Source: a virus
Taxonomy: Duplodnaviria; Heunggongvirae; Uroviricota; Caudoviricetes
IMG/VR virus record: IMGVR_UViG_3300028886_000034
Coordinates: 118,081-182,080 of that record
Length of the DNA stretch: 64,000 nt
Direction: 5' to 3' (one strand)
Shown here: one piece after another, positions 1-64,000 of the stretch
How positions within the stretch are numbered: the first letter of the stretch is position 1
Layout of the letters: each line of letters begins with the position of its first letter
Translations under genes and position numbers: made by a program
The notes under the pieces: generated by a model
What the model was told of the DNA's origin: nothing
Seen by the model: only the letters and a program-made list of their open reading frames with translations
The model's database searches: none

Positions 1-237
1 CAACTCATTAATATAGTTCTTTGGTTCTTTAACACAAGACATTATGCTAGGCTTAAAATTTTTATATTTTTTTAATAAAGATGATAACGCTCTATCAGCA
101 TTAGGATACTGGTTTAAAAGATAATCTCCATTTGTTTTACAGGTTTGTTCAATCATAGTAGCTAAATTTCGAGTTTTTGATTCTAGACTAGATATTTAAG
201 GTTCACCTACCTTTTAAATTAAAATAATTCAGTATAC

Positions 238-726
238 TTATCCTTGTGGCGGTCTAATAGAATTGATCATTGCTAGCCTATCATCTAAAGATCGTTTTGA
301 AAATACGCTAGCTGGGACTTTATTACGTTGGGTTAAAGCATTTCGGTTAGCACCATTAATCATATCGTTTAGTGAAGATGGATCTTTGGTAATAGCTTTA
401 GTGGAAGCAAATCCTCTTATAAATTGTGGGTTACTTCGCATATATTTTAATGCCAGTGGATTAAGTTTTCCATTTAGATACAGAGGTACGGATTTATCTC
501 CAAGTGTATTATATAAACTTGTAAGCTGATTTGCGTATTTAGCATCCAAATCTTCTTTAGACATTGGCGTATTTGGATCTTCAGAGCCTAATACGTGGCC
601 AATCTCGTGTTCAGTGTAATTTTTTATAGCTAATGATCTATAATCATTTTCATCTAAAAAAGGATATTTTGCAGCATAAGCTTCTATAAGTTTTTTAATT
701 ACATATTTTTTTACATTAATTTCCAA
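238..726 (-). CDS. Hypothetical protein with HExGH (zincin-like) motif
   Basis: 162-aa ORF with GGAGG RBS before a TTG start. Contains HEIGH. N-terminal YPFLDE motif is shared with ORFs 2013 and 3554. Confidence 0.7.
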   Translation of the reverse strand: MEINVKKYVIKKLIEAYAAKYPFLDENDYRSLAIKNYTEHEIGHVLGSEDPNTPMSKEDLDAKYANQLTSLYNTLGDKSVPLYLNGKLNPLALKYMRSNPQFIRGFASTKAITKDPSSLNDMINGANRNALTQRNKVPASVFSKRSLDDRLAMINSIRPPQG

Positions 727-900
727 CTTTGTTCAACCTCCTTTACTTAAAAGTTTTGAGATATTATTTCAAAAAGTTTTAACAAATAGTGAGCAATTTA
801 AATCCTATTATTTGTTAAAACTTTATTTATAAAAATTAGAGGAGGTGAGGATCCTATAGAAATCATTTGTGATAATCAAGATAATAAAATTTTTAATTTA

Positions 901-2016
901 TTGTATGAGTCTACATTCAATACTAGATCTAATTTAGAAAAAATTACGCCAAAACAAAGTAGTATATTTAATGGTATAAAAGAGCTTCCGAACCAAAGTC
1001 GCCAAAATAATTTAGGTGGTAAAGTTTTAGAAAGACTAGAAGCTGTAATGCCAAGTTTAAGGGAAAAAGCACAAAAAAATATTGAACAAGTCGCTGTTAA
1101 TGCGTTGGGTCAAAGCACATTTCAGTCTGTGTGTGAATATATTGTCAGTAAAGCTAAGGCTATTACGTCTTCAGGTACTTCAGGAATTCAAAAGAAAGTA
1201 GTATCTTCTGTGACTGATACAATGAAGTATATTAATAAATTATTAACTGAATTAAATAATGTACAAAATCCTAATGGGATAGGAATAGGAACGAATGTTT
1301 CTACAGGAGACCAAACTTCTACCCAAAGTAATAACAGAGCAGGATTAAATAACCTAAACACTAATGCTACTAGGTTAAGTGAAGGATTTCAATATGTTGA
1401 ATGTATAAATCCTTTATATAATTTATCTGAAGGCGAATATCAATCTACTTTTAAAAAGAATATGAAAGCAACGTTATTAACAATTGTAACATTTGTAATA
1501 ACAATGCTTTTAACAAATATAATCAGAATATACCTTGGAGGATCTCCTGGAGGAGATTTTCCATCTGGTTGGCAACACGGGTTATTTACTTTTTTTTCTA
1601 GTTTAATCTTAGCACCTATTATAGAAGAACCCGCAAAGTTGATTGCTATTAAAGGCGGATACGGTAAAAATTTTTATTTTGCATTTAACTTTTTAGAGTT
1701 TGGTGGGTATTTGTTAATGTTTTTAATGACCGGAGGATCTGGTCTAGGTGTATTTATAATATTAAGAACAATCTGCGCAATATTCCACGCAATTACTATG
1801 AGAATAATGGGTTCTGGAAATAAAGGAGCAGTTAAATCAACTATTAAGTTAGCTATATGTATTTTACTTCACTTTGCTTTTAACGCATTGTTTATAAAAT
1901 ATGCAGGTTTAATTGGGGGAATGGCTGCTAGCAAAGTACTTATGTTTGCTATGGGTTTTTTTGGGGCAGCCTTTGGTATATTTAAAGTATTTAAGAGAAA
2001 AGGGGGGAATATATGA
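901..2016 (+). CDS. Membrane protein with C-terminal PrsW-like intramembrane protease domain
   Basis: Several hydrophobic helices in the C-terminal half. Motifs IIEEPAK, FNFLE and IFHA resemble PrsW EExxK / FxxxE / H. Confidence 0.6.
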   Translation: MYESTFNTRSNLEKITPKQSSIFNGIKELPNQSRQNNLGGKVLERLEAVMPSLREKAQKNIEQVAVNALGQSTFQSVCEYIVSKAKAITSSGTSGIQKKVVSSVTDTMKYINKLLTELNNVQNPNGIGIGTNVSTGDQTSTQSNNRAGLNNLNTNATRLSEGFQYVECINPLYNLSEGEYQSTFKKNMKATLLTIVTFVITMLLTNIIRIYLGGSPGGDFPSGWQHGLFTFFSSLILAPIIEEPAKLIAIKGGYGKNFYFAFNFLEFGGYLLMFLMTGGSGLGVFIILRTICAIFHAITMRIMGSGNKGAVKSTIKLAICILLHFAFNALFIKYAGLIGGMAASKVLMFAMGFFGAAFGIFKVFKRKGGNI

Positions 2017-3557
2017 TGAAAAGGAAAAAAATGTATAAGATGCTAAGTGAAATAAATAAATGTATTCGTAATATGTATCCATACTTAGATGAACAGGAAT
2101 ACAAAGACATCTTAAAGTATATTATAAAGAATAATGTATTGAATGAGAATGACCATTCTGGGGAACTTTATGCTAATGGTGATAATTGGCAAACGTATGT
2201 TAAGCCAATTACTCAACGGCCTTTAACTGATGAAGAATTGGAGGCCTTAAAAACATACGCTGGATATACTAGACCAGAAAATCTTACGCCACCAACTCCA
2301 GAAGAAATGGAATACATTAAAAAATATGCAAAATCTATAGAAGATACTGAGTATTCTCCAGATGTTAGTTCTTCTCAGTATTGGAAAAGAGCAATACAAA
2401 GACAACCAGATACATATATTCGGCCAGATCAAATTAAAGATATGTTTGATTTTATGCAATCTAGAGGACTTCCACAAACACATAATTTTGATTGGTCTAA
2501 AGACCCTTCTAAAATTACGCCAATACCAGTTTATTATGGAAGAGATAAGAATGGAGACGTGTTAAAAAGGTTTCCTGAAATATATGATTATATTAGGACT
2601 TACGGATTACCTAAGGAATATAAAGACGATCCATGGCTAAATTTATTTTTTGATCATAGTACGGCTTTACCTACGGGAGCAGTTAGTGCATATAGAGATT
2701 ATTATGATAGTAAAGGAGCAACGCCGAAAGGGTTTTATAATCCTAACGATAATTCAATACACATGCCAGGATATGCTTCTCCTGAAGAAGACTTGAATGG
2801 AGTTATAAATCATGAACTAGGTCATGCATATGGAGGGGAAAATGATGCGAATATTCATAGGTTTTATAGGCAAATGGGTTCTTCTAAGGGAAAAGTTTCA
2901 CCAAGGAAATTCTTTAAGATTGCTGCACAACATTTAAAAAATTATAGTAACGATACTATTAATCCAGGATTAGAACAATCTCAAATAGATATGGCTATTA
3001 AAAATTATAAAAATAGGTTAATGCAAATCCCAAAAACATCTCCAGAATATGCGCAAATACAACAAAATATATTGACGTTACAACAAGCCGAACCAATTCG
3101 AATTGATCAGATACCATATAGATTTAAAAACGGAAGCAGGGATAGGGAATATCCAATATATGATTCAGAAATTCGAAGAATACGTGATGCATCTGGGCCA
3201 TTACATAACTCCCAGCATGATGATGAATATGGATCTTGGTCTCATCCATCTATTGTAGATACTATAACTACAGCAGCTCCCGTATTATCTAGATGGTTTG
3301 ATGCTAATGGTATATATACAAAAACTGGTAGGTCTTTAGCAGATGAGTTGAAACTTAGAAGAGTGTTGATGAGAAGAATACAGGATGCTGCTCTTTTAGC
3401 TAAAAGAAGAAGACAACTTGCATATAGAGATTTTAGAGATAGACCTTCGAAGTATACGGCTCAAGACAAGCAAGTTAAATTACCTTATGGGTCTTTAGGT
3501 GGTCCAATGTCAGAAGGTGTAAAAAGATATAAGTTAAAAAAGAAGGTGAACAATTGA
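2013..3557 (+). CDS. Hypothetical protein, zincin-like HELGH motif; possible internal virion protein
   Basis: 514-aa ORF containing VINHELGH. N-terminal YPYLDE and C-terminal SEGVKRYKLKK are shared with the next gene. Confidence 0.7.
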   Translation: MMKRKKMYKMLSEINKCIRNMYPYLDEQEYKDILKYIIKNNVLNENDHSGELYANGDNWQTYVKPITQRPLTDEELEALKTYAGYTRPENLTPPTPEEMEYIKKYAKSIEDTEYSPDVSSSQYWKRAIQRQPDTYIRPDQIKDMFDFMQSRGLPQTHNFDWSKDPSKITPIPVYYGRDKNGDVLKRFPEIYDYIRTYGLPKEYKDDPWLNLFFDHSTALPTGAVSAYRDYYDSKGATPKGFYNPNDNSIHMPGYASPEEDLNGVINHELGHAYGGENDANIHRFYRQMGSSKGKVSPRKFFKIAAQHLKNYSNDTINPGLEQSQIDMAIKNYKNRLMQIPKTSPEYAQIQQNILTLQQAEPIRIDQIPYRFKNGSRDREYPIYDSEIRRIRDASGPLHNSQHDDEYGSWSHPSIVDTITTAAPVLSRWFDANGIYTKTGRSLADELKLRRVLMRRIQDAALLAKRRRQLAYRDFRDRPSKYTAQDKQVKLPYGSLGGPMSEGVKRYKLKKKVNN

Positions 3558-4450
3558 AAATTAATAGAACTAAAATATTAAAGTATATTGAATCTCAGTA
3601 TCCTTTTATTGATGATACTGAAAAATTAGCGTTAGCTGAATCTATGCTTAATTATTTTAGAAATAATATAAAGAAGTCTCATGAAAAGCTTAAAAAATTT
3701 GATAGACTTATGCGTATGCAGAATGGAGAAGATGATGAACTTAATTTAGCATCAGAAGGTATTAATAATCCAGAAGTAGCAGCTAGAATTAAAGCTGCAT
3801 TAGATTCAGGTAACTATAACGTTATTGGTGGGGTATATGATGTTTCTGATAGGCATCGCCCGAATTATCCTCCAGATGCTAATGCTATTTTAGCTCCTTG
3901 GTATGCAGATTATTCAAAAGAGAAGAATAAAAAGCGTCCTATAGTTATAAATTCTTCGGAAGGTTACTATGATAAAATTGCTCCCGATAGAAGATATGGT
4001 ATAAAGCCTGAAATAAGAATGGGCCTTAGATCTCCTTCACAAGAAAATTTACTTATAGCATATTTAAAAAGAGAACTTGAAAAAGGTACCGTAAATATGC
4101 TTCCCAGAGATATGTGGCTTACTGATAAGAATGAAACCCCTAATTTATCAGAAGCTGTAAATCCAAGGTACAGTAAATTACTTAGATTTTTGTTATCCAG
4201 TAATGACCCTAAAATTAGAAATTATGCTAAAGCAATTTATATTAATACTATGAGAAGCCCTGAAAGACAAAGGCGTGCTGCGAACATGGAATTGAAGAGA
4301 CAGGGGATATCTGATTTAGGAGATGTTATTCAAAATCCACAAACGTATGGTATACGTGCAAATAATGTAACTGGGATTTTTGACTCAGGGAAGCCTACTA
4401 AACAATATTCGGAAAATATTAAAAGGTATAAATTAAAGAAAGTAAAATAA
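3554..4450 (+). CDS. Hypothetical protein, shares terminal motifs with the upstream gene
   Basis: 298-aa ORF overlapping the upstream stop. Contains YPFIDD and C-terminal SENIKRYKLKK. Confidence 0.7.
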   Translation: MKINRTKILKYIESQYPFIDDTEKLALAESMLNYFRNNIKKSHEKLKKFDRLMRMQNGEDDELNLASEGINNPEVAARIKAALDSGNYNVIGGVYDVSDRHRPNYPPDANAILAPWYADYSKEKNKKRPIVINSSEGYYDKIAPDRRYGIKPEIRMGLRSPSQENLLIAYLKRELEKGTVNMLPRDMWLTDKNETPNLSEAVNPRYSKLLRFLLSSNDPKIRNYAKAIYINTMRSPERQRRAANMELKRQGISDLGDVIQNPQTYGIRANNVTGIFDSGKPTKQYSENIKRYKLKKVK

Positions 4451-4549
4451 AACAAAATGCAACAAAAGTTTCTCATTCTATTATATTTATCATTATAATG
4501 CGCGAGAATACATCAATAATATAACAAAAATGAGGAGGCCAATATAATA

Positions 4550-7042
4550 ATGGCAAGAACAACAATCAAATCACACAAGAAGGCAACAGATCTTAACCTT
4601 ACTTCAGAGTTAGGTGATCTGTTAGGATTACAGACTGGTTCAGACTCTATGAAACTTAAGAGCGCAGATGATCTGAGTGAACCAAATGAAAAAGTTGAAA
4701 AGAATACAGTAGCTGCAGTTGAGGCTACTATTAATTACGTTAATAAACTTTTAAATGAAAGTGATGAGGAGCTCCCTGAAGATCCTGAGGATGAAGTTGA
4801 TGATGAAGATCCTTCATTAGATGATGTGGAAGATGAAGATGAGGATTTAGGTGATGACGAAGATGACGATTTAGACGATGATGAAGATGACGATATGGAA
4901 GAATGTGATGGTCCGAAAAAGTTCTTTAGTGAAGATGATGAGTCTATGGGCGATGAAGAAGACGGTGAAGATTTTGACAATGACGAAGATGATGAGGATG
5001 ACGATGAGGATTTAGGTGATATGGAGGATGAAGATATTGATGATGATTTCGAGGACGGTGAAGATGACCTTGATGATGAAGATTCTGAGGATGACGAATT
5101 AGATGGGGAGCCTACCGATGATGAATTAGATGATGATGGCGAAGATATGGATGATGTTACTGAAGGTTACAGAGGATTATTTGAAGATGATGAATCTATG
5201 GGTGATGACTCTGATCCAGAGGATATGGAAGATAATTCTGATTCAGATGGTCTTTCAATAGATATTCCTGAAGATATGGACCCCAATGATGTTTCAGTTT
5301 CAGTTGGTGGTTCGGAGTATGTTCCGGATACTAGTGATGATGAAGATCTGGGTGATTTAGATGATGATGAATTAGCTGGAGAGGAGGATGATGAGGAGGA
5401 AGATACTCCTGTTCAGGAAGGTTATTATCCTTTCTTAGAGGAGTATTTTACGTTAGGTGAAGATGACGATCCTGATATTGATGATGCAGATCCTGAATAT
5501 GATGATTCTGAGTTTGATGATGATGAGGATTCAGACGATGAGGATTCAGACGAAGAGGAGTTAGATGATGAGGATTCAGATGATGAGGATTTAGGTGACG
5601 AGGAGCCTGAAGAGGAAGTTACTGAGAGTGCAGTTATGAGAGCTCTTAGAAGACTGATTAAAGAGGGTGACGTTGGTACATCAGACCCGTCTAACTCTAC
5701 TGGAGATGCTCCTATTGATTCTGAGGAAGATATTGATGATTCAGAGGCTGAAGAAAAGGATTTAAGCGGTTCTGAGGGTGAAGTTACTGATGGTGATATT
5801 CCAATTGAAAAGGGAGCAATTCAGCCTGAGGAAGCTGCTGAACTTAGATGGATGGCTAGAAAGCTTAAGAACATTATGGAGGGTGATGATTTGGGTTCAC
5901 ACTCCGATGGTGATGGTAAGCTTTCAGCTGAACCCTTAGATGATGATGCTTCTGATATGCTCAGCGATATTAATGATAATCTCAGTGATGATGGTGAATT
6001 AACTGATACCGGTAATGGTGCAGTGGATGATTCAGACTCTACATTAGGTACTCCTGATGAAGCTGATGATGATGTTGAAGTTGAGGGTGATGATGTGGTT
6101 TCATCCAATGGTAAGAAGTATGACACTGAAGAGGATGAAGATGAGATGCTTACTGATAATTATCATATGCTTATGACTGCTATCAGAGAAGCCTATGCTA
6201 AGAAGAAGGGTAAGAAAAAGGATAAGAAGGTTGCTTTAAAGAAGGTTGATAAGAAGGCTAAAGCTAAGAAGGGTAAGAAGAAGTTAAGTGAAGGCAATTT
6301 AAATGATGTCAACTTTGGTGTTTCAAATGATAAAACTTATAATGCTGGATCAAATCCTGCGGATGCTACTAATGTTAAAGGCTATGGTGCAACTCAGGAT
6401 GGCACTAATAAACCGATGAATACTCTTGAGACTACAACTCTTGGATCATTTAATGCTCAGGAGATGACTTCAGTTCTTAGAAATCTTAACAATGCTTTTG
6501 GTGCTGGTAAGGTTGCTAAGGAAGTCAGAGATTCTTCAGTGGTTTCTGAGGTTTCAGTTCCTAAGTGGTCACTTCCTATTGCAGAGAATGCCTCTTGGGA
6601 TGGACTTAAGGCTAGTAAGCTTTTAATTGAGACTGCTTATAAGTCTGAGTCAAAGGTTAATACTGACCTTCTTAAGAAGACCCATCTTTATTGGGAGGGT
6701 ACAGGTTCTAAGGAATCTGATTATAAGTTCCCGATTGCTTCAATGGTTGAGGGTCAGGCTCAGATTATTCCTCAGGCTATTGATGAAGCTACTACTCTCT
6801 TTGCTTCACCTTCATTTATCAGCAGATTTAGTGAGTCTGCTTTAAAGAAGATTAGAAATGTTCTTGATTTCTATAATGAGAAGATGGGTAAGAAGAGTCC
6901 TTGGAAGGAGAATAAGCAGATTAATGTTACTGAGGCTGCTAAGATCACAATGATTGATAGAACTCAGTATAATCCTTTAGCGGTTCTGAAAAGACTCTCA
7001 GAGCAGGAAAAAGCTAAGAAGCTTATCAACCTTAGAGGCTAA
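4550..7042 (+). CDS. Highly acidic protein, putative prohead core/scaffold
   Basis: 830 aa with very long Asp/Glu tracts, a Lys-rich patch and repeated (L/I/F/V)xE sites. GAGGAGG RBS; lies upstream of the portal. Function inferred. Confidence 0.6.
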   Translation: MARTTIKSHKKATDLNLTSELGDLLGLQTGSDSMKLKSADDLSEPNEKVEKNTVAAVEATINYVNKLLNESDEELPEDPEDEVDDEDPSLDDVEDEDEDLGDDEDDDLDDDEDDDMEECDGPKKFFSEDDESMGDEEDGEDFDNDEDDEDDDEDLGDMEDEDIDDDFEDGEDDLDDEDSEDDELDGEPTDDELDDDGEDMDDVTEGYRGLFEDDESMGDDSDPEDMEDNSDSDGLSIDIPEDMDPNDVSVSVGGSEYVPDTSDDEDLGDLDDDELAGEEDDEEEDTPVQEGYYPFLEEYFTLGEDDDPDIDDADPEYDDSEFDDDEDSDDEDSDEEELDDEDSDDEDLGDEEPEEEVTESAVMRALRRLIKEGDVGTSDPSNSTGDAPIDSEEDIDDSEAEEKDLSGSEGEVTDGDIPIEKGAIQPEEAAELRWMARKLKNIMEGDDLGSHSDGDGKLSAEPLDDDASDMLSDINDNLSDDGELTDTGNGAVDDSDSTLGTPDEADDDVEVEGDDVVSSNGKKYDTEEDEDEMLTDNYHMLMTAIREAYAKKKGKKKDKKVALKKVDKKAKAKKGKKKLSEGNLNDVNFGVSNDKTYNAGSNPADATNVKGYGATQDGTNKPMNTLETTTLGSFNAQEMTSVLRNLNNAFGAGKVAKEVRDSSVVSEVSVPKWSLPIAENASWDGLKASKLLIETAYKSESKVNTDLLKKTHLYWEGTGSKESDYKFPIASMVEGQAQIIPQAIDEATTLFASPSFISRFSESALKKIRNVLDFYNEKMGKKSPWKENKQINVTEAAKITMIDRTQYNPLAVLKRLSEQEKAKKLINLRG
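5522..5611 (+). repeat. 15-bp coding tandem repeat (about 6 units, DEDSD-type)
   Basis: GATGAGGATTCAGAC-like units read directly. Confidence 0.8.
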
Positions 7043-7067
7043 TAATTTAGAAAGGAATAGAATCCAA

Positions 7068-7235
7068 GTGCAGAGAACTAAAATTAAAGTTAAAATTACT
7101 TCTTATGGTAAAGTAGCTGCATTTGGCTACAATATTAGAACTCCTGCTATTATAGAATTATATCCAAATCAGATAGCAATTCTTAAAGCTGGTGGAGTTA
7201 AAATAGAAGAACTTATACCAGAAGATAAGAAGTAA
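7068..7235 (+). CDS. Small hypothetical protein (55 aa), not in ORF track
   Basis: GTG start after AAAGGA, open to TAA 7233-7235 (MQRTKIKVKITSYGKV...EDKK); followed by a hairpin. Confidence 0.55.
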   Translation: MQRTKIKVKITSYGKVAAFGYNIRTPAIIELYPNQIAILKAGGVKIEELIPEDKK

Positions 7236-7254
7236 TAAATTAAATTTATACTTA

Positions 7255-7297
7255 AGTCAGTAGGAGGAGATAGAGATATTTTCTTCTACTGACTTTC
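7255..7297 (+). terminator. Hairpin, probable terminator
   Basis: AGTCAGTAGGAGGA...TTCTTCTACTGACT followed by a T-rich tail. Confidence 0.5.
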
Positions 7298-7343
7298 TAC
7301 ACATATCATTATGATTATTATATAGAAAGGATTTGATCTTATT

Positions 7344-7655
7344 ATGAAAGTTGAGAATAATGTTATATCATTAAATGATTCTTTTGACCTTAATAGACCG
7401 TCTATTTGGAGAAGACTTATATTCTGTTATACAGGCGGAGAAAAAACTATTTTAACTATTCCTGATATGAGTAATGAAGAAGTTAAAAAAATATCTGAAG
7501 TAATATCATCTACAGATAATCAGTTTGTTTGGTTATCATTAGGTACTTCTAAAGATGATGTTATTTTAATTAATAAGGAACACTTCTTATTTATGATGAG
7601 CTCAATCATGACTGATGAAGAAGTTAGAGCTGCTTTAAAAGCTAATAAAAAGTAA
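7344..7655 (+). CDS. Hypothetical protein
   Basis: 103-aa ORF with AAAGGA RBS. Confidence 0.65.
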   Translation: MKVENNVISLNDSFDLNRPSIWRRLIFCYTGGEKTILTIPDMSNEEVKKISEVISSTDNQFVWLSLGTSKDDVILINKEHFLFMMSSIMTDEEVRAALKANKK

Positions 7656-7660
7656 ACTAA

Positions 7661-8152
7661 ATGTATGTATTTATTCTTTTATTGTTTATCTTAACCGTGA
7701 GTTTTGTTTACTATATGTTTATACCATATAGAAACATAAAAAACTATGAAGCATATAGAATTGCAATGGAAGGATTTGAAGTACAGACAAATGCATTAAT
7801 GCAGTTTTATTTAAATAGGCATAAGCAATTAGATATAACAACTTCATTAGACTCTACAATAACTGAAACAGAGTATAAGAATAGGATTAAAGATTGTTAT
7901 AATTATGTTATTAAGAATGTGTCTAAGTATAGATACAGGGAAGTATTATTATATTGTTCTAAGGATGAAGTAGAAACAATGTTGTTACTAAAAGTAGAAA
8001 CACTTATCTTTGAAGAATATGGTGATAGGATTATTCAAGATGTTGATGTACTTCAAGATAGAGAATCGTTAATAGATATAACTACAAATATAAATAAAGA
8101 TATAAGTAATCAAGTAGATAATATTTTATATGGAGGAGGTGGTAATAGCTAA
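7661..8152 (+). CDS. Hypothetical protein with N-terminal transmembrane helix
   Basis: Hydrophobic N-terminus MYVFILLLFILTVSFVYYMF; TAATG-coupled to the portal gene. Confidence 0.65.
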   Translation: MYVFILLLFILTVSFVYYMFIPYRNIKNYEAYRIAMEGFEVQTNALMQFYLNRHKQLDITTSLDSTITETEYKNRIKDCYNYVIKNVSKYRYREVLLYCSKDEVETMLLLKVETLIFEEYGDRIIQDVDVLQDRESLIDITTNINKDISNQVDNILYGGGGNS

Positions 8153-10560
8153 TGCCCTCTATATTTGATCAAGTAAAGGATATAATGTCCACTATTAATG
8201 GTGGAAAAGAAAGAGATTTAGTTGGTAATGCTAATTTAGATAGTAAAATAGATTCATTATCAAACTTATCTACAGTAGATCCTAATAAGAGAAATTCGTA
8301 TTTCCAGTTATTTAGAGATACATTATATTCTAATAAAAAAGTAAGTAATGGGGATATTATAGATTCAATTACTAAATCATTGGAAGGAACATATGCTTCT
8401 CAGAAAAGAATATCTATGTATGATGAGATTAGATCTATAGTAAGGCAATTCCCAATGTTGATGAGAGCTACTAGAATTTATGTAGATAATATATTGAGTC
8501 CGGATGAGATAACTAAATTTGCTTTACAAGTAGTTGCTAATACAGATGAAGATGATGAGGATGATGAAAAGTATAGTAGTATCATTGATGAGTACAAGAA
8601 TATAATTAAATCTATAAGATTAGAGGATATGATTGATGGATTAATTACTAATACTATGCTTGAAGGAGATAGATTTTTAGAAATAACTACAGTTAAATCT
8701 GATTTTATTCATACAGCTAAGATGAGTAATATCCAATTAAAAGAGGAAAAGTATAGATTTAGAGAATCTAAGAGTAAAGACCTTCAAGAAATGACAGTAT
8801 ACTTTGAAGATACCCCTAGTTTAGATTTAAGTTATGACGGTTATAATATTATTAAAGAAAATGACTTTAATGATGGTATAGTTAATGTAATGGAGGATAC
8901 ATATAAGTTAATAGATCCTAATGATCCAGATAATACTTATAATGGTCCTACGAAAAGAATCACATATATACCTAAGGATAGTTTTGCAGTTAATAATATC
9001 TTAGGTTATGTTGATGATGTAACTAATGGAAATGGTACTCATACAGATTTAGAAACGAATGATACTGATGATAATAGCCCTAAGGATGTTCTTAATTTTG
9101 TAAACTCTATTACCAATAAAAATGATGATGGTATAAGGACTATTACTTATGTACCTAAAGATAATACTCCAGCTAAAGGACAGAAGAATACTATTATACC
9201 TACATATAAGTTAAGACTTATAGACCATAATCCTAGAAATATTGTTATAATAAGACAAAAGCAATGGATTATGGGATATTTATATGTTGATGTTATTAAT
9301 AGTAAACAAGGTGTTTCTAATCAATCTAAAAATAGACCTTTTGATGATGAGTTATCTTCAGCTACTGAACTTATAGATAAGTTATATAAGTCGGTTTTAA
9401 ATTATCTTAAAACTAAATCAGTAGATGAGATTCCAGATGATTTAAAAGATACTATTACTAATATTTTAAAGAATCATATGAGTGGAGATGTTGTTATAAG
9501 ATTCATACCAATAGAAAATATGCAGCATTTTAAAATCAAATCTGAAGAGTTTGACCCATATGGAGAATCTTATTTCTATAATATCTTACCTATGATTAAA
9601 CAATACTTAAGTAAGTTATTAGCATCTACTTTATATGCTTTAGCAAGAGCTGGAAGACATTTACTTATAGAAGTTGATGTTACAAATGATCATGATGCTC
9701 GTAATAGAATTGAATCTGTTAGAAGGGCTTTAAAGAAAAGAGAAATTACTGGTGATGATTTAAATTCGTTAGAAACAGTTGCTAAGCATTTGACTACTTT
9801 TGATGATATTTATGTTCCTTCGAAAGATGGTAAAAAATTTGTTAATATTGATACTTTAGATTTAGGTTCTGCTGAAGATAAAGATGCTGAAAATGATAAG
9901 TTATTGAAGAATATTTTAACTGGCATAGAAATACCTCCTTCATTATTAGGTATTGAAGAATATACTAACAGTAGAAATACTTTATCTCAGGAATCTATTG
10001 TTTTTGCCAGATCTATAATTAGATTACAAAAAGTGTTCTCAGATCAGTTAACTGCATTTATACAGAAAATATATGTGCTTATGCATAAGAAATCTCGCAC
10101 TATTGACCCTAATGTGGAAGAAATTAAAGTTACTTTCCCTGCGCCACAAGGTATTTTAGCCAGTAGTTCTGTTGAAGTTTTATCCAATCAACAGAATGCT
10201 ATTAATATATGGACTCAACTTGGATTTACTCCTAAAGATGCTAAACAGAAGGTCATGCCGTGGATTGATTGGAATAAGGTTGATGCTAAAGCATTTAGTC
10301 AACCTCAGCAGCAACCTGGTATGGACATGGGAATGGGCGGCATGATGGGTGATATGGGTGATATGGGCGGTATGGGCATGGATATGGGTGGAGGTATGGA
10401 CATGGGAATGGTTGATGCTGGTGGTATGGGTGATATGTCTGCTCTTGGTGGAGATATGGGTGGAGGCATGGATATGAGTGGTGGTGCCGGAATGACTCCT
10501 TCACAGGCTTTAGGTGGAAGTAGTGTTGGTGGAGATTTAGCGGCTATGGGAATTCAGTAG
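8152..10560 (+). CDS. Portal protein (T4 gp20-like) with Gly/Met-rich C-terminal tail
   Basis: Segments YDEIRSIVRQFP..IYVDNILSPD, GDRFLE, PYGESY, DDIYVP, IPPSLLG and FARSIIRLQ..F resemble gp20-type portals. Head-module context. Confidence 0.8.
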   Translation: MPSIFDQVKDIMSTINGGKERDLVGNANLDSKIDSLSNLSTVDPNKRNSYFQLFRDTLYSNKKVSNGDIIDSITKSLEGTYASQKRISMYDEIRSIVRQFPMLMRATRIYVDNILSPDEITKFALQVVANTDEDDEDDEKYSSIIDEYKNIIKSIRLEDMIDGLITNTMLEGDRFLEITTVKSDFIHTAKMSNIQLKEEKYRFRESKSKDLQEMTVYFEDTPSLDLSYDGYNIIKENDFNDGIVNVMEDTYKLIDPNDPDNTYNGPTKRITYIPKDSFAVNNILGYVDDVTNGNGTHTDLETNDTDDNSPKDVLNFVNSITNKNDDGIRTITYVPKDNTPAKGQKNTIIPTYKLRLIDHNPRNIVIIRQKQWIMGYLYVDVINSKQGVSNQSKNRPFDDELSSATELIDKLYKSVLNYLKTKSVDEIPDDLKDTITNILKNHMSGDVVIRFIPIENMQHFKIKSEEFDPYGESYFYNILPMIKQYLSKLLASTLYALARAGRHLLIEVDVTNDHDARNRIESVRRALKKREITGDDLNSLETVAKHLTTFDDIYVPSKDGKKFVNIDTLDLGSAEDKDAENDKLLKNILTGIEIPPSLLGIEEYTNSRNTLSQESIVFARSIIRLQKVFSDQLTAFIQKIYVLMHKKSRTIDPNVEEIKVTFPAPQGILASSSVEVLSNQQNAINIWTQLGFTPKDAKQKVMPWIDWNKVDAKAFSQPQQQPGMDMGMGGMMGDMGDMGGMGMDMGGGMDMGMVDAGGMGDMSALGGDMGGGMDMSGGAGMTPSQALGGSSVGGDLAAMGIQ

Positions 10561-10615
10561 ATGTTATAAATAAAACATAATAATCAATTATGAAAGGAGG
10601 AATCTTATAACTATT

Positions 10616-12127
10616 ATGTATGATTCCTATTCAGCTCTACTTAAATTTGTAGAGACTAATTATGATACAATAAAAGAGTGTTTAGATGCTGCTGATAGTC
10701 TTAAAATGACAGAAATGTTTATGGAAGGAGAAGATTTATCAGCAGTTCAAGATGCTCAATCAAATGTAGAAAATCCTGATGATGGAGAACATGATCAGGA
10801 TCAGGGAGCAACTGGAGATAGATTTAATGATTTTATGGATCAGATTCCTCAAATGAATCCCTCTAATCCAGATGCAGATAATCCTGAAGGGGATAGTTAT
10901 GATGCAGATGATGCACCTCCTCAGTATGACGATAGTTCTTTTGATGGAGATGAACAAGCTCCTGATGAAGAAGGTAATCCAGATGATTTAATGAGTGGCC
11001 AGGGTTTTGATAGCATGGAAATGCCCCAAATGATACCACCTATGGGATATCCTCAGATGGGTATGCCTGGAGCTATGCCTATGATGCAGCCTATGCCAGC
11101 TATGCCAATGCAAATGCCTATGACAGGTATGCCTCCTATGGGTATGGGAATGCCAATGCAACAGCCAATGGTTCAGCCTATACCTGTTCCAGTGTATATG
11201 CCGCAGCCTCAAGCAGCTCCTCCTGCGCCTGCACCTGACCCTAATGCACAGCAGCCACCTGCACCTCCGCCTCCTCCGGCAGAAGATCCTAATACCCCAC
11301 CCCCTTCTGATCCTATGGCTGGTGGAGATATGGGAATGGGGGATCCGAATGCTGCACCTCCTCCACCCCCCGAAGACATTCAGTCAGTAGACCAGATTCC
11401 TGGTGCTGACGCTATGGGCGGTGGTGCCCTTCCAGATATGGGTGGAGATCCTAATGCTGCTCCTCCAGGTGGTGATATGCCTCCTGCCGATCCTAATGGA
11501 GCTCCTCCTCCTGGTGGAGATATGGCTGAAGGAATGGGTATGATGCCTCCGGATCCTAATGCTCCGGCTGACCCTATGGCTGGTGGTATGGATCCAAATG
11601 CTATGGGTGGAATGGGCATGGATCCAATGGCTGGCGGAGACCCTAATGCAATGGGTATGGGAGATCCTAATGCTATGCCCCCTGATGGTGGGATGGGTAT
11701 GGATCCAAATGCACTACCTCCTGATGGTGGAATGCCTCCTGATCCTAATGCTCCTCCCCCTGATCCAAATGCACCTCCAGCAGATCCTAATGACCCTAAT
11801 GCTGCTGGTGCAGAACCTCCAGTTGATGAAAATCAGAGACTTTCAGCTAACATTGATCAATTGAATAAACTTCATACTCAGATAAGTAATCTTTCTGAAA
11901 AGATTAATAATAAAAAAATATCTAATATGAAGTCAGCTATTTCAACTTTAATTAATGGTATATCAGATAAGATTAGCACTTTGCGTGATAAGCCCGAATT
12001 GCCAAAACTTAATGATATGATTGAAAAACTCATTTCAACTAATATTGATGAACTTAATTCTATTATAGATAATAAGAAGCAATCTGATGCTGAAGAAGCA
12101 TCTAAAGAAGATATGAAAAAGAACTAA
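10616..12127 (+). CDS. Pro/Met/Gly-rich low-complexity protein with C-terminal coiled coil
   Basis: 503 aa with DPNAxPP and GGxMGM repeats; directly after the portal. Confidence 0.7.
   Translation: MYDSYSALLKFVETNYDTIKECLDAADSLKMTEMFMEGEDLSAVQDAQSNVENPDDGEHDQDQGATGDRFNDFMDQIPQMNPSNPDADNPEGDSYDADDAPPQYDDSSFDGDEQAPDEEGNPDDLMSGQGFDSMEMPQMIPPMGYPQMGMPGAMPMMQPMPAMPMQMPMTGMPPMGMGMPMQQPMVQPIPVPVYMPQPQAAPPAPAPDPNAQQPPAPPPPPAEDPNTPPPSDPMAGGDMGMGDPNAAPPPPPEDIQSVDQIPGADAMGGGALPDMGGDPNAAPPGGDMPPADPNGAPPPGGDMAEGMGMMPPDPNAPADPMAGGMDPNAMGGMGMDPMAGGDPNAMGMGDPNAMPPDGGMGMDPNALPPDGGMPPDPNAPPPDPNAPPADPNDPNAAGAEPPVDENQRLSANIDQLNKLHTQISNLSEKINNKKISNMKSAISTLINGISDKISTLRDKPELPKLNDMIEKLISTNIDELNSIIDNKKQSDAEEASKEDMKKN
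11284..11820 (+). repeat. Degenerate coding repeats GATCC(T/A)AATGC.. (DPNA units)
   Basis: More than ten DPNA/DPMA units visible in the translation and DNA. Confidence 0.7.
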
Positions 12128-12130
12128 AAT

Positions 12131-12170
12131 AAGAAGAGAACCCTCACATGAGGGTTCTCTTCTTCTATTT
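12131..12170. terminator. Bidirectional intrinsic terminator
   Basis: Perfect 15-bp stem AAGAAGAGAACCCTC/GAGGGTTCTCTTCTT between convergent genes. Confidence 0.85.
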
Positions 12171-12411
12171 AACTATTAGGTGTTACAGTTACCTGACCAT
12201 TAGATCTAGTTATTGTATAATCCTCAATTGTATAAAACTGCGATGCTTTGTTTGACCAATTAGTTGCATTTTTATATGTATCAAGTAATGCAGATGGTAC
12301 TAATATCTTACATCCAGAAGGAATAGTACCACAAGTAAAATCTTTCATTTCAAACTTATATGTGGGTGAGCTAATAATAAGATATTGTAATGCAGAGCAT
12401 CCAGTAAACAT
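12169..12411 (-). CDS. Orphan C-terminal fragment of a BspA-like LRR protein
   Basis: MFTGCSALQYLII and ILVPSALLDTYKNATNWS are typical LRR_5 capping segments. No RBS; in frame with the upstream gene after its TAA. Confidence 0.45.
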   Translation of the reverse strand: MFTGCSALQYLIISSPTYKFEMKDFTCGTIPSGCKILVPSALLDTYKNATNWSNKASQFYTIEDYTITRSNGQVTVTPNS

Positions 12412-12435
12412 ATTGGGGGATAGGATTATTTTTTT

Positions 12436-14634
12436 TTAACTTTCAGTTACTGGGAATTTAATACTTTGAATTGCTAAACGATCCCAATTTGAATTTACAT
12501 AAGAATCTTTTCTATAAAAGAAACATAAGTAGTAATCAGTATTAGGAGTAAGTGTTGAAGATGTAACTGTTTTAAATGTAGTGCTCTGATTATTATATCC
12601 TTGATAAAGTATTTCTCCATAAGTAGAATCAATTTGACCAGCACCAGTTAGTATTAGACTGTTTGAAGAAGGTAAGGTTCCACTAGTATTAATAAATACA
12701 ATTCCATAGTCAGAGTAATTTTCTGCATAACAAGTACATACAACTGTTACTCTCAAATAATCTTCAACTAAAGTATTAGGAGTTTTAAATTTGATATAAC
12801 CAGTAGAAAATCCATTACTTACTTTATATGACTTTGAACCAGATACAATACAGGAAGCAGGGGTTTTAGTATTATCAAAAATTGTAAAATTATTATCATC
12901 GATTAAGTTATTTAAATAGCTACTATTACTTGTAAATGGATAACTTAGTTCAATAAATTTAGCATTTATTGTCTGTAATGTTATATCAATCGTATTATCA
13001 GATGGAGTTATAGTATTTAAAACTGTTTCATAGTTATCCGATCTGATTTTATAAGTTAATTGTGTATTATTTGGAACTTTAATAGTTGTAAAAGTTTGAG
13101 TAGTATTAGTATTTACAGATCTAGTTTCAGTTTTAAAAGTAATGCCATCTACTATATAATCTACAGTTAAAATAGTAGAGGAAACGTCAGTAAGTGTTGG
13201 AACAGTTACATTTAAAGTTGTACTTTTTCCAGTACTTGACATAGTAATATTTTCAGTTAAAGTTTGATTTTCATTTTCTATTGTAGCTGTTTTAGTTCCT
13301 TTATAAAGACAATAGTCATCTTTATATACATAATAAGTATTAGTTACATCTGGATCTACAAGAAAAGGACTAGCAGTAACTTGGTCATTAAGATAAATAG
13401 TACAATCAGAAATATTTGGAACTATATCTACATAAATAAGACCTAAGTCATAATAAATAGTAGCATTAGATGCTCCAAATTTCATACTATAATTTCTATG
13501 AGATTTTATTGTAGATTCTGAATCAGCTCTAAAATGTAATTCTGTAATTCCTGTACAACCACTAAATGCATTATATAGAGAATCATTTTGTATAGTAGTA
13601 AGTTTAGGAAAATTTACGATTCCAGATATATTTGCTCCTGAAAATATTTGTCTCATAGCACTAGAGCCTAATGATTTTAGTTTTGGAAAAGAAACTGAAG
13701 TTATACCAGAACAACTGATAAAAGCATTCTTCATTCCATATTCCTCTACAGTTTCTAATTCAGTAAAATCTATTGAAGAAGTTATACCAGAACAACCAGA
13801 AAATGCAGATTGTAAACCGTATTGACCAACAGTTTTTAATTTTGAAAGATTAACAGAAGTTATTCCAGTAATATTAGGAAAAGCTCCTTCTAATCCACGA
13901 TAGCCAATATCAGTTAATTTTGAAAAATTGATAGATCCAGATAAATTTGTACAACCTGTAAAACCATATGCTAGGCCATTTTTTCCAATAGTAGTTACTT
14001 TTGGAAAAGAAATTGAAGTTAAATTTGTGCAATCTTCACATAAATAATAAAGACTAGCATCACCTATAGTAGTTAATTCAGGAAATGAGATTGAAGTTAA
14101 TAAAGTAGAATATCTAAAACCGCAATACAAAGCGTCTTCACCTAAACTAACTAATTTAGGAAAAGAGATAGTTGTAAAATTTGCTTTAGAACTACCTGCA
14201 AAGCCAGAGAGACCATAATCTCCAACAGTTAATAATTCAGGAAAAGAAATTGAGGTTATTCCAGTAGATTCTTGAAAAATTCCATATAATCCAAAATCAC
14301 CAATAGTAGTTAATTTAGGAAATGAAATCGAACCAGAAATATTTGTACAATTTTTAAATGCATAATTTAAACCATTTTCCTCTACAGTAGTTAATTCAGG
14401 AAAAGAGACTGAAGTTATATTTGTACAATCTAAAAATGCATAATTTAAACCATTGTCTTCAATAATTTCTAAATCTGGAAAAGAAACTGATTCTATATTG
14501 GGATTTTTCGAAAAATAGTATTCTAGAGCTTTAGAAGATATTTTATCTATATCTTCAAAAATTAAATTCACATCTTTATCATTAGCAACTATAACTCCAT
14601 TTTCAATTTGATATTTAGAATATACATTACTCAT
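12436..14634 (-). CDS. BspA-like leucine-rich repeat (LRR_5) protein
   Basis: About 14 repeats of type AFxxCTxLTSISFPxLTTIG, then a beta-rich C-terminal region. Confidence 0.85.
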   Translation of the reverse strand: MSNVYSKYQIENGVIVANDKDVNLIFEDIDKISSKALEYYFSKNPNIESVSFPDLEIIEDNGLNYAFLDCTNITSVSFPELTTVEENGLNYAFKNCTNISGSISFPKLTTIGDFGLYGIFQESTGITSISFPELLTVGDYGLSGFAGSSKANFTTISFPKLVSLGEDALYCGFRYSTLLTSISFPELTTIGDASLYYLCEDCTNLTSISFPKVTTIGKNGLAYGFTGCTNLSGSINFSKLTDIGYRGLEGAFPNITGITSVNLSKLKTVGQYGLQSAFSGCSGITSSIDFTELETVEEYGMKNAFISCSGITSVSFPKLKSLGSSAMRQIFSGANISGIVNFPKLTTIQNDSLYNAFSGCTGITELHFRADSESTIKSHRNYSMKFGASNATIYYDLGLIYVDIVPNISDCTIYLNDQVTASPFLVDPDVTNTYYVYKDDYCLYKGTKTATIENENQTLTENITMSSTGKSTTLNVTVPTLTDVSSTILTVDYIVDGITFKTETRSVNTNTTQTFTTIKVPNNTQLTYKIRSDNYETVLNTITPSDNTIDITLQTINAKFIELSYPFTSNSSYLNNLIDDNNFTIFDNTKTPASCIVSGSKSYKVSNGFSTGYIKFKTPNTLVEDYLRVTVVCTCYAENYSDYGIVFINTSGTLPSSNSLILTGAGQIDSTYGEILYQGYNNQSTTFKTVTSSTLTPNTDYYLCFFYRKDSYVNSNWDRLAIQSIKFPVTES

Positions 14635-14662
14635 ATTTTAATACCACCATTTTATTTTTTTT

Positions 14663-16621
14663 TTAATTTTCAACTGGAATCTTAATATTTTGAATTGCAA
14701 AACGATCCCAGCCAGAATTAGCAGAACTATCTTTTCTATAATAGAAGCATAAATAATAAGTAGTAGAAGGATTAAGAATTTTAGTAACAGTTCTAAATGT
14801 TGAACTTTGATTATCATAGCCCTGGAAAAGTATTTCTCCATAGGTAGAATCGGTTGATCCAGCACTAGTTGTTAATGAAACATTTGAACTAGGTATAGCC
14901 CCTGTAGTATTAATAAATACGACACCATAATCATATGAAGATTCAGCATAATTAGTACAAGTAACAGAAACAGTTAAGAAATCTTCGTCATCGGTATCCG
15001 GTGTTGTAAATTCAATATATCCAGTAGAGAATCCATCATCTACATTATATGACTTAGGACCAGAAGCAATACATGAAGCAGGAGTAGAATTATCATCTAA
15101 AATAACAAAATTGTTATTATCAACTAAATTAGATAAGTAACTACTATTACTTGTAAATGGATAAGCAAATTCAAGAACTTCTGCACTAGAAGCTGCTAAT
15201 GTAATATTGATAGTATTATTAGAAGGTGTTACAGTATTTGTAATACCATTATACCCTTTTGTTTTAATTTTATAAGTAATCTGAGTACCATCTGAAACTT
15301 TTGGAGAACTAGATGTTTGAGTACTATTAGTACTTATTCCATTTTTAGTATCAGTTTTAAAAGTAATACCGTCTATTATATATTCTATAATCATATTAGT
15401 AGTAGAAATATCATTGTTTATTGGAAATGTAATATTTAAAGTAACTATCTTACCAGTACTTGTCATTGTGATATTTTCAGTTAAAGTCTGATTTTCATCA
15501 CTTGCTGATGGAGTCTTAGTTCCTTTATAAAGACAGTATCCATCTTTATATGCATAATAAACATTTTCTGTCTCAGTATACATATTTAAAGGATTAGTAC
15601 TTGTTTTTCCTCTAATATAAAAAGTACAATCAGAAATATTTGGTGTTATGTTAACATATGATAATCCTAAATCACAATAGATGGTAGCATTAGAAGCACC
15701 AAATTTATCAGAATAATCTTCAAGAGTTTTTACTGTATCTTCTATTTCAGCTCTAAAGTGTATTTCTCTTAAATTTGTGCAATTATAAAATGCGCCATTT
15801 AAGCCTGTATTTGCGATATTTTTTAATTTAGGAAAAGAGATTGAATCAGTTAAAGCAGTACAGCCATTAAATATACCATCTAATCCATAATTTCCAATAG
15901 TAGTTAATTTTGGAAAAGATGCTGATCTTAGATTTGTACAACTAATAAAAGTAGCATGAAAAGCATGATCACCTACTTCAACTAGTTCAGGAAAACTTAT
16001 AGATGTTAAACTCGTACATCTTTCAAATGCATAATAAAATAAATCAAATGAATTTTCAATAGTACCAACATATGCTAATTTTGGAAAATCTATAGAAGTT
16101 AAACTTGTACAACCTTGAAAAGTTTCATTAAAACAATAGCTTCCATTAACAGTAGTTAATTCTGGAAAAGATACAGTAGGTAATCTTGTACAATTTTTAA
16201 ATGTACTTCCAAGTGAATATTCGCTAATTAAATTAGTTAATTTCGAAAAAGTTGCAGAAATTATATTTGAGCAATTTAAAAAGGCATTACTTAGACCATA
16301 ATTATCAATATCAGTTAATTCTAAGAAAGATACTGAAGTTATATTTGTACAATTCTTAAATGCACAATTTAAACCATTAGCATTTACTTTAGTTAAATCT
16401 GGGAAAATTATATTCCCGCTTAAACCTGTACAATCAGCAAATGCACAATAAAGAGCATAAGATTCAATTTCATCTACATTATCAAAAGCATTATTAAGAT
16501 TAAAAGATTGTGTAATTATTATATCATTTTGATTATTTATACTATATTTAGGTACACCATCTCTAGTAACTATTATATTACTTCCAGTATTTTTAAGTAA
16601 AATATTTCGTCTTTGATACAT
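14663..16621 (-). CDS. BspA-like LRR_5 protein, tandem paralog of 12436-14634
   Basis: Same repeat type. C-terminal region aligns by eye (YPFTSNSSYL, GVVFINT, YYLCFYYRKDS, WDR). Confidence 0.85.
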   Translation of the reverse strand: MYQRRNILLKNTGSNIIVTRDGVPKYSINNQNDIIITQSFNLNNAFDNVDEIESYALYCAFADCTGLSGNIIFPDLTKVNANGLNCAFKNCTNITSVSFLELTDIDNYGLSNAFLNCSNIISATFSKLTNLISEYSLGSTFKNCTRLPTVSFPELTTVNGSYCFNETFQGCTSLTSIDFPKLAYVGTIENSFDLFYYAFERCTSLTSISFPELVEVGDHAFHATFISCTNLRSASFPKLTTIGNYGLDGIFNGCTALTDSISFPKLKNIANTGLNGAFYNCTNLREIHFRAEIEDTVKTLEDYSDKFGASNATIYCDLGLSYVNITPNISDCTFYIRGKTSTNPLNMYTETENVYYAYKDGYCLYKGTKTPSASDENQTLTENITMTSTGKIVTLNITFPINNDISTTNMIIEYIIDGITFKTDTKNGISTNSTQTSSSPKVSDGTQITYKIKTKGYNGITNTVTPSNNTINITLAASSAEVLEFAYPFTSNSSYLSNLVDNNNFVILDDNSTPASCIASGPKSYNVDDGFSTGYIEFTTPDTDDEDFLTVSVTCTNYAESSYDYGVVFINTTGAIPSSNVSLTTSAGSTDSTYGEILFQGYDNQSSTFRTVTKILNPSTTYYLCFYYRKDSSANSGWDRFAIQNIKIPVEN

Positions 16622-16634
16622 AATAGAACCTCAA

Positions 16635-17285
16635 TTAATTTGAAGAAGTTACAAAACAAGAGCCATACCATGAAGTTCCATTGTCAAATGTAACTAAAGT
16701 AACGATATTACTAGTTCCAAGTTCAGGGGCAATAGCACTCTTCTCCCAATGAACTGTATTTGGCCATGAAACTGCAATATCAGTAGAAGAAAGAGTTAAA
16801 AGTAATGTAATAGTACTTCCTGTAGCTGAAACCTCTGCTTCAGTATAATTAGAACCGATTGTATCAGATAAAGTAATAATAGTAGCAGCAGAGAGAGAAG
16901 CTTTAAATAAACTTCCATCTTGAGGATTTAAAGTTAAAATAGAATCATTAGGAGCTACTAATTTTATTTTTTCAATACCTTTTCCTAATCTAGTTTCAAC
17001 TTGACTTGAAGTTACAAAATTACTAACATCTGGAATCGTAGGTTTATTATCTAAATCATTATAATTCCCAGAGAATAATGTGGGCTTATTATCTAGATCA
17101 GTATAATCGCCAGAAAATAATGTTGGTTTATTATCCAAATCATTATAGCTTCCAGAAGTAGCTATAGTAGCTAAATCAGAAGTATTTGCTTTACTATTTA
17201 ACTCTGTTTTAGTTGCATAATTACTTAAATCTATACTGGATGCTAATCTTTTTTGTAAAGAATCTAAAGTAGATATAAATGCCAT
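16635..17285 (-). CDS. Tail-fibre-associated structural protein
   Basis: SGxYxDLDNKPT repeats. C-terminal domain ending VTFDNGTSWYG is similar to the region flanking the intron in the 35035 gene. Confidence 0.6.
   Translation of the reverse strand: MAFISTLDSLQKRLASSIDLSNYATKTELNSKANTSDLATIATSGSYNDLDNKPTLFSGDYTDLDNKPTLFSGNYNDLDNKPTIPDVSNFVTSSQVETRLGKGIEKIKLVAPNDSILTLNPQDGSLFKASLSAATIITLSDTIGSNYTEAEVSATGSTITLLLTLSSTDIAVSWPNTVHWEKSAIAPELGTSNIVTLVTFDNGTSWYGSCFVTSSN
17041..17160 (-). repeat. 42-bp coding tandem repeat x3 (SGDYTDLDNKPTLF)
   Basis: Three near-identical units read directly. Confidence 0.85.
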
Positions 17286-17356
17286 AGTTATATTTTGATA
17301 CCTCCAATTATAATTAATATTTATTATTAAAATAGGAAAACTATATTAAACAACCT

Positions 17357-18382
17357 TTATGATGAAACTATTTGAGTTCCAGAAGTAGTTATACTAGCAG
17401 CTTGTCCTGCTGAAGAAGCATTATATAATGTCCAATTATTTTGATATGCATCTGTTCTAGTTCCTTCCGATAAAACTGAAAATCTTCTTCCAACCCAAGC
17501 AGCTGGTATGCTTGTCCATAATTCTGCTGTAGAAGAAGCTGCTGTTGGTAATACTAAAACAAACTCATTAGTAGCAAACCCCGAATTAATTAACCATGTT
17601 ATAGTACAGACATTAGGATCCAATACTTTACTACCATTAGTTCTTAAATGTAATCGCAATATACCAAATGCATGACTACCATATGTCTGTTCTACTAAAA
17701 AGGTTATTTGCGGATCCCAGTTCTCAACATTACATAGCACTGAACATACTTTATACCAAGGATTTGTAGAAGTACTACTTGATTGCATTACCATACAACT
17801 TTTTAATCTAGCATAATCATTAGATGTGATATAATTTTGATTTTTAACAAATGCAGTAGTAGCAATTTGTGTATTGTTAGTACTAACAGCTGCTGTAGGA
17901 GCAGTAGGAGTTCCTGTTAAAGCTGGAGAAGCTAATGTAGCATAATTTTGTGCTTTAACATATGCGGTAGTTGCTATTTTAGTAGAATTATCAGATGTAC
18001 TAGGAGTAGGGGCATAAGTAATTGGAGTTCCATCAGGATTAATTGATACATATAGATCAGCGTAACTACCACCATCATCTTTAGTTGCTCTTAAACCAAC
18101 TCTATTATTATTAGTAGTAAAGTTTTTATTCCAGTAAATACTACCAATTATAGATGTCATATCCCCAGCATAACCACTAATCATTCTTTGATTTCTTTCT
18201 GAACTTATATTAATTAAAGCTAATCCAGTGTTATATCCAGAAGCTGCATTTATTTTAATAGTATGATGGAATGTCTTATCACCATCAATATCTTGTGCTG
18301 ATGATAAATCAACTACATCATCGTTAGATGGTGGGACTGGATAAATTTGATTTAATTTAAGTTTTGTTGTAATGAGAATCAC
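17357..18382 (-). CDS. Tail fibre protein
   Basis: Tail-fibre repeats APTPSTSDNSTKIATTAYVK and APTAAVSTNNTQIATTAFVK. N-terminus is similar to the 58110 gene. Confidence 0.7.
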   Translation of the reverse strand: MILITTKLKLNQIYPVPPSNDDVVDLSSAQDIDGDKTFHHTIKINAASGYNTGLALINISSERNQRMISGYAGDMTSIIGSIYWNKNFTTNNNRVGLRATKDDGGSYADLYVSINPDGTPITYAPTPSTSDNSTKIATTAYVKAQNYATLASPALTGTPTAPTAAVSTNNTQIATTAFVKNQNYITSNDYARLKSCMVMQSSSTSTNPWYKVCSVLCNVENWDPQITFLVEQTYGSHAFGILRLHLRTNGSKVLDPNVCTITWLINSGFATNEFVLVLPTAASSTAELWTSIPAAWVGRRFSVLSEGTRTDAYQNNWTLYNASSAGQAASITTSGTQIVSS

Positions 18383-18387
18383 CTTCT

Positions 18388-19242
18388 TTATTTATAAAAG
18401 CCATATGCAATCCATCTAACTGGTATAGACGTACTTGCAGCTATAGCTGTTACATTATACGTAAATCCAGTGGCAGTTTGATTAACTAAGACAGTTTTTT
18501 CTAGTTTACCAACGCCACCAACATCACCAACCTGAAGAGATACTCCATAGTTTGAATTAACAAAGGCTATAGGATAGGTACAAGTAACTGTGTTAGATTC
18601 GTATTGCCCATTTGTAACTGTAGAACCAGTACTAACAGAAGTAATACCCCATTGAAATACTATTCCAGATGCATATTTAATGTATCCGTTATCGGCTGTA
18701 ACACTAGTACTATCAACTCTTTCAACTTCTTTTCCACTATTAAGTGCTGTACCCCACATTAAATGACCATCTGGTCTACCTACTAAAATATAATTATTAG
18801 TAGACGTAGAACTTCTAGCATATAATGCAAAGTTGCCAGCTTCTGCTGTTGGATTACCAAAATTAAAACCTCTAAATATTATTCCTGGCCCTTTCCCCCA
18901 GTTAAAGCCATAGTGGGCATTTAATGAATCGTCAGTTAGCATATATCCATCGTTTTTGGAAGTAGTGTTATTTTGTAAGTATACTGGTCCAGTTATAGTG
19001 CCACCAGATAATGGTAAGTAATTGTTAAAAGTATTATCAATTGTGTCTAATCTATTATTTATACTGGTTAATGCAGTGTTATAGTCTGTAATATTTAATT
19101 TAGTATCTAAACTATTATTTATACTGGTTAATGTAGTATTATAGTCTGAAATATTTAATTTAGTACCTAAAGCAGTAGAAATCTCTTCAGCACTGGGTGG
19201 GCTGGGTGTTATTAAAAAGTTTGGCACTTTTGTTGTTGACAT
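18388..19242 (-). CDS. Tail fibre protein with gp53-like C-terminal domain
   Basis: YLPLSGGTITG, GYIKYASGIVFQWG, YPIAF and RWIAYG are typical fibre-tip segments. Confidence 0.7.
   Translation of the reverse strand: MSTTKVPNFLITPSPPSAEEISTALGTKLNISDYNTTLTSINNSLDTKLNITDYNTALTSINNRLDTIDNTFNNYLPLSGGTITGPVYLQNNTTSKNDGYMLTDDSLNAHYGFNWGKGPGIIFRGFNFGNPTAEAGNFALYARSSTSTNNYILVGRPDGHLMWGTALNSGKEVERVDSTSVTADNGYIKYASGIVFQWGITSVSTGSTVTNGQYESNTVTCTYPIAFVNSNYGVSLQVGDVGGVGKLEKTVLVNQTATGFTYNVTAIAASTSIPVRWIAYGFYK
19047..19167 (-). repeat. 60-bp coding tandem repeat x2 (TKLNIxDYNTxLTSINNxLD)
   Basis: Two adjacent near-identical units. Confidence 0.8.
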
Positions 19243-19278
19243 TGTGTTACAACTCCTTTTAGTATAAATGTTACCTTA

Positions 19279-19310
19279 TATTTGTTCAAATAAAATAATC
19301 CGAACAAATA
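19279..19310. promoter_or_regulatory. Back-to-back AACAAATA motifs (candidate divergent late promoters)
   Basis: TATTTGTT 19279-19286 (minus strand) and AACAAATA 19303-19310 (plus strand) between divergent genes. Confidence 0.5.
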
Positions 19311-19361
19311 TGGAGAGGCAGTATTATAATTAATAAATTTAAAAAGGAGTGAAATATAACC

Positions 19362-19928
19362 TTGCCGTCAATAAAGAAAATAAAAATAATGGCATCTCCC
19401 AATATCCCTAAGGAAGATGTTAAAGATATGCTTCATAATGGATTACATATGATGCATAAGTTTGAGGATGAGATGGATGATCATCCTTTTGGTCATAAGT
19501 TAATTTCAATTGGTAAACCCATGATGATGGGTGGATTACATAATGTTATGGATATGATGACTCCAGATCTTATGCCGCATTTATGCCATCATTTAGATCA
19601 TCATCCTGAATGTCATCATGGATGTGAACATCATCATGGCCCTAAATGTTGTAAAGAGTTTATTGGAAACATTTGTAAATGTCTTATATTATTTTTAATC
19701 TGGAAGATATTTGAATCTATTGATTGTAGATGTAAAGGTTTTAGTGAATCATATGTTTTAAATAAGTTTAAGAAAAACTTAAAAGAACAGTATGGTAAAA
19801 TTAATAAGATGAATAAATTATTCAATGAAACTACTTTAACTCTTAATGAAGATCATATTAATGCTATGAAAGTTAAGAGTTTAGTTATGTTAAGTAAGGA
19901 TTTAAATAATTTTTTTAAAAGAAAGTAA
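19362..19928 (+). CDS. His/Cys/Met-rich hypothetical protein
   Basis: Contains HLCHHLDHHPECHHGCEHHHGPKCC; AAGGAG RBS. Confidence 0.7.
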   Translation: MPSIKKIKIMASPNIPKEDVKDMLHNGLHMMHKFEDEMDDHPFGHKLISIGKPMMMGGLHNVMDMMTPDLMPHLCHHLDHHPECHHGCEHHHGPKCCKEFIGNICKCLILFLIWKIFESIDCRCKGFSESYVLNKFKKNLKEQYGKINKMNKLFNETTLTLNEDHINAMKVKSLVMLSKDLNNFFKRK

Positions 19929-20077
19929 GTAATTTAATTTTTAATAACGGAAAATGTCTGAATAAATGGAGATATTTTCTTCATTATTTTTAAGAAATAT
20001 TTTTAACAAATTATGATAAAATAATATTTAATTATTATTTATTTTTTATTTTTAATGAGGAGGTGAACTCCTAGAAA

Positions 20078-21055
20078 TTGCCTATATTATTTAATGAACA
20101 GTTTGATTCTGTAGGTAATCCTCATCAAATATTAGAATCAACTACAAGAAATGGCGGACCTCAAGTTAGGATAAAGACAATATTACAAACATGTGATGAT
20201 GTCAATAAAAATAAAAGAATTTATCCTAAAGAAGTATTACAGAGAGCTGTTGAAAAAATCAGACCTATGATGGAACAGCATGCTCTTACAGGTGAATTAG
20301 ATCATCCAGTTCCATCTGGAGCATCAGAAACAGATTCCTATAGACATTTTGTTGTTTTATACCAGAATACTTCTCATATAATTGAGAATATTTATTTTGA
20401 GGGTAATAAGGTTATGGGAATAGTTAAGACTGCTTCTACTCAAAAAGGTAGAGATATGGCAGGACTTATTATGGATGGTGTACCTGTTGGATTTTCCTTA
20501 AGAGCAATGGGGGAATCTGAAGTAAATTCATCTGGAATAACTACTATTAAAGATCCTTTTGAGATGGTGACATATGACTGCGTGTCTAATCCTTCGCACA
20601 AGGAAGCCAGAATGCAGTCAAGAGTAAGTGAATCTCAAATAGTAGTTCCACCAGCTAAAGGTAAACTTCTTATGGAGAATACCTTTGGTGCTTTAACAAT
20701 GGATAGAACTGGTTTATTGTATAGTATTACAAAGAATAAGTCTAAGACATTGGATCAGAGACTTAGAGAACTTTCAGAAACTATTAATAATCTTAAACCA
20801 GATCCTGAAAAAGTTCAAGAAATGTTTAGAAAGAAATCAATAGTTGGTTTATTAGAGGCTTATTTAAATGATGATAAGAATGATGTCAGTAAATCTTATC
20901 ATAACAGTATGGTAGAATATCTTACTGATTATTTTGATGATAAAGATAAGAGAAAAACTAATAGGGATAAAGCAAGAAAAGATTTATTAAAGAAACATTT
21001 CAATATTGATACTGAAGATATTTGGAAGGATAGTTATAAAGACTATCTTAGTTAA
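20078..21055 (+). CDS. Prohead protease (T4 gp21-like)
   Basis: NKNKRIYP, GELDHP, SHII, GFSLRAMG and YDCVSNPS match gp21-type proteases; upstream of the MCP. Confidence 0.9.
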   Translation: MPILFNEQFDSVGNPHQILESTTRNGGPQVRIKTILQTCDDVNKNKRIYPKEVLQRAVEKIRPMMEQHALTGELDHPVPSGASETDSYRHFVVLYQNTSHIIENIYFEGNKVMGIVKTASTQKGRDMAGLIMDGVPVGFSLRAMGESEVNSSGITTIKDPFEMVTYDCVSNPSHKEARMQSRVSESQIVVPPAKGKLLMENTFGALTMDRTGLLYSITKNKSKTLDQRLRELSETINNLKPDPEKVQEMFRKKSIVGLLEAYLNDDKNDVSKSYHNSMVEYLTDYFDDKDKRKTNRDKARKDLLKKHFNIDTEDIWKDSYKDYLS

Positions 21056-21070
21056 ATAAGTATACTTATC

Positions 21071-21099
21071 TTGACAAGATTTAGGTATACAGTTAAAAT
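21071..21099 (+). promoter_or_regulatory. Sigma70/SigA-type promoter
   Basis: TTGACA-17 bp-TAAAAT. Confidence 0.6.
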
Positions 21100-21624
21100 A
21101 TTCATATAAAAGGTTAATCTCTTTTATAAGAGGTTCCTGCTGGCCTTCGGAAGTTTATATTCTGAGGGCCTTCTATATTACTTTTGGTTTATTGGGAGTT
21201 TAGGCCTTGTCTAACTTCCTTTAAATGTATAGAAACATACTTAAAAAGCATTAATGTTTTACTTGTGCAGAACATAATATGCTTTAAGAGTAAGTAAAAA
21301 TAATAGTTACAATAAGAGAATCTAATATTGATGCAAAGTAATTATCTATACTATTTTCAAAATAATTATTATCATTTAAAGTCATATAAATGAAGAAGAA
21401 GATCGAAGGACTTTAGTAGTGTAAGTAATTATGTAAACATTTTTATAAGATTTACTTTACTATTTTTATTGATTCTTAACAGTATGTTATTTATGCTCAA
21501 ATTAATGCAGTGTTATGTGATGTTAGCGAGTAATCATTTATTTTGATGTTACAATATGGTATGTTTAAAAAAATCTTAACTTAGTGTTTACTTTAATGTA
21601 AACTATTTTTGGAGGAATTTTCAA

Positions 21625-21898
21625 ATGGCAAATGATATTACTCGCGGCTTCTTAACTGAATCAGTTCATACTATGAATAAGATGGGCCTTGACCCTTATT
21701 CCAATTATAAAGAGATTTTAAGTGAGGATGCTCTTTTCAGCCACTATTCACAGTCTCTTGCTGAGGGTCTTGAAGGTGAGGTTAAGTCCTCATTCCTTAA
21801 TATGGCTGACCATATGCGTGGTTCTCTTGTTTCTGAGAGTACTGCTTATGGCTTTAGTCCTATTGCTCCCCTTACGCTTCCTATTTTCAGAAGGATGT
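21625..21898 (+). CDS. Major capsid protein (T4 gp23-like), exon 1 of 4; join(21625..21898,22189..23036,23356..23415,25282..25683), 527 aa
   Basis: GGAGG RBS. Ends LPIFRRM; splicing gives RRM-W-PQLVAREALTVLPM, matching the gp23 RRxxPxLxA...PM segment. Confidence 0.85.
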
Positions 21899-22188
21899 AG
21901 TAAAATTTGAGGCATGCATCCTAAAATTAATGCGAATTGCTGGAAAGTCCTAAAATTAAATATACTACAATGTATATAGTTAATAAATATTTAAATTGGA
22001 TAATCAGCAGGATATACTCTTATTAAAGAGAAATCTTCAACGACTAATTAAAGTTAACTAGTAATAGTTAAAACTTAAAGCACATTAACTCTATATAATA
22101 TAGAGATGATATAGTCTAATTGTATTCTTTATATAATGAAAATTAAATATCAGCTTATTTAATAAGTTATTAAAGTTGATGAATACAG
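21899..22188 (+). ncRNA. Group I intron 1 in MCP (290 nt, no ORF)
   Basis: Core: GAATTGCTGGAAA 21934, AATCAGCAGG 22002, TTCAACGACTA 22036, GATATAGTCT 22108. P1: exon GGATGT / GCATCC 21916 (U-G). P10: TGAGGC / exon-2 GCCTCA. P9.0: TGTATTC / GAATACA, then terminal G. Confidence 0.92.
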
Positions 22189-23036
22189 GGCCTCAGTTAG
22201 TTGCCCGCGAAGCTCTTACAGTCCTTCCCATGGACAAGCCCGAAATTGCTAAGAGCTTTATGAGAATTGTTGCCACTGTTGGTGGTAACGAGGTGGAAAT
22301 GCCCAACAACCGTGTTAGTGTTTCGACCGGTCAGGCATTTGGTGAATTGGGCCTCAATGTTGACATCGAGCCCATCAATGTTGTTATTTCAGGTAGCGGC
22401 GATCATATCCATCGTCTTGACCTTCTTGATCATATGAGCAATAGAGCTGGTCAGCCTGGTAAGTTCAATCCTACCAATGCTCACATTACTTCTGCTGATT
22501 TCGCCATTGTTGGCGTTACTCGCAGTGACGGTAAGGAAATTGATATCCATGTTGAGCCTGAAGACAGTGGCGCTTTTAGCTTTGCTGTTGAGTGCGATGG
22601 TATTGAGGATATCGTTTCTGGTAATATCAATTATACGACTGGTGTCTTCTCAATTTCTTCGACTCGTGAACATGCCAGTGGCGTGAAGGTTGAAAGTGTC
22701 CGTATTGTTGGTTCAATGACTCAGGCCGAGGAGATGTACGCTAATAAGGTTCACCTTAAGAATACATACGTTAAGTTCCGCGCCGAAGACATCGAGATTC
22801 AGACTGACTGGACGATCCAGGAAGAGCAGGACTATAAGGCCTACTTCGACATCGACATCCAGACTCAGCTTGTTGACCATATGGGTAAGATTATTGCTAT
22901 GGATATCGACCGTCGAATCCTTAATAAGCTTATTCGTGAGACTGAGCTTTTCAATCCTACCTCCTGTGGTAATGGCACCAGTGATGCCGATAGATTTACG
23001 TTTGATCGTAGACCTATGGCTAACTTTGCTTGGGGT
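22189..23036 (+). CDS. Major capsid protein exon 2 of 4
   Basis: Contains TDWTIQEEQDYKAYFDIDIQTQLVDHMGKIIAMDIDRRIL, comparable to the gp23 'wt.E.aQDl.a.hg.D.e.el...l..ei..eI.reil' region. Confidence 0.9.
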
Positions 23037-23355
23037 ACTTTTGTGCTCACTTTATAGAGTAATCTATAATGAAATCAAATATGAAATGCTGGAAGGTCCT
23101 TAGAGTCAAGTAAACTAAAAGTTGTTTAAAGCTAAATGTTGATAATTACTTGAATTGGATAATCAGCAGGATTAAATGAAAACTATAAATAAAGGTTAGT
23201 TATATTTTAATCTTCAACGACTACTTGTGTAAGACATGCTTATATGTTAAGCCAATGTCTGATGTTTATTTACCCTATAAAATATATTATGAATTTTAGG
23301 GATAAGATATAGTCTATAGTCCTTTTAATAAGTTACTAAAGTAGCTGTGGACTAG
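23037..23355 (+). ncRNA. Group I intron 2 in MCP (319 nt, no ORF)
   Basis: Core: AAATGCTGGAAG 23084, AATCAGCAGG 23161, TTCAACGACTA 23213, AAGATATAGTCT 23304. P9.0: TAGTCC / GGACTA, then terminal G. P1 is short (GGGT / GCTC). Frame is restored. Confidence 0.88.
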
Positions 23356-23415
23356 CCTAAAGAATGGAATAATCAAATCGTTGTTAAGCTCAACGATTTA
23401 AGTGCTAAAATTTAT
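23356..23415 (+). CDS. Major capsid protein exon 3 of 4 (60-nt micro-exon, PKEWNNQIVVKLNDLSAKIY)
   Basis: Not in the ORF track. Open frame between the intron 2 terminal G and the intron 3 P1 (exon AAATTTAT / GTAGGTT). Confidence 0.85.
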
Positions 23416-23883
23416 CAAAAAGTAGGTTAACTTCCTACTGTCAAGGTAAGCATATTGAGAAATCAGTATGTAGTGGTTTAATTCTTTCATATTCAATTAA
23501 ACTCCCTATCACCTGAATTGCTGGAAACTCTTAATAGTTAGTAAAACTACAACATAAATATGAAATATGGTTATATGTTAATGTTATGAAAATATAAAAA
23601 ATTTACTAAATAGTATAAGGTTAAACCCTAAGTACTTTTTTATTGCAATAGACAACCAGCATCTAAGTCCGAACAGGAAAAAGTTCAACGACTATCCCCC
23701 CTAAGGGGAGTACACTCAAGTGAGTGGAAGTGGGTGAATCCAAACAGGTAATGCTGTGGAATGAGATATAGTCTGTGCTTTAGCGAAAACTAAAGAAGGC
23801 TATTGTATATAGCCTGTGAGAAATTGACGACTTCTCATGAACAAAAACCTCTATAAATTAATTAAAGAAAATTATTGATCCTC

Positions 23884-23911
23884 TTGACTAAATGGATTTG
23901 AATGGTATACT
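23884..23911 (+). promoter_or_regulatory. Intron-internal sigma70-type promoter for tnpB
   Basis: TTGACT-16 bp-TATACT with a TG extension, then AAAGGAGG RBS at 23941. Confidence 0.55.
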
Positions 23912-23957
23912 TCTGGGTATAGAAGTTCAAATCTTTATAGAAAGGAGGATAACTAGA

Positions 23958-25235
23958 ATGAAACGAACAATTAAGCAGCGACTTAAACATCTTACTAAAG
24001 ATGAGTATTTGATTTTAAAAGAACTTACACACGAAGCTAAAAACATAGTTAATGAAGCTATTTATTTGAAGAGGCAGCATTTTTTTAATACTGGTTTATA
24101 TCTAGATGACAAAATGACTAGGAAACAAATGGAAGATAATCCTAGTTATAGGATCTTGAATTCTAATATGAGCCAACAGATTATTAAAAAAGTTGATTTA
24201 ATGTTTAAATCGTTTTTTGGATTGTTGAAAGCTAAAAAGTCTGGGAAAGTATCTTCTGATAGAAAAATACATATGCCAAGATATTTGGATAAAAATGGAT
24301 ATTATACGCTAATTATTCAAGAAGTTCCAAAATTCGAAAATAATAAATATTATGTGCCTTATACGTGGAAGTTTTCAAAAACTCATAAAAGAATAGCTAT
24401 TAAATTACCTTTAACTTTGGTTAATAAAAAAGATATGATAAAAGAAATTAGAATTGTTCCAAGGTATAATGCTAAGTTTTTCGAAGTACATTATGTGTAC
24501 AATATCGAAGAGACACAACCTCAAATTAATTTTGACTTATCAAAAGTATTAGCAATTGACCTAGGGATAAATAATTTTGCTACCTGTGTAACTACAGAAG
24601 GTAAATCATTTATTATTGATGGTAAAAAAATGAAAAGTTATAATCAATGGTATAATAAAAGAAATGCTATTCTTAGTGGGATTAAGGATAAACAAAAATT
24701 TGGAAATGACTTAACTAAGCAACAGATTTGTCTTACCTTAAAAAGAAATAATCGAATATTGGATTATATTAGTAAAGCTTCTAAGTATATTATTAATTAT
24801 TGTATTTCTAATAAAATAGGTACAATTATTTTAGGGTATCGTGAAGACTTTCAAGATAAGTTCAATATAGGAGTAAAAAACAACCAAATTTTTGGGTATA
24901 CACCTTTTGGGCAGTTTAAGTTTAAATTAGAATATTTATGTGATGAAGTTGGTATTAGCTTAATAATCCAAGAAGAGAGTTATACATCTAAAGCATCTTT
25001 TTTAGATAACGATGATATTCCTATATATGATAAAAACAATCTCCTTGAATACTCTTTCTCAGGGAGACGCATTAAAAGAGGATTATATAAATCTGCTAAG
25101 GGTATATTAATTAATGCTGATGTTAATGCTGCATTTAATATTCTTCGTAAAAGTAAGATTGTGCCTAACGAAATTGTTAGACTATATTCTAGTGGTGCTC
25201 TGAGCACACCTGTAAGAATAAGGCTACATCAATAG
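23958..25235 (+). CDS. tnpB: TnpB RNA-guided endonuclease (IS200/IS605-type, no C-terminal Zn-finger cysteines), intron-encoded
   Basis: RuvC-I LAIDLGINN, QEESYTSKASFLD, RuvC-III INADVNAAFNILRK, C-terminal TPVRI. Start moved to the ATG after AAAGGAGG (track start 23892). Confidence 0.92.
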   Translation: MKRTIKQRLKHLTKDEYLILKELTHEAKNIVNEAIYLKRQHFFNTGLYLDDKMTRKQMEDNPSYRILNSNMSQQIIKKVDLMFKSFFGLLKAKKSGKVSSDRKIHMPRYLDKNGYYTLIIQEVPKFENNKYYVPYTWKFSKTHKRIAIKLPLTLVNKKDMIKEIRIVPRYNAKFFEVHYVYNIEETQPQINFDLSKVLAIDLGINNFATCVTTEGKSFIIDGKKMKSYNQWYNKRNAILSGIKDKQKFGNDLTKQQICLTLKRNNRILDYISKASKYIINYCISNKIGTIILGYREDFQDKFNIGVKNNQIFGYTPFGQFKFKLEYLCDEVGISLIIQEESYTSKASFLDNDDIPIYDKNNLLEYSFSGRRIKRGLYKSAKGILINADVNAAFNILRKSKIVPNEIVRLYSSGALSTPVRIRLHQ

Positions 25236-25281
25236 TAAACTTCTTACAAATTAATAATTTCTTTAATTATTAAGAGTTCAG

Positions 25282-25683
25282 GTTGACACGAATATGACCC
25301 AGCCCAATGTCCTTATCGCCAATCCTCTTGATCTGGCTTTATTCAAGAATACCTCTGACTATAAGTTTGAGGGCGATATCAAGGGCGGTGAGTACGGGGA
25401 GACTCCTGTTGCCGGTACACTTAACGACACCTGGAAGGCTCTTAGTACTCCTCTTATGCCTCAAGGTAAGATCCTTGTTCTTATCAAGCCCACTGATGAG
25501 GCTAACGCAGTGTTTGTCTATGCTCCTTATAAGCCCCTTGTTGTTTCGCCTTGGCCTCTTGGTCGTATTCCTTCGATGACCTTTATCAGCCGCTTTGCTA
25601 CGAGATTCATTCGTAGAGAGGGTGTTGGTATCCTTCGTGTCATCGGTGGAGAGAATGGCGGTTTCTATGGTGCTCGTGGCTAA
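25282..25683 (+). CDS. Major capsid protein exon 4 of 4
   Basis: VDTNMTQPNVLIANP...FVYAPYKP...TFISRF resembles the gp23 C-terminus (N.ii.sp, yAPY, f.tRY). Confidence 0.9.
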   Translation, partial: VDTNMTQPNVLIANPLDLALFKNTSDYKFEGDIKGGEYGETPVAGTLNDTWKALSTPLMPQGKILVLIKPTDEANAVFVYAPYKPLVVSPWPLGRIPSMTFISRFATRFIRREGVGILRVIGGENGGFYGARG

Positions 25684-25723
25684 TAGAAATTAGTACAGCA
25701 ATAAGAAATAGACAAATATAATT

Positions 25724-25765
25724 AAAAAAAAAACTACTATCCTCATAAGAGGGTAGTAGTTTTTT
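25724..25765 (+). terminator. Intrinsic terminator after MCP
   Basis: AAACTACTATCCTC-ATAA-GAGGGTAGTAGTTTTTT. Confidence 0.85.
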
Positions 25766-25871
25766 AATATATAAAACATACATATCGGCAATTTTTATAT
25801 TTTTTGCCGATATGTATACTGTTATTTCTAAAGTTCAATAGCAATATATAATGCAAATACTTCTTCAGGGT

Positions 25872-26372
25872 TTATTGAGGTATACCCTCACTAAATGCTA
25901 ACGATTTACCTCTAAATCTAATATCATTAGTAACTTCCTTACCAAACCAATATGGTGGTATAAACTTTTTAGATTCTGATATATTTGGAAACTCTACTTC
26001 TACTAAAACTAATCCTTTTAATTTACCTTTATAGATATGAATTACTGAATTAACACCTCTTAATGGAAGTAATGTTTGCGTTAAGCTTCCTTTAGATACT
26101 TTGTGCAAAGATTTCCATTCATCAGGGTCTAATTGTTTAATTACTTCTGTTCGGATCATTCCGTTTCCAATTTTAATAGCCATATCATATTTAAGTTTTT
26201 TGCCCTCAATAAATTCAATTTTTCTTGTCCTTAATTCGCCTTGGCCATCTAAAAGTATATAATCTTGAGTTACTGTTATAGCTAATTTAGGCAATATTTT
26301 AACTTCTTCAAAAGAAGGCATTTCTTTAACTATCCAAGTTCTTTCTATTTCTTGTCCCGACTTTAATGGCAT
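25872..26372 (-). CDS. CYTH-domain (triphosphate tunnel metalloenzyme) protein
   Basis: N-terminal EIER, LRTR, LVEVEF and C-terminal WFGKEVT are typical of CYTH proteins. Confidence 0.8.
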   Translation of the reverse strand: MPLKSGQEIERTWIVKEMPSFEEVKILPKLAITVTQDYILLDGQGELRTRKIEFIEGKKLKYDMAIKIGNGMIRTEVIKQLDPDEWKSLHKVSKGSLTQTLLPLRGVNSVIHIYKGKLKGLVLVEVEFPNISESKKFIPPYWFGKEVTNDIRFRGKSLAFSEGIPQ

Positions 26373-26427
26373 AATATAACCTCCTTTGTAGGATTGTTTG
26401 TATTCATTAATTTGTTCAGGATTAAGT

Positions 26428-26487
26428 AAAAAGAAACCAGTTTCACCATATCGTTTTTGCGATACTCTGTTTCAGGTTTCTTTTTTT
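26428..26487 (-). terminator. Probable terminator hairpin
   Basis: AAAAAGAAACC...GGTTTCTTTTT inverted repeat. Confidence 0.55.
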
Positions 26488-26495
26488 AGTTCTTA

Positions 26496-26771
26496 TTACA
26501 ACTTATACACATCACCGGCGCATTCGCACCTTTTCAGGTCTTCAGCGTCGTAGATGTGGTCATTGGTATATGCTACTTCGGATACGATAATATCCGAAAT
26601 AACAATACCATCTTCGCCACATAGTGTGGCTTCAAGAATCCGCTGAGGAAGATTGTTAACTTCCTCCTCAGCGGTAGCTCTGATAGCTGAAGATGCTGTC
26701 CAGCTATCCTCATCATAGAAGCTCCCATAATGGGAGACTTCCGCGTGGATGCAGAAAAGTTTTTTGGTCAT
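26496..26771 (-). CDS. Hypothetical protein
   Basis: 91-aa ORF with GAGGAGG RBS; higher GC than its surroundings. Confidence 0.65.
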   Translation of the reverse strand: MTKKLFCIHAEVSHYGSFYDEDSWTASSAIRATAEEEVNNLPQRILEATLCGEDGIVISDIIVSEVAYTNDHIYDAEDLKRCECAGDVYKL

Positions 26772-26773
26772 GG

Positions 26774-27193
26774 TTATCGTACCTCCTCTTTAACCATACA
26801 CTGTTTCTCCTGATTCCAAACCAACTCTGGAAAAGCCTTCAATGTCACTGGAGATTTTACACCCCAGTTCTTCCACGGTTCTTCAAAGAGCCACCTTGTC
26901 ACACCGTCTTCCGGGGTGGACGGCTTCGTTTTCTTTTTCCTTTTGGAGACTTTTTTGAACGCATCTCCAAAACAGGTAGAGATGATGCTTCTATCTCGAA
27001 GAAATAACTTTTTATTGCTGCTATTATTTTCCCCATAGAATTTCTGTAAAATTATTTCTGTGGGGATTCCACCAAGCCCTCGGTAAAACTCTTGGTTCTC
27101 GACCATAAAACGCATCAGGTCGAAAACCCGAAGGACTGGTACTGACGCGACATTTCTATTACCTGCCATGTTATCATCCTCCAATATATTCAT
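26774..27193 (-). CDS. Hypothetical protein
   Basis: 139-aa ORF; may start at the downstream ATG (MAGNR) after GGAGG. Confidence 0.6.
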   Translation of the reverse strand: MNILEDDNMAGNRNVASVPVLRVFDLMRFMVENQEFYRGLGGIPTEIILQKFYGENNSSNKKLFLRDRSIISTCFGDAFKKVSKRKKKTKPSTPEDGVTRWLFEEPWKNWGVKSPVTLKAFPELVWNQEKQCMVKEEVR

Positions 27194-27313
27194 AAAAATA
27201 ACATCAGATCCATTCTGACAAGCGAAAGACAGTTATAATAATATATATACAAGATTAAGTCTGAACAAATATAGAGACTAACTAAATTTATTGAAAGAGG
27301 TTGGTGATGGAAA

Positions 27314-27832
27314 ATGAGATATAGATTGATATTAAAAGAAGAAGCAGAACTGAAGAAACAACTGATATATCATATTAGTGGTGATTCAAATTTAGATAAA
27401 ATTATAATGAAACCTAGGGTACCAGATCAACCTATACAGGGAGAAGATAATAAAACTCCAAGGATTTCATTTGCTAAAACTATAGATGGCTGTTTAGCAG
27501 GTATATTCCCAATACATCCTGGTACAGATTTAGATGATCCTAGATATACAGAGTATCCAAATGGATATGATTTTTATGTGTATACACCAATAGGTAAGTA
27601 TACATCCGTTAGTAATGAAGATATTATAAAAAGAAGATTAGTTCCAGATGCAGGATTAAGTAAAGAAGTTTGGGTTACTTCACCTATCAAAGTTAAAAAG
27701 ATAGGTAAAATACACGTAGAACCATTTAATCCTAAGACTGCTAAAACTTTTGTGTATACTATGTATTTTAAAGATCATACTAAAAAGGGGCTTGGCATAA
27801 AGTTTAAATGGAAATGGGTGGATAAGACATGA
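27314..27832 (+). CDS. Putative internal head protein (MRYRLILKE leader); possible ADP-ribosyltransferase-like fold
   Basis: Shared leader. YHIS...RISFA...EVW spacing is reminiscent of ART catalytic strands (inference only). Confidence 0.6.
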   Translation: MRYRLILKEEAELKKQLIYHISGDSNLDKIIMKPRVPDQPIQGEDNKTPRISFAKTIDGCLAGIFPIHPGTDLDDPRYTEYPNGYDFYVYTPIGKYTSVSNEDIIKRRLVPDAGLSKEVWVTSPIKVKKIGKIHVEPFNPKTAKTFVYTMYFKDHTKKGLGIKFKWKWVDKT

Positions 27833-28491
27833 GTAGAATTACTTATCATTACTTATTAAATGGATCTATGTTACAAGGTAATTATATTTATGATTCTATG
27901 CATCTTCTAAATAAGTCTTTACAGAATAGAGTTTGGTCTGGATATATTACCGATAGAACCAAGAAAATAATGTCTATCTATTCTGATCCAGATACACCAG
28001 ATAATAAAAAAGAATGGGCCAACCAGATGTTAAATAAATTGAAGAATGCAAATACTCCTAAAGATAAAATGAATATCTTGTTTAGTGATAGTTATAATAG
28101 AATGGGTTTAGAAAAAATATTAGGTAAACCATATTTTGGAGTATGGGGAATACACACTACTCCTGCAGATTTATTTGGAGTTGACCCTAGGTATAAAGTT
28201 AGATTAAAGATTGATTGTGATGTGATAGACCCAGATTGTATTATTATTAAAGTTAGTACGGGTAATTATTCTAAATTTAGTAGAAGTATGGATAAAGCAT
28301 ATTTTAAATATTCTCCTAGTATATATGATAAATATTGTAAACCATTTCAAACTAATGAAACTGATGATATAGTAAAAGATGCATATGATAGAGGGCCTAT
28401 TAGAACAGTATCTTCATCAGTTCCAGATATAATTTTCTTTTTACCAAGGATTAAATTTAATCAAGAAGATATTGAGGTGTATAAGAAATGA
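27829..28491 (+). CDS. Hypothetical protein, tandem paralog A
   Basis: MSRITYHYLLN, LGKPYFGV.G..TTPADL and IFLPRIKFNQEDIE are shared with the next gene. Confidence 0.75.
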   Translation: MSRITYHYLLNGSMLQGNYIYDSMHLLNKSLQNRVWSGYITDRTKKIMSIYSDPDTPDNKKEWANQMLNKLKNANTPKDKMNILFSDSYNRMGLEKILGKPYFGVWGIHTTPADLFGVDPRYKVRLKIDCDVIDPDCIIIKVSTGNYSKFSRSMDKAYFKYSPSIYDKYCKPFQTNETDDIVKDAYDRGPIRTVSSSVPDIIFFLPRIKFNQEDIEVYKK

Positions 28492-29060
28492 GTCATATAA
28501 CTTATCATTATCTTTTAAATAAAACGAATAAAACTGCTACTAATAATAGTATGGATTTAAAGGGGAACTATTTGTATGATTTGAATTGTAACCCAGATAA
28601 GAAGAAACAAGAGATAATTTATAAAGGTTATCTAGATCAATTTTTATCTAGTGCTCCTGAAGAACTTGTTAAATTATGTAAGCAAAGAAAAAGCTTAAAG
28701 GATCAAGTTAATTTTTGGTTTGAAATGGGCTATAAGAAAAATTTTGAAAAAGTATTAGGTAAACCTTATTTTGGGGTATTTGGGCTATACACAACTCCTG
28801 CTGATTTATTAACAACTTGTTATAGATTAAAAATAGATTTAGATACAATAGATCCAGATGTATTAGTTATTAGATTTGGTAATGGAAATTACAAATACAA
28901 TGAATCTAATTGGAATAAATATTGTAAACCATTTATACACAATAAAGAAAAATCTTTAGAGTTTGTAAAGAAGGGTTCTTTTAAAGTTCTTCCATCTATA
29001 GTTATATTTTTACCAAAGTTAAAATTTAATAAAGAAGATATTGAGGAGTATAACCCATGA
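28488..29060 (+). CDS. Hypothetical protein, tandem paralog B
   Basis: MSHITYHYLLN, LGKPYFGVFGLYTTPADL, IFLPKLKFNKEDIE. Confidence 0.75.
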   Translation: MSHITYHYLLNKTNKTATNNSMDLKGNYLYDLNCNPDKKKQEIIYKGYLDQFLSSAPEELVKLCKQRKSLKDQVNFWFEMGYKKNFEKVLGKPYFGVFGLYTTPADLLTTCYRLKIDLDTIDPDVLVIRFGNGNYKYNESNWNKYCKPFIHNKEKSLEFVKKGSFKVLPSIVIFLPKLKFNKEDIEEYNP

Positions 29061-30151
29061 GATACAGGCTTATACTAAAAGAAGAACAAGAATCTATAGG
29101 TACATTTGAAGATACTTTAGATATACTTAATTCATTAGATCCTGAAGGTAAGAAGTATGCGATGCCTAGTGGAAGAAGAATAGACACACCTAATTTTTTA
29201 TTTAGGTATGTTATTAAAGATAAAGGTACTCCTGTAGCATTTATTGAATTGTATCCATACAATATGAAATCTAAAACTACAGCTTATATAGCATATGCTG
29301 TTAAACCGGAGTATCAGCATAGAGGCTTAAGTAAAAAGTTATTAGATAAAGCAGTTGACTGGTGTAGAAGAAATAATTACACAAGATTAATGTATAGAGT
29401 TGATGGGACTAATATAAAATCAATTGGTGCTGCTACTAAGTATGGGTTTAAACTTAAGAAAGTTAGACATGATTTAGTTGGTGTAATGAATATAAGTAAA
29501 ACTAGTTTACAAGAATCTGGTAATAGGATGATGTCCACAAAAAGATATGCTATACTTAATGATATGGTAGATATAACAAATATAGTTAAAGCCAATTTGA
29601 ATAAAGTTTATCTTGATACAGACCTTCATCTTACTGAGTCTAATATAGAACGATACATTAAACTTCAAAATAAAGTAGTTAGTAATAACGATATCTTTAT
29701 ATGTTTGGGGGATATTATATATGATGAAGACAGTGAAAAATTGAGAGATCTCTGGTATAACTACATAGCTCAACTAAATGGTAAATATAAGTTTTTAGTA
29801 TTAGGTAATAATGATATCTTAAGTAGAAGTTTCTATAAAGTCAAATGTGGTTTCGATTCAGTTTCTTTATCTATTAAGTTAGGCAATATTATCTTTACAC
29901 ATTGTCCTATTAAGACTGGTAGTAGTAAGTTAATTAACATACATGGTCATGTTCATAAAACGTTATTTAATACTTTAACTAATACATATAGTTCTGAAAG
30001 AAGAATTTGGATTAACCCTACGGGTAAGAAGTTTATGTATCCCAAACCATATACCAGTACTGAATACTATAAGACAGAAATCATAACTAAGCCAGTTAAT
30101 TTAGTACAAGTGTTAAGTTTAGTGAAAGAAGATAATGAGGTGTATAAGTAA
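29057..30151 (+). CDS. GNAT acetyltransferase - metallophosphoesterase fusion with MRYRLILKE leader
   Basis: GNAT motif A: AVKPEYQHRGLSKKLL, plus N..SI..A.KYGF. Phosphoesterase motifs: DLH, LGD, GNND, THCP, HGHVH. Confidence 0.8.
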   Translation: MRYRLILKEEQESIGTFEDTLDILNSLDPEGKKYAMPSGRRIDTPNFLFRYVIKDKGTPVAFIELYPYNMKSKTTAYIAYAVKPEYQHRGLSKKLLDKAVDWCRRNNYTRLMYRVDGTNIKSIGAATKYGFKLKKVRHDLVGVMNISKTSLQESGNRMMSTKRYAILNDMVDITNIVKANLNKVYLDTDLHLTESNIERYIKLQNKVVSNNDIFICLGDIIYDEDSEKLRDLWYNYIAQLNGKYKFLVLGNNDILSRSFYKVKCGFDSVSLSIKLGNIIFTHCPIKTGSSKLINIHGHVHKTLFNTLTNTYSSERRIWINPTGKKFMYPKPYTSTEYYKTEIITKPVNLVQVLSLVKEDNEVYK

Positions 30152-30774
30152 TGAGATATAAGTTAATACTTAAAGAAGATGCTGTTAAGAGTTTATATTT
30201 CTATCACTTAGCACCTAAAAATATTAATAAAATTATTTCTTTAGAGTATCAATATAGAACAAATAAAGCTCTGTTTAAAATCAATAGTGATAAGTATAGA
30301 TACAGGTTATGTAATGGATGGAATATTTATCCTGGAAGAGATCCTAATAGTTTAACTTTAGAAGAAGTTCATGATGGTATATGTAAGTTTAGAAAATCTG
30401 AAAATGGTTGTAATCAGATCTATATGTTTAGATATCCTCCATTTAAAATGTTAGGTAAAAATATGGCTAACACTTTAAAGAATAAAGGTATATATAGAAT
30501 TGATTTATATCAGATCTTTCCATTGCTAAACTATGTTGATTGGGGATATGTTATGAGTAATTCAGATAACAAGAAACTTAATAAATCTTATTACTTAAAT
30601 GTAACTCCTTTAAAGTATTTTAATAACTATGATGATAACGCATCTATGAGATTTGCCGCAATGAATCATATAAGTATTTCTCCCAAGATGTGTTATATAC
30701 CCAAAGAATATTTTGTATCAATACCTATACCTAATACTATCGAAGATATTTTTAAATATGAAGAAAGAAGGTGA
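30151..30774 (+). CDS. Putative internal head protein (MRYKLILKE leader)
   Basis: Shared leader; TAATG coupling; FYHLAP N-terminal strand. Confidence 0.7.
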   Translation: MRYKLILKEDAVKSLYFYHLAPKNINKIISLEYQYRTNKALFKINSDKYRYRLCNGWNIYPGRDPNSLTLEEVHDGICKFRKSENGCNQIYMFRYPPFKMLGKNMANTLKNKGIYRIDLYQIFPLLNYVDWGYVMSNSDNKKLNKSYYLNVTPLKYFNNYDDNASMRFAAMNHISISPKMCYIPKEYFVSIPIPNTIEDIFKYEERR

Positions 30775-30785
30775 ATTAAACCTTA

Positions 30786-31292
30786 ATGAAATATAGATTA
30801 ATTCCATTAATAGAGAATGCATTCAATGATACTGAATGGATTAAGAGAGTCTTTAACAAAGTAAAGAAATTTTATAAAGAAGTTTTAAAAATAAATTTAG
30901 ATTATATGAATCTTAAGTTTACAACAAAAGTTTATAATGAAGATGGTAGTGTAAATGAAGAAATGTCGAGTAGACCTGATAAAGGAGAAGGAGATTGGAC
31001 AAAGAACCATATAATCTATATTAGGCCAAATCAAGTAAATATCCGTACTCAGCATATGAATAATTTTAATAAAGAAAAGTATATTGCACAAGTTATTGCA
31101 CATGAATTAGCTCACGAATGTTATCATAATAACTTATTAAGTCTAAAAGATAAGAATATACCTTTAGCATATACTAAATATGTTAAATCATTTAAAAAAG
31201 GATCTGAACATTATAAGGAAGAACTTTATGCTGATTCAGTAGGTAATTATATAGCGGAGAAGATGTATGGAATGAAATATGAAAAAATTTAG
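30786..31292 (+). CDS. Zincin-like protein with variant leader MKYRLIPLIE
   Basis: IAHELAHE motif and downstream EELYAD. Confidence 0.65.
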   Translation: MKYRLIPLIENAFNDTEWIKRVFNKVKKFYKEVLKINLDYMNLKFTTKVYNEDGSVNEEMSSRPDKGEGDWTKNHIIYIRPNQVNIRTQHMNNFNKEKYIAQVIAHELAHECYHNNLLSLKDKNIPLAYTKYVKSFKKGSEHYKEELYADSVGNYIAEKMYGMKYEKI

Positions 31293-31452
31293 AACAAATA
31301 ATAGAAATACCTCTTCTGATTAAAATATTAATTATTTATAGTCGGAGGAGGTATTTTAAAAACTATGAATAATATATAAACTCAAATCTACCAAGACTTT
31401 TTATAAGATCTTCGGTAGAAATTTTTTATTGTAAAGGATGTCGATTTAAAGT

Positions 31453-32280
31453 ATGAATAATGTTGTTAGAGATTTACCTACAATGAAGTCTGTCCATTTC
31501 CCTGTGTTTGAGGTTATCACTCCAGTTACTGGTGTTAGTTTTAATGTAAGAGGACTGACAGTTGCTCAGGAGAGTGCGCTTTATGAGAGTGCGGTTTCGC
31601 AGCAAAAGTATATTTCAATGATTAACCAGACATTATTTGAATGTATTGAAGATAAGAGAGCTCCTTATGATACACTTGAAGGTTTTGAAAAGAATCTTAC
31701 TGAGTCAGACAGATATGCTCTTATGTATGGCGTATTAGTATCAACTTATGGGGATGAAATTGAAATTACAGTTCCTTGTAGGCAGTGTGGTAAAGAAAAT
31801 AAGATGAAGATTAAGCTTTCTGAATATATGACTATTGAGCAGTATAAGGGCAATGAAAATATATTTGATAAAGAACTTGAAGTTGAATTGCCTATATCCA
31901 AGTATAAAGCAGTTATTAAGATGCCTACTCTGTGGGATGAGAGACAGGTTAACTTACTCAAAAATATTGACAGGGATATCTTAACTAAGATGAGTTTATA
32001 TACCATGGTTAAAAAGCTGATTATTCCTGGATCTGAAGTTCAGCCTGACGGGTCTGTGGTAGAGAATAACTATGTGGTTGATAAGAATGTTGAGATTTAT
32101 GGTATTATTAATAATCTTCCTGCTAAGGATAATAAGACTATTCTTAAGACTTGGAAAGATAATTTTGATAAGTATAAGATTGATTTTAAGGTGGAGGGGA
32201 ATTGCTCGTCTTGTAATGCTGAATTTAAGCAGACAATCAATATTGGTCAGGAGTTGTTTCGTTTATTACAAGAGATCTGA
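31453..32280 (+). CDS. Baseplate hub/tail assembly protein (T4 gp26-like)
   Basis: VRGLTVAQE, D...L..G....TYGDEIE, CxxC, MPT and a second CxxC near the C-terminus. Confidence 0.65.
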   Translation: MNNVVRDLPTMKSVHFPVFEVITPVTGVSFNVRGLTVAQESALYESAVSQQKYISMINQTLFECIEDKRAPYDTLEGFEKNLTESDRYALMYGVLVSTYGDEIEITVPCRQCGKENKMKIKLSEYMTIEQYKGNENIFDKELEVELPISKYKAVIKMPTLWDERQVNLLKNIDRDILTKMSLYTMVKKLIIPGSEVQPDGSVVENNYVVDKNVEIYGIINNLPAKDNKTILKTWKDNFDKYKIDFKVEGNCSSCNAEFKQTINIGQELFRLLQEI

Positions 32281-32293
32281 TGAAGAAATAGCA

Positions 32294-32515
32294 ATGATTC
32301 CAGTATCGAATGCTATGCTGGAAAACAAAGCTATTTATATGGAAATGTTTAAGAATGGAGATTATACGGTTTTTGAGAATATGCTGTATTCTGATTTTAA
32401 AAGATTAATGGACTGGAAAATTAATTTTGAAAAAGAGAAAAAGCAACAAATGGAAGAATCTATGGCAGAAACTAAAAAGAATACCTCTAGGAGATCTTAT
32501 ACTCGTAAAAAATAA
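32294..32515 (+). CDS. Small protein, T4 gp51-like assembly catalyst (tentative)
   Basis: Follows the gp26-like gene; ENMLYSDFKRLMDWK and basic C-terminus. Start uncertain (frame is open from 32072). Confidence 0.45.
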   Translation: MIPVSNAMLENKAIYMEMFKNGDYTVFENMLYSDFKRLMDWKINFEKEKKQQMEESMAETKKNTSRRSYTRKK

Positions 32516-32679
32516 ATCTGAAAAAAATTCTTAACAAATATTGAGATGAGATAAAAATGGGATAGAGATCCCGAGCATAAAACATTGAAGAAGTTTTTTG
32601 TATAAAGATTGTATTAGAATTGTGCGCAGATTTTAATAGAATTACTTTGTATAAAGAACTTCAATTGGAGTGATGTTTT

Positions 32680-33186
32680 ATGGAGTATGCAAGTAAATCT
32701 GTGGCTGGCACAGGATTAGGACTGGGTATCGCTGGTACAGCGTTAGGTCTTCTTGATATGGCTGGTGGTTTATCTGGTTTGTTAGGTAACAGACAGCCTC
32801 AGGATCCGGGTGATAGACCTGTTACTAGATATGAGATGGGTCTTCATCAGGAAATTAATGATAAGAAGATTGAGATTGCCGAATTGAAGAGTAACAGATA
32901 TACTGATTTTGTTGCTAATGGTCTTCAGCAGCAAATTAGTGGTCAGGCTGTTTGGAATGCTACTCAGACTGCTGGTTTAAGTAATCTTCAGGGTCAGATC
33001 GCTCAGTTACAGAGTGTAACCAAGCTGATGATTCCTAACGAGAACCTTGCACCAGGTTATGGTAGAGCTGCAGTTATGGGTGTTTCCTCATTACCACCTT
33101 ATTTTGTTCCCTATCCTCTTCCTCCTATTAGTGGTGGAGATACTGGTACAGTAGCTAAAACTACTGATTCTACTTCGGGTTCATAA
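32680..33186 (+). CDS. Hypothetical protein (MEYASK...GLGLGIAGTALGLL type)
   Basis: Gly-zipper hydrophobic N-terminus and coiled coil; GGAG RBS. Confidence 0.75.
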   Translation: MEYASKSVAGTGLGLGIAGTALGLLDMAGGLSGLLGNRQPQDPGDRPVTRYEMGLHQEINDKKIEIAELKSNRYTDFVANGLQQQISGQAVWNATQTAGLSNLQGQIAQLQSVTKLMIPNENLAPGYGRAAVMGVSSLPPYFVPYPLPPISGGDTGTVAKTTDSTSGS

Positions 33187-33208
33187 GAATTAAATTAAAG
33201 TAATTATA

Positions 33209-33240
33209 AAGGAGTTCTTCTTATATAAGGAGAACTCCTT
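33209..33240 (+). terminator. Hairpin/terminator
   Basis: AAGGAGTTCTTCTTA-TA-TAAGGAGAACTCCTT. Confidence 0.6.
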
Positions 33241-33280
33241 ATTTACAAAATATATTCTTATGGATTTGGAGGATGAATGA

Positions 33281-33649
33281 ATGTTTAGTAAAAATCAAAT
33301 TGTAAATGGACTCATCAAATATGTTGAGTTGGAAGTTATATCTAAAGTAGAAGACAAAGCCTTACAGATAGTTTTAGGTATAGGTATAATTGCTTTAAAA
33401 AGAAATCCGGATCTTATAGATTCTGTTTTAAAGAATCCATTTATAAGTTATCTTGTAAAAGAAACTGAAGATGGTAAATATGATCTTGATGAAGTTTTTT
33501 CTATTATAGATGAGACTTTAAAAACTTATGGAAAGTTACCAGTAACTATTCCAGCAATAAAGTTTATATCACCTAATGAAAAGACTTTAAAGTTTTCTAC
33601 TGAAGATATTGCTAAACTTAAAACCTGTATAGAGGAGGGTGCTAATTAA
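33281..33649 (+). CDS. Hypothetical protein
   Basis: 122-aa ORF with GGAGG RBS. Confidence 0.75.
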   Translation: MFSKNQIVNGLIKYVELEVISKVEDKALQIVLGIGIIALKRNPDLIDSVLKNPFISYLVKETEDGKYDLDEVFSIIDETLKTYGKLPVTIPAIKFISPNEKTLKFSTEDIAKLKTCIEEGAN

Positions 33650-33651
33650 AA

Positions 33652-34002
33652 ATGGCTGAGGGAATCAATATATTTAAAGCAAATGGATCTAATGGTTCTT
33701 CACTATTAGATGCGCTTAATACAATGGATAATAGTTCAACTAGTAATGTAGTTGAAGAAACACCTAAGCATACATTTTTAGATCATATTAAAATGAGAGC
33801 TGTTGAAGAGTATAATGATGTTGTTACTTATATGGAATTGGCCAAAATGACTGAAGAGACTGAATTTAAAAAAATGCTGACAGATATAGCTAAAGAAGAA
33901 ATGACTCATGGCAAATGTTTAGAGCATATTATTATGCATTCTAGAGAAATGCCTGCAGATATAGAAAATGCTAGATCTGAAGCAGATGAAGCTATGAAAT
34001 AA
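33652..34002 (+). CDS. Ferritin-like (di-iron helix pair) protein
   Basis: EEYNDVVTY...IAKEEMTH: an E...ExxH pattern in helical context. Confidence 0.55.
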   Translation: MAEGINIFKANGSNGSSLLDALNTMDNSSTSNVVEETPKHTFLDHIKMRAVEEYNDVVTYMELAKMTEETEFKKMLTDIAKEEMTHGKCLEHIIMHSREMPADIENARSEADEAMK

Positions 34003-34016
34003 ATTAAAGACAATAC

Positions 34017-34056
34017 AAAAAGAAGATCCCTAGTATATAGGGGTCTTCTTTTTTTT
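34017..34056. terminator. Bidirectional intrinsic terminator
   Basis: AAAAAGAAGATCCCTA/TAGGGGTCTTCTTTTTTT between convergent genes. Confidence 0.85.
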
Positions 34057-34064
34057 AATTGGGC

Positions 34065-34343
34065 TTATCTGTTAGAAACAGATTTACCTTCAATGATGTT
34101 ATCAGGATAATAATCTCCAGTAACAAAAGCATTACCTCTAAATATTATATCAGGACTATTAAGTAGATAACTCATATGGCCATCCATATTAAGTAAATGG
34201 TCTATAAAAGTTTGTTTAATAGCCATCTTTTTAGAGATAATTTCTGAAGGGCTCATTTTATCTATTTCTTCTTTAGTGAAAGAAGTATAGAATTGAGCAT
34301 CAGTCCAATTGTTTAAGATAGAGTTCATATTAGTATTATCCAT
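34065..34343 (-). CDS. Hypothetical protein
   Basis: 92-aa ORF with GAGG RBS. Confidence 0.65.
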   Translation of the reverse strand: MDNTNMNSILNNWTDAQFYTSFTKEEIDKMSPSEIISKKMAIKQTFIDHLLNMDGHMSYLLNSPDIIFRGNAFVTGDYYPDNIIEGKSVSNR

Positions 34344-34359
34344 AATATTTACCTCTATC

Positions 34360-34797
34360 TCAGTGTCTTACATTTATAGTGACTACAGAATCTTTAATTA
34401 ACTCTACACTAGAAATCATATCTCTAGTGAGGTATATTCTGCAGTTATCTTCAAGTTCAGCTGTATCAACATAAAAACCTTCTGAATCCTTAACCGTTAA
34501 AACCAACACATAACCATTTACTTCCTGGAACCTGAGTTCTTTAGTAAGACTCCCATCCTCAAGAAGAGTATTATATTCTTCTTTGGATAACCATAACTTC
34601 TTAGTTTCACATAATGTACTAACTAAGTATTCAATAGAATCATCTACAGAATACTGGGTAGTATCATCAAGTTCTTTAGAAAGTAATGCCATCTTTGCTA
34701 AGAGACATAACTTTCTACCTAAGAAGTATTCCTCTTTACCTCCTTTTACAAATATAGTACTGCTGGTGTTTCTTAAGTTGACCATATCATTGTTCAA
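34360..34797 (-). CDS. Hypothetical protein
   Basis: 145-aa ORF with AAGGAG RBS. Confidence 0.65.
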   Translation of the reverse strand: MNNDMVNLRNTSSTIFVKGGKEEYFLGRKLCLLAKMALLSKELDDTTQYSVDDSIEYLVSTLCETKKLWLSKEEYNTLLEDGSLTKELRFQEVNGYVLVLTVKDSEGFYVDTAELEDNCRIYLTRDMISSVELIKDSVVTINVRH

Positions 34798-35034
34798 CTC
34801 CTTCTACTATGGAATATGCCATAGTGGTCCACCTGTATTATGTCCTCACAGGAAAAGTGGTACACCTTAAATAAGTTCCAGTGGACTTATTTAAAGCCTT
34901 AAAACTAATCTAAATAAAATTGATTAGCTTTAAAACCACTAACATAATATATTTACAAAATTTGGAATAAGGAGTCTGAACAAATAAGGAGAACTCTTAT
35001 TATTACTTGATTTTTAAAGGAAGTGAATATATAA

Positions 35035-37956
35035 ATGCCTATTACATATACTTGGGCTGAAGTAGAACCTGTACATGTAGAACAGTATATTACTGCTGAA
35101 AGAAATAATGAACAGAATGATATACTTCAGTCTAGAGATTTATTTTTATCTAGACGATTTGATGAGTATTATAAAAAAGTAGATATTGATAACTTATTTA
35201 ATTCATATACAACAAATTTAGATTGGAAAGAATCGGTAGATACATTTGATGATATTTTATTAAAGTATCCAACGCAAGAACAGATAGATACAACTTATAC
35301 TAAATTAGATACAGTTGTTAATACATATGAAGAGTTATTACAATTATATCCAAATAATTTTGATGATATTGAGTGGCAAGAACCAGTAGATAATGTTGAA
35401 GATATTGAACCTAAATATCCTCAGCCTGATGGAGAATGGGGAGTAGAAGTATTAAGTACTCATGAAAAGTATGCATATGATCCTATAACAGATACTTGGC
35501 ATAAAACAATATCTTTACCTGAAGATAAGTGGAGAGTAGATTTAGTAGATGGTACAAAGTATGTATATGATGCTGAGTCAAAAGCCTGGAAATTATTGGA
35601 TGCGCCAGTACAAGATGGTTGGACAATAAATGTAAAGGATACAAATTATACTTATAGATATGATGAACCTACTAATACATGGATACCTATAAGTGCAAAT
35701 GCTATTCCATTAGCTACAACGGAATTAGATGGTTTATTAAATAAAACTGATTATGCATTTATTAGATCATTAGGATTAGAATCAGTTTTTAAGGATATGG
35801 GATTAATCGATGAGAATGGTAATGTGGTAGATGTTCAAGGTATAGTTAATGCAAGTATAATTCCTACTATTTATTTAAAGATGTCTCAAATGGAAGAGAA
35901 GATGCTTCCATTAGGTTCAGTTATACCATTTATGTTTAATACAAATGTACCTCCAGCAGGTTTTGTCTTTGCTGAAGGTCAAGAGTTATTAAGGGAAGAG
36001 TATCCAGATCTTTGGGAAAAAATTTCTACTGAAGTAGATTTAGAAGGAAATCCATTAATTATAGAAGATGCTGATAGATATGATTATCCTGGTAAATTTA
36101 CTAAGGGTGATGGCAATGCAACATTTAGGGTACCCAATCTAAAGGGATACTTCTTAAGAGCTTTGGATGATTCTGGAAGAGAATTTGGATCTAGACAAGG
36201 TGATTCAGTTGCAGAGCATAGTCATAAATTAATGGTAACTGGCGTAGGTTCAATTAATGAAGAAGATGAGGATTTAGTTCAAGAAGGTAGATTAGTTTTA
36301 TCAGGGACTACTTCTAATTCATTTTCAGATAGTACTGTTTTAGCTAGATATACTTCCGATGAATTAGAAACTAGACCTCAAAATATTGCATTAAGATACT
36401 TAGTTAAAGTTATACCAAGTGAAAAAGTTCCTACTATAGTTTCTAAAGGAAGTCTTCCAGATATTCATGAAGCTATTGATGCAGATACTTTAAATGGCCA
36501 TGCATCTTCATTAAATGCTCAGGCTGGTTATATTCCTGTTGCTAATGCACAAGGTAAGTTAGATGCGTCTTGGTTTAATACGGATTCTTTATTTGAGGAT
36601 ATTTTTGTTAATGATTCAGAAGTATCTAATGTTCCAGATTCAAACAAAATCCCTAGAACAACTAGTACTGGAAAATTGGATGAATGGTTAAGTGTAGTTA
36701 CAGAAGCTGACGTAGATAAATGGATCAGATATTTAGCAGCAGATCCTGAAGATGAAGCTAATATATTAGACTTATCTTCTTTTGATGATTCAAGAGATAG
36801 TTATAAGTATGTTGTAACTAAAAAGAAATTTATTAAGTTTTTAACAGGATTAAAATTATTCATAGGTACTTATGACCATCATTATACTACAGAAGATATT
36901 GAACCAACTTCTGAAAGAGGCTATATTAGTAATTCTGAAAGAAATAAGTATTCTAATAAATATACTAGAGAAGAAACCTATCAGCTAATATATAATTTCT
37001 TACAAAGTTATGTTCCTTTAACAGATATTTCTGTAGTTCCTTCTCCTAATAAAATTCCTATTGCTAATGAAGATGGTAAATTAGATTCAGGTTGGATGTC
37101 AGATCTTTTCTTAAATAAGATTGGTGAAAATAATAATACTGGTTATGCAGAAGTTTCTAATCACGAAATTACTATAAAATCTGGTATTTTAAATACTTCT
37201 GAATCTGGTAAAGTTACTATTCAGGGTGGCGGAGAATACAGTTTATCTGAGATGTCTCCTGCTAAAGCTGTTATATCTGGTTATGACAATGTTGAGTCTA
37301 AAGGTGGTAATATTGAACTTTATGCTGGTTCTGGAGGTAGTACTTCTTCCTCTATTGGAGGTAGTATAATTTTACAATCAGGTTCAGGTCAGTATTCAGA
37401 TGGTACTGTTGATTTAAATAATATTAAGGTAAATAAAAATAACACTATCTATACTAATGAAAATAATATAAGATTACAACAAAATGATGGCATCAATAAT
37501 ACTAATTATTTGGAAATCAATAATAATGGTATTACTTATGTTCATGATAACTTAGTTAATGATAGTGATGATTATAGATTAACTATTAATAAAGATGGTT
37601 CAGTTGAATCCAATAAACCTAATGTTGCTAATAGTTTAACTATACTTAATAATAAAGCATTAGTACCCTTTGAAAATTTACCTAAAACTTCTATTGTAAA
37701 TAATATTGGTAATTTTAGTTCTAACCAAACTATCAGTACTTATGAAGGTAATGTTATTGTTGGAAATATTGCACAAAATTGTAATTTAACTATTGCAGAT
37801 AGTACTAACAATTTAGAAGCTAGAGAACTTACATTTGTTTTAACTGCAACTGGTCCATATAGTATAAATTGGCCTGTAAATATCATTTGGACTAGTGGAA
37901 GATCTCCTTATATAGAATATGCGGAAACTGCGATAATAAAATTATTTAGAATTGGT
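35035..37956 (+). CDS. Tail collar/tail fibre protein, exon 1 of 2; join(35035..37956,39596..39874), 1066 aa
   Basis: Tail collar domain (PLGSVIPF, PAGFVFAEGQ, FRVPNLKGYFLR, ETRPQNIAL). Exon ends FRIG at the group I P1 U-G pair. Confidence 0.8.
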
Positions 37957-38259
37957 AATCGTTAATAACGATTGCCACTTCGCAAAGTAATTTGCGTCGT
38001 ATTTTTGATTGTGAATTACGGGAAAACCTACATAAGAGTCGTAACTACCGAATGGTAATAATGTTACGAATTAGGTAATCCGTAGCCGTGTTTAATAGTA
38101 ATTAAACAGGTTCAACGACTATCGTTCATAGAGCGAGTAAGATAGACGATATATTGCGTCAATGTCTGATGTACAAAGGCCACTATTATGTGGTTGAAGA
38201 TATAGTCTAGGCATGTTAACGTACAGCGAAAGCAATGTACGAGGTTATATAGATCACCC

Positions 38260-38289
38260 TTGACAATTCCGAACAAATTATGATACTAT
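38260..38289 (+). promoter_or_regulatory. Intron-internal promoter for tnpB (sigma70-type, with embedded AACAAATT)
   Basis: TTGACA-18 bp-TACTAT with a TG extension; AACAAATT at 38272. Confidence 0.5.
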
Positions 38290-38325
38290 TGTGGTATCGG
38301 AAACATAAAATTTGTCGGACAGGAG

Positions 38326-39486
38326 GTGATGACCTTGATAATACGTCACAAAATTGAATTGATTCTTAACAATAGCATGAAACGTTATTTTGATCAGTGT
38401 TTCGGATATAGTCGATATTCGTGGAATCAACTTCTTGGGATGCATAATAACGATAAAACGACTTCTTTAAACGAACAACTTAAGCAATTTAAAGCTGATC
38501 GACAGAAGTGGGAGTATGCTATGCCATCATATATCCCTACTTATGAAATGCAGAACCTTAAAGCAGCATTAAGACGAAAAACACATAAAGCTAATTTTAA
38601 ATCTAAAAAGAATCCTAAACAATCGTTTTATGTGGATAATTCTCGTTTTTTAAAAGGAAGCTTTTCGATAGTAGGTAAGCATATAAAGTTTGGTATCGTT
38701 TTGGGAAGAAAGTGTCGAATTCGTAAACAGGACCGATGGATGAAATTAACGGAGATACCAGCGTTTTTCGGTGAAAAAGATTTCCGTATTTTATCAGTAA
38801 CGATACTTAAAGAAGTAGATCGATACTATGCGTCATTTTGTATTCAGATTGATTATCGAAGTAAAACTACCGGAACGAATGCGGTTGGTATTGATCCGGG
38901 AGTGCATACAGTGATGACACTTTCAGATGGTACAAAATACGAATCACCGAAAACACTCAAGAAACTAGATCAAAAAGCGAAATACTATCAAAAGCGTATG
39001 TCGAAACGCTATATACGAAATGCTAAGAAACAAAGTAAGCGTTATATGAAAGCGAAAATCAAGCATCAGAAAACGCTTCGCCGTAAGAATCAAATCAAAA
39101 CAGACTTTATGCATAAGGCAACAACTGAGATCGTAAAGCGAAACAATTATATCGCTTGGGAAGACTGTAAATCATCGCGACTTATGAGGAATCATAAACT
39201 CGCCAGATCGATTGGCGAATCGTGTTGGTTTACACTAAAAACGATGTTGGAGCAAAAATGTCAAATGCATAGAGCCACTTTTGATTTAGTTGATCCGATA
39301 AACGCCGCAACACAAACTTGCAGTGAGTGCGGGCATCGTTTTGAAGGTGATGAAAAGCTGAATTTAAATGACAGAGTATATATCTGCCCTGAATGCGGAT
39401 TAAAACTAGATCGAGACGTAAACGCTGCTCGAAACATTCTCAAGTTTTCGAAGCGTAAGCTGGCTGGGGCACAGCCATCCGAATAA
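38326..39486 (+). CDS. tnpB: TnpB RNA-guided endonuclease with Zn finger, intron-encoded
   Basis: N-terminal HTH-type segment (YFDQCFGYSRYSWN). RuvC motifs GIDPG, IAWED, DRDVNAARNI. Zn finger CSECG/CPECG. True start may be TTG 38335. Confidence 0.92.
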   Translation: MMTLIIRHKIELILNNSMKRYFDQCFGYSRYSWNQLLGMHNNDKTTSLNEQLKQFKADRQKWEYAMPSYIPTYEMQNLKAALRRKTHKANFKSKKNPKQSFYVDNSRFLKGSFSIVGKHIKFGIVLGRKCRIRKQDRWMKLTEIPAFFGEKDFRILSVTILKEVDRYYASFCIQIDYRSKTTGTNAVGIDPGVHTVMTLSDGTKYESPKTLKKLDQKAKYYQKRMSKRYIRNAKKQSKRYMKAKIKHQKTLRRKNQIKTDFMHKATTEIVKRNNYIAWEDCKSSRLMRNHKLARSIGESCWFTLKTMLEQKCQMHRATFDLVDPINAATQTCSECGHRFEGDEKLNLNDRVYICPECGLKLDRDVNAARNILKFSKRKLAGAQPSE

Positions 39487-39595
39487 CGCTGGAGTAGTCA
39501 TAAGACCTCCAGCAGTATCGGAGGCAGCTACGTTTGTACAGCGTTGAGCAAGGTCAGTAACGGAGTAATTCGTTGCGTAAGAACCTGCATGTCAG

Positions 39596-39874
39596 AATAG
39601 TGAGTGGATTGGCTGGAAAGTTGGAGATGGATCCTCTTCAAGTGGCTCAAGTAATATTCTTATAAATGAAGAAGAAGTACCACCTACAAGTTTTGATGGT
39701 GAACTTCATATCTTTGTAGAGTCTACTGAAGAAATACCTATCGATGAAGAAGATGAACCTGAAGAAGAACCAGAAATAAGTTTATCTGGATTAACTATTA
39801 ACTCTGATTCATCTAATATCACATCAACAGATTCAGATCTAATTATCTTAAAAGATACTAGATTTAATAGCTAG
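39596..39874 (+). CDS. Tail collar/fibre protein exon 2 of 2 (92 aa), not in ORF track
   Basis: In frame after the intron terminal G (NSEWIGWKVGDG...RFNS*). Restores a GxxWxG motif like that of the 16635 protein. Confidence 0.8.
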   Translation, partial: NSEWIGWKVGDGSSSSGSSNILINEEEVPPTSFDGELHIFVESTEEIPIDEEDEPEEEPEISLSGLTINSDSSNITSTDSDLIILKDTRFNS

Positions 39875-39881
39875 GTGAACT

Positions 39882-40412
39882 ATGGGAACTCTTAGGCATA
39901 TGACTGATTATATCCTTCCAGATATTTCATCTGGTTGGGATGAAAAAAAGAAAAATACTGTTAAGTTAGATAATGAAAGATTAGTAGTTACTTCAGATGG
40001 CTTTTTTATTCATGAAGAAGATGAACCTGAACATGATTATCCTCATGTAGTTTTTATTGATGATGTTTTTGATGAAGAAACTGGATATACTATGGCTTAT
40101 AATGCTAAAGTAGGTACTGTTATTCCTATATTAGAATCAGCTTATGATAGATATAAAAATGAATGGCTAATATGTGATGGAAAAACTTATTTTAAAAAAG
40201 ACTACCCTATGCTTTTTAATGTTATTAAGAATGTATTCTATAATGAAAATGCTATTGGGGATGAAATTCCAGTTTATATTTGTGAGTTTACTTTACCTTT
40301 ATTAAAGCCTAGAAAACTTAATAGTCTTAGTGATGAAAAAGTTATTTGGATTATAAAAGCAAAAAGAAGAGAGCAAGGAAATCATTATCTTAAGGATGAT
40401 GATAGAATATAG
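39882..40412 (+). CDS. Protein with tail-collar-like domain
   Basis: VGTVIP, WLICDGKT...DYPMLF, FTLP.L. Confidence 0.65.
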   Translation: MGTLRHMTDYILPDISSGWDEKKKNTVKLDNERLVVTSDGFFIHEEDEPEHDYPHVVFIDDVFDEETGYTMAYNAKVGTVIPILESAYDRYKNEWLICDGKTYFKKDYPMLFNVIKNVFYNENAIGDEIPVYICEFTLPLLKPRKLNSLSDEKVIWIIKAKRREQGNHYLKDDDRI

Positions 40413-40455
40413 AAAAAGAAACCCCAGCCTTATTATAGGACTTACGGGTTAGAAA

Positions 40456-40647
40456 CTATTCTTGAAGTAGTTCCGTAGTTTCTACGTAATATTCTACAGA
40501 ATTATCCTTCCTTTTTTCTAGTTGTTTTTCTTTGATCCATTTTTCCGCGACCTCTTTTGAAGTAAATGAAGCTTGTGGGAAAAATCCGTCCCACCCGGCA
40601 TCGGTGTAACATCTTTGAATTTTCACAACCGTGTAGATTTTCATCAC
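40456..40647 (-). CDS. Hypothetical protein
   Basis: 63-aa ORF with AGGAGG RBS. Confidence 0.6.
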   Translation of the reverse strand: MMKIYTVVKIQRCYTDAGWDGFFPQASFTSKEVAEKWIKEKQLEKRKDNSVEYYVETTELLQE

Positions 40648-40962
40648 AAATCCCTCCTAAGGATTTCTGGCCTTATTACGTAGGATAGCCAGATGGTGAT
40701 GAATATTGACTATCTTAATCTTGGAGGAAATGAACCTATCCCTAGTTCAAGTCCTCGATAGTCATTGCTAATATATATATATATGACTGAATTTAAAATT
40801 AATATTGAAACTATCTATCTCACAGATGCTGAGGTAGATAGTTATTTTATTATATATCTCGAACAAATAAGAGAACAATAAGAGAGCACTTATTAGGGGT
40901 GCAGTATAAATTTATAATAATTCCTTTTTGGGATTGAGCCAAAAAAGGAGGAGAAAGGAGAC

Positions 40963-41415
40963 ATGTTTAAGAGTAAATTTATTTTATTTAAGTCGTTAGC
41001 TGGTAATATTATCAATTATTTTAACTCCAATAAGACTGGATGTGAAGTCGGTCAATTGGAGAAACCAAAAAAATCATTTGAGTTTAGTAATTTAGTTCGA
41101 AGAATACTATTATTTATTTTCACTGGTCAATGGATATGGATGATGTGGGTAAGTGAGAGAATGTATATTAAGAATGGGGATATAGGTGATAACTGGACAA
41201 AGTTATTGATATCAATTGTAGGTATGATGTCAGTTATATTAGGATTTTACTTTAGTGGTCAATATTCAGATAGAAACAGTGAGGAATTTAAGAAACTTAA
41301 AGAATACGATAATGATAGAATGGATGAGTATAATGAGGAAAAGAAAGAAAGTGACGAAGAGGTTGAAGTAACTCCTAAAGCTATATTAGAGGAGGATGAA
41401 GAAGATAATGCTTAA
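40963..41415 (+). CDS. Two-TM membrane protein (possible holin)
   Basis: Two hydrophobic helices and a charged C-terminal tail; AAGGAG RBS. Confidence 0.5.
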   Translation: MFKSKFILFKSLAGNIINYFNSNKTGCEVGQLEKPKKSFEFSNLVRRILLFIFTGQWIWMMWVSERMYIKNGDIGDNWTKLLISIVGMMSVILGFYFSGQYSDRNSEEFKKLKEYDNDRMDEYNEEKKESDEEVEVTPKAILEEDEEDNA

Positions 41416-42211
41416 TTCTATTTTCAATTGGCTGACTAGATATTTAGGAAAACATTTTAGTATAGTTACTATTATATTAGTATTAACTGCATCCTGCTCT
41501 TATTTAGGAATTAAGGCTGAGGATATCTATAATTGGTATCAGGGAGATACTACTAAATTAATAGTTATACTGATTGTCAGTACATTTTTAGCTAGTTTAA
41601 TAGGATTTTATTTTTTAGATAATCATTTAAGAACAATTAAAGAAGTAGTTAACAGTAGTAAGGAGTTACTTAATGAAGTTAGTAAAACCGAAGATAGTAT
41701 ACATACAGAGGATAAAGAAATTAGTAACAAGTTAAGTTCAATAATAAGGGCTATTGGAGATAGTAGTGCTGCAGTTATATTATTAGTCAGATTGAGTATT
41801 GAAGCAGTTGCTCAAAATATTTCATTAGCAGTAGAACCTTATTTAGAATTAGATGAGAAGTTAAGTCATTTACAGCAGCAGTCTTTATTAGAAAAGTTTG
41901 ATGAAGTTAAGAAGTCTTTATTTATAGAGATATCGTATTTTATTAAGAGATTCTATGGAGAGAAATTAAGAACAGTCGTTGTTAATGAGCCTATTAAAGT
42001 AGCTATGAGGGGTGCATTTAATAAATGCTATGAAGAAGTTAGTGAAGTTTTAAACAATATTGAGCTTTCAGCTTCAGATAAAATTGCTGAAGTGAATCAA
42101 TGCTCATTTAGATTAGTTAAGTCTTTATACATGTCAATACTGAATGAGGAGTATGACATAGTAAAGGCTAAACATATGGAAGGAGCTGCTAAAGTTGCCA
42201 GGGGTAGCTAG
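41396..42211 (+). CDS. Membrane protein (two N-terminal TMs plus helical domain)
   Basis: Hydrophobic segments FSIVTIILVLTASC and LIVILIVSTFLASLIGFYFL. Confidence 0.65.
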   Translation: MKKIMLNSIFNWLTRYLGKHFSIVTIILVLTASCSYLGIKAEDIYNWYQGDTTKLIVILIVSTFLASLIGFYFLDNHLRTIKEVVNSSKELLNEVSKTEDSIHTEDKEISNKLSSIIRAIGDSSAAVILLVRLSIEAVAQNISLAVEPYLELDEKLSHLQQQSLLEKFDEVKKSLFIEISYFIKRFYGEKLRTVVVNEPIKVAMRGAFNKCYEEVSEVLNNIELSASDKIAEVNQCSFRLVKSLYMSILNEEYDIVKAKHMEGAAKVARGS

Positions 42212-42491
42212 ACTGGGAGATTCTTGTACATGGCATGGGTGTTATCCTCCAAGAAAGAATGTTCAAGGTAGTCCTAATGTTTTTGTAAATGGACTCGCTG
42301 TTCATAGACAAGGGGATGCTTGGGCATCACATACCTGAATACATAAACCTTATGATTCTCATGATGGGAAGTTGGAGAAGGGTTCTTCAACAGTCTATGT
42401 CAATGGTAGACAAATGGGGTACATTGGAGCACCAATAGATTGTGGTAGCTCAGTATCATCAGGTTCTTCAAATGTATTTGTAGGAGTGTGA
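42195..42491 (+). CDS. PAAR spike-tip protein (T4 gp5.4-like) with in-frame TGA at codon 48
   Basis: Not in ORF track. TTG start after AGGAG: MPGVARLGD..GHGC-like start, GSPNVFVNG..VHRQGD, SHT*IHKPYDSHDG, GSSTVYVNG, GAPIDCGS..SGSSNVFVG. 98 aa if the TGA at 42336-42338 is read through. Confidence 0.8.
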
Positions 42492-42498
42492 GGGTTAT

Positions 42499-42897
42499 AT
42501 GGCTTTATTTGGATGTTTACCTGAAAAAGGTAAAAATGGAGATTTTAAAACTTATGAAGGTTTGGAAGTAATAATGCAGTCTATTTATGTTATTTTAAAT
42601 ACGCCTAAAGGAAGTAGAGTATGGCAGCCAGAATTTGGTTGTGGAGTAATGGAGTATATCTGGGATCTAGCAGACGACAAAACTGTTTCTAAAATGCAGT
42701 CTGAAATAGAAAGTGCATTGGCTAGATGGGAGCCTAGAATTGGAGTTAAGTCTGTTACAGTTAATTTAAATCCTTATAAACAGGGAGTAGTTGATGTTGA
42801 CATAGATTTTAGTTATGCTGGAAAAGACTATAGTAAAAGTTTATCTATGTCTACTACTAATAGTAGTGAATTAACAGTATATAAGATGCATTATTAA
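42499..42897 (+). CDS. Baseplate wedge protein (gp25/GPW-like)
   Basis: ILNTPKGSRVWQPEFGC and ALARWEPRI. Confidence 0.9.
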   Translation: MALFGCLPEKGKNGDFKTYEGLEVIMQSIYVILNTPKGSRVWQPEFGCGVMEYIWDLADDKTVSKMQSEIESALARWEPRIGVKSVTVNLNPYKQGVVDVDIDFSYAGKDYSKSLSMSTTNSSELTVYKMHY

Positions 42898-42912
42898 AGA
42901 AGAATTAAAAAT

Positions 42913-42947
42913 AAAAAGAGTAACCCAACATGGGTTACTCTTTTTTT
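42913..42947. terminator. Bidirectional intrinsic terminator
   Basis: AAAAAGAGTAACCCA-ACA-TGGGTTACTCTTTTTTT. Confidence 0.85.
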
Positions 42948-42956
42948 AATGTAATT

Positions 42957-43271
42957 TTAATATAGTGGATTATACTCTCTATCAATTATATGTAGCTTAG
43001 CTATTTCAAAATAGATTTTATGATTCACACTAAGATCAGTTGCAATTAGAAGATAGTCTGAGCTGATAGTGTATTTAATTTTTTTATACAAAGAAGTAAA
43101 ATCGACCGCAGAACTTCTAAGTACATCGTATACTCCAGTATAATATCCTCTAAGAATATTGATATTATCTGTACCAATTAATTCCACTAGCTCTTTTAAT
43201 TCCTTGGTATCTTTTTGAAATATAAAATCTTGAAGATCAACATTTCTGCAAATATTTTCCATTAAATCCAT
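42957..43271 (-). CDS. Hypothetical protein
   Basis: 104-aa ORF with AAGGAG RBS. Confidence 0.65.
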   Translation of the reverse strand: MDLMENICRNVDLQDFIFQKDTKELKELVELIGTDNINILRGYYTGVYDVLRSSAVDFTSLYKKIKYTISSDYLLIATDLSVNHKIYFEIAKLHIIDREYNPLY

Positions 43272-43283
43272 AGATTGTTCTCC

Positions 43284-43412
43284 TTATTTATACAAGATAA
43301 AGCTAATAATACCAACTACCATAGAAGTAAGAAATAAATCATTAAGAATGTTTTCAACAGATTTCCAGAAAAGATATTGACTACCATAGTATGCCATTTT
43401 TATAGTCTTCAT
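43284..43412 (-). CDS. Small membrane protein (42 aa), not in ORF track
   Basis: GGGAGG RBS; MKTIKMAYYG...MVVGIISFILYK. Confidence 0.45.
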   Translation of the reverse strand: MKTIKMAYYGSQYLFWKSVENILNDLFLTSMVVGIISFILYK

Positions 43413-43425
43413 AGTTATATCCTCC

Positions 43426-43803
43426 CTATTTAGACCAATCAAGATAATTAATAAGATTTAGACCAAGAGTTTCTTTAACAAGTTCATCTACATACTCTGT
43501 CCCAAATCTATTAATCATCCACATTCTAAAATCTATTTTATAGTTTTTATTTTCTGAACTAGCCCAATCAATAATAGTGTATCCATCAAAATCTTCTAGT
43601 TCATAATTAGTATCAATAGTTTCATCTTTACCATCATCACCTTCCCATCCATTTTCTTTGACAGTAATTGAGATAAATTCAGAATCAAAGTTAGCATCGT
43701 CATGCCAAACTTCAAGATCCTTTACAAGACCTTTACCAAATACATATTCATGAAGTTCAATCAATTCTTCTTTTGTAAGCTTATTCAACCATTTAGTACT
43801 CAT
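43426..43803 (-). CDS. Hypothetical protein
   Basis: 125-aa ORF with GGAGG RBS. Confidence 0.7.
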   Translation of the reverse strand: MSTKWLNKLTKEELIELHEYVFGKGLVKDLEVWHDDANFDSEFISITVKENGWEGDDGKDETIDTNYELEDFDGYTIIDWASSENKNYKIDFRMWMINRFGTEYVDELVKETLGLNLINYLDWSK

Positions 43804-43820
43804 AAAAATATCCTCCTTTG

Positions 43821-44318
43821 TTATCCCCTGTTATACCCTACTAAACAATCTGCTTGAAATTCCAAATACTGTTGCTCCTCATCTAACCAATGTTGAAACT
43901 CCTTTCTAAACTTAATAAACTTTTTAACACCATACCTATTAGTGAACATCCCTATACCTTCATATCCATTACTCTTTTGTTTTTTAATTTTATCTGTAGA
44001 GATACTAAATATATAACATAATAGTGATGGAGAAACAGTACTAACTGAATAATTTTCAAAGGAAGCTTCTTTTAGAGTTTTAAGGAAATTTAGAATAAAT
44101 TTATATTTACCTGTAATTTCCAAGTATTCAATGAGTTCATTTAGAGTATACCCGGTTTCAAATCTATCTTCAAATGAACACATTATAGTATACCTGAGTT
44201 GATCATATTGCTTAAAAGGCATTTTTAGCCAACCGTTTCTAGTCATTCCCATATATGGATTACAAATGCCAATTGATCTTAATGCTTGATTGATGCAATA
44301 TGAATTAAGCTTGGACAT
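43821..44318 (-). CDS. Hypothetical protein
   Basis: Start moved to ATG 44318 after AAGGAG (the track start 44426 overlaps the upstream gene). Confidence 0.6.
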   Translation of the reverse strand: MSKLNSYCINQALRSIGICNPYMGMTRNGWLKMPFKQYDQLRYTIMCSFEDRFETGYTLNELIEYLEITGKYKFILNFLKTLKEASFENYSVSTVSPSLLCYIFSISTDKIKKQKSNGYEGIGMFTNRYGVKKFIKFRKEFQHWLDEEQQYLEFQADCLVGYNRG

Positions 44319-44514
44319 TATTATATTTCTCCTTCCATTTCTTTTGTAGTTCTGTAACCTCTTTCCAATATGGATAATCTGGATATTTCTTTTTAAAGTT
44401 GTGTAAATCTGATTCCCTGAAATCATATATTACATCATACGTACTTTCTGAAAGTTTTAGTTTAAGAACATCAAATCCAGACCAGTATTTGTACATATTA
44501 TTATCAATAAGCAC
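44305..44514 (-). CDS. Hypothetical protein
   Basis: 69-aa ORF in a co-oriented cluster. Confidence 0.55.
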   Translation of the reverse strand: MLIDNNMYKYWSGFDVLKLKLSESTYDVIYDFRESDLHNFKKKYPDYPYWKEVTELQKKWKEKYNNVQA

Positions 44515-44527
44515 ACTAACATCCCTT

Positions 44528-44743
44528 TCAGATTAAATTAATAGCCATCTTTATATGCTTTAAATCAATAGAGCCATTTAACAACTTATATTCTGGTTTA
44601 AAATACTCATCATAGCTCATTGGAAGGATACTATATGAGCTAAACATAGTTTTAGTTTTATAGAATCTGTATGTATCATATATACAAGTATAATTATTAA
44701 TACCATTATATTGGTGAAAAGATGTTTGAAATACTCCAGGCAT
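44528..44743 (-). CDS. Hypothetical protein
   Basis: 71-aa ORF in a co-oriented cluster. Confidence 0.55.
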   Translation of the reverse strand: MPGVFQTSFHQYNGINNYTCIYDTYRFYKTKTMFSSYSILPMSYDEYFKPEYKLLNGSIDLKHIKMAINLI

Positions 44744-45040
44744 TTAATTATTATCCCTCATATCTATACTATAGCTATAATCAAAATTTTTATTAGTATT
44801 TAAATCTGATGTAATAGTTGCTTTATTCATCAAATAATTAAATACAATGTTTAGTTTAGTAACATCTTCTTTATTACAAACATTAATATCAATAGGGGTA
44901 TACCCATCATTTCCTATAAAATTAAACCTTACTTTAATTGGACTACTATAATTGACCATATTTAGATACTTTTCTTCAATAGCTCTATTCTTATCCAAGA
45001 TAGATTCTATTGCACTACTGTAATCTCCAAAAAGCCCCAT
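44744..45040 (-). CDS. Hypothetical protein
   Basis: 98-aa ORF with GGAGG RBS. Confidence 0.65.
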   Translation of the reverse strand: MGLFGDYSSAIESILDKNRAIEEKYLNMVNYSSPIKVRFNFIGNDGYTPIDINVCNKEDVTKLNIVFNYLMNKATITSDLNTNKNFDYSYSIDMRDNN

Positions 45041-45058
45041 AGTATATTACCTCCTTAT

Positions 45059-45283
45059 TTAAATAACAGATATGTTAAAATGGTAGTGCCCTGATGGTGT
45101 TTCACAATGAAAAATTTTCATAAGGTTTTTTATTAGAACTCGATCTTCATAAAATCTCCTAGATATTGTAAATGTTTCATAGTAACATCTATAAAGACCT
45201 AAATCCAAGTTATCAATAAGTGTAACTCCGAAAGTATAATTTAAAATAGTTAAACCCATCTGATATACCCTTTTTTTAAACAA
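45059..45283 (-). CDS. Hypothetical protein
   Basis: 74-aa ORF; start uncertain. Confidence 0.45.
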   Translation of the reverse strand: MFKKRVYQMGLTILNYTFGVTLIDNLDLGLYRCYYETFTISRRFYEDRVLIKNLMKIFHCETPSGHYHFNISVI

Positions 45284-45557
45284 CTTGAATCCATAGCCTA
45301 AAACAGTTTGACTTATATTCAGTAATTAACAGCTCGTTTAACTGCTCGTTCAGTCGTTCAGTTTCTTCTTGCCTATTACGTATATTAATATAAAATGTTG
45401 AATAATATTCTAAAGCCTTACTTACATGAATAACCGCAGTATACAAAAAACCTTTGTGATTATATACTCCCAATATCACTTTATTGACCCTCCTAACTTT
45501 ACTTAAACTGACTGACAGACTAAAATACAATAATATAATATATATACAAAGATCCAC
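45276..45557 (-). CDS. Hypothetical protein
   Basis: 93-aa ORF; start uncertain. Confidence 0.4.
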   Translation of the reverse strand: MDLCIYIILLYFSLSVSLSKVRRVNKVILGVYNHKGFLYTAVIHVSKALEYYSTFYINIRNRQEETERLNEQLNELLITEYKSNCFRLWIQVV

Positions 45558-45644
45558 TTAGGAATCTGAACAAATAATAGCATTGACTTTGACTTAGGTC
45601 AAGTCTTTTTTTTATCTTTATTATAAAAGGAGAGATTATATACT

Positions 45645-46307
45645 ATGTGGGATACACCAGATGTAGCAGATCATATTAATGAAAGAACTGACTATAGAAT
45701 GCATAATCTCTTTGAAAAACTTATTATAAATGCTGAGCAAGAATATATTGGTGATTATAAGTATGATACTACTGGAGAGTCTATAACTAAGTTAGAAATA
45801 TATGACGTATCTTGTCCGGCTCTTATGGAAAAATATGAAGAGCTTAGAGATATGGCTTACACATATGAGATGGACTTTAAGGATAATTATACAACACCTA
45901 CAATAGCATATGACCAGTATCAAAATGTTACTTTAAATAGTTTAATTCTTTTAATGAATAGAATGTACTCTAATGCAGATTTTGTAATGGATTCATCTGA
46001 AGAATACAAGATGTTAGAACCTAATGATGTTACTAATCTTATATTAAGAATAGATGACCAGAATGCACAAGCAGTTAATGAAGTAACTGATGCTGATGAA
46101 TATGCCCAGCATTTAAAAGAGATTTCACAAAAAAGAGATGACCATGATCCTATTTTAGATAGATTGTTTAGCAATAGATTTAATAAAGAACTTAAGGATG
46201 TTGAAAGTACTTTAGGATATAAACAATTAGTTCATGAAATAGGTGAAGATGAAGTTAAGAAAAGAATCATGAAATTAACATCTTATTATAAAAAGAAAGG
46301 AGACTGA
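45645..46307 (+). CDS. Hypothetical protein
   Basis: 220-aa ORF with AAGGAG RBS; first gene of the operon leading to the terminase. Confidence 0.75.
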   Translation: MWDTPDVADHINERTDYRMHNLFEKLIINAEQEYIGDYKYDTTGESITKLEIYDVSCPALMEKYEELRDMAYTYEMDFKDNYTTPTIAYDQYQNVTLNSLILLMNRMYSNADFVMDSSEEYKMLEPNDVTNLILRIDDQNAQAVNEVTDADEYAQHLKEISQKRDDHDPILDRLFSNRFNKELKDVESTLGYKQLVHEIGEDEVKKRIMKLTSYYKKKGD

Positions 46308-46309
46308 TT

Positions 46310-47299
46310 ATGTATAAGGGAATCAATTCTAGTCCAACTGATTTAATACCAGGATTAACAATACCTATATTACAATCAGTTCCAAATCAAAGTATTCCAT
46401 TAAGAAGCAATTTTTCTACAGATGTAAACTTTAATATATATGAGTCTAAAATTTACAGTAATACATCTATACTTTATAAGAACTTCTTAAATTGGGAAAA
46501 AGTGTTTATGATAAAGTTACCTAATCAGTTATCTGCTCTACCTGCTCTTATAACTAATGATGGTAAAATTTGTTTAAATATGACCGCAGCTACTATACAT
46601 CAAAATTTAGCTAAACAAACGATTGTAATTGAAGATGCTAATGATTTTAGTGCATCAGTTTTATATGGTTTGAACATGATTATATTATTAACTAAGAATG
46701 ACCCTACTTTATTAAGTAGTGCTTTCCATGGTATAGTAGACTTCATTTATTCATTATTAACCAGAATATATGCTAGAGAAATAGACTTTAGTAAAATAGA
46801 AGAACAAGATATTGCTAATATGTACTGTGCAGTGGCTAAGATGGTTATTATAAATTATCTTGGTTTAGAAGGAACTAATGTTAATGGAGTTGCAAGAACT
46901 TTAACTCATTATTTCTTTACTCATGATACTAGGGGTAAAATAAATTATGATACTGCTCTTTTACCAATTACGCCAGATATAGAAATCAATACTTGGAATA
47001 GTATGTTTGAATACTTCAATACTCAATCAATATTACCGTCAACTTCTTTAAGTGATTTTAGAGATAAAGTTATTCAACAGTTAGGTTTAACTGGTTTACT
47101 TTGTATGAGCAATGGTTTATCATTTGCTTCAATGTTATTAACCTGTAGATTACCTTCAAATATCTTTAATCAAAATGTTATTAAAGTTAAACCACAAGCT
47201 ACTAATGATTTGTTTAGTAATGTTCTGCATGTATTAACTAAAGAGCAAATGAAACAAAGAGAAACTGAAAAGATTGGTGGCCTTTTAAATGGCTATTAA
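46310..47299 (+). CDS. Hypothetical protein
   Basis: 329-aa ORF with AAGGAG RBS. Confidence 0.75.
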   Translation: MYKGINSSPTDLIPGLTIPILQSVPNQSIPLRSNFSTDVNFNIYESKIYSNTSILYKNFLNWEKVFMIKLPNQLSALPALITNDGKICLNMTAATIHQNLAKQTIVIEDANDFSASVLYGLNMIILLTKNDPTLLSSAFHGIVDFIYSLLTRIYAREIDFSKIEEQDIANMYCAVAKMVIINYLGLEGTNVNGVARTLTHYFFTHDTRGKINYDTALLPITPDIEINTWNSMFEYFNTQSILPSTSLSDFRDKVIQQLGLTGLLCMSNGLSFASMLLTCRLPSNIFNQNVIKVKPQATNDLFSNVLHVLTKEQMKQRETEKIGGLLNGY

Positions 47300-48518
47300 T
47301 ACTTATGATAGCACTGGATATACTATTGACGCTAAAATTACTTTAGGCTTAAATAAAGATAAAATTACTTTAGATATCAGTAGATATGTAACTAATATAA
47401 GTTATAGCTTTACTAATTTTGAGTTATTACCTGAACTAGAATTAAATTATCTTTTAGATATTAAGTATGCTAACTTAGTATCATTACCATATGAACTGGA
47501 TTTAACTATAATTGAAAAAGGTGGTAATTCTGGTAAAGATATACCTAGGGGACAAATTAAAGGTAAGTTTGTATGTTTTCCTGAATCAACTGAAATAACT
47601 AATAAAAGTAATGATGCTAATGATACTATTAGATTACCTATTGACCATGTGTTTTTTCCTAAAGATTTGATATCTTTACTTAATTCAGAAATAAGTTTAA
47701 GTTCTAGCGGTAATATATCATCAATACTTACTAAACTGTTTAAAACAGCTAGAAAGAGTGGAGGAGTTAGTTTAAAGTTAGGTAAACTAAATACTACTCA
47801 AATTAACAACTTAGCTTTAACTAGAAATAAGTTTCATTCACACTTAGTATACTTATATAATACATATGGATTTACTAATCAAAGCCCTATTTGGTATGCA
47901 GACTTTAATAACATTTATGTTCAAAGTGTCAATGATACCTTAGTTGGAGATAGTACTCCAATTACATTATATTTTGACCAAGATAATACTAATAAGAATT
48001 ATACTATAGATAACCATTATTATTTATTAAGAACCCCTCCCGCTATAGATACTGACTTACCAAGTAGAACATTAGAGTATTCTAAAGATGTAGTATTGCT
48101 GTTACATCCTAGAACTACTATTTATAAAAAGAAAACCTTAGACCTAAAGAAACTGGCTCAAAAAGATAAAACTATTTCAAAAACAGATAACTATAAATAC
48201 TTTGATCAGATTAAAAAAACTAAAACAAGATTAATAGCTGGAAACGATAATATTTTAACTAAACAAAACGCATTGAGTGCAGATGTATCTTATAATTTAA
48301 TAACTAGTTGTAATATAATTGACCCAATGATTATAACTGATTTTGTTATAGGAAGAAAAGTTAAATATGATACATCTATAACTGATTTCTTTGGTTTTGA
48401 AATGACTGGGTATATTATAAGCAGTACTATTAGTTTAGCTAGTAATAATGGAGTTAAATGGGATGGTATTTGTTCTTTAGAAATAGCAAATACATCAACA
48501 GGAGGTGTATTAAAATGA
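47289..48518 (+). CDS. Hypothetical protein, possibly baseplate hub/tail-related
   Basis: 409-aa beta-rich ORF; C-terminus 'IGRKV.Y...GYIISSTI' loosely resembles hub proteins. Confidence 0.55.
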   Translation: MAINTYDSTGYTIDAKITLGLNKDKITLDISRYVTNISYSFTNFELLPELELNYLLDIKYANLVSLPYELDLTIIEKGGNSGKDIPRGQIKGKFVCFPESTEITNKSNDANDTIRLPIDHVFFPKDLISLLNSEISLSSSGNISSILTKLFKTARKSGGVSLKLGKLNTTQINNLALTRNKFHSHLVYLYNTYGFTNQSPIWYADFNNIYVQSVNDTLVGDSTPITLYFDQDNTNKNYTIDNHYYLLRTPPAIDTDLPSRTLEYSKDVVLLLHPRTTIYKKKTLDLKKLAQKDKTISKTDNYKYFDQIKKTKTRLIAGNDNILTKQNALSADVSYNLITSCNIIDPMIITDFVIGRKVKYDTSITDFFGFEMTGYIISSTISLASNNGVKWDGICSLEIANTSTGGVLK

Positions 48519-49510
48519 ACTTACTTAAAGAAATGGATTATACTGAGTATATTGCAAATAAAGTAAATGCAAATGAATTTAAGTATGTAAAAAATAATAT
48601 TGAAGAGTATAACTATTTAAATGAGATATCCTTTGATCCTGTAGATTATGCTAAATCTGCCACTCCTCAGAATGCTTTAGATATTATCAATAATCTGTAT
48701 GAAAAGAACTATTTGTATTTAGCTAAACAACCATGGGCAGACTTACTTATAAAAAGAATTAGAAAGGATATTAAAAGAGGATTCTGCCAGTTAGTTAGTA
48801 TTGAACCAAGTATGTTTGTCAAATTTATGAGAATGGCACGGCCAGTATTAGCATTATTTAGTAAGGCTCATTTATTTACACAAACCTTAAATGACTTAGA
48901 TAATTTTTATGAAACTGGTTTAGGTGGTTGTTATATCCCATCTACTAATAAGATGCTTATAGTTGCTAGATATATAGATAGAGATAGACTTAATTTAGAT
49001 ATCTTTAAAATAATCTTACATGAATATTGTCATTATTATGCCGAAAAAAGACATAAGCAGTATGTTGAGTTATTTAAAAATATGTGCTTAGTATTCTATA
49101 CTAGTTTAGTTGAAACTATTTGTAAAATGATTAATCTTGATTTAAATAAAGAAAGTAAGATACAATTAGTAACAGCTATAATGGACGGGGCATTTAACTA
49201 TAAGCAGAATAAAAATAGTTTAAGAAAGATGCTGGATAGAATGTGGGATATTGATAGTAAATTTACAGATACTTATTTCCATATGTTATTATCTAGAAGG
49301 GATTATGTAATTAATGATAATTATTTTGAATTAGCTAATGAAGTATTGACAACAGCCTATGGAAGTATTGGGAATGATCAGATAAGAAATCATATAGATA
49401 GGTTTAATTTTAGCTATCAAGAGTTTTATTGTGCAGATGAAATAGTTGCTATTATGAGCTATTATAAACCTAATAAAAGACCTTATTTAGAAATGTTAAG
49501 GACTTTATAA
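48515..49510 (+). CDS. Hypothetical protein with HExxH motif
   Basis: ILHEYCH. Start moved to ATG 48515 after GGAGG (ATGA overlap). Confidence 0.65.
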   Translation: MNLLKEMDYTEYIANKVNANEFKYVKNNIEEYNYLNEISFDPVDYAKSATPQNALDIINNLYEKNYLYLAKQPWADLLIKRIRKDIKRGFCQLVSIEPSMFVKFMRMARPVLALFSKAHLFTQTLNDLDNFYETGLGGCYIPSTNKMLIVARYIDRDRLNLDIFKIILHEYCHYYAEKRHKQYVELFKNMCLVFYTSLVETICKMINLDLNKESKIQLVTAIMDGAFNYKQNKNSLRKMLDRMWDIDSKFTDTYFHMLLSRRDYVINDNYFELANEVLTTAYGSIGNDQIRNHIDRFNFSYQEFYCADEIVAIMSYYKPNKRPYLEMLRTL

Positions 49511-51328
49511 ATGCCTAATATAACTTCATTAGCAGATGCTGCATTAGAAAAACTTAAATGCAGAGATTTGGAAACAGGTTTCCAATATTTTTTAGAAAAC
49601 TATGCTATGCTGCCTGAATCAGGTACAGGTAAATTAATTCATTTTAAACCTTGGCCTATTCAAGAAAAAACTTATATAAAAACTTGGGTAGATATTTGGA
49701 AAAAAGAACGAGAGGCTTCTGATAATGGAACTAAACCGGATAAGAATGGTATGATATTTATGGCATCGAGACAGTGTGGTAAAACACAATTGTCTGAAGG
49801 TTTAAGTTCATGGCTATTAACTTGTTTTGATAATTATGAAATATTACATTTTACTAAAGATACTACATTTGCTAAAAAGACTATATCTGAAGTTCATGCT
49901 ATGATAGATAATCTTCCTAAGTTTTTAAGACCAGAATATGTGACAGATACTAAGGATAAAGGGTTTACTTTAGCTAATGGTTCTGCTTTTAGAGTTGAAT
50001 CTGCAAATAGTTCAAGTAAAAAAGGTGGTTCTGCTAAAGGTAGAGGTTACAGACCGCTTTTAGTGTGGATTGACGAGGCTGCTTTTGTAGACCTTAAAGA
50101 ACACTTATCTGCTATTTTACCTGCTACTTCAATGAGCTTTACGGTAGCTTTAAAAAATAAAATTCCTTATGGTGTTATATATACTTCTACTCCTAATGGT
50201 AGATCTGGAACTGGGCAAGGATTCTATGAAGAGTGGATGGCTTGCGAACAGGGAGATCCTACTAACTTAATTGCAGTTAAATATCTATGGAGTGAAACTG
50301 GAGTATATGATGATAAATGGTTTGAAGGAGTTTGCGCCGCAGAGCATTGTACTCCAGATAAAATCAATGCTAAAGTTGATCAGGAGTATAACCTTAAATT
50401 TATTGCTAATGATCAGTCATTATTCCCTAATGAAATTATGGGAGATTTACAAGATGAATCAAAAGCAACTAAACCAGTTTCTGAAGAAAAATTTACAGAT
50501 GGCTATATTAAATGGTTTGAATTGCCTAATCCTAATAAAGGATATATAGTAGGCATAGATACAGCTACTATGGATGGTACTGACTCATCAACTATAGAAG
50601 TTATAGATTATCATACTGAGAATCAGGTTTGTGAGGCTAAATTTAAATGTTCTGTTACAGATTTTTGCGATAGATATATACCTAAAGTATTAGATTATTT
50701 ACCATATAAATTAATTGCTATAGAGAAGAATGGCGTTGGCAACCAGACATTAGAAATGCTTTCAAAGAAATATAAATTTGATATATTTGGGGATTATAGC
50801 GATATTTACAATCCTAAGTTAGGCATACATTCTACAGTAAATAGTAGAAGATTATGTGTGGAGCAGATTTATAACTTATTTATGTATAATTTGGACAAAG
50901 TAAAATCATATCAATTAAGATTAGAAGCAACTACATTAGAAAGAAGAAGAAATGGCAGAATCGAAGGGGTACCTCATGATGATCTTTGTTTTGCTATAGG
51001 TTGGTGTAGATATTTACTAGAGCATGAACAGAAGTTTGTTTTTAATCATTTAAAAAATGCTAGAAATAGACAAACAGATTCTGAACTAATGGATATGCTC
51101 CCAGAAATTAATAATGATCTTAAAGATGGGTACAATCCAAACTTATCAGAAAGAAATCAAAATGCACAAGTTATGTCTGGAGGTTCTGAAGTAGTTCAAA
51201 GATTACTTGAGAATAATACTAGAAATTATACAGGAACTTCTGCGGAAGAAGTTATGGAAATGTTCCAAACATATGGAGTTAGAAAGCACTTAAATTTAGG
51301 CCAAGATGATTGGTCAGATCTTTTATAA
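49511..51328 (+). CDS. terL: Terminase large subunit (T4 gp17-like)
   Basis: Walker A SRQCGKT, Walker B VWIDEAAF, motif C STPNG; nuclease motifs VGIDTA, IEKNGVG, HDDL. Confidence 0.93.
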   Translation: MPNITSLADAALEKLKCRDLETGFQYFLENYAMLPESGTGKLIHFKPWPIQEKTYIKTWVDIWKKEREASDNGTKPDKNGMIFMASRQCGKTQLSEGLSSWLLTCFDNYEILHFTKDTTFAKKTISEVHAMIDNLPKFLRPEYVTDTKDKGFTLANGSAFRVESANSSSKKGGSAKGRGYRPLLVWIDEAAFVDLKEHLSAILPATSMSFTVALKNKIPYGVIYTSTPNGRSGTGQGFYEEWMACEQGDPTNLIAVKYLWSETGVYDDKWFEGVCAAEHCTPDKINAKVDQEYNLKFIANDQSLFPNEIMGDLQDESKATKPVSEEKFTDGYIKWFELPNPNKGYIVGIDTATMDGTDSSTIEVIDYHTENQVCEAKFKCSVTDFCDRYIPKVLDYLPYKLIAIEKNGVGNQTLEMLSKKYKFDIFGDYSDIYNPKLGIHSTVNSRRLCVEQIYNLFMYNLDKVKSYQLRLEATTLERRRNGRIEGVPHDDLCFAIGWCRYLLEHEQKFVFNHLKNARNRQTDSELMDMLPEINNDLKDGYNPNLSERNQNAQVMSGGSEVVQRLLENNTRNYTGTSAEEVMEMFQTYGVRKHLNLGQDDWSDLL

Positions 51329-51337
51329 AAACAGCTA

Positions 51338-51366
51338 TTGACACAGTTACTGAGTTCTGCTATACT
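51338..51366 (+). promoter_or_regulatory. Sigma70/SigA-type promoter
   Basis: TTGACA-17 bp-TATACT. Confidence 0.75.
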
Positions 51367-51401
51367 CTTTCTTAAGATCTAGGGAAAGGGGATATACTTT
51401 A

Positions 51402-52373
51402 ATGGTTACTTTATATGAATATTTACATGAAGTGTGCAATTTAAAGTATATCTCATCTGTAGGAAGTATTGAACAAGATTTGATTAGATTTTATAAATAT
51501 AGTACCAATACTTTAGATTTTGATAGAATACTTATTAATTATGATTCTATTTATACAGAGTTTTGGAATAGAGTAAAGATTCAAAAAGAACTGAATAATG
51601 ATCCTTCTAATAAGATTAAACTTATTAATCCTGAAGTAGGTAAATATAACAATATTGTTAAGCTTGACTTTAAAAGAGCTTTTACGAATTATAGTATAAA
51701 GTATTTAAGTAAAGAAGAATTAAGATTATATAATTATTTTTGTAATAAGATTAGTAGATCTTATTTATTGCCTGAATCAAAGAAGTATTTGTATAATTAT
51801 GTTTTAACTAATATCATATTGAGTTATAGTGGTAAGAACAAATTGAATCAATTAAGATATGATGTATATGAAGATGTGTTATATATGGGTAAGAGATATG
51901 GTGATATTATTAAATCAGAGGTAGATGGATGTTATGTAGTTACAAATGAGTATAATTATACTTATATGGATGTATTGGGCGAATATAGTGTATTTAAATA
52001 TGACTATATATACTTTTTAGATAAAGGCGTACAGATTAACAAGTATGAGAAGTCTGTAGAGATTAAAGGTATTAATAAGTTAGAACCAAATATCTATAGT
52101 ATGTTTATAAAAGAGTTTTTAATTAAGCGTAGTGATAGTGTAATTGAAAACTTCTTTTATAGCAATAAGTATAATATGCATGTAATTGATTGGTGCAAAA
52201 AGAGTAAAGATGGATTAAAAGGAAATCTTTGCTTGAAGAATTCAGTAATTGATTTAGATATAGTTACTGCAGAAGATGTGTATAAGATAAACACATATAA
52301 AGAGTATCTTAATAAGAATAGATACTTTTTGAAGATAAGTAAAGTATTAGAAGAACTAATGCTATTTAAATAA
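51402..52373 (+). CDS. Protein resembling a DNA polymerase palm domain (tentative)
   Basis: VKLDFKRAFTN (motif A-like) and SEVDGCYV (motif C-like); only 323 aa. Confidence 0.4.
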   Translation: MVTLYEYLHEVCNLKYISSVGSIEQDLIRFYKYSTNTLDFDRILINYDSIYTEFWNRVKIQKELNNDPSNKIKLINPEVGKYNNIVKLDFKRAFTNYSIKYLSKEELRLYNYFCNKISRSYLLPESKKYLYNYVLTNIILSYSGKNKLNQLRYDVYEDVLYMGKRYGDIIKSEVDGCYVVTNEYNYTYMDVLGEYSVFKYDYIYFLDKGVQINKYEKSVEIKGINKLEPNIYSMFIKEFLIKRSDSVIENFFYSNKYNMHVIDWCKKSKDGLKGNLCLKNSVIDLDIVTAEDVYKINTYKEYLNKNRYFLKISKVLEELMLFK

Positions 52374-52374
52374 G

Positions 52375-52415
52375 GAAGATATCTGAGCGTTGTTGTTCAG
52401 GTATCTTCATTTTTT
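52375..52415 (+). terminator. Intrinsic terminator
   Basis: GAAGATATCTGAGC...GTTCAGGTATCTTC followed by ATTTTTT. Confidence 0.6.
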
Positions 52416-52474
52416 ATATTTTGAACAAATAAGGAATACACCCATAACTACACTTTTAGAAAGGAAGTGTTTCA

Positions 52475-54457
52475 ATGATAGATAATGTCTTATACAATTT
52501 TAAAAATGATAATGACTGGCAGTTGAATCAGACTAGAACATTAGATCCATTTTCATTATTGCAGTCAAATACTTTAAATCAAATCAATACAATATATGGA
52601 GATAACATAGTTTTAACTGGAATGGAAATGATGACCATTCAGGATACTACTTTAAAGTTACTTATTAGAAGTGGTCAAGTTATTAAAGATAAGGTATTGA
52701 TCCAGTTTAAAAAAGATACAGAAATCTATGTAGATTACAAGAATGAATACTTTAAAAATAAAGTTAAAGATAATTCATTGATGGTAGTTGTTACATATAA
52801 GTATGAGAAAGTGATTCCAGCAAATATTGCTAGAATAGAACTTATAGAAGAAGATGACTATGATCCAGAAATACATTTAGGATTATATAGAATATTCTTT
52901 GATTCTAACGGAGATATTAGTGAAGAAGTTAGATTAATTACACCTAAAGATAATATTATCTATGAACAGATTTTACAAGAATTGAATTCAGTCACTACAT
53001 CTGCAGTGTATAATGTTTTAGGAGAAATGGGTAATGAAAAGTTAGGAGATCTGTTAGGAACTTATATTAGAGTTAAAGGTACTTCTATTTCAGGATATCA
53101 TACTACAGATAAGTATTACTTATGTAGAGCTTTACCTAAAAATAATTATAATGTAGATACTGGAGTTAATGAAATTTATAATAATAGCTTAAGGATTATA
53201 GCTACATATAATGTTGATTCTAAATTTTATCAGAATGAGTATTTGATGTATATCAATTCAAATACTTTGGAATGGAAGTTAAATACCCAATTCATTACAA
53301 ATGACTCTACTTTAACAGGATATACTGTTTATCATGATTTACTTGTATATGAAGATCCAGAGTATTATTATGTCTATGTTAAATTTAGAGGTGACGTTAA
53401 GGGTGGAGTAGAGGTATATGAAGTAGTATATAACTCAGATCAGGTTATACCTTGTAATATTGAAGAGTTAGCTCCAGATTTAACAACACAATTTAAAGTA
53501 TTCTTTGGATCAGAAAAGACTCGTAGGATTCCTACTAATACATATATTAATAACTGTCTTATTTGGAACTATTCAAATATGGGTCATGAAAGTGGCTTAG
53601 ATGCAGATTTATTAGACGGTAAGCATGGAGCATACTATGAAAAATTAGTACAGGATTTAAGAGAATACGTAGAACAGGAAGTAGAAAGATTAGCTGCTAA
53701 GATAGACCAGCTAAGACAGGATACTGAAACTTATTATATTAAAAAAGAACAGAAGCATAGTCCTAATGGAGTTGCAATATTAACTGATACTAATAGAGAG
53801 TATAAAAGTACATATAATCCAGATTTAGAACCAGAAACTTTAACTGATTCTTCTGAAATAGGTGGAGTAGTTCCACAATCAGAATTATATGTGTATAGAA
53901 TGTTTGGAGATGAAAACCAGGAGCATAGTGTAGAATTTACACATACTAATGTTGACCCTACTGGTACTAAAAGAATTAATTGTGAGGGCTATTTCCATGC
54001 TACCAAAGTTTATAATCCATTATTTAAGGATATTGCGGAGGTATTTGAAGCAGAATCTGGATGTAGCAGAAGTAATTGTGTTCATAAGATAATGGCATTA
54101 GATTGTTCTTCTGGAGTAGTTAGACCATGTAAAACAACGGATTATGCTATAATTGGAGTGTGCTCAGATACATATGGTACATTATTAGGTTCTTCTGAAG
54201 AAGAGATGGAATCTAAAGGAAATCTACTTCCAATAGCTTTATGTGGTACTGTTTGGGTTGAATTAGAAAATAGCTTAGAACCAGATTATCCTAATAATTA
54301 TTTAGGATGTTTAGTTGGACCTGGTACTAATGGTAAGGGTAGAATTATATCTAGAATGGATAAAAGAGTTTGTGTTGGTATGATTGTTGAGTATAATCCA
54401 GATACCTCGAAAGGAAAGAATTTAGTTAAAATCTTAGTTGGAAGTTATTTCAAATGA
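52475..54457 (+). CDS. Virion structural/tail fibre-like protein
   Basis: GLDADLLDGK motif. C-terminal DIAEVFE...IGVCSD...PIALCGTVWV domain is of a type seen at fibre/spike C-termini. Confidence 0.6.
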   Translation: MIDNVLYNFKNDNDWQLNQTRTLDPFSLLQSNTLNQINTIYGDNIVLTGMEMMTIQDTTLKLLIRSGQVIKDKVLIQFKKDTEIYVDYKNEYFKNKVKDNSLMVVVTYKYEKVIPANIARIELIEEDDYDPEIHLGLYRIFFDSNGDISEEVRLITPKDNIIYEQILQELNSVTTSAVYNVLGEMGNEKLGDLLGTYIRVKGTSISGYHTTDKYYLCRALPKNNYNVDTGVNEIYNNSLRIIATYNVDSKFYQNEYLMYINSNTLEWKLNTQFITNDSTLTGYTVYHDLLVYEDPEYYYVYVKFRGDVKGGVEVYEVVYNSDQVIPCNIEELAPDLTTQFKVFFGSEKTRRIPTNTYINNCLIWNYSNMGHESGLDADLLDGKHGAYYEKLVQDLREYVEQEVERLAAKIDQLRQDTETYYIKKEQKHSPNGVAILTDTNREYKSTYNPDLEPETLTDSSEIGGVVPQSELYVYRMFGDENQEHSVEFTHTNVDPTGTKRINCEGYFHATKVYNPLFKDIAEVFEAESGCSRSNCVHKIMALDCSSGVVRPCKTTDYAIIGVCSDTYGTLLGSSEEEMESKGNLLPIALCGTVWVELENSLEPDYPNNYLGCLVGPGTNGKGRIISRMDKRVCVGMIVEYNPDTSKGKNLVKILVGSYFK

Positions 54458-54873
54458 GATATAAATTAATCCTTAAAGAAGATTTGGGTAATACTCCTAA
54501 AGGTTATAAAGATATAAATCATATTATAGATAACTGTAATGAATGGTTTGAAAATAATGGTAATAAATCTGATTTAAAAATATGGAAACAACATATACAA
54601 ATAAGAAATTGGGCCAAAGAACTTAAAAAGTATAGAAGTAAGTTTGGCCCAATTACTTTTGAAAGAAAATTAAGTGAATTAAAATTAAAAAAGAAACCAA
54701 CTGATAAAGATGGTTTTATAACTTTAGATACAGCTATACTCAGTATGTTTAGAAATTGGAAACATAAGAAGTACGATTTAGAAGATAAGAATAGGGAGTT
54801 AATGTATTGCTTAATTGAGTTAAGGGAGTATAGAAAGAAATTTAAAAAACAAGATTTTAGTGGAAAGTTTTAA
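54454..54873 (+). CDS. Putative internal head protein (MRYKLILKE leader)
   Basis: Same leader as the 27-31 kb cluster; ATGA overlap. Confidence 0.7.
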   Translation: MRYKLILKEDLGNTPKGYKDINHIIDNCNEWFENNGNKSDLKIWKQHIQIRNWAKELKKYRSKFGPITFERKLSELKLKKKPTDKDGFITLDTAILSMFRNWKHKKYDLEDKNRELMYCLIELREYRKKFKKQDFSGKF

Positions 54874-54897
54874 TAATAAGAGGTGGTGAGATAACTA

Positions 54898-57800
54898 ATG
54901 GCAAATGCTTCACCAACAACAAAAGTAGTTCCATCATTTGATCCTTTTGATATTAAAGAACAGATAGTGGAGCTCGCACAAAACTATTTTAATTTAGATG
55001 AAATTGATACATATGAATCAGGTTTTATGGGATACTTGATTCAAGCATTAACTTATTTAACAAGTGATGTATTATATCAGAATGCTTTATCATATAATGA
55101 AGCTTTTTTAAATAGAGCTTTATTAAGAACTTCAGTAACACATATCGCAGATCAATTAGATTATAAGATTAAAAATGCTACTCCAGCGATGGGAACATTA
55201 ACAGTAGCAGTTCCAATTACTTTAAATCATAATACCAGTATTAAGATAAGTGCAGGTTCAGATATTAATGCTGGAGGAATACCATATAAAGTTTATAATA
55301 CTTATTATATTAAACAGGGAAGAAATGGATTACACGTTACAGCATATAATTCTGATACTGGATTAGTAGAAGCTATTCCATATAATATAGAAATGCATGA
55401 TGGAGATATTACAGTAGTATTTGGAATACAAATATGGCAGGTTAATATCTATACTTATGATTTAGAGATAGATAATCCAGTGTTATATCAATTCTATAAA
55501 ACTACTGTAACTGGATTTGAAGGAGAATTATATCGAGTTACTGTAGATATAGAAGAAGAAAAATATAAAGAAATTAAATCTATTTATCAAAGTACTTATG
55601 ATGGTCGAGAATATGAACTGAGTTATTCTCCTTCTAATGGAGACGAAGAAAGTAAATTAACAATTAAATTAGGTAATGGAGTATATGGATATCAGCCTAA
55701 ATCTGGAGCTAAAGGAACAATAACAATTTATACTACATTAGGCGCATCAGGTAATATTGCGTCTGATGTGGCTAGATTTGATGCCAGATTAATTAATACT
55801 TTAGATACTTCTGAGGGAGAACTCACAGTATTAAGTACTAATAGATTAGCTATTCAAAATGGAAGAGATGCTGAAACCTTACAAGAAATTAAAAGACATA
55901 CTGTAGAATCTATTAGTGCAGCTAAAAGATTAGTTACTCAAGAGGATTATAAAGGTTATGCCGGAGTAACTGGGTTAACCAATATTATAGCTATGCCAAT
56001 GTTAAATCGAAGAGATGTTGTAGGTAATGATATTACTATTTATAACGCTTTATATGATTCAGATTATAAATTAGTTCCAACAGCATCAATACCAGTTAGA
56101 TTAGATTCAGCAAATCCTAGAATTAATAAAGGTACTAAAATTGTTGGATTTGATGGTAATGAATATTGCTGTCCTTTTGATATTATATACGACGATAGTT
56201 ATGATGTACCCACTACACAGTATGTTTATAATTTAGCATCTACAAAAGTAGCTCCTATATTATTTACAGATACTACTCCTGATGATGTTGAAATGGCAGT
56301 AAGAATGGCTCAGGCTAAAGTTTATCCAAATACTGAAGAGCTAGTTTATACAATTGAAATAGCTAAATTAGATACTATGAAAGTAGAAAATATTAGTGCT
56401 ATTTTATATATTAATAATAATTCAGAACAGATACCATTAAACTTTACTCAGGAATATAATAATAAGACAGTTATGAACATGTCTTCAGATGCTATTTCAT
56501 ATGTTAATTATCCAGTAGGAGAATTCCCTTGGAAAGTAGTTTTATATTATACCTATCCTAATACAACTGAAGCTATTGAATATGCTACGTATACTGGCAC
56601 TTTCAATATATTTGAATCTGGAGCTATTGTTGAGGATGAAGAAATTACTGAATTAGTAACTAGTTCTAATACAGATACTTACTTATCTATTAAAGAATTT
56701 AGTTTTAAATTAAATAATGATAAGCAAAGTGGCGTATTTTCAGTACCAGTATTAGTATTAAATACTGAAGATTATTTAGGTAATAAAATAGATACTTCTT
56801 CGTTCTATGTTACTGGGTATTTAAGAGATCCTTATACTGGGGAATTCAATAGAGAAATGACCTTTGTTTTGCATGGTATTGGGGAAGGTAGGTATACTTA
56901 TAGCAGTAAAACAGTACCTTTATCAGATCTTTATGAAGGTAATATAGATGTCCAGTTTAGAATCTATGTAAAAGATGCAAATGGTGTTTTTAATGTTTTG
57001 TATAATATTTACGAAGGAAACTTTGTTATATTAACTGAAGGAAAAAGAGCTCCAGATACTATTCAAGATAAGGTTACAGAATACAGTTCTGAACCTAAGA
57101 TAGAAATGGTTCATTTAGGGCTTTCATCTATAGATATTTCATCTCCAGATAATGGAGAAAGTTATGTTTTTATTTGTAATGTCAATAAGTTACCTCAAAA
57201 TGCATCTTCTAAAATTACAGTTAATTTAACTATGACTACTAATAGTTATGATCTAAGTCAGACAAATGAGTACTATATGGAATACACTGGAGATATGATA
57301 GAAGTAGAAGATGATGATGAGAGAAGTAAATCATCTATGTGTGTATTTACTTCACCAAAAATAAAAAGTGAAAACATACCTACTGGTCAAGTTACTTTTA
57401 AAATTACTTTAAAGTATGATGGTAAAAACATTGCTACCTATAAACAAAGTACTATTTTTAAACAAGATATTACTAGAATTATTAGAAGTGATGTCCATAG
57501 ATTTACCGATGGGTTATTATATGCTTGTAATGTTCCAGTAATTCTTAAAGAATGGTACGACCAAAATTTAGAGTATCTTGATCAGGAAATACTTTCAAGA
57601 TTCTTAAATCTTAGTAATACCTTTAATCAATATGGTATGATTACAGATAGAATCAATATTAAGTTTGTAAGAACTTGTGGTAAGAGTACTAATATGACGT
57701 TAAATAACTATATGCCTAATCCAGTTAAAAGTTATAATGAAGATTTTAGTATAGATTTACCAGTTAAAATACATATTAGATTATTTGTATCTGAGGATGT

Positions 57801-58092
57801 TCAAACAGATATTAATGACATTATAACTGAAGCTAAGAATGTTGTTTATACCTTCTTACAATTAAAGTCTGGGTTTAATGCTAATATATATAGATCTGAG
57901 TTAGCCAGATATGTCCACGATGCTTTAGAAGATATTCTATTCTGTGAAGTAGTTGAACCTACAGATGAAATTATTTATAGTTTTGACATAGATAAGATTC
58001 CTAGATCAGAATATGAAGTCTTATATAAGTATTGCCCAGAATATATTTGGTTTGATAAAGATAATATTGAAATTGAAGTTCAGTTAATGTAA
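54898..58092 (+). CDS. Baseplate wedge protein (T4 gp6-like)
   Basis: NEAFL..A..RTSV..IA..LDY, GNGVYG..P, GASGN, G.DAETL.EIK, RLVTQEDY. Confidence 0.85.
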   Translation: MANASPTTKVVPSFDPFDIKEQIVELAQNYFNLDEIDTYESGFMGYLIQALTYLTSDVLYQNALSYNEAFLNRALLRTSVTHIADQLDYKIKNATPAMGTLTVAVPITLNHNTSIKISAGSDINAGGIPYKVYNTYYIKQGRNGLHVTAYNSDTGLVEAIPYNIEMHDGDITVVFGIQIWQVNIYTYDLEIDNPVLYQFYKTTVTGFEGELYRVTVDIEEEKYKEIKSIYQSTYDGREYELSYSPSNGDEESKLTIKLGNGVYGYQPKSGAKGTITIYTTLGASGNIASDVARFDARLINTLDTSEGELTVLSTNRLAIQNGRDAETLQEIKRHTVESISAAKRLVTQEDYKGYAGVTGLTNIIAMPMLNRRDVVGNDITIYNALYDSDYKLVPTASIPVRLDSANPRINKGTKIVGFDGNEYCCPFDIIYDDSYDVPTTQYVYNLASTKVAPILFTDTTPDDVEMAVRMAQAKVYPNTEELVYTIEIAKLDTMKVENISAILYINNNSEQIPLNFTQEYNNKTVMNMSSDAISYVNYPVGEFPWKVVLYYTYPNTTEAIEYATYTGTFNIFESGAIVEDEEITELVTSSNTDTYLSIKEFSFKLNNDKQSGVFSVPVLVLNTEDYLGNKIDTSSFYVTGYLRDPYTGEFNREMTFVLHGIGEGRYTYSSKTVPLSDLYEGNIDVQFRIYVKDANGVFNVLYNIYEGNFVILTEGKRAPDTIQDKVTEYSSEPKIEMVHLGLSSIDISSPDNGESYVFICNVNKLPQNASSKITVNLTMTTNSYDLSQTNEYYMEYTGDMIEVEDDDERSKSSMCVFTSPKIKSENIPTGQVTFKITLKYDGKNIATYKQSTIFKQDITRIIRSDVHRFTDGLLYACNVPVILKEWYDQNLEYLDQEILSRFLNLSNTFNQYGMITDRINIKFVRTCGKSTNMTLNNYMPNPVKSYNEDFSIDLPVKIHIRLFVSEDVQTDINDIITEAKNVVYTFLQLKSGFNANIYRSELARYVHDALEDILFCEVVEPTDEIIYSFDIDKIPRSEYEVLYKYCPEYIWFDKDNIEIEVQLM

Positions 58093-58109
58093 GGAGGGAT
58101 ATATTATAG

Positions 58110-59273
58110 ATGTCAGTTACTAAAGTAAGATATAATCAAATGGCTCCTATACCAGAACCAGATGATACTGCTGTTGATTTAAGCAATGCTCAAGTTATTG
58201 ATGGTGAAAAAACTTTTAAAAAACCAATTAACTTATATCCAAATACGACTACAGCTAATACTGGTGGTCAGATTAATTTTCATTATAATCAAAGCAGTAA
58301 TGCTACTTCTTCTATAGTAGAAAATGCTAGTGGGCAGATTAGAGTGAATGGCGATTTAGATTTAAATGGTAAAATAATGAATAACCCATTAAAAAAAGAA
58401 ATACCTTTAACTAGAGGAGTCATATCTAGTGGCGGTGGAGCTTATACTTTAATTGGTCATACAGATAATTCAAATAATAATATTGCTAGAATATTGAATG
58501 ATTATGGATATACTAATTCTACTACCTTCAGAAATACTATTGGATTTTATTTATATAATCCTACTGATACATCAACAGGTTCTGTTAGTAGTCTAGGAAT
58601 AACTTATAATCAAGATGGTATCTTAACATTTGCTCCAACCCCAGCTACTACAGATAATAGTACTCAGATTGCAACTACCGCATATGTTAAATCTAATTTG
58701 TCTAATTACGCTATAGTAAATTCACCAACTTTTACTGGAGAACCTAAATCTACTACTCCTGCTTCTACAGATAATTCTACTAGAATAGCTACAACAGCGT
58801 TTGTTAATAATAGATTACCATATACTACAGGTACTTGGACTCCTGCTTTAACTGGAAGAAATACTAAGGGAGCATTAACATATTCTATTCAGACAGGAAC
58901 ATATTATAAGATAGGCCATTTAGTTTATATTTTTGGTAGAGTTAAGGTTTCTGGAGTAACTACACAACCTGTGGGTAATGTGGGCATAGAAGGGTTTCCC
59001 TTTTCTAGTAATGGGTTGTTTGTTAGTATTAATTTTCAAGGTTATGGCGGAGCTAGTAATTCATTTAGAAAAGCCACAGTTGGTTATTGGGATGGAGCTA
59101 AATCTATGATGTGTATCCATGGTAATTCTGCTACATCTATGGGAATGGTAGACCACTTAATGTTTAGTACCTCTTCTGTAGCCGATAGGTATATACAGTT
59201 TAATTCTACAAATACATCTGCAGATGGTCTTGGGCATTTCTTATTCTCAGGTTGGTATTCAACCAATGCATAA
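58110..59273 (+). CDS. Tail fibre protein
   Basis: DNSTQIATTAYVK repeats; TGTWTPAL...GTYYKIG.LVYI fibre-tip segment. Confidence 0.75.
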   Translation: MSVTKVRYNQMAPIPEPDDTAVDLSNAQVIDGEKTFKKPINLYPNTTTANTGGQINFHYNQSSNATSSIVENASGQIRVNGDLDLNGKIMNNPLKKEIPLTRGVISSGGGAYTLIGHTDNSNNNIARILNDYGYTNSTTFRNTIGFYLYNPTDTSTGSVSSLGITYNQDGILTFAPTPATTDNSTQIATTAYVKSNLSNYAIVNSPTFTGEPKSTTPASTDNSTRIATTAFVNNRLPYTTGTWTPALTGRNTKGALTYSIQTGTYYKIGHLVYIFGRVKVSGVTTQPVGNVGIEGFPFSSNGLFVSINFQGYGGASNSFRKATVGYWDGAKSMMCIHGNSATSMGMVDHLMFSTSSVADRYIQFNSTNTSADGLGHFLFSGWYSTNA

Positions 59274-59297
59274 TGTAATGGAGAGGTTGATATAATA

Positions 59298-59858
59298 ATG
59301 GATATAAACAATTATATTTCTAAAGATGAGTGCAGTATTGTGCTTGAAGGAATAGGTAGACGAGGGTATGTTAATTCAAATTATGGAAGAAATGAACTTA
59401 GAAAAGATTGTGAAGAGCATAACGCCTTAGATGTTTATAATGAAGTAATAGCTATTTGGGGAGAATCTCCAGTAGTTATAACTGAAGATGATAATACTGA
59501 TGTAACTATTGAAGATGTTAGAGCTGGAAAAATCTCAGAATTAGAAGATACATTTAATAAAGCAGTGAAGGGTTCTTTTGTTACTACTGAAGGATATAAA
59601 ATGCAGTTTGATATTGATGACTCTATCAAAATGACTGGAGCTATTCAGGTTATGGAAGATACTAATTCTGAAACAGGATATATTACAGATGCTGATGATG
59701 AAACTCATTATGATATAACTTTAGCTGTAATGAAATCTGTTAAAAGTCAGATGCTTAAGCAGTATTCAATTTGTCATTTGAAGAAACAGCAGTATAGAGC
59801 TGCTATAAAAAATGCTTCAACTATTGATGAATTGAATTCTATTATATTTAAATTTTAA
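59298..59858 (+). CDS. Tail fibre assembly/chaperone-like protein (DUF4376-like)
   Basis: Follows the fibre gene; 'RAGKISEL', 'ITDADDETH', 'R.AI.NA.TIDELNSI' are typical. Confidence 0.65.
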   Translation: MDINNYISKDECSIVLEGIGRRGYVNSNYGRNELRKDCEEHNALDVYNEVIAIWGESPVVITEDDNTDVTIEDVRAGKISELEDTFNKAVKGSFVTTEGYKMQFDIDDSIKMTGAIQVMEDTNSETGYITDADDETHYDITLAVMKSVKSQMLKQYSICHLKKQQYRAAIKNASTIDELNSIIFKF

Positions 59859-59860
59859 AT

Positions 59861-59914
59861 AAAAAAAAAATCCTACTCTAGAGAGACTTATATATCTCTT
59901 TAGAGTAGGATTTT
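59861..59914. terminator. Bidirectional terminator
   Basis: AAAATCCTACTCTAGAGAG...CTCTTTAGAGTAGGATTTT between convergent genes. Confidence 0.75.
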
Positions 59915-59919
59915 ATATA

Positions 59920-60354
59920 TTATTCCATACCAGGATAAATGATTACTTCGGGTTCTTCAAGTTTAGGTTCAGTTATAATTAACTGAGCTTCATACATCAC
60001 ATTATCATCCCAATTAAGTTCAGTAGCACCCTGTGAATCAAAGTGACAAGTCCAAGCAGTTCTTCCGTATTTAACCATATTATCGAAGTAGCCAGTTAAT
60101 CTTTCAGTAAGATCTTCTTCATCAACTTCAATACCAGTTTCCTCAGAATAAGTTAAGCTATCTCCAGATTTAGTAAATTTATCACAAGTTTCATTACTAA
60201 AGAACTCTTTAATCTTGGAAACTATATCTGATACAGTACTAAGGTCTGTATAGACAGTTGAGATATTTTTTCTAATACCAGTAGGATTAGAAGTAAGAGA
60301 AGTAAATGGTTCTAAGAATTTAACCATTCTAAGTTTAAATTTAACATCAGCCAT
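59920..60354 (-). CDS. Hypothetical protein
   Basis: 144-aa ORF with AGGAGG RBS. Confidence 0.7.
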   Translation of the reverse strand: MADVKFKLRMVKFLEPFTSLTSNPTGIRKNISTVYTDLSTVSDIVSKIKEFFSNETCDKFTKSGDSLTYSEETGIEVDEEDLTERLTGYFDNMVKYGRTAWTCHFDSQGATELNWDDNVMYEAQLIITEPKLEEPEVIIYPGME

Positions 60355-60374
60355 ATAGAATACCTCCTAATATT

Positions 60375-61571
60375 TTATTCATTGAATTTAATAAGAAAGT
60401 CTGGGTTAATTGCTTTAAATGACAAGTAATTATTTGTTTCAAACAATACTTGTCCAGAGAATCCTTCAACAGGAATCATAATATTGCTCCCCTTATTTGT
60501 TCTGGATTCTACCCAATCAGAAGGATCAAAAAGTCTTACAACAATGCCTTCTCTTTGAATATTAGGATTAAGAAGAGATTTACTTTTAGAGAATTCAACC
60601 CATTCATCAGCGGTTTCTTTAAACTTAATAGTATCAAAATACGGAACTCTTTTAATTTTAAAGTAGTCACAAAGCTGAGTTAAACTAATTTCTGTAAAAT
60701 ATCTTTGAGTATCAATATTAAAGACATTGAAGAAACAAATATCATATTCGGTAAGTTTATACTTATTACTTTGAATACCTGGCCCAAGAAGTTCTCCCTG
60801 AAGGGCAATATTACATTTATTAGACTTACAGAAATTAGTAAGTTTTTCAATAAGGTTATATCTATTGACAGCTTCTACATACTTATTACCATCATCAAGT
60901 GGTAGCTCCATATTTCTACTACAAACACCTACATGACCATTATAGTAGTATATTGAAAGGCTGGAGCCATCCACTTTTTCAGTATATGAAAATTCATTAT
61001 TCTGATTTTGGAAAAAGAATTCCAAATCAAAACTCTGAATTCTAGATTCATCAGTCTTAGGAATAATATCACTAGGAAATGGTTTTTTAGGATCAGGAAT
61101 ATTATAAAGTTTTTTAGCCAATTTTCTAAAGTGCCTAATAATGAATCCTCTAATAAACCCAGGAGTATGAATATACAACCATCCTTTTTTATAGGAAGGA
61201 TTGGGATTAACATCTACTTCAATTTCAGGTTCATATTTTTTGATCTTAAGAATAGCTGTAACATCATCACCAACTGAATACTTACTTGCATCTTTAGGAA
61301 GAATACTCATAGGGAAGATAATACCCTGAGATACTTTACCTCTAAGTTTAATAGTTTTAATCCTATACTTTCTGTCTTTCATAAACTCAAAGTTAGGGTT
61401 ATCTTCTGGAAGAATAGAATCAATTTCAATATATACACACTTATCCCCTACTTTGAATTCTCCTTTTTTAACAACACAATGCCAACCCAATACAGATGCA
61501 TATTCAATTTTATCCGCATCTTTAATAGGTTCAATGTTAATAATAGTCTGGATACTCGCAAGTTTTCTCAT
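60375..61571 (-). CDS. RNA ligase (DRB0094/Rnl5 family)
   Basis: N-terminal RKLASIQ OB-type module; nucleotidyltransferase motifs EKVDGSS, LQGELLGPGIQ, EGIVVR, SFKAIN. Confidence 0.88.
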   Translation of the reverse strand: MRKLASIQTIINIEPIKDADKIEYASVLGWHCVVKKGEFKVGDKCVYIEIDSILPEDNPNFEFMKDRKYRIKTIKLRGKVSQGIIFPMSILPKDASKYSVGDDVTAILKIKKYEPEIEVDVNPNPSYKKGWLYIHTPGFIRGFIIRHFRKLAKKLYNIPDPKKPFPSDIIPKTDESRIQSFDLEFFFQNQNNEFSYTEKVDGSSLSIYYYNGHVGVCSRNMELPLDDGNKYVEAVNRYNLIEKLTNFCKSNKCNIALQGELLGPGIQSNKYKLTEYDICFFNVFNIDTQRYFTEISLTQLCDYFKIKRVPYFDTIKFKETADEWVEFSKSKSLLNPNIQREGIVVRLFDPSDWVESRTNKGSNIMIPVEGFSGQVLFETNNYLSFKAINPDFLIKFNE

Positions 61572-61582
61572 GTATATTCCTC

Positions 61583-61801
61583 CTATATAATAGTTATTAT
61601 AGCTCCTGGAAATACGCTAGAGGTATTAACGACCTCTAGAGATATTCCAAAATGTTTAACCTTCCATAAATTTTCTGATACTTTAATGTAATTATATGAA
61701 CAATAAATAAGTGGGTTTTTCATATTTAGATCTCTAACCATTGTAACTTTGTAATAGATTTTTTTAAACTTGAAAAAATGAAACATTATACTCACCACCA
61801 A
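61583..61801 (-). CDS. Hypothetical protein
   Basis: 72-aa ORF in a co-oriented cluster. Confidence 0.45.
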   Translation of the reverse strand: MVVSIMFHFFKFKKIYYKVTMVRDLNMKNPLIYCSYNYIKVSENLWKVKHFGISLEVVNTSSVFPGAIITII

Positions 61802-61918
61802 TTAGACCAAATTATATGCCATATTATTACAGATAATACAATCCATTTACTTAAACATAATACACCTACTAAAAGTATAATTAAACATATAATACTTTCA
61901 AAATCATCCCAATCTCTT

Positions 61919-62437
61919 CTATCCATTATCACATACCAGAAGTTTAACATTAAACATTTCACACCATTCATTATGAAAAATCACTTTAATCATATTTAAT
62001 ACCTGATTAAAATCTAGACCTCCTAATCCACATCCAAGTTTAGGCATCCTAATGGTAAAATGGATATCATCATCATCCCATTTATGCTCTCTATTAAAAA
62101 CCCAATCCTCAATATAATACTTAAGTGCTGTAAGATTAGCACTAATATACCAATATTCACTTGGATTACTCCAATGAAGTTTAGTGGGAAATAACATGAT
62201 ATTAACATGTGGATTTTCCAAAGTATTAATCATAGCTACTTCTCCAATACCTACACTAAGGTCTTTAAGATTTCCTTTTTTAAATTCTTTAGGATATCGT
62301 TTCTTAAATTCTAATGCTAATCCTTTACCCATTACATTAAGATTACAGTTAATTGGGTCTACTAGAATAAGAACATTATTATCATTATAATCTTCACTTC
62401 TAAAATTGAAGATATCTTCCTTAACTACGTCTACCAT
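61919..62437 (-). CDS. Macrodomain ADP-ribose glycohydrolase (DarG-like)
   Basis: PINC..VMGKGLALEFKKRYP, LFPTK.HW, MPKLGCGLGGL. Confidence 0.8.
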   Translation of the reverse strand: MVDVVKEDIFNFRSEDYNDNNVLILVDPINCNLNVMGKGLALEFKKRYPKEFKKGNLKDLSVGIGEVAMINTLENPHVNIMLFPTKLHWSNPSEYWYISANLTALKYYIEDWVFNREHKWDDDDIHFTIRMPKLGCGLGGLDFNQVLNMIKVIFHNEWCEMFNVKLLVCDNG

Positions 62438-62443
62438 AGTTTA

Positions 62444-63334
62444 TCACCACCACATAGAGTTAATAATTTTACCATAGATTTGGAAGGCATAGCTAGTAAG
62501 AATATTTGCATATCTTTCTTCCAAAGAATGCCAGAATAAATGGTCAGGATACTTTTCATTAAGTTCCTTAAAGTGTTGATTCATATCATCAAGAAAATCA
62601 GTTTCAGTTTCTAGATCTTTATAGTTATATTCAAAGATGTATTGACCAGCATCACTCTTAATTGCTCTTTCAAGATAATCCAGAATAAGGTCAATACATT
62701 CATACTGATAAAGATCTTTATATTCTACTTTTACAATAGATTCGTCATCATTATAAAATGTACTAGGATCTTTATCATAGAGTTCTTTAAGTTCTTCAGT
62801 ATCTTTAAGTGTAATTACTGGGATCTTTTTAAATTTATGGAGAGTATCTACTTTATCATTGCCCTGTTCATCTTTTTCTGGATAAATATAAACCCATTTA
62901 GATGCCAAATCTTTATATCTTTTAACTCTTTCATAAAGATAAATTGTGCTAACATAATCTAATGAAAAAGTTTCATCTGAATCCCAGAATCCATACTGCC
63001 AATAGTTCTTATATGCTTCCCATTTTGATTTGATTTCGTATTTAATAGAATCATAGAAATAGATTAAAGTTCTAACAATATTAAACTTAGCGTTATTAAT
63101 ATTATAGTAGTCCTTATTATCAGTATGAAGTTTTTGATAACTAAATTCTACTTCATCCTTAAAATCCTGCCAGCTAATATTAAACAGAATATCAAAGAAA
63201 TCTTCAGCTTCTTTAATTCTTTTAATACTAAAGTATCTTTTAAATTTATACCAGTTAAAAGTTTTAGTCTTTGGGACTAAACCATTAGTAACTTTTACAC
63301 CAATATCAGTTAAGCACTTATGATGGTTAAACAT
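62444..63334 (-). CDS. Hypothetical protein
   Basis: 296-aa ORF with GGAG RBS. Confidence 0.7.
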   Translation of the reverse strand: MFNHHKCLTDIGVKVTNGLVPKTKTFNWYKFKRYFSIKRIKEAEDFFDILFNISWQDFKDEVEFSYQKLHTDNKDYYNINNAKFNIVRTLIYFYDSIKYEIKSKWEAYKNYWQYGFWDSDETFSLDYVSTIYLYERVKRYKDLASKWVYIYPEKDEQGNDKVDTLHKFKKIPVITLKDTEELKELYDKDPSTFYNDDESIVKVEYKDLYQYECIDLILDYLERAIKSDAGQYIFEYNYKDLETETDFLDDMNQHFKELNEKYPDHLFWHSLEERYANILTSYAFQIYGKIINSMWW

Positions 63335-63548
63335 TATTTACCTTCTCCTCCTTAGGTTCAAAATGAAAAGTATATCCAATTAAAGTTACTGTGCCATATT
63401 TATCTGAAAGTACAATAGTATACCTATAATTAGTAGGGTCATGTTTAAGTAGCTCTCCATCAAATACCTTATGTAAATCTTTAAAACTATTCACTTGAGC
63501 ATGTCTGACCATATCTTGTCCTTCTCTTCTAGAAATTCCTATTTTCAT
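63327..63548 (-). CDS. Hypothetical protein
   Basis: 73-aa ORF with GGGGA RBS, overlapping the next gene. Confidence 0.6.
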   Translation of the reverse strand: MKIGISRREGQDMVRHAQVNSFKDLHKVFDGELLKHDPTNYRYTIVLSDKYGTVTLIGYTFHFEPKEEKVNNV

Positions 63549-63560
63549 ATTGAATCCCCC

Positions 63561-63589
63561 TTGACATTTATTTATCTATAGTATATACT
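63561..63589 (+). promoter_or_regulatory. Sigma70/SigA-type promoter
   Basis: TTGACA-17 bp-TATACT. Confidence 0.65.
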
Positions 63590-63601
63590 CCTATTAAGAA
63601 C

Positions 63602-63817
63602 TTGTCAAGAGACAAATTCAAAATTGAAAGGAGTCTTCTTAATATGGACCAGAAGTGTGAAACTTGTTGTTATTTTAGTAACGGTAAATGCCTTAGATAT
63701 CCTCCTAAGTATACCATGGCTCAAGGATTTGTCAACTATGAAAATCCTATTGTTGAAGCAACCAATTGGTGTGGTGAGTATAAAAAGAAGGAGTCTGTAC
63801 AACTGTTGAGAGAGTAA
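63602..63817 (+). CDS. Small Cys-rich protein
   Basis: CETCCYF...CLRYPP...WCGEY. May start at ATG (MDQKC) after AAGGAG. Confidence 0.6.
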   Translation: MSRDKFKIERSLLNMDQKCETCCYFSNGKCLRYPPKYTMAQGFVNYENPIVEATNWCGEYKKKESVQLLRE

Positions 63818-63822
63818 CAAAT

Positions 63823-63859
63823 AAAAAGAGAGCCATCCGAAAGGAATGGCTCTCTTTTT
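63823..63859. terminator. Intrinsic terminator
   Basis: AAAAAGAGAGCCAT...ATGGCTCTCTTTTT. Confidence 0.8.
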
Positions 63860-64000
63860 ATTGGCTTACCTAGGATCAAAGGAAATCCTGATAAGCCTTC
63901 CATCTCTAATGGTCTGCTGAGCTTTAACCAATGCTGAACCATTGGTTTTCAGCTCAAGCTTAGAGACTGTGAAAAACTTTTTGTTCTTGGGGTCATTCCG

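Follow-up and report, generated by a model that had tools for sequence, protein, structure and literature searches.

The window analysed here is a stretch of 64,000 nucleotides from a giant (jumbo) rumen phage, and its major capsid gene consists of four exons separated by three group I introns (Table 1). When the exons are joined (274+848+60+402 = 1584 nt), their translation gives a protein of 527 amino acids with the junction peptides RRMWPQL, FAWGPKEW and KIYVDTN. As originally claimed, gene callers split the gene into pieces of 91, 292 and 129 amino acids and miss exon 3. Two homologues encoded without introns, P0001 (91%) and P0002 (84%), are colinear with the joined protein and show no gap at any of the junctions, and 19 of the 20 residues of exon 3 match. 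An assembly artefact was rejected as the source of the split gene, the region being 100% identical in six other assemblies, and the low G+C of exon 3 was rejected as the mark of a foreign tract, the identity of this exon to relatives being ordinary.

Table 1. Features of the capsid locus, in window coordinates.
Feature	Position	Strand	Remarks
Prohead protease gene	20078..21055	+	PF03420; shares the intron-free contig L264 with the capsid gene
Capsid exon 1	21625..21898	+	274 nt; major capsid gene
Intron 1	21899..22188	+	ORF-less group I, 290 nt; RF00028 E 1.9e-5
Capsid exon 2	22189..23036	+	848 nt; PF07068
Intron 2	23037..23355	+	ORF-less group I, 319 nt; RF00028 E 3.7e-4
Capsid exon 3	23356..23415	+	60 nt; residues 375-394; helical in the structure model
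TTTAT, TAM and P1 5' strand of intron 3	end of 23356..23415	+	last five bases of exon 3
Intron 3, group A-type IStron without tnpA	23416..25281	+	1,866 nt; ends TTCAG; criteria of PMC4227781
P10 strand and internal guide sequence GTAAG	23439..23450	+	pair with exon 4 +2..+7 and with TTTAT, respectively
Ribozyme core of intron 3	23470..23795	+	RF00028 43.2 bits, E 7.5e-9
Putative tnpB promoter, Sigma70-like	23884..23911	+	inside intron 3; 10/12 match, extended TG
tnpB	23958..25235	+	425 aa, IS605 family; PF01385, PF07282
Putative omegaRNA scaffold	25194..25281	+	nexus hairpin, second stem, pseudoknot 25200-25205 / 25276-25281
Predicted omegaRNA guide	25282..25301	+	first about 20 nt of exon 4; assigned from the TnpB/IStron mechanism
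Capsid exon 4	25282..25683	+	402 nt
Terminator-like hairpin	25733..25765	+	seen in the sequence; L264 ends there; not reported by the terminator scan

The joined protein matched PF07068 (E 2.5e-21), and structure prediction based on a 54-sequence alignment gave a model (pLDDT 71, pTM 0.49) with the HK97/gp23 fold; an input of seven sequences yielded an unusable model (pLDDT 44). A Foldseek search with the model retrieved the capsids of S6, P1 and T4 (7X30, E 1e-19; T4, E 5e-11), and the best sequence match was to AR9 (26%). AR9/PBS1, the Staphylococcus S6-type jumbo phages and T4 gp23, which provide the best matches in sequence and fold, are distant relatives, and their capsid genes were matched in one piece. 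In domain content and modelled fold the joined product is a major capsid protein of the HK97/gp23 type, in agreement with the gp23-like product first proposed.

All three introns are preceded by U, end with G and possess a P1 helix with a U-G pair. P9.0 is a 7-bp helix in intron 1 and a 6-bp helix in intron 2; in intron 3 it comprises 2 bp and is accompanied by a closing helix of 5 bp, and P9.1/P9.2-like hairpins are also present. The P10 pairing involves 6 of 6 bp in intron 1, 5 of 7 in intron 2 and 6 of 6 in intron 3. The RF00028 matches of all three introns fall below the Rfam gathering score and are missed at the gathering threshold. An intron homologous to intron 1 (73%) occupies the same site in the related contig L265, and a search of this genome for the LAGLIDADG_2 nuclease family found no gene that could mobilise introns 1 and 2.

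Precise removal of the introns, which restores the capsid reading frame, can be observed in contigs from the databases. The protein P0130 is identical to the joined capsid protein, and its contig, L264, matches window positions 19934-25733 with 100% identity, lacking precisely the three introns. In another contig, L091, exon 2 is joined exactly to exon 3 and intron 3 is kept. Contigs that retain intron 3 thus exist, and a further contig, L093, covers intron 3 and exactly 30 nt on each side, as expected of a graph bubble. L264 and L091 are best read as spliced RNA, an origin that we infer from their sequences. Together with the RF00028 matches, the U-G pairs in P1 and the P9.0 helices, these contigs place the predicted exon boundaries, including those of the 60-nt exon, exactly to the base. 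They confirm, at the level of sequence, that the capsid gene is cut by three group I introns, predicted to be self-splicing, and P0130 and L264 bear out the proposal that capsid synthesis depends on three splicing events. Among the listed members of the cluster, no capsid product with a skipped exon was seen.

The main feature of the locus, missed in the original prediction, is that intron 3 is an IStron, with a tnpB of 425 aa. It shows several characteristics of group A IStrons: it follows TTTAT, which with TTGAT and ATTAT is one of the insertion sites of the group, has a TCAG 3' end and carries an IS200/IS605-family ORF B downstream of the ribozyme. The internal guide sequence GTAAG recurs across most members of the IStron family, and an alternative P1 in the register GTAGGTT was set aside in favour of this family-conserved one. 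The putative tnpB promoter is a consensus match, of a kind that alone is no more frequent than chance; a similar sequence is found at the corresponding position of L084, L086, L098 and L265. TnpB scans with single-protein queries returned nothing, matches being obtained with alignment queries, and a sequence comparison of TnpB with solved structures gave no match. In the alignment, TnpB shows a rearranged RuvC domain (D201, G293, E339, D388) whose residues are invariant in 14 homologues. The catalytic triad D201, E339 (rearranged) and D388 is intact, and nuclease activity is predicted. In the putative omegaRNA, the nexus, stem 2 and pseudoknot are 98.7% paired across 10 elements, with four compensated pairs, in controls that lean in the model's favour because the structure was drawn from the same sequences. 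No self-target of the predicted guide was found in the genome, the best site having 3 mismatches in 12 and 9 in 20.

No Y1 or serine TnpA was found in the element or in the complete genome, and nearest named TnpB relatives adjoin a Y1 TnpA. The left and right ends of intron 3 show no similarity to each other, and the TnpA right-end palindrome is absent. By sequence, intron 3 lacks what would define a transposable IS200/IS605 element, that is, a Y1 tnpA and, at both ends, the subterminal palindromes and DNA guide. A right-end GAAY with palindrome occurs in none of the seven members of the phage-specific clade to which intron 3 belongs and which has no tnpA, versus 21 of 23 other IStrons; the script scored 19 of these, and L184 and L185 were added because it had miscalled their ends. 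The seven members do not represent independent losses. The clade is monophyletic (100/99), and its subclades follow the insertion site: the capsid gene (100/99), a GNAT gene (100/100) and DnaB. The dN/dS of the clade tnpB genes, 0.13-0.34, indicates purifying selection, and the subclades keep one site over a dS near 1. In L265, a copy of this intron from which tnpB has been lost (728 nt) occupies the same capsid site. A scan of viral contigs for the junction pattern gave unrelated matches only.

Comparison of occupied and empty alleles was informative at two sites. Overall, the capsid gene of L265 resembles IStron-free alleles (92-95%) more than that of this phage (87%), yet from about -12 to +18 all informative sites, 6/6 to 7/7, agree with this phage (Fisher p 4e-6 to 5e-4, in a test window chosen after the data were seen; longest-run permutation p 0.0006 and 0.0015 with two references). 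The gene is a mosaic in which other donor-like runs are present, and against L004 another run is longer. P1/P10 pairing could be the cause of the shared bases at -3, +3 and +6, but not of those at +9 to +18. At the GNAT site, where no P10 was seen, four carriers share 3 of 4 wobble codons within the first 15 nt, as opposed to the empty allele, and 4 of 104 beyond (p 7e-4); one of them, L263, is 94% like the empty allele overall. At both sites, carriers of the IStron have in common a short tract that spans the TAM and the predicted guide, although elsewhere each gene is closer to the empty alleles. None of the 16 sampled IStron-free alleles matches TAM and guide, since all differ in the TAM or at four or more guide positions. 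Several hallmarks of homing introns are seen: a conserved site with both occupied and empty alleles, lineages bound to their sites and a co-converted flank, with the mosaicism of the capsid gene as a caveat.

On these comparisons, we consider it probable that the intron 3 IStron has lost its transposon behaviour and functions as an RNA-guided homing intron, with cleavage by TnpB predicted. The gp23-like capsid gene would be a hot spot in which selfish group I introns settle, and their removal from the mRNA is shown at contig level. The internal promoter would give a tnpB mRNA whose 3' end folds as omegaRNA, and read-through into exon 4 would supply the guide. The TnpB-omegaRNA complex could then cut the junction of TTTAT with exon 4, expected only in IStron-free capsid alleles, in the allele of a co-infecting phage. 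Repair templated by the donor would copy the intron together with the stretch from the insertion point to the cut about 20 nt downstream, as the shared tract suggests. Because the 3' end of intron 3 is a splice site on the capsid transcript, the analogy with CboIStron predicts competition between splicing and the binding of TnpB. Once the element has spread, tnpB may decay while the ribozyme remains, the state seen in L265. For the broader proposal of a full conversion from transposon to RNA-guided homing intron, we would put the chances at about even; it combines loss of TnpA and ends, an exon-derived guide, one site per lineage in an essential gene, a footprint-sized donor tract, wobble immunity of empty alleles and TnpB-splicing competition on the most abundant phage mRNA.

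The element might instead be an ordinary non-autonomous group A IStron placed in trans by a host TnpA. TnpB would then have no role beyond restorative homing once TnpA has excised the element, and vertical descent would account for the shared sites. The wider IStron family occupies many unrelated sites, nearly all after NTTAT, and its ancestors therefore did transpose; IS605 elements with a Y1 TnpA are closely related, and group A IStrons without tnpA are already known. However, the whole clade lacks the palindromes of TnpA as well as the GAAY DNA guide, the subclades hold their sites over the divergence given above, and carriers share a short local tract only, the remaining gene following the empty alleles. 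We regard this explanation as unlikely, and still less credit is given to TnpB being mainly a phage weapon or binder that cuts or blocks the capsid genes of competitors, or tunes splicing of its own capsid gene, with homing secondary. Purifying selection on tnpB, the repression of IStron splicing by TnpB in E. coli, the contigs that retain intron 3 and the interference competition reported for the intron nuclease of phage PhiPA3 (PMC11620839) are consistent with such a role, but tnpB is deleted in L265, the whole element is missing from relatives, and every sampled empty allele mismatches the guide.

The least credible reading, which we hold to be very improbable, is that the three-intron layout with its micro-exon is a selected device for timing or limiting capsid production. 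The partly spliced form L091, the fact that skipping of exon 3 would keep the frame and the exon skipping known for tandem phage group I introns would fit it. Against it, the pairings at the two exon 3 splice sites do not overlap, since P10 of intron 2 takes the first 7 nt of the exon and P1 of intron 3 the last five, and the intron 3 guide sequence does not fit the end of exon 2. Intron number and sites also vary freely in relatives, from none to five; in the survey that had been suggested, close relatives had 0, 4 or 5 introns, placed elsewhere in the gene, and their smallest exons measured 14-15 nt. A virion gene with three introns moreover has a precedent in orf142 (tail tube) of Staphylococcus phage Twort, which is described as having three group I introns and a 23-nt internal exon (Landthaler and Shub 1999, via PMC10136302 and PMC11878797). 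Given this precedent and the variation in relatives, the earlier suggestion that capsid production is limited or timed by the order of splicing, or by interference across the micro-exon, is unsupported. The locus resembles orf142 in its intron number and short internal exon, and differs in that the gene encodes the capsid, no skipping was seen and one intron carries TnpB.

Intron 3 shares with the group A IStrons (CdISt1/CdiIStron, FnISt; PMC4227781; bioRxiv 10.1101/2023.11.20.567912) the combination of a group I intron and an IS605-family tnpB, insertion after TTTAT without target duplication, the TCAG end, an omegaRNA overlapping the 3' splice site and a tnpA that may be missing. It differs by its location in a jumbo-phage gene for the major capsid protein, by the lost TnpA end palindromes and by subclades that are site-bound like homing introns; the 2014 survey names phages only for group B. 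With the classical homing introns (T4 td, and the LAGLIDADG introns of the sister capsid genes in L018 and L265) it shares a fixed site in a conserved essential gene, a co-converted flank and decay of the nuclease gene. Whereas classical introns such as T4 td use protein-guided endonucleases, the nuclease of intron 3 is predicted to be RNA-guided, and because its guide comes from the resident exon it should be sensitive to wobble changes. In the rearranged-RuvC TnpBs (TnpB2, TvTnpB; PMC10530073), likewise, the canonical RuvC-II position is a Gly and the alternative Glu follows about 45 residues later, as G293 and E339 here, where activity is predicted.

In the literature searched, TnpB had been proposed before, by inference, as the homing endonuclease of TnpA-less IStrons. 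A 2026 review (PMC13565253) infers homing by such elements and notes that no case of TnpB being disrupted on its own had come to light; the lack of both tnpA and tnpB in L265 is a known state. The IStron locus family adds natural comparative evidence (site-bound lineages, lost ends, a guide-footprint tract at two sites and a decayed copy), as well as defined donor and recipient sequences, and contig-level evidence for a group A IStron spliced from a phage capsid mRNA. Capsid genes in this phage group are split at no fewer than eight sites and fragmented by gene callers, and marker-gene surveys are therefore affected.

The four exons of the original prediction were joined into a continuous 527-aa frame containing all the predicted junction peptides, and the product aligned with intron-free homologues at 91% and 84% identity, with no gaps at the junctions. 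It is gp23-like, as had been proposed: it matched Pfam Gp23, and the suggested structure prediction gave a model (pLDDT 71) that matched S6 (a Staphylococcus jumbo phage), P1 and T4 capsids. Among annotated proteins it is closest to head proteins of the AR9/PBS1 type (26%). The window is part of a complete 284-kb phage record. The 570-nt gap separating the protease and capsid genes contains hairpins and a strong sigma70-like promoter match, is 84% conserved in the related contig L265, and is possibly a structured leader.

Coordinates of the capsid gene and of other features (window positions unless a record is named; G000:C1 is the genome of this phage)
Feature	Position	Strand	Remark
Protease-capsid gap	21056-21624		
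Promoter match	21071-21099		inside gap
Exon 1	21625-21898	+	joined 527-aa frame
Exon 2	22189-23036	+	joined 527-aa frame
Exon 3	23356-23415	+	joined 527-aa frame
Exon 4	25282-25683	+	joined 527-aa frame
Second TnpB intron	~37957-39595		RF00028, 59 bits
tnpB of second intron	38326-39486		
Third TnpB intron	G000:C1 ~211100-213000	minus	
ORF-less group I intron	G000:C1 31737-31972	minus	in nrdD-like gene
TnpB-like gene, then CRISPR array	G000:C1 75976-78300		
Empty DnaB site	G000:C1 81400		TTTAT kept; 3 guide mismatches to L084
Empty GNAT-gene site	G000:C1 248825		TATAT; several wobble mismatches
First L018 capsid intron	L018:2790-3780		encodes LAGLIDADG nuclease

All three introns (290, 319 and 1,866 nt) matched RF00028 and have the U-G pair in P1 and the P9.0 on which the predicted boundaries relied, together with P10 and a terminal G. 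The joined capsid protein has an identical database counterpart, P0130, whose contig, L264, equals window positions 19934-25733 minus exactly the three introns (100% identity); the contig starts just upstream of the prohead protease gene and stops at a terminator-like hairpin. Contig L091 contains the exon 2-exon 3 junction and retains intron 3, L090, from a sister sample, retains intron 2, and L093 consists of intron 3 plus 30 nt on either side, the extent that a bubble in a k=31 graph would have. The simplest reading is that these contigs represent fully and partly spliced RNA; a DNA allele identical apart from lacking introns is an unlikely alternative. The JGI samples concerned are presumably rumen metatranscriptomes. 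Intron boundaries are shown, as are splice products at the level of contigs.

It had also been proposed that the three-intron layout, with its micro-exon, could limit or time capsid production. The suggested survey of relatives revealed no introns in the capsid genes of sister phages L001-L004, four in L018, at four other sites and including a 15-nt exon, and five in L265, including a 14-nt exon; LAGLIDADG nucleases are encoded in two of the four L018 introns and one of the five in L265. According to two reports (PMC10136302; PMC11878797), Twort orf142 likewise has three introns in one virion gene and a short internal exon (23 nt), with exon skipping. Skipping of exon 3 would keep the frame and, judging by the structure model, remove a helical stretch; unlike in Twort, no exon-3-skipped product was seen here among the protein-cluster members listed. 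Given the varied intron numbers and tiny exons of the sisters, the Twort precedent and the lack of a skipped product, the micro-exon is unexceptional, the timing role is unsupported, and the layout belongs to an already known type of arrangement. The first L018 intron, directly upstream of the 15-nt exon, has a 5' splice site apparently after C, not U. Related capsid genes in L012 and L014 are interrupted near codon 305 by a group II intron; that of L010 has a group I-like, ORF-containing intron near codon 93, with a tnpB just upstream of the gene. Fragment ends in protein clusters point to capsid genes split at at least eight sites.

Intron 3 encodes a 425-aa TnpB, is inserted after TTTAT and ends in TCAG, features that define group A IStrons (PMC4227781), to which it belongs. 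P1 is formed between this TTTAT and the conserved GTAAG of the intron. TnpB residues D201, E339 and D388 are invariant in the alignment, and RuvC-II has G293 in place of its usual glutamate; with E339, this resembles the rearranged RuvC type of TvTnpB, which is active (PMC10530073). At the right end, a nexus hairpin is followed by a further stem, and the final six bases of the intron take part in a 6-bp pseudoknot; this omegaRNA-type structure shows compensatory changes among family members. A sigma70-like promoter match lies upstream of tnpB within the clade. An omegaRNA would be produced from this end, with the first ~20 bases of exon 4 as its guide, and TnpB could cleave DNA and promote homing during co-infection. 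TnpB might also compete with splicing, as shown for CboIStron.

Neither Y1 nor serine TnpA was found in the genome. An intron is present at 23 of 160 related tnpB loci; the right-end GAAY guide and palindrome are kept in 21 of these 23, most with a matching left end, and are absent in all seven examined members of the phage clade. The lineage of intron 3 is, by these features, no longer a transposon. The phage clade is monophyletic (support 100/99) and subdivided by insertion site: capsid (intron 3 TnpB and P0009, 68% identical), DnaB (L084) and GNAT-domain gene (L086, L087, L098 and L263). The dN/dS values of its TnpB (0.13-0.34) indicate purifying selection. In L265 this intron occupies the identical capsid position, but its tnpB is cut down to the last ~41 codons; such a remnant fits the decay phase of a homing cycle. 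The GNAT-gene exon 3' of the IStron (exon 2) in L098 has an in-frame TGA at about +24, which may be an error, a pseudogene or recoding. A second phage-restricted IStron clade (L099-L178, support 100/100; e.g. L104, L111, L128, L132, L138, L141, L147 and L157) occurs in ~200-235 kb gut phages at many different sites, with TnpA palindromes mostly intact; the left-end palindrome of L132 is lost.

The L265 capsid gene is 92-95% identical to IStron-free alleles and 87% to that of this phage. Near the site it sides with this phage at every informative position to +18 and departs at +21. Compared with two of three references, no other donor-like run in the gene is as long (permutation p 0.0006 and 0.0015); the gene is also mosaic elsewhere. 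TvTnpB cuts at +21/22 (PMC10530073), so the stretch from insertion point to cut is what homing must copy. Constraints from P1 and P10 account for only part of the tract. None of the 16 sampled IStron-free alleles matches both TAM and guide, which would restrict present targets to close kin. The pattern recurs at the GNAT site, where the first 15 nt of the four carriers agree at wobble bases and differ from the empty allele of this genome (3/4 codons, versus 4/104 beyond this stretch; p 7e-4), although L263 is 94% identical to that allele further on. We consider intron 3 a real IStron variant with comparative evidence for RNA-guided homing. A 2026 review proposed that TnpA-less IStrons could spread by intron homing, offering intact TnpB as the indication (PMC13565253); our literature search found neither published co-conversion evidence for this nor an account of IStron homing in phage capsid genes.

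The second TnpB-carrying group I intron of this phage lies within a tail fibre/collar gene, after TTGGT, ends in TCAG and encodes a different TnpB lineage. The third, 42% related to it, precedes an ORF resembling RNA polymerase beta. Spacers of the CRISPR array (33 nt under the repeat definition chosen) had no convincing targets in the phage's own genome or relatives. The adjacent TnpB-like gene is 35% identical to the capsid TnpB over the C-terminal part and forms a long branch outside the IStron clade.

Follow-up and report, generated by a model that had tools for sequence, protein, structure and literature searches.

TnpB-bearing group I introns in the capsid and tail-fibre genes of a T4-like rumen phage: phage versions of IStrons with a putative role in RNA-guided homing

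Capsid and tail-fibre genes split by group I introns

The phage genome considered here is a complete, DTR-bounded sequence of 284 kb from the rumen and is T4-like (gp23/gp21-type). The window, i.e. the whole stretch of DNA that was analysed, comprises 64,000 nucleotides of this genome, and coordinates refer to it unless stated otherwise. Within it, the gp23-like gene for the major capsid protein (MCP) is split by three group I introns (I1, I2, and I3), and a tail-fibre gene is split by a further element (I4). Borders were set by means of (i) the intron-less genes of a 275-kb relative, phage G001 (blastn and translation); and (ii) contigs of three metatranscriptome runs on the rumen, each from a different study, which give no RNA ends. 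The capsid gene is organised as follows:

21625..21898, + strand: MCP exon 1 (PHROG major head protein), collinear with the intron-less G001 gene, ending in U
21899..22188, + strand: I1, ORF-less group I intron of 290 nt (RF00028), end ACAG; not in the G001 MCP
22189..23036, + strand: MCP exon 2 (Pfam Gp23), 80% nucleotide identity to G001
23037..23355, + strand: I2, ORF-less group I intron of 319 nt (RF00028), end CTAG; RNA joint
23356..23415, + strand: MCP exon 3, 60 nt or 20 codons, corresponding to G001 residues PREWNNQIVVKLNDLSAKIY
23411-23415, + strand: TTTAT, end of MCP exon 3, P1 exon strand and putative TAM
23416..25281, + strand: I3, IStron-like, 1866 nt (ribozyme, tnpB and structured 3' end), end TTCAG; G001 borders and RNA joint
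23470..23795, + strand: I3 ribozyme core (RF00028, 43 bits)
23884..23911, + strand: promoter-like site TTGACT-16-TATACT with TG, inside I3, directly upstream of tnpB
23958..25235, + strand: tnpB of I3, 425 aa, from an ATG after GGAGG (NF040570, 172 bits; PF01385; PF07282)
25130..25281, + strand: candidate omegaRNA scaffold and 3' splice-site region of I3, read from the sequence, tail AAGAGTTCAG
25282..25683, + strand: MCP exon 4, 80% nucleotide identity to G001
25282-25301, + strand: putative I3 guide template, first ~20 nt of MCP exon 4, from its position next to the 3' end of the element

The tail-fibre gene contains a single element:

35035..37956, + strand: exon 1 of the tail-fibre/collar protein (Pfam Collar, PHROG tail fibre), collinear with G001
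37952-37956, + strand: TTGGT, end of tail-fibre exon 1, P1 exon strand and putative TAM
37957..39595, + strand: I4, IStron-like, 1639 nt, end GTCAG; G001 gene continuous at the site, RNA joint
37957..38226, + strand: I4 ribozyme (RF00028, 59 bits, match 37951-38226, above the gathering score)
38210-38215, + strand: 5' strand of I4 P9.0, GGCATG, in the ribozyme
38260..38289, + strand: promoter-like site TTGACA-18-TACTAT with TG, inside I4, upstream of tnpB
38326..39486, + strand: tnpB of I4, 386 aa, classical type with zinc finger (NF040570, 198 bits)
39376..39595, + strand: candidate omegaRNA scaffold of I4, tnpB 3' end plus 109-nt 3' UTR (RNAalifold, conservation)
39588-39593, + strand: 3' strand of I4 P9.0, CATGTC, at the element end; omega-G is 39595
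39596..39874, + strand: tail-fibre exon 2, 92 aa and stop, in frame once spliced, matching G001; RNA joint
first ~20 nt of tail-fibre exon 2 (from 39596), + strand: putative I4 guide template, from its position next to the 3' end of the element

Four exon-exon joints (21898>22189, 23036>23356, 23415>25282, and 37956>39596) are present in contigs of all three metatranscriptome runs, and none of them was seen in X1, the single DNA run used for comparison. Joint depth over the three RNA runs is 214, 80, and 2491 for I3 and 19, 9, and 148 for I4, and intron-body RNA contigs attain a value of 26 in run X6, against 1-2 for neighbouring genes. The whole elements are removed from the mRNA at their own borders, so that intact capsid, tail-fibre and polymerase proteins result.

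The original prediction, made from the sequence, had described two group I introns in virion genes, each with only a tnpB after the ribozyme, and this description is borne out by the RF00028 matches, the G001 borders and the RNA joints; the ends that it listed (TCAG for both of these, ACAG and CTAG for the ORF-less ones) are likewise as claimed, with TTCAG in I3, GTCAG in I4, ACAG in I1, and CTAG in I2. It had also proposed looking for intron-less alleles in relatives, and the G001 genes are indeed uninterrupted at both the capsid and the tail-fibre junctions (at the I4 site, FRVD/NGEWIGW versus FRIG/NSEWIGW). The number of two, in turn, has to be raised for the genome as a whole, which holds three TnpB introns, i.e. 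those in the MCP (I3) and tail-fibre (I4) genes and a third one whose junctions are also fixed by an intron-less relative:

genome 211171-212962, - strand: third TnpB intron (I5), in the RNA polymerase beta gene, end CCAG

A fourth TnpB of the genome adjoins a CRISPR-like repeat array, outside any intron, and is a mini-CRISPR effector (CRISPR-type TnpB).

Ribozymes, TnpB proteins and structured 3' ends

The TnpB introns follow one plan: a 5' group I ribozyme, then a tnpB preceded by a promoter-like site of its own, then a structured 3' region whose end coincides with the 3' splice site. The ribozymes of the ORF-less introns are matched by RF00028 (Rfam) at 21871-22139 (I1, 32 bits) and 23017-23335 (I2, 27.5 bits), and those of elements related to I3 and I4 reach 48-76 bits. 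The I3 ribozyme is 71-72% identical to the ribozymes of two related elements (L029 and L041); over 61 nt it also shares 87% identity with the intron region of Twort nrdE, a match that is the sole evidence bearing on subclass IA2 for this ribozyme. In I4, a P1 extension (AATCGTT/AACGATT) and the IGS GCC can be recognised. Among I4-type elements, the P9.0 pairing covaries (GGCATG/CATGTC, GGCAT/ATGCC, GGCGT/ACGCC), and the IGS covaries with the upstream exon in eight of them.

In both I3 and I4, tnpB is the sole ORF and is intact, with PF01385, PF07282 and NF040570 above cut-off. Aligned to ISDra2 TnpB (8BF8/8EXA), the I4 protein matches GIDPG, WED, DRD and CxxC...CxxC, and it is the only one of the pair in which the RuvC D-E-D triad is fully present. 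The I3 protein lacks the zinc-finger cysteines and is of the RuvC-II-rearranged type: the canonical RuvC-II E is replaced by G, and an alternative EE lies in an invariant EESYTSK, where RuvC-II-rearranged TnpB clades have their alternative glutamate (PMC10691335). D201, E339/E340, and D388 are invariant across 17 homologues; by analogy with those clades, the I3 TnpB may be an active nuclease. No significant BLASTP similarity joins the two proteins beyond the RuvC-III motif, in agreement with the earlier statement that they look unrelated and that only one has the zinc-finger cysteines. The genome holds two independent ribozyme-TnpB partnerships.

Purifying selection on tnpB is strong: between copies at different sites, dN/dS is 0.10-0.28 (0.15-0.28 for I3, 0.10-0.16 for I4), and dS reaches 1-2. 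Such selection does not tell which activity is selected, and TnpB might be kept for a non-cutting role, either as an RNA-binding splicing regulator or chaperone (a maturase-like brake on the 3' splice site) or as a nuclease-independent regulator of late genes. The TnpB of a C. botulinum IStron represses splicing with or without an intact active site (PMC10690162), and the predicted 3' stem in the present elements sequesters bases that also form P9.0. Nevertheless, a pure RNA binder could lose its RuvC residues, as exapted TnpBs do (PMC10691335), while both these residues and the zinc finger are kept in the I4 clade and the residues named above are invariant in the I3 clade; we regard a non-cutting role as quite improbable.

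Regarding the 3' ends, that of I3 contains a predicted stem (25211-25218/25241-25248) and a hairpin (25251-25273); in L029 and L041 the stem arms and the tail are kept and the hairpin changes are compensatory. For the I4 type, RNAalifold on eight elements predicts 50 pairs, 15 of them with compensatory changes, and in 10 of 15 pairs of elements the 3' UTR has diverged less than the ORF, with I4-L057 and I4-L058 as the clearest cases. The promoter-like motif of I4 is kept in the alignment with L017, L057, and L060; in I3, the total number of internal promoter-like sites is not above that of shuffled sequence, and a similar motif is equally placed in L029.

These features also bear on the idea that the elements are stranded relics, with inactive TnpB and RNA, which persist since imprecise loss from essential genes is lethal. 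Fixed introns do lose their targets, and DNA run X1 yielded no intron-minus allele of this phage. But every tnpB ORF examined is intact, the dN/dS and dS values given above are those of a selected gene, the 3' UTR is conserved above the ORF in most pairs, and there are signs of recent movement between genes (see below), all of which make inert relics barely credible.

Relatives of the elements and their place among IStrons

Relatives of I3 and I4 occur in at least eight non-homologous phage genes, and the sites include the genes for MCP, tail fibre, RNA polymerase beta and beta', TerL and DnaB, an acetyltransferase-domain gene and genes of unknown function. Elements 81-88% identical to I4 occupy other genes, and the TnpBs of an element in TerL (L019) and another in RNA polymerase beta' (L057) are 92% identical, which points to recent movement between genes. 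Copies in non-homologous genes imply that the elements reach new sites; in consequence, the homing-only scheme originally proposed is too narrow.

The 3' flanks differ among all related elements, as expected if the exon supplies the guide. On the 5' side, the three I3-type elements (I3, L029, and L041) are all preceded by TTTAT and all end in TTCAG. The 5' flanks of the I4 type are TGGT, TGAT, AGGT, and AGAT (ATGT also in the clade) and its typical end is GTCAG, while I5 is flanked by AATGT and, like L060, ends in CCAG.

Neither Y1 TnpA (PF01797) nor serine TnpA (PF00239) has a match in the window, as had been stated, or in the whole 284-kb genome, a search that had been called for. Likewise, the 12 related elements examined contain no ORF besides tnpB, no tnpA and no room for a remnant. 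A cognate tnpA together with copies at many unrelated loci had been named in advance as the sign of an ordinary IStron: the genome lacks the former, and the relatives in many non-homologous genes provide the latter.

IStrons of group A are exemplified by CdISt1 and the CdiIStrons of Clostridioides difficile and by FnISt1 of Fusobacterium (Tourasse 2014, PMC4227781; Zedaveinyte 2023, PMC10690162). Like I3 and I4, they have a 5' ribozyme with an IS605-type tnpB downstream, element ends that are the splice sites, a 3' end TCAG, often no tnpA, and copies in unrelated genes; like I3, they are inserted after a T-ending pentanucleotide (TTTAT for I3). With respect to the group A target set (TTGAT/ATTAT/TTTAT), the I3 type has TTTAT, I4 has TTGGT and I5 has AATGT. 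The layout is therefore one already described for IStrons, with a group A target similar to TTTAT/TTGAT and TCAG at the end, and the system is not a newly recruited one, contrary to the original idea. The present elements differ from group A in that (i) I3 and I4 sit in essential genes of a 284-kb T4-like phage; (ii) no copy seen here has a tnpA or remnant, while some group A copies have a Y1 tnpA or remnant; (iii) the I4 clade has TGRT-like flanks with a covarying IGS; (iv) one TnpB lineage lacks the zinc finger and has a rearranged RuvC-II; and (v) the left and right hairpins are dissimilar.

Group B (IS607-type) IStrons, such as those of the C. botulinum phages c-st and D-1873 (CbISt3/4) and CboIStron, are likewise known on phage genomes. 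In this group, cutting of the empty site by TnpB and omegaRNA has been demonstrated, and splicing excludes guide formation and vice versa. They differ from the present elements by a serine TnpA or remnant, a GG-ending target (TGGG), a CGG end, and an exon ending in G (in U here). Their published locations are on C. botulinum phages and Bacillota chromosomes rather than in the capsid, tail or RNA polymerase genes of a T4-like jumbo phage.

Bacterial tnpB-only IS200/IS605 elements, e.g. the copies of Fusobacterium mortiferum (P0107), have a TnpB of the I3 clade (52-56% identity) and no adjacent tnpA. Unlike I3, they have no ribozyme (~90 nt separate tnpB from the preceding ORF), their LE and RE hairpins match, and the genes that they hit are disrupted.

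In view of these likenesses, the elements might be ordinary non-autonomous group A IStrons, moved in trans by a Y1 TnpA from the host or a co-resident element, with TnpB serving only for the customary restorative homing after excision and the phage being a chance replicon. The spread over at least eight non-homologous genes fits this explanation, as do the target TTTAT and end TCAG shared with bacterial group A IStrons (PMC4227781), the 52-56% identity of the I3-type TnpB to abundant Fusobacterium and Paenibacillus TnpBs, and the lack of full-length tnpA in all eight IStrons of C. difficile 630 (PMC10690162). Nevertheless, no element examined has tnpA or space for a remnant, the subterminal hairpins at the two ends differ from one another while those of the Fusobacterium relatives match (CTCCCAC/GTGGGAG), and the close relatives of the I4/I5 TnpB clade all belong to an intron-borne cluster on large contigs, identity falling from at least 39% inside to at most 36% outside. 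Furthermore, we know of no phage for which TnpA excision in the lytic cycle has been shown. Mobilisation in trans is, hence, considered unlikely.

Putative cutting of intron-less alleles

The system consists of phage versions of known IStrons, and its interpretation is only partly new: tnpB-only IStrons, C. botulinum phage IStrons and the homing idea for TnpB-only IStrons, i.e. their spread by RNA-guided intron homing, have already been put forward (PMC4227781, PMC10690162, PMC13565253). In bacterial IStrons, TnpB cleaves the empty site, and there is competition between splicing and the omegaRNA (PMC10690162). By analogy with these and with IS200/IS605 elements, the present elements would produce an omegaRNA, use a TAM and cut intron-less alleles. 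In our judgement, I3, I4 and the RNA polymerase beta copy are probably transposase-less IStrons whose omegaRNA-guided TnpB cuts intron-less alleles of co-infecting phages, leading to homing or to elimination of the rival. The steps would be: (i) unspliced or internally initiated transcripts yield an omegaRNA, in which the 3' end of the element serves as scaffold and the first ~16-20 nt of the downstream exon as guide; (ii) TnpB-omegaRNA cuts DNA where the end of the upstream exon (TAM: TTTAT or TGRT-like) abuts the downstream exon, i.e. the intron-less allele in a co-infecting phage; and (iii) recombinational repair from the intron-bearing genome copies the element in, or the rival is eliminated.

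The placement originally described agrees with this scheme, the downstream exon lying at the guide start and the upstream-exon end at the TAM position (with TTTAT in all three I3-type elements). In any case, flank conservation is not independent evidence for a TAM, because the ribozyme P1 also needs the 5' flank and the IGS covaries with it; given the variable flank of the I4 clade, a TAM there would be short or fast-evolving. An intact TAM-plus-guide target has no occurrence in the phage's own genome, which is counted as self-immunity, in favour of homing. The guides have 3-6 mismatches in 20 positions against G001, the sole complete relative, and neither it nor DNA run X1 supplied a natural target.

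The td/I-TevI intron of T4 and the HNH introns of Twort are also self-splicing and sit at conserved sites of essential phage genes, and they spread, as expected here, by cutting intron-less alleles in co-infection. While their ORF lies in a peripheral loop, the present one follows the ribozyme core; the nuclease is of an RNA-guided type and would automatically take on a new specificity with each new flanking exon.

For the I4/I5 TnpB clade, a further step may be taken tentatively, possible though rather doubtful: it might be a true intron homing endonuclease with no need of a transposase. An internal promoter would give a tnpB-omegaRNA-exon transcript that lacks the ribozyme and is, hence, unspliceable, the intron/guide conflict of bacterial IStrons thereby being bypassed; mutation of the 3-4-nt IGS would open up new genes, whose exons would then automatically supply the new guide.

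Homing is classically measured in phages, by mixed infection. This genome offers three elements of the kind within essential genes; their borders are exact, their splicing is visible in natural RNA, and TAMs and guides are predicted for them. The elements also raise the puzzle of the route by which transposase-less elements reach new genes, and the compact TnpBs (one without zinc finger) with their scaffolds are candidate genome-editing reagents. As to distribution, the I4/I5 TnpB clade was found here only on large phage-type contigs.

Intron borders and splicing in natural RNA

The record around the window is a complete IMG/VR virus genome of 284,119 bp with direct terminal repeats, and the phage is present in bovine and sheep gut metagenome runs. 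The region of the window corresponds to a T4-type morphogenesis block, including (i) a gp21-like prohead protease; (ii) a gp23-like capsid protein; (iii) a baseplate hub; and (iv) tail fibres. Searches with the capsid and tail-fibre genes (megablast and tblastn) found no close relative among cultured phages, the sole match being a 61-nt ribozyme stretch in Twort-like phages. A related phage genome (G001; complete, 275 kb, IMG/VR) shows 72-80% nucleotide identity in the morphogenesis and intron-split genes. Its whole genome contains no TnpB; two group I introns do occur in it, but at other places (C1:188590-188817, minus strand, 89.6 bits; and 68726-68979, 34 bits).

Rfam recognizes four group I ribozymes in the span under study. 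The capsid gene of G001 is uninterrupted (529 aa), and alignment to it breaks the capsid gene of the window at 21898/22189, 23036/23356 and 23415/25282; the resulting exons (274 + 848 + 60 + 402 nt) give an in-frame protein of 527 aa. Regarding the tail fibre, the continuous FRVD/NGEWIGW of G001 corresponds in the window to FRIG, 1639 nt and NSEWIGW. All the upstream exons end in U and all the introns in G, the bases that group I chemistry demands at these two positions. A reading of TTGAT at the G001 tail-fibre site was rejected, the actual bases being TAGAT. The two introns with a tnpB gene are:

23416-25281: I3, intron of the capsid gene
23958-25235: tnpB of I3 (NF040570, 172 bits, which passes)
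37957-39595: I4, intron of the tail-fibre gene
38326-39486: tnpB of I4, a classical TnpB (NF040570, 198 bits) with HTH, OrfB_IS605 and TNB domains

For the splicing check, contigs of three metatranscriptome runs (from three studies) and one DNA run were placed on 21400-40400. The exact joints 21898>22189, 23036>23356, 23415>25282 and 37956>39596 are found in contigs of all three RNA runs, while the DNA run contigs from this interval contain none of the four; therefore, both TnpB elements are removed from the RNA in full, exactly at their termini. As originally predicted, the tnpB introns of the capsid and tail-fibre genes are thus real, according to Rfam ribozymes, G001 borders and RNA joints. 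In terms of contig depth, which is silent on strand, omegaRNA ends and transcription start, the body of I3 reaches 150, 26 and 660 in the three RNA runs vs. 214-256, 80-111 and 1500-2490 for the spliced contigs. In one of these runs (X6), the genes beside I3 stand at a depth of 1-2; since the intron body exceeds its neighbouring genes, intron RNA accumulates.

Two other RNA observations concern the same interval. In run X5, a contig (record 9) approximately 90% identical to the capsid gene (22707-23036 and 25282-25566) passes from 23036 to 25282 through 60 other letters; it is the capsid message, spliced or intron-less, of a related phage from that sample. On the other hand, by far the top RNA contig depth corresponds to 32178-34079 (4465-8120 in run X7, vs. 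1200-2500 for the capsid gene), where the ORFs at 32680-33186, 33281-33649 and 33652-34002 match no PHROG family.

TnpB nucleases and the search for a transposase

When aligned with the ISDra2 TnpB, the I4 TnpB retains all three RuvC motifs as well as its two CxxC pairs. The I3 TnpB lacks the zinc-finger cysteines and has Gly at the usual position of the RuvC-II Glu; among 17 homologues, D201, E339/E340 (EESYTSK) and D388 are invariant. This is the pattern of the clades with a rearranged RuvC-II, which are regarded as active in the literature (PMC10691335). BLASTP similarity between the two TnpBs is absent outside the last motif, which agrees with their description as proteins that look unrelated, only one of them having zinc-finger cysteines.

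The whole genome contains four TnpBs. The other two are located outside the window (G000 being the genome of the phage itself):

G000:C1:211171-212962 (L021:6172-7963), minus strand: I5, TnpB-carrying group I intron of 1792 nt, ending in CCAG, flank AAATGT
G000:C1:75976-77490: fourth TnpB, a zinc-finger-less 504-aa frame; with its repeats, the locus spans 75976-78340 (L020:5977-8340)

The gene interrupted by I5 encodes an Rpb2-type RNA polymerase beta and is continuous in G001 (TEM-Y/K-SDF vs. TEM-Y/P-SDF). A 3' end at TTTCAG was discarded because it yields a stop codon, and the G001 alignment leads to CCAG. I5 and I4 are 42% identical in TnpB and 75% in ribozyme. The fourth TnpB was discarded as an IStron candidate, since it lacks a ribozyme and comparison with G001 shows no clean insertion; downstream of it come some ten direct repeats (period, 66 nt), an arrangement that fits a TnpB-derived mini-CRISPR. 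It adjoins a DNA polymerase fragment that begins with the C-terminal end of an intein (...VHN/TDS). An additional ORF-less group I intron (G000:C1:31737-31972, minus strand; L006:1501-1736; RF00028, 47 bits) has a ribozyme 62-64% identical to those of I4 and I5. The absence of tnpA, initially claimed for the window, extends to the whole genome, in which the PF01797 and PF00239 profiles have no match.

Related elements in other genes

Elements of the I4 type (TnpB 68-92% identical) are present on other large, phage-type contigs, and those of the I3 type have TnpBs 58-68% identical.

Loci with related elements
L019:921-2548: I4-type, terminase large subunit gene
L057:2110-3768: I4-type, N-terminal part of RNAP beta'
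L017/L018/L056; L058; L059: I4-type, three other genes
L060: more distant member of the I4 clade
P0002: I3-type, one contig, same capsid context
L029:3480-5314: I3-type, DnaB helicase gene, just upstream of Walker A
L039/L041: I3-type, acetyltransferase-domain gene

A related TnpB protein (P0129), represented like P0002 without its DNA, also has an RNAP context. The IStrons in the genes for DnaB, RNAP beta' and the terminase large subunit occupy conserved motifs of these essential genes on large phage-type contigs. Comparison with relatives upholds the original prediction only in part: G001 is intron-less at these junctions, but related elements also reside in unrelated genes.

In I4-type elements, similarity ends almost exactly at the termini, only a few bases away. 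The last four exon bases of eight elements are TGGT, TGAT, TGGT, TGGT, AGGT, AGAT, ATGT and ATGT, and the matching ribozyme guide sequences, in the same order, GCCA, GTCA, GCCA, GCCA, GCCT, GTCT, GCAT and GCAT; in consequence, complementarity is perfect at all sites. P9.0, formed by the ribozyme and the last element bases (ca. 1.4 kb apart), covaries too in I4-clade elements. All I3-type elements represented by DNA are preceded by TTTAT and terminate in TTCAG. Ribozyme lineage matches TnpB lineage, so that each pair travels together.

In a set of 5.8 billion proteins, nothing bacterial is closely related to the I4/I5 TnpB clade. The I3 TnpB does have relatives in bacteria (52-56% identical; Fusobacterium and others), which lack a ribozyme and carry matching hairpins at both ends. 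An IMG/VR search with the I3 TnpB gave no match; a 17-nt right-end pattern hit 12 loci in IMG/VR (nine by chance), and its scan of a single metagenome recovered only already known contigs.

With dS values of up to about 2, dN/dS is 0.10-0.16 in I4-type pairs (one exception, 0.23) and 0.15-0.28 in I3-type pairs. Of 15 pairs, 10 show higher conservation in the 3' UTR (109-116 nt) than in the ORF (e.g., 95% vs. 78%, 89% vs. 73%), and the last ~220 nt share a fold with 15 compensated pairs. Part of this predicted fold would sequester P9.0-forming bases, which is reminiscent of the conflict reported for splicing and the formation of the guide (PMC10690162). Promoter-like sites in I3 and I4 are no commoner than in shuffles and, hence, only conserved position counts as evidence; internal sites of this kind are conserved in position among related elements.

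Relation to known IStrons

The definition of group A IStrons comprises a 5'-terminal ribozyme of subclass IA2, an ORF B of IS605 type, a TTGAT, ATTAT or TTTAT just before the insertion, and a TCAG end; copies with only ORF B, as well as IS607-type IStrons in C. botulinum phages, have been listed (Tourasse et al., PMC4227781). For a bacterial IStron, it has been shown that the empty site is cleaved by TnpB and that splicing separates the guide from the scaffold (Zedaveinyte et al., PMC10690162). The phage elements fit this published class and, contrary to the original prediction, are not a new kind of system. In any case, they go beyond known IStrons in several respects: (i) residence in a large T4-like phage, in whose genome three copies occupy essential genes; (ii) no transposase trace, and end hairpins unlike each other; (iii) a TnpB clade that has no close relatives in bacteria and, in one lineage, a rearranged zinc-finger-less TnpB; and (iv) conserved internal promoter-like sites and splicing seen in natural RNA.

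TnpB-only IStrons have been said to imply intron homing, pending experiment (2026 review, PMC13565253). We infer that the RNA-guided homing initially proposed, with the downstream exon as guide and the end of the upstream exon as TAM, is the likeliest mechanism by which the elements are maintained and pass from one related phage to another. Transposase-less elements could possibly reach new genes by (i) TnpA acting in trans; or (ii) reverse splicing after a change of guide sequence.

Our literature search found no description of IStrons in jumbo or virulent phages. None of six TnpB loci of cultured phages matched RF00028 at an E cut-off of 0.01. Although this model is silent there, the cultured Staphylococcus jumbo phage LY01 (OR836606.1, 259 kb; L062:880-2840) has TCAACGACTA and GATATAGTC, core motifs of group I ribozymes, within 600 nt upstream of tnpB; Rfam thus misses some ribozymes, and their absence from such loci is not claimable. 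In LY01, GTCAG lies ~150 nt after tnpB, a gene annotated only as 'mobile element protein'.

Follow-up and report, generated by a model that had tools for sequence, protein, structure and literature searches.

The major capsid gene of a complete 284-kb phage genome from the cattle gut (28% G+C) is interrupted by an element of 1866 nt that is almost certainly a stripped-down IStron of group A, the IS200/IS605 type, inserted directly after the pentamer TTTAT. With the same near-certainty, it is made up of a 5′ IA2-like ribozyme followed by a promoter and tnpB, and its right end serves both as 3′ splice site and as putative omegaRNA scaffold. The element is the third of three group I introns that divide the gp23-like gene into four exons, and its features are collected in Table 1 in the coordinates of the window, the whole stretch of 64,000 nt of this genome that was analysed. 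The original prediction of an intron with these boundaries (23416-25281) was confirmed, as were the positions of all the features that it listed.

Table 1. Features of the interrupted capsid gene and of intron 3, in order of position, with the evidence for each
Feature	Position	Strand	Evidence
Capsid (gp23-like) exon 1	21625-21898	+	ORF; 3′ end set by L003 (...IFRRM|WPQL) and RNA joint 21898>22189
Group I intron 1, 290 nt, ORF-less	21899-22188	+	Rfam Intron_gpI 31.8 bits; exact skip in RNA contigs, 3 runs
Capsid exon 2	22189-23036	+	Pfam Gp23 7.8e-7; L003 alignment; RNA joints at both ends
Group I intron 2, 319 nt, ORF-less	23037-23355	+	Rfam Intron_gpI 27.5 bits; exact skip in RNA contigs, 3 runs
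Capsid exon 3, 60-nt micro-exon PKEWNNQIVVKLNDLSAKIY	23356-23415	+	Matches L003 residues ...PREWNNQIVVKLNDLSAKIY; exons 2, 3 and 4 joined in contig record 26, run X7
TTTAT: P1 5′ strand, IStron target pentamer, predicted TAM	23411-23415	+	N-TTAT before 22/22 relatives; pairs with GUAAG in MFE fold
Intron 3, TnpA-less group A IStron-type element, 1866 nt	23416-25281	+	Exact skip in RNA contigs, 3 runs; architecture common to relatives
Stem-loop in P1 loop, GTAGG/CCTAC	23421-23439	+	MFE fold; at the place of the relatives' left-end transposase hairpin
GTCAA, candidate P10 strand against exon-4 TTGAC (25283-25287)	23440-23444	+	Read from sequence
Internal guide sequence GGTAAG, P1 3′ strand	23445-23450	+	Directly 5′ of P2; pairs with UUUAU in MFE fold
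P2 hairpin CATATTGA-GAAA-TCAGTATG	23451-23470	+	MFE fold, z = -4.78 for 23404-23472
Group I catalytic core P3-P9	23470-23795	+	RF00028; 61-nt stretch 87% identical to group I introns of Staphylococcus phage Twort
Putative sigma-70-like promoter for tnpB, 3′ of ribozyme core	23884-23911	+	TTGACT-16-TATACT, TG before the -10 hexamer
Ribosome-binding site AGGAGG	23943-23948	+	Read from sequence; AAAGGAGG conserved before start codon in relatives
tnpB, 425 aa	23958-25235	+	Intact ORF; family scans, alignments A1 and A2, AlphaFold2, Foldseek
omegaRNA-like scaffold, overlapping tnpB 3′ end and right end	25160-25281	+	RNAalifold on 40 relatives; window folds alike
Right-end hairpin, 9 bp, all A-T	25251-25273	+	Perfect stem TTAATAATT (25251-25259) / AATTATTAA (25265-25273)
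Terminal TTCAG, G25281 being the 3′-terminal G of the intron	25277-25281	+	RNA joint; TTCAG in intron-bearing relatives
Capsid exon 4, stop codon included	25282-25683	+	Pfam Gp23 2.2e-4; 88% identity to L003; RNA joint
Predicted guide / target segment, start of exon 4	25282-25301	+	Inferred from IS200/IS605 TnpB biology

Joining the four exons yields a single ORF of 1584 nt that encodes 527 amino acids and matches, from end to end, the homologue from a related phage whose capsid gene has no introns (L003), with 84% identity over residues 4-526. The L003 protein reads ...SAKIY|VDTNMTQPN across the site of intron 3, whose first base is c23416 and whose last is G25281; the upstream exon ends in AAATTTAT (23408-23415), and exon 4 begins with GTTGACACG at 25282. 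Contigs assembled from public metatranscriptomes contain the exact joints for all three capsid introns in each of three cattle-gut RNA runs (X5, X6 and X7) that come from three studies. Splicing of the late capsid transcript joins 23415 precisely to 25282, giving ...AAA ATT TAT|GTT GAC..., and the upstream introns 1 and 2 are removed too, so that the TAT/GTT junction predicted between exons 3 and 4, for which RT-PCR had been suggested as a check, is already visible in public RNA. None of the splice joints was found in DNA run X11, where the region is covered patchily and by short pieces only, so that this run speaks neither for nor against an intron-less allele in the DNA. The depth of the RNA contigs over intron 3 is 2 to 8 times that over introns 1 and 2 (25.8 versus 8.1 and 11.9, 149 versus 46 and 56, and 661 versus 82 and 218 in the three runs), a weak hint of separate expression, given that contig depth is a poor expression measure. 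One low-depth contig of run X6 joins exon 2 to exon 4 through 60 diverged letters, and represents either the spliced RNA of a related strain or intron-less DNA.

The conserved core of intron 3 identifies its ribozyme as a group I representative of IA2-like type. When the isolated stretch is searched, the Rfam model Intron_gpI (RF00028) scores 43.2 bits (E 1e-9), which falls below the gathering score of 50 bits; the shortfall comes from ~100 nt inserted in the P5 region and from the ORF 3′ of the core. Searches of the whole window or of 5.5 kb left intron 3 unreported, and it was recovered only when 23380-23960 was searched alone. The J6/7 (TTCAACGACTA) and J8/7 (GAGATATAGTC) motifs are both present and aligned, and together with the Rfam match they bear out the full group I core that had been proposed.

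The P1 helix that had been drawn for this intron, AATTTAT with GTAGGTT, fared less well. The complementarity exists, but this pairing is probably not the functional P1: the position of GTAGGTT shows no conservation among intron-bearing loci, and the guide sequence that the family conserves is GGTAAG, the motif GTAAG being found in 29 of the 31 intron-bearing loci in which this part of the intron was identifiable. In the MFE fold UUUAU is paired with GUAAG, and GUAGG forms a stem with CCUAC. P1 would then be formed by the pairing of UUUAU to the conserved GGUAAG, and the splice site would be marked by a U-G pair, T23415 lying opposite G23446 in this fold, and G25281 would serve as the terminal G that is expected of a group I intron. 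GAAA-capped hairpins equivalent to P2 occur in relatives. The candidate P10 of 5 bp (GTCAA/TTGAC) is absent from relatives and could be due to chance, and it is not counted as evidence.

Group A IStrons are recognized by insertion after TTGAT, ATTAT or TTTAT and by a 3′ end that reads TCAG (Tourasse 2014, PMC4227781), and intron 3 carries both signatures (TTTAT at 23411-23415 and TCAG at 25278-25281). It also bears an IS200/IS605-type tnpB 3′ of the ribozyme, and a phylogenetic tree places the encoded protein among the TnpBs of IStrons and IS605 elements. Among the intron-bearing relatives that were read by eye, 22 of 22 are inserted after N-TTAT and 16 of 22 after TTTAT, a pentamer of the group A signature (PMC4227781), which upholds the earlier comparison of the TTTAT flank with IS200/IS605-type target motifs. 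All relatives with a group I core end in TTCAG, whereas 54 core-less loci end in GTTCAC, as would be expected if the right end has been adapted to give the terminal G, the idea first put forward; these counts of G versus C ends are approximate, several loci having been mis-called by the first regular expressions. The full arrangement (TTAT, GTAAG, core, promoter, tnpB, right end and TTCAG) is common to about 25 relatives in unrelated genes.

Neither a Y1 TnpA (PF01797) nor a serine recombinase was detected in the complete 284-kb genome by searches in which the controls were positive; ORF A is often missing from described IStrons as well. The left ends of relatives were read by eye, and scoring by ORF continuity is misleading for these ends because any in-frame upstream position scores well. 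Canonical relatives (L010, L013 and L155) have a hairpin of ~20 nt inside the stem that is equivalent to the GTAGG/CCTAC stem of intron 3, and in intron 3 this left-end hairpin is absent. As the right-end hairpin is present and its left-end counterpart is not, we class intron 3 as a derivative of the group A IStrons and not as a canonical member.

The nearest TnpB, which is 68% identical, likewise lies between fragments of a capsid gene, and the closest relatives form one clade of stripped elements in phage genes (capsid, DnaB-like, RNAP beta and others) with long branches of 0.27-1.26 changes per site. The TnpB of intron 3 falls inside a radiation that also contains elements of Fusobacterium, Peptacetobacter and other Firmicutes, and canonical relatives come from Firmicutes of the rumen and gut and from viral contigs. 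A single-protein search of viral_contigs returned no TnpB relative, a scan of metagenome_contigs with the sub-clade alignment returned nothing above 55% identity, and deposited phage genomes yielded no TnpB above 38% identity. For relatives L004-L006, Rfam gave no match at E 0.01, though the core motifs are visible by eye. Two more TnpB-bearing introns, with TnpBs of an unrelated lineage, are present in the same genome.

The open frame that had been assigned to tnpB (23958-25235) encodes a protein with matches to Pfam OrfB_IS605 (8.8e-23), Cas12f1-like_TNB (2.5e-8) and NCBIfam guided_TnpB (171.9 bits against a cut-off of 100), and its AlphaFold2 model (pLDDT 95.5) has AsCas12f and TnpB structures as its best Foldseek matches. 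A canonical RuvC-II ExL is lacking, as had been noted: the motif reads IILGYRED, with G293 in the canonical position of the missing Glu. The suggestion of a relocated catalytic glutamate gains support from 101 aligned sequences, in which G293 is invariant and E340, 47 residues after it, is conserved in at least 90%, in agreement with the RuvC-II-rearranged clades (PMC10691335). In the model E340 follows the strand 334-338, which agrees with the beta-5 glutamate of Altae-Tran 2023, and by residue pattern (Gly in place of the RuvC-II Glu, a Glu after the next beta-strand, and NADxN as RuvC-III) the protein is like the RIIr TnpB groups described there (PMC10691335). D201 and D388 are canonical and conserved in the TnpB alignments, and D201, the relocated E340 and D388 are the predicted catalytic residues. 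No zinc-finger cysteines were found in this TnpB; the C4 zinc finger has been lost only in some branches of the RuvC-II-rearranged TnpBs (PMC10691335). With its open ORF, its TnpB/Cas12f-like fold and its conserved D201, E340 and D388, the protein looks intact at the level of sequence and model.

Both the internal promoter (TTGACT-16-TATACT) and the ribosome-binding site (AGGAGG) that had been read upstream of tnpB are present. Promoter-like matches are not in excess here (13, versus 12.4 in shuffled sequence), and a TTGAC...TATAAT/TATACT pair at a constant distance from the ribosome-binding site is found in all 7 of the 7 minimal-clade (stripped) loci with DNA, window included. At the other end of the gene, the putative omegaRNA comprises the helices CTAAC/GTTAG, GGTG/CACC and GTAAGAA/TTCTTAC and the right-end hairpin, with compensatory changes in 14 of 18 pairs (RNAalifold, 40 relatives). 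The predicted perfect subterminal hairpin of 9 bp is indeed there, 8 nt before the 3′ end and ahead of the terminal TTCAG, and it has the position and length of the G+C-rich right-end hairpin of relatives.

By analogy with IS200/IS605 biology, we infer that TTTAT acts as the TAM, and the sequence targeted 3′ of it is predicted to be GTTGACACGAATATGACCCA. The conservation of TTAT could have P1 pairing or an ancestral TnpA, rather than TnpB, as its cause. A search of the 284-kb genome with the first 12 bases of exon 4 gave a single occurrence, at which the preceding sequence is GAGTTCAG instead of TTTAT. L003, the only intron-less relative with DNA, has TCTAT in place of TTTAT and four mismatches in the 20-nt target and is therefore probably not cut; no cleavable intron-less allele was seen, L003 being the one available for comparison.

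RNA-guided homing, by which TnpB would drive the spread of the intron between phages, is plausible and is the best-supported mechanism for this element; movement by intron homing has been proposed for TnpB-only IStrons (PMC13565253). We judge the whole of the following scheme, homing included, to be on balance probable. A dedicated sigma-70-like promoter, situated 3′ of the ribozyme core, would drive the expression of tnpB. Transcripts that start there are unable to splice, and exon-4 bases would therefore stay on the scaffold and could yield a guide-bearing omegaRNA. TnpB with this guide RNA would cut capsid alleles in which TTTAT abuts GTTGACACGAAT..., that is, those of intron-less co-infecting relatives, and repair from intron-bearing genomes would copy the intron in. 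The phage's own copy would be protected, the intron standing between TAM and target, and a transposase is not involved in this scheme because the genome is without one and the required left-end hairpin is gone. The long branches of the phage clade fit old vertical copies equally well as active homing.

Those branches would also suit a fixed relic, an IStron or homing intron that entered a single time and has since been reduced to a harmless self-splicing intron, its TnpB and RNA no longer cutting or its targets gone, which persists because its loss needs a precise deletion. The lack of a transposase and of a left-end hairpin fits such a relic, as does the fact that the sole intron-less relative (L003) is not a matching target; the possible site-specific P10 would suggest long residence, and the apparent occupation of the same site in a relative with a TnpB only 68% identical fits vertical descent. 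Yet the 425-codon ORF has remained intact in a genome of 28% G+C; the three catalytic positions, the promoter, the ribosome-binding site and the RNA helices have all been kept; the right-end hairpin, far from being lost, has had its stem remade from A-T pairs; and stripped relatives reside in at least four different genes, so that the lineage has moved. We regard a relic as somewhat unlikely. A different job for TnpB, be it the exclusion of rival phages by capsid-gene cutting without homing or the tuning of capsid splicing in a maturase- or repressor-like manner, seems unlikely to a greater degree. Formation of omegaRNA and splicing do compete for one 3′ end in IStrons (PMC10690162), no late gene is expressed more highly than the interrupted one, another TnpB of this genome has become a CRISPR effector, and the relative abundance of intron RNA adds a weak point in the same direction. 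There is, however, no specific pointer to regulation, the catalytic residues that have been kept are not required for binding alone, and, provided that recombination is active, a cut in the capsid gene of a co-infecting rival would end in homing in any case.

Two further explanations concern the makeup of the element itself. Group A IStrons commonly lack tnpA, and such copies are believed to be mobilised in trans (PMC4227781); canonical relatives are known from Firmicutes of rumen and gut and from viral contigs. On this view intron 3 would be an ordinary IStron moved by the Y1 TnpA of IS200/IS605 copies in the bacterial host. We consider this very unlikely, since the left-end subterminal hairpin required by TnpA is missing and the 5′ stem that remains, GTAGG/CCTAC, is unlike the right-end hairpin. 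It is scarcely likely at all that two elements are nested here, a TnpB-only IS having inserted into an independent group I intron of greater age, at its P9 loop, with IS ends unrelated to the splice sites. The ORF does lie 3′ of the ribozyme core, a common place for homing-endonuclease genes, but the TnpB unit has its right end exactly, to the nucleotide, at the 3′ splice site, and the whole arrangement recurs in the relatives from unrelated genes.

Beyond homing at the capsid site, a broader history can be offered tentatively, and we hold it to be possible but doubtful: the stripped elements would be monophyletic, would have lost the left-end hairpin once, and would then have colonised at least four or five essential phage genes (capsid, DnaB-like helicase, RNAP beta and two others) by a TnpA-independent route, for example ribozyme-guided reverse splicing into new TTAT sites, combined with spread by TnpB-catalysed RNA-guided homing. 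If this history is true, TnpB has replaced protein-only homing endonucleases in phage introns, apparently with two unrelated TnpB lineages in this genome.

IStrons are known from the chromosomes of Firmicutes and Fusobacteria and from two Clostridium botulinum phages. Intron 3 is like the group A representatives CdISt1 of Clostridioides difficile, FnISt1 and relatives (PMC4227781) in its 5′ IA2-type ribozyme, its IS200/IS605-type tnpB, the location of its right end at the 3′ end, its T-rich target pentamer (TTTAT), its TCAG end, and the identity of splice sites and element ends. Unlike them, it is without tnpA and a left-end hairpin, has a single right-end hairpin made up entirely of A-T pairs, lies in the gene for an essential virion protein of a 284-kb phage, and belongs to a separate clade of stripped phage copies. 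With the CboIStron of Clostridium botulinum (IS607-type, group B; Zedaveinyte et al., PMC10690162) it shares the combination of group I intron, TnpB and omegaRNA (putative here) in one transcript, and a TAM (predicted here) that doubles as 5′ splice-site context. In CboIStron the 3′ splice site is the boundary between scaffold and guide, and splicing and guide formation are therefore mutually exclusive; the same is predicted for intron 3. CboIStron differs in its serine-recombinase TnpA, TGGG TAM, CGG end and canonical TnpB, whereas intron 3 has the IS605-type TTTAT and TCAG, a relocated RuvC-II Glu, no zinc finger and no transposase.

The intron likewise resembles the homing-endonuclease introns of phages (T4 td/nrdB, Twort and SPO1-type), which interrupt essential genes, carry a nuclease ORF outside the core, and are proposed to spread when an intron-less allele is cut during mixed infection. 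The homing endonucleases of the classical kind (GIY-YIG, HNH and LAGLIDADG) recognise DNA through the protein. In intron 3, unlike those phage introns, the target is proposed to be read through an RNA guide taken from the intron-exon boundary.

For annotation, these results mean that the capsid gene of such phages lies in four pieces, one of them only 60 nt long, and is missed by gene callers. A 2026 review proposed that TnpB-only IStron copies may spread by intron homing. Intron 3 offers a clean natural test of TnpB-only homing, as it combines the absence of a transposase and of a left-end hairpin with accurate splicing in the rumen, relatives in essential genes, and two more TnpB introns in the same genome. 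Should its nuclease prove active, the enzyme would represent an RNA-guided homing endonuclease whose target could be read, and changed, through the exon sequence.

Gp23-similar ORFs in the window stop and resume around three A+T-rich gaps. Exon limits were set by aligning the window to an unbroken 534-aa capsid homologue carried by L003, a related 275-kb phage contig. When joined, the four exons form a single 1584-nt ORF; its 527-aa product shares 84% identity with this homologue over residues 4-526, with five gap positions. The last base of each 5′ exon is T, and the last base of each capsid intron is G. Rfam recognises the group I type in capsid intron 1 (31.8 bits) and intron 2 (27.5 bits), and also in intron 3, which reaches 43.2 bits (E 1e-9) in a search restricted to 23380-23960. 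Within the intron-3 core, a 61-nt segment shares 87% identity with group I introns of Staphylococcus phage Twort and its relatives. Exon 3 is a micro-exon of 60 nt (20 codons) flanked by two group I introns, and gene callers would miss it and give the capsid gene as fragments. The G+C content is 41-49% in the capsid exons (21600-23050, 25280-25680) versus 23-31% in the introns and adjoining genes; another G+C-rich stretch, at 26500-27100, has its ORFs on the minus strand.

Features of the capsid gene and of intron 3 (window positions)
Feature	Position	Detail
Capsid exon 1	21625-21898	L003 alignment
Capsid exon 2	22189-23036	L003 alignment
Capsid exon 3	23356-23415	L003 alignment
Capsid exon 4	25282-25683	L003 alignment
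Exon end, then intron start	23416 (intron start, base C)	TTTAT
Short stem-loop		GTAGG/CCTAC, after the intron-3 5′ end
Segment between stem-loop and P2		GTCAA, then GGTAAG
P2		CATATTGA-GAAA-TCAGTATG
P3-P9 core		~100-nt insertion in the P5 region
Promoter	23884-23911 (predicted)	TTGACT-16-TATACT, then AGGAGG
tnpB	23958-25235	
Right end	25251-25273 (9-bp hairpin)	AAACTTCTTAC 3′ of tnpB, then hairpin, then GAGTTCAG

The viral record is 284,119 bp long, bears direct terminal repeats and is rated complete. Positions 118,081-182,080 of the record (G000:C1) make up the window, which has a G+C content of ~25-30% and contains genes for a T4-type prohead protease (Peptidase_S77) and the gp23-like major capsid protein; cattle-gut sequencing runs contain near-identical DNA and RNA. 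Contigs from three metatranscriptome runs (three studies) were compared with 21600-25700, revealing joints that skip 290 nt (21898>22189), 319 nt (23036>23356) and 1866 nt (23415>25282). In run X7, a 616-nt contig of depth 2490 is continuous through exons 2, 3 and 4. None of the three joints occurs in the DNA run compared alongside, the cover of which is patchy; in DNA runs holding the stretch, 99-100% of its sampled words are present, those of the introns included. Intron 3 is removed precisely in vivo, at the TAT/GTT junction of the original prediction, which the RNA contigs reproduce to the base; autocatalysis is beyond what the contigs show. Contig depth is consistently higher for intron 3 than for introns 1 and 2, which fits, if weakly, with separate expression. 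A contig of low depth (6.5) from run X6 (record 21; 22707-23036 and 25282-25566 on the window), ~10% diverged from the window, links exon 2 to exon 4 via 60 other letters, and represents either spliced capsid mRNA of a related strain or an intron-less DNA allele.

Group A IStrons, which combine a group I intron with an IS-type element, are defined by insertion after TTGAT, ATTAT or TTTAT and by a TCAG 3′ end (Tourasse et al., PMC4227781). By its sequence, intron 3, with a TTTAT insertion site and a TCAG end, is an IStron of this type. Its TnpB family is very large (4766 representatives at E <= 0.001), and ~250 relative loci were fetched from viral, genome and metagenome collections, a subset of which share the group I core of intron 3, positioned 190-210 nt 5′ of tnpB. 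A TTCAG end was found in every core-bearing locus versus GTTCAC in 54 loci lacking the core (tallies by a crude script, with the intron-bearing set verified by eye), a contrast that supports the proposal that the right end is adapted to supply the terminal G of the intron. All 22 intron-bearing loci read have N-TTAT as the 5′ flank, which is TTTAT in 16 cases. The elements interrupt unrelated genes (UvrD helicase, tail tube protein, RNAP beta, DAG kinase, QueA and others).

Canonical relatives have, 3′ of the exon TTTAT, a stem enclosing a ~20-nt hairpin (e.g., CGTGACTTTAGTCATG), then GTAAG and P2. This left-end hairpin is similar to the right-end hairpin and is expected to be the TnpA substrate. 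Of the 31 intron-bearing loci in which the region could be located, 29 have GTAAG, the pairing of which with TTTAT comprises G-U, U-A, A-U, A-U and G-U. The P1 strand had been placed at GTAGGTT, a position at which relatives have variable sequence unable to pair with the exon, and the minimum free energy fold of 23404-23472 (-19.1 kcal/mol, z = -4.78) instead pairs GUAGG with CCUAC and UUUAU with GUAAG. Given this pairing and the conservation of GTAAG, the functional guide (IGS) is most likely GGTAAG at 23445-23450. The GTAGG/CCTAC stem is a remnant of the stem that formerly held the left-end hairpin. GTCAA immediately precedes the guide and could form P10, its complement being bases 2-6 of exon 4; this match is absent in relatives and may be due to chance.

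The TnpB of intron 3 has no zinc-finger cysteines and retains conserved D201 (IDLG), E340 (QEESYTS) and D388 (NADVN), while alignment to AsCas12f places an invariant G293 at the site occupied by the RuvC-II glutamate in canonical TnpB and Cas12f. A confident AlphaFold2 model (pLDDT 95.5, pTM 0.91) is similar to AsCas12f, ISFba1 TnpB and ISDra2 TnpB (TM 0.58-0.71); in it, strand 287-293 ends at G293, and E340 comes after strand 334-338. The same relocation of the glutamate is described for RuvC-II-rearranged clades predicted to be active (Altae-Tran et al., PMC10691335), in keeping with the earlier suggestion of E340 as a candidate rearranged catalytic residue.

From an RNA alignment (40 loci) covering the right end and the 140 nt at the 3′ end of tnpB, four helices were predicted, with compensatory changes in 14 of 18 pairs. 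Two of the helices fall in coding sequence, an overlap that limits inference from conservation alone, although double changes that preserve pairing are hard to explain otherwise. The window folds into all four helices; its right-end hairpin matches those of relatives in length and position, yet all of its pairs are A-T.

Searches of the complete genome for Y1 TnpA (PF01797) and serine recombinase (PF00239) gave no match, while positive controls worked, and the left-end hairpin is missing in intron 3 and its closest relatives. In a maximum-likelihood tree of 61 TnpBs, the phage copies stripped of this hairpin form one clade (ultrafast bootstrap 99, SH-aLRT 82), nested on long branches among canonical IStron and IS605 TnpBs. 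Besides the window TnpB in the capsid gene, it comprises P0152, the nearest protein (68% identity), which likewise lies between fragments of a capsid gene; L170, which apparently interrupts a DnaB-like helicase; L172, L253 and L255, three contigs with the insertion in one and the same unnamed gene; L005, flanked by fragments of RNAP beta; and L004. A further stripped copy, on a bacterial chromosome (L115), is placed elsewhere on the tree, indicating that loss of the hairpin can recur. The L170 intron (3493-5317; Logan contig, run ERR3224581) is inserted after GGTTTAT, and its joined exons (...QRVY|MFGGISGGGKS) put the insertion just before the Walker-A-like motif; this phage also has a capsid gene of the gp23 type and a polymerase split by an intein.

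The phage genome (G000:C1) has four genes of the TnpB family, and its group I intron cores number at least six (four Rfam matches plus capsid introns 2 and 3). A second TnpB-carrying group I intron lies at 37951-39595, apparently at the 3′ end of a 976-aa ORF (35035-37965), with an Rfam score of 59 bits over 37951-38226 and an end of ...CATGTCAG at ~39595. Its 386-aa TnpB (38326-39486) has the canonical Glu at RuvC-II as well as a zinc ribbon, and is unrelated to that of the capsid intron (BLASTP E 0.006). A third, outside the window (G000:C1 ~211,200-212,970, minus strand; L256 ~905-2663, minus), is a paralogue of the second that interrupts a 444-aa ORF; it has core motifs, promoter, RBS, a 424-aa canonical TnpB and a GTTTCAG end. 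Also outside the window, at ~76,000-78,400 (L002 862-3195), a 494-aa TnpB-like protein shares 38% identity with the capsid-intron TnpB over residues 157-399 and has the same Gly-for-Glu change. The ~10 direct repeats of ~36 nt (period 66) 3′ of its gene, which a DNA polymerase B fragment adjoins, resemble a mini type V CRISPR array.

Intron 3 is exactly spliced and the element is intact; the homing steps proposed here are inferred from the biology of IS200/IS605 elements and IStrons (PMC10690162, PMC13565253). Transcripts initiated at the internal promoter would have no ribozyme core and would therefore retain exon-4 bases as guide. TnpB would cut alleles in which TTTAT adjoins GTTGACACG..., and recombination would then copy the intron into the cut allele. 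The 12 bases that open the predicted guide have a single match in the genome, preceded by GAGTTCAG, and thus the phage would not cut itself. Counting against active homing are the only intron-less relative, with TCTAT at the site plus four mismatches, and the long branches of the clade.

IStrons, including ORF-B-only copies, have been described previously, with phage examples limited to group B elements of the C. botulinum phages c-st and D-1873 (PMC4227781), and the literature searched gave no report of an IStron interrupting a capsid gene or residing in a large virulent-type phage. The present case contributes direct RNA evidence of IStron splicing, loss of the left-end hairpin throughout a phage clade, a capsid gene with three introns and a 60-nt exon, and one transposase-free genome with three TnpB introns of two lineages and a TnpB-derived CRISPR effector.

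Follow-up and report, generated by a model that had tools for sequence, protein, structure and literature searches.

A TnpB-only IStron of the IS200/IS605 type in the tail-collar fibre gene of a large phage, with relatives at other sites

The window, a stretch of 64,000 nt from the complete 284-kb genome of a phage, contains a tail-collar fibre gene that is interrupted by a group I intron carrying tnpB (Table 1). The product of exon 1 matches Pfam Collar and the PHROG tail fibre families, and is collinear with an intron-less homologue of 1,066 aa (P0001). As the initial annotation had noted, the open reading frame of 976 aa that begins with exon 1 (35035-37965) ends inside the intron, at a TAA lying 9 nt past the predicted 5′ splice site. 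Fusion of 37956 to 39596 produces FRIG|NSEWIG followed by the remainder of 92 residues, exactly the junction that had been proposed, and the identical sequence occurs in P0001 (974 + 92 residues, 98% identical), which is uninterrupted across this point. Five further homologues are likewise continuous over FRIG|NSEWIG or its variants, and the exon 2 product matches the C-terminus of P0001 and of at least five other intron-less homologues. Positions 37000-40400 matched none of the GenBank phage records in a blastn search. The element had been described as the second of its sort, and indeed another TnpB-bearing intron is found in a capsid gene at 23470-25235; the same phage has a third, which lies outside the window.

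Table 1. Features of the interrupted fibre gene and of the element within it (positions are those of the window).
Feature	Position	Strand	Details
Exon 1 of tail-collar fibre gene	35035-37956	+	974 codons, ending ...FRIG
Group I ribozyme core (P1-P9)	37951-38226	+	Rfam RF00028
TTGGT	37952-37956	+	Last five bases of exon 1; predicted TAM, IS200/IS605-type target pentanucleotide and 5′ splice site
P1	37953-37977	+	Exon UGGU, extension hairpin, internal guide sequence GCCA (37974-37977); from Rfam alignment
Whole IStron	37957-39595	+	1,639 bp; absent from sister phage; similarity to copies at other sites ends here
IR stem (P9.0), 5′ strand GGCATG	38210-38215	+	Pairs with 39588-39593
P9 hairpin, GAAA tetraloop	38220-38241	+	From sequence; compensatory changes in alignment
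Promoter-like site	38260-38289	+	TTGACA, 18 nt, TACTAT with TG; inside intron, upstream of tnpB
Shine-Dalgarno of tnpB, AGGAGG	38321-38326	+	
tnpB	38335-39486	+	383 aa from TTG 38335 (probable start); mechanical ORF begins at GTG 38326
Omega-RNA-like scaffold (putative)	39461-39595	+	Stems TGGCTG/CAGCCA and GCTGGAG/CTCCAGC, GTTGAGCAAGG block, subterminal hairpin, end ...GAACCTGCATGTCAG
Subterminal hairpin of scaffold	39560-39573	+	
Predicted omega-RNA guide	39596-39615	+	First 20 nt of exon 2, by IS200/IS605 architecture (bioRxiv 10.1101/2023.11.20.567912)
Exon 2 of fibre gene	39596-39874	+	Last 92 codons and stop

The boundaries of the element were given by a sister phage (contig L007) in which the flanks are 97% identical, the element is missing and 37956 is joined directly to 39596. 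This empty site reads ...TTGGT|AATAGTGAG..., encodes a continuous 1,066-aa fibre and contains no target duplication. Since the DNA of the sister phage sets the element boundaries, the predicted splice junction falls at 37956|39596. Both splice sites, which had been placed from the intron's pairings, are thereby borne out by the empty-site allele, and likewise by the intron-less homologues, by covariation and by the copies at other sites. Separate translation of 39596-39874 was also considered; the exon 2 frame contains no ATG, GTG or TTG and therefore no separate start is possible.

The 5′ 270-370 nt of the element constitute the ribozyme. The match to RF00028 (59 bits against a gathering cut-off of 50, E = 2e-12) spans model positions 1-253 of 253 and is the sole Rfam match above the gathering cut-off in the window. 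The alignment includes a 46-nt insertion at the place of P7.1/P7.2 in IA introns. P1 and its extension were found as first drawn, with exon UGGU (37953-37956) pairing with GCCA and AATCGTT pairing with AACGATT. The same extension corresponds to the subterminal palindrome at the left end of IS200/IS605 elements. The 5′ splice site is marked by the U-G pair U37956-G37974, which does not vary among four aligned copies, and the last base of the intron is a terminal G (G39595). Both strands of the proposed P9.0, GGCATG and CATGTC, are likewise present, and this helix is what is termed the IR stem in IStrons. In full it reads GGCATG(T)/(G)CATGTC, comprising 6-7 bp of mixed GC and AU pairs. A stem of 5-7 bp is found in 9/9 copies, with covariation (GACATG; GGCAT/ATGCC; GGCGT/ACGCC). 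Moreover, in the alignment of four sequences 26 of the 89 predicted pairs are kept though both sides have changed, and every P1 pair shows compensatory changes. The internal guide sequence complements the last four exon bases at 4/4 positions in all nine copies, in which these exon bases vary. P10 did not survive the comparison: exon-2 AATAGT pairs at 5/6 positions in the window's copy only, and pairing is at chance level in the eight other copies. From this conserved fold we infer that the intron is self-splicing. The 6-bp GGCAUG/CAUGUC stem loops out approximately 1.37 kb of RNA with tnpB and so brings G39595 to the ribozyme core. The pre-mRNA would then self-splice to yield the 1,066-aa fibre, and any unspliced message would yield a 976-aa protein with a FRIGNR end.

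The start of tnpB is probably TTG 38335, because the start region is conserved in relatives. Its product matches Pfam OrfB_IS605, Cas12f1-like_TNB and HTH_OrfB, in addition to a PHROG, and scores 198 bits with NCBIfam guided_TnpB (NF040570; cut-off 100). Profile scores were 184 bits for IS200_TnpB and 112 bits for IS607_TnpB. The RuvC triad had been called intact and proved so: the D in GIDPG, the E in IAWED and the D in LDRDVNAA align with the catalytic residues of ISDra2 TnpB, which we take to be D191, E278 and D361. A CxxC...CxxC zinc finger is present. The nearest TnpBs outside its clade are at most 36% identical. The dN/dS of tnpB is 0.10-0.23 (21 pairs), indicating that it is under purifying selection. 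The promoter-like site upstream has 10/12 consensus matches in a consensus scan and an arrangement conserved in relatives, making it a candidate promoter for tnpB.

Downstream, the 3′ tail (39461-39595) is a putative omega RNA. The motifs picked out earlier as omega-RNA-like (GCTGGAG/CTCCAGC, TAAGAC, GTTGAGCAAGG and a GTAA-loop hairpin) are all present and are conserved in relatives. A 35-nt stretch of the scaffold is 91% conserved in comparison with a copy that has a TnpB of only 43% identity. Conservation at the 3′ side ends precisely at 39595 in ten sequences, beyond which the flanks are unrelated, and the element ends in ...GCATGTCAG in 8/10 copies and in CCAG in the remaining two. The region has a folding z-score of -2.1. 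Read by eye, the terminal hairpin keeps its position and changes its sequence among copies; RNAalifold missed it because the stems are not alignable. A scan of 39380-39640 against Rfam at E up to 10 returned no match, so the omega-RNA assignment is based on architecture and conservation. The empty site of the sister phage matches the predicted guide at 19/20 positions, behind TTGGT. The predicted TAM and predicted guide follow from the architecture and fit the family; the closest copies have 5′ flanks of NTGRT and unrelated 3′ flanks.

Relatives of the element, with TnpBs 43-90% identical to that of the window, were found at eight other sites verified in DNA. One further site (L019) was detected by 19-mer scans and is known from the 3′ end of the element only, giving ten distinct sites in total, of which each phage has a different subset. 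Two other loci from the 19-mer scans for the scaffold core (L015, L017) were discarded as unrelated chance matches. All but one of the copies at other sites are in related phages, the exception being elsewhere in the same genome. The genes interrupted in relatives include those for terminase and RNA polymerase beta′, and intron-less orthologues of six such genes are present in the host phage. At all nine DNA-verified sites (the window included) the element lies in sense orientation inside an ORF, and a long ORF reappears once it is taken out. The last base of the 5′ flank is always T (TTGGT three times, then CTGAT, ATGGT, TAGGT, GAGAT, TATGT and AATGT), and the 3′ flanks all differ.

We classify the element as a TnpB-only IStron of group A, the IS200/IS605 type; this kind has already been named (Tourasse 2014, PMC4227781) and is not a new one. 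IStrons have been surveyed in Firmicutes and Fusobacteria (PMC4227781), and the type is so far known mainly from bacteria. The group A layout, a 5′ group I intron plus a 3′ IS200/IS605-type ORF B within one pair of boundaries, is found here, and the copies at ten distinct sites in related phages lie in unrelated genes, which counts as evidence of transposition for such IStrons. Group A introns are assigned to subgroup IA2 (PMC4227781). Group A hallmarks are a T-ending pentanucleotide, a ...TCAG end, a short balanced IR stem (6-10 bp) and a P1 stem that is at the same time the left-end palindrome (PMC4227781). The window's element shows the last three of these, and its flank TTGGT has a final T and differs from TTGAT at one base, though it lies outside the three published group A motifs (TTGAT, ATTAT and TTTAT; PMC4227781). 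Among group A IStrons, the likeness to CdISt1/CdiIStron of Clostridioides difficile (Braun 2000; PMC4227781; Zedaveinyte 2023, bioRxiv 10.1101/2023.11.20.567912) is drawn from described features. It extends to the 5′ ribozyme, the 3′ TnpB with its omega RNA (putative here), the agreement of splice sites with element ends, the T-ending target, the TCAG end, the short balanced IR stem, the P1/left-end palindrome and the absence of target duplication. Many copies of group A IStrons lack TnpA, as here. However, the carriers here are large phages and not bacterial chromosomes, the target is TTGGT/NTGRT, and no trace of TnpA was found in any of the clade members examined.

ISDra2 TnpB (IS200/IS605; PDB 8EXA, 8H1J) belongs to the same protein family (E = 1e-25), with the D-E-D triad and zinc finger aligning; the TAM predicted here differs from TTGAT by a single base, and the guide, likewise predicted here, comes from DNA just past the right end in both. 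ISDra2, however, encodes a Y1 TnpA and lacks an intron. Group B IStrons (BcISt1, CboIStron, and CbISt3 and CbISt4 of the C. botulinum phages c-st and D-1873) are the same intron-TnpB chimera, and the phage-borne IStrons given in PMC4227781 are all IS607-type and all from phages of Clostridium botulinum. Group B IStrons have a serine recombinase, targets ending in GG, a 3′ end of CGG, a 5′ splice site after G and a long, AU-rich IR stem, in contrast to the flank ending in GT, the 3′ end CAG and the 6-7 mixed pairs found here, and assignment to group B was rejected. No Resolvase-family gene or serine transposase was found in the complete phage genome. Phage introns with homing endonucleases (T4 td, nrdB and sunY; Twort; SPO1) are similar in being self-splicing group I introns (predicted here) in conserved phage genes, with a patchy distribution among related phages and an expected spread, during mixed infection, through a cut in the intron-less allele. 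They differ in using protein-only GIY-YIG, HNH or LAGLIDADG enzymes, where TnpB is RNA-guided and reads its target via the adjoining exon, and in the position of the ORF, which here comes after P9, within the 1.37 kb that the IR stem loops out.

The element had also been described as foreign in composition, and this was evident in both measures taken. CGN accounts for 80% of Arg codons in tnpB vs 6% in the phage background, and the observed/expected CpG ratio is 1.6 in the element vs 0.24-0.29 in phage genes. The existence of a 97%-identical sister phage without the element makes recent acquisition plausible, although the sister may instead have lost it by recombination with an intron-less allele. 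No clear co-conversion was seen relative to the sister phage, with 8-9 mismatches per 200 nt beside the junction vs 1-8 in other bins.

A search of the complete 284-kb genome for the Y1 transposase TnpA found no PF01797 match at E up to 1, and the elements, at 1,626-1,792 bp, leave no room for TnpA in any copy. The absence of a Y1 (HUH) TnpA excludes an autonomous IS200/IS605 element. We consider it very likely, all parts of the reading taken jointly, that the insertion is a TnpB-only group A IStron that would splice from the fibre mRNA and would spread by RNA-guided intron homing. TnpB would be expressed from the promoter-like site inside the intron and/or by read-through, and would bind the 3′ scaffold (about 39461-39595) together with some 16-20 nt of exon 2 as guide. 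The complex would then cut intron-less alleles in which TTGGT is followed by the exon 2 sequence, and would spare its own locus because GTCAG occupies the TAM position there. During mixed infection, the cut allele would be repaired with the intron-bearing genome as template and so gain the element, and such homing would also put the rival phage at a disadvantage. Spread of TnpA-less IStrons by intron homing was proposed, as yet unvalidated, in a 2026 review (PMC13565253).

Homing cannot explain the ten different sites. As the phage has no TnpA, new sites need a transposase in trans or some other route. The hairpins at the two ends of the window's copy are dissimilar, and mobilisation by a Y1 transposase is therefore doubtful. 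Candidate routes may include a host Y1 transposase, reverse splicing by the 4-nt guide sequence and repair at partly matching sites. It is conceivable, though we hold the idea tentatively, that this IStron clade gave up its transposase and became an RNA-guided homing intron among co-infecting large phages, reaching new genes without a transposase of its own. Should this hold true, the 'intron homing by TnpB' that has been proposed could for the first time be followed from genome to genome in nature.

Three other explanations were weighed. Were there no splicing, the fibre would stop at 37965 with 976 aa and 39596-39874 would be a dead remnant or a separate gene. A stop codon does lie 9 nt into the insertion, and splicing is itself deduced from sequence. 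However, the exon 2 frame is still open over 92 codons and offers no ATG, GTG or TTG, the DNA of 39596-40424 (exon 2 included) is approximately 98% identical to the intron-less allele, and the ribozyme both exceeds its Rfam cut-off and shows covariation. Moreover, related copies split terminase, RNA polymerase beta′ and further genes in mid-ORF, where an unspliced insertion would be lethal, and we find this explanation barely credible. A second possibility is that the intron splices, so that the insertion is harmless, and that the element is simply inherited with the phage, neither moved nor maintained any longer by TnpB and the 3′ RNA. The lack of TnpA in the phage, the single copy per site, the unlike end hairpins and the want of a clear co-conversion signal would all fit such an immobile relic. 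Set against them are a TnpB that is intact, retains its catalytic residues and experiences strong purifying selection in all copies (dN/dS 0.10-0.23), the occurrence at ten different sites in related phages with the subset differing by phage, the empty site in a 97%-identical sister, and a composition that has not drifted to that of the phage. We therefore regard a relic as unlikely.

Somewhat more room, albeit still little, is left for co-option of TnpB by the phage, either to kill intron-less competitors or to tune fibre isoforms by a block to splicing. In close relatives, the predicted guide would be directed at an essential virion gene (the 19/20 match behind TTGGT in the sister), three such elements occupy large, conserved genes of the phage, with terminase and RNA polymerase among those occupied in relatives, and in other IStrons splicing is documented to compete with the formation of omega RNA (bioRxiv 10.1101/2023.11.20.567912). 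However, killing of rivals and homing involve the same cut and are inseparable by sequence, the patchy occupancy among relatives is what is expected of a selfish element, and no phage-specific regulatory feature was found.

With regard to annotation, the fibre protein of this phage should be recorded as 1,066 aa and not 976, and gene callers will shorten it, as they will the terminase, RNA polymerase and capsid genes of relatives. The IStron described here belongs to a separate IS200/IS605-type, TnpB-only clade with at least ten occupied sites among a group of large phages. Several of these sites fall in essential or virion genes, and filled and empty alleles both occur in nature. The retention of TnpB by selection without TnpA provides a setting in which to test RNA-guided homing of TnpA-less IStrons. 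The family also supplies a set of compact (approximately 383 aa) TnpB/scaffold pairs, each with a natural target and a predicted TAM. So far, the clade has been seen only in large phage-like contigs. One of these, of 158 kb, encodes a TnpB 90% identical to that of the window (P0016) and, judged by gene order alone, apparently carries it at the same fibre site.

The final two sense codons and the stop of the tail-collar fibre ORF fall within an Rfam group I intron match, and no other match in the whole window exceeds its gathering score. With 37956 joined to 39596, the encoded protein is 974 + 92 = 1,066 residues long. Fourteen homologues were retrieved when the C-terminal portion of exon 1 served as the query; the top one (P0001, 98% identical) is exactly 1,066 aa long and continuous across the predicted junction (...KLFRIGNSEWIGWKVGD...), and P0002, P0004, P0005, P0010 and P0013 are likewise unbroken there, with minor variants. 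The sister phage contig encoding P0001 (L007) shares 97% identity with the window on either flank and reads ...AGAATTGGT followed directly by AATAGTGAGTGG..., so that the window holds a clean insertion of 1,639 bp around which no target sequence is duplicated. Because the insertion and exon 2 both start with AAT, comparison of the DNA alone leaves 0-3 nt of play in the boundary; the sole reading in which a U precedes the intron and the intron ends in G is that between 37956 and 39596. ATG, GTG and TTG are all absent from the exon-2 frame, hence separate translation of 39596-39874, an outcome considered in the initial annotation, would be impossible for want of a start codon. On sequence grounds the hidden 92-residue C-terminus proposed there is borne out by P0001, the five further homologues and the empty site. 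This fibre tail contains an acidic stretch and then a LSGLT.NSDSS...D..F motif, and the homologue P0009 carries the unit in several tandem repeats.

Features of the fibre-gene element and of other introns and TnpB genes in the 284,119-bp phage record, which is complete with terminal repeats (G000:C1; the window is bases 118081-182080)
Feature	Coordinates	Strand	Details
Tail-collar fibre ORF	35035-37965		976 aa; tail-collar domain and tail-fibre PHROG matches
Group I intron match	37951-38226		Rfam, 59 bits (gathering score 50), E 2e-12
Promoter-like site	inside intron, upstream of tnpB		TTGACA, 18 nt, TG-TACTAT; arrangement conserved
tnpB ORF	38326-39486		386 codons; Pfam OrfB_IS605, Cas12f1-like_TNB, HTH_OrfB_IS605; PHROG 506
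Group I match	21871-22139		31.8 bits
Group I match	23017-23335		27.5 bits
Group I match	23470-23795		43.2 bits
Capsid-gene intron and TnpB	23470-25235		both confirmed
Third IStron	G000:C1:211171-212962	minus	1,792 bp; L002, L005; outside window
Group I intron match	G000:C1:31737-31972	minus	47.3 bits (cut-off 50); L004; outside window

The intron was aligned with those of two other phage contigs and of the third element of this genome. Per-column identity among the four is 83%. In P1, P2, P5, P6, P8 and P9, a total of 26 predicted pairs are still paired after change on both sides. P1, in which the exon UGGU pairs with GCCA, continues on the intron side as AATCGTT/AACGATT; as described by Tourasse et al. 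2014 (PMC4227781), this extension also serves as the subterminal palindrome at the left end of IS200/IS605 elements. GGCATG (38210-15), directly past the core, and CATGTC (39588-93), which stops two bases short of the 3′ splice site, form the 'IR stem' of group A IStrons and loop out ~1.37 kb. The stem is 5-7 bp long in 9/9 copies examined and covaries among them (GACATG; GGCAT with ATGCC; GGCGT with ACGCC). A P10 had also been proposed, between exon-2 AATAGT and the P1 extension. It has 5/6 pairs in the window copy, but only 2-4/6 in the eight others, and was rejected as a feature of the family.

Related elements were retrieved from viral and metagenomic contigs using the TnpB protein and a conserved 19-mer as queries. 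Similarity to the window runs from a few bases before 37957 to 39595-39599, and the flanks are unrelated. Both sides are defined for nine insertion sites, including those of the window and the third copy; for a tenth, on contig L019, only the right side is. In each of the nine, the element sits within an ORF in sense orientation, its removal restores a long ORF, and the 5′ flank ends in T; the interrupted genes include those for a large terminase subunit and an RNA polymerase beta'-like subunit. Moreover, the internal guide sequence is complementary to the last four exon bases in 9/9 cases despite differing exon bases (UGGU/GCCA, UGAU/GUCA, AGGU/GCCU, UGGU/GCUA, AGAU/GUCU and AUGU/GCAU). The element is mobile and always an intron. 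A 90%-identical TnpB in a 158-kb contig is seemingly at the same fibre site, judged by gene order. The closest-related copies at different sites, L010:921-2548 (terminase) and L022:2110-3768 (RNA polymerase beta'), have a dS of 0.45, and both junctions read TGGT followed by TATATA, either by chance or, perhaps, because new and old sites are alike past the TAM.

The tnpB product scores 198 bits against NCBIfam guided_TnpB (cut-off 100). Its best natural match among solved structures is ISDra2 TnpB (E 1e-25), and the alignment of the two matches up all three RuvC carboxylates and both CxxC pairs. TTG 38335, nine bases past AGGAGG, is the probable real start, given how the start region is conserved in relatives. 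Across seven copies, dN/dS is 0.10-0.23 in 21/21 pairs (dS up to 1.7), indicating that the protein is kept by selection. Neither a Y1 transposase nor a serine recombinase was found in the complete phage genome, and elements of 1,626-1,792 bp leave no room for a transposase.

Conservation covers the last ~135 nt of the element and stops exactly at its final G. The 35 nt across the tnpB stop are 91% identical to the third copy, despite only 43% identity between the TnpBs, which points to constraint at the RNA level. All the motifs that the initial annotation had listed in this omega RNA-like tail are present. Compared with shuffled controls, the region has the more stable fold (z = -2.1), and it matches no Rfam family; its subterminal hairpin keeps its position among copies while the sequence is replaced. 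IS200/IS605 elements have as TAM the five nucleotides that precede their left end and take the guide from the sequence that follows their right end (bioRxiv 10.1101/2023.11.20.567912). By this rule the predicted TAM is TTGGT, or NTGRT among the four closest copies. The L007 empty site has TTGGT and then a 19/20 match to the predicted guide. TnpB would cleave such a site, and the occupied locus, with GTCAG in the TAM position, would be spared. A transcript from the promoter-like site would lack the ribozyme core and so retain the guide.

This phage has uninterrupted orthologues (72-93% aa identity) of six genes interrupted in relatives, with alignments spanning each junction; each phage of the group therefore carries a different subset of elements. 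At G000:C1 ~128030 (window ~9950), orthologous to the L023 site, there is no difference from the filled relative across the TAM (TAGGT) and the 25 nt after it, and going by this identity the relative's TnpB would have a perfect target here. In two other empty sites, G000:C1 ~168584 and ~217370 (orthologous to the L010 and L022 sites), the final T of the TAM position is C or G. The codon before the insertion point is there GGC or GGG, against GGT in the filled relatives. Through this synonymous change the TAM loses its T and the U-G pair its U, which could render the two sites immune to invasion.

The phage is 32% GC, with a CpG observed/expected of 0.24-0.29 in its genes (e.g. 4550-7042, 49511-58092); the element is 38% GC with a ratio of 1.6, a composition showing no drift toward that of the phage. 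The foreign codon usage noted in the initial annotation holds, CGN accounting for 80% of the Arg codons of tnpB but for only 6% of those in eight other phage genes. In the phage's own genes AGA accounts for ~90% of Arg codons, and CpG is strongly avoided. The undrifted composition and the 97%-identical sister phage with its site empty fit a fairly recent gain; loss from the sister by recombination is a possible alternative.

By the definition of Tourasse et al. 2014 (PMC4227781), the features are those of group A IStrons: a T-ending pentanucleotide before the insertion, a TCAG end, a U-G pair within the guide stem, a balanced short IR stem, a P1 also serving as left-end palindrome, and an ORF B of IS200/IS605 type, TnpA being frequently missing. 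The features of group B (IS607-type) IStrons are absent. Unlike in published group A members, the target here is TTGGT and the contigs that carry the elements are large (up to 180 kb) and phage-like, with three elements in one complete 284-kb phage. Identity within the TnpB clade is at least 39%, and at most 36% to the nearest TnpBs outside. The phage-borne IStrons in the IStron survey were only of group B, in Clostridium botulinum phages c-st and D-1873 (PMC4227781), and the spread of TnpA-less IStrons by intron homing is described as an idea awaiting validation in a 2026 review (PMC13565253). The original observation of a TnpB-carrying intron in the fibre gene is confirmed, and its interpretation supported.

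There are four TnpB-family genes in the genome. In the gp23-like capsid gene region (21871-25235), three further group I intron matches lie below the Rfam cut-off, and the last of them precedes a TnpB of 447 aa (23892-25235) essentially unrelated by BLASTP to that of the fibre gene. Its composition is nearer that of the phage (GC 27.6%, CpG observed/expected 0.61), suggesting that it has been resident for longer. The third IStron is 43% (TnpB) and 75% (intron) identical to the element studied, with AATGT as 5′ flank and a CCAG end. Its removal links an upstream open frame of 541 codons with 970 codons downstream, about 1,511 together, and the parts of this gene scanned gave no Pfam match. The group I match at G000:C1:31737-31972 has no adjoining TnpB match and is partly 73% identical to the core of the studied intron. 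A 398-aa ORF at 60375-61571 (minus strand) carries RNA ligase and PHA02142 OB-fold domains (Pfam), notable in a genome with several self-splicing introns.
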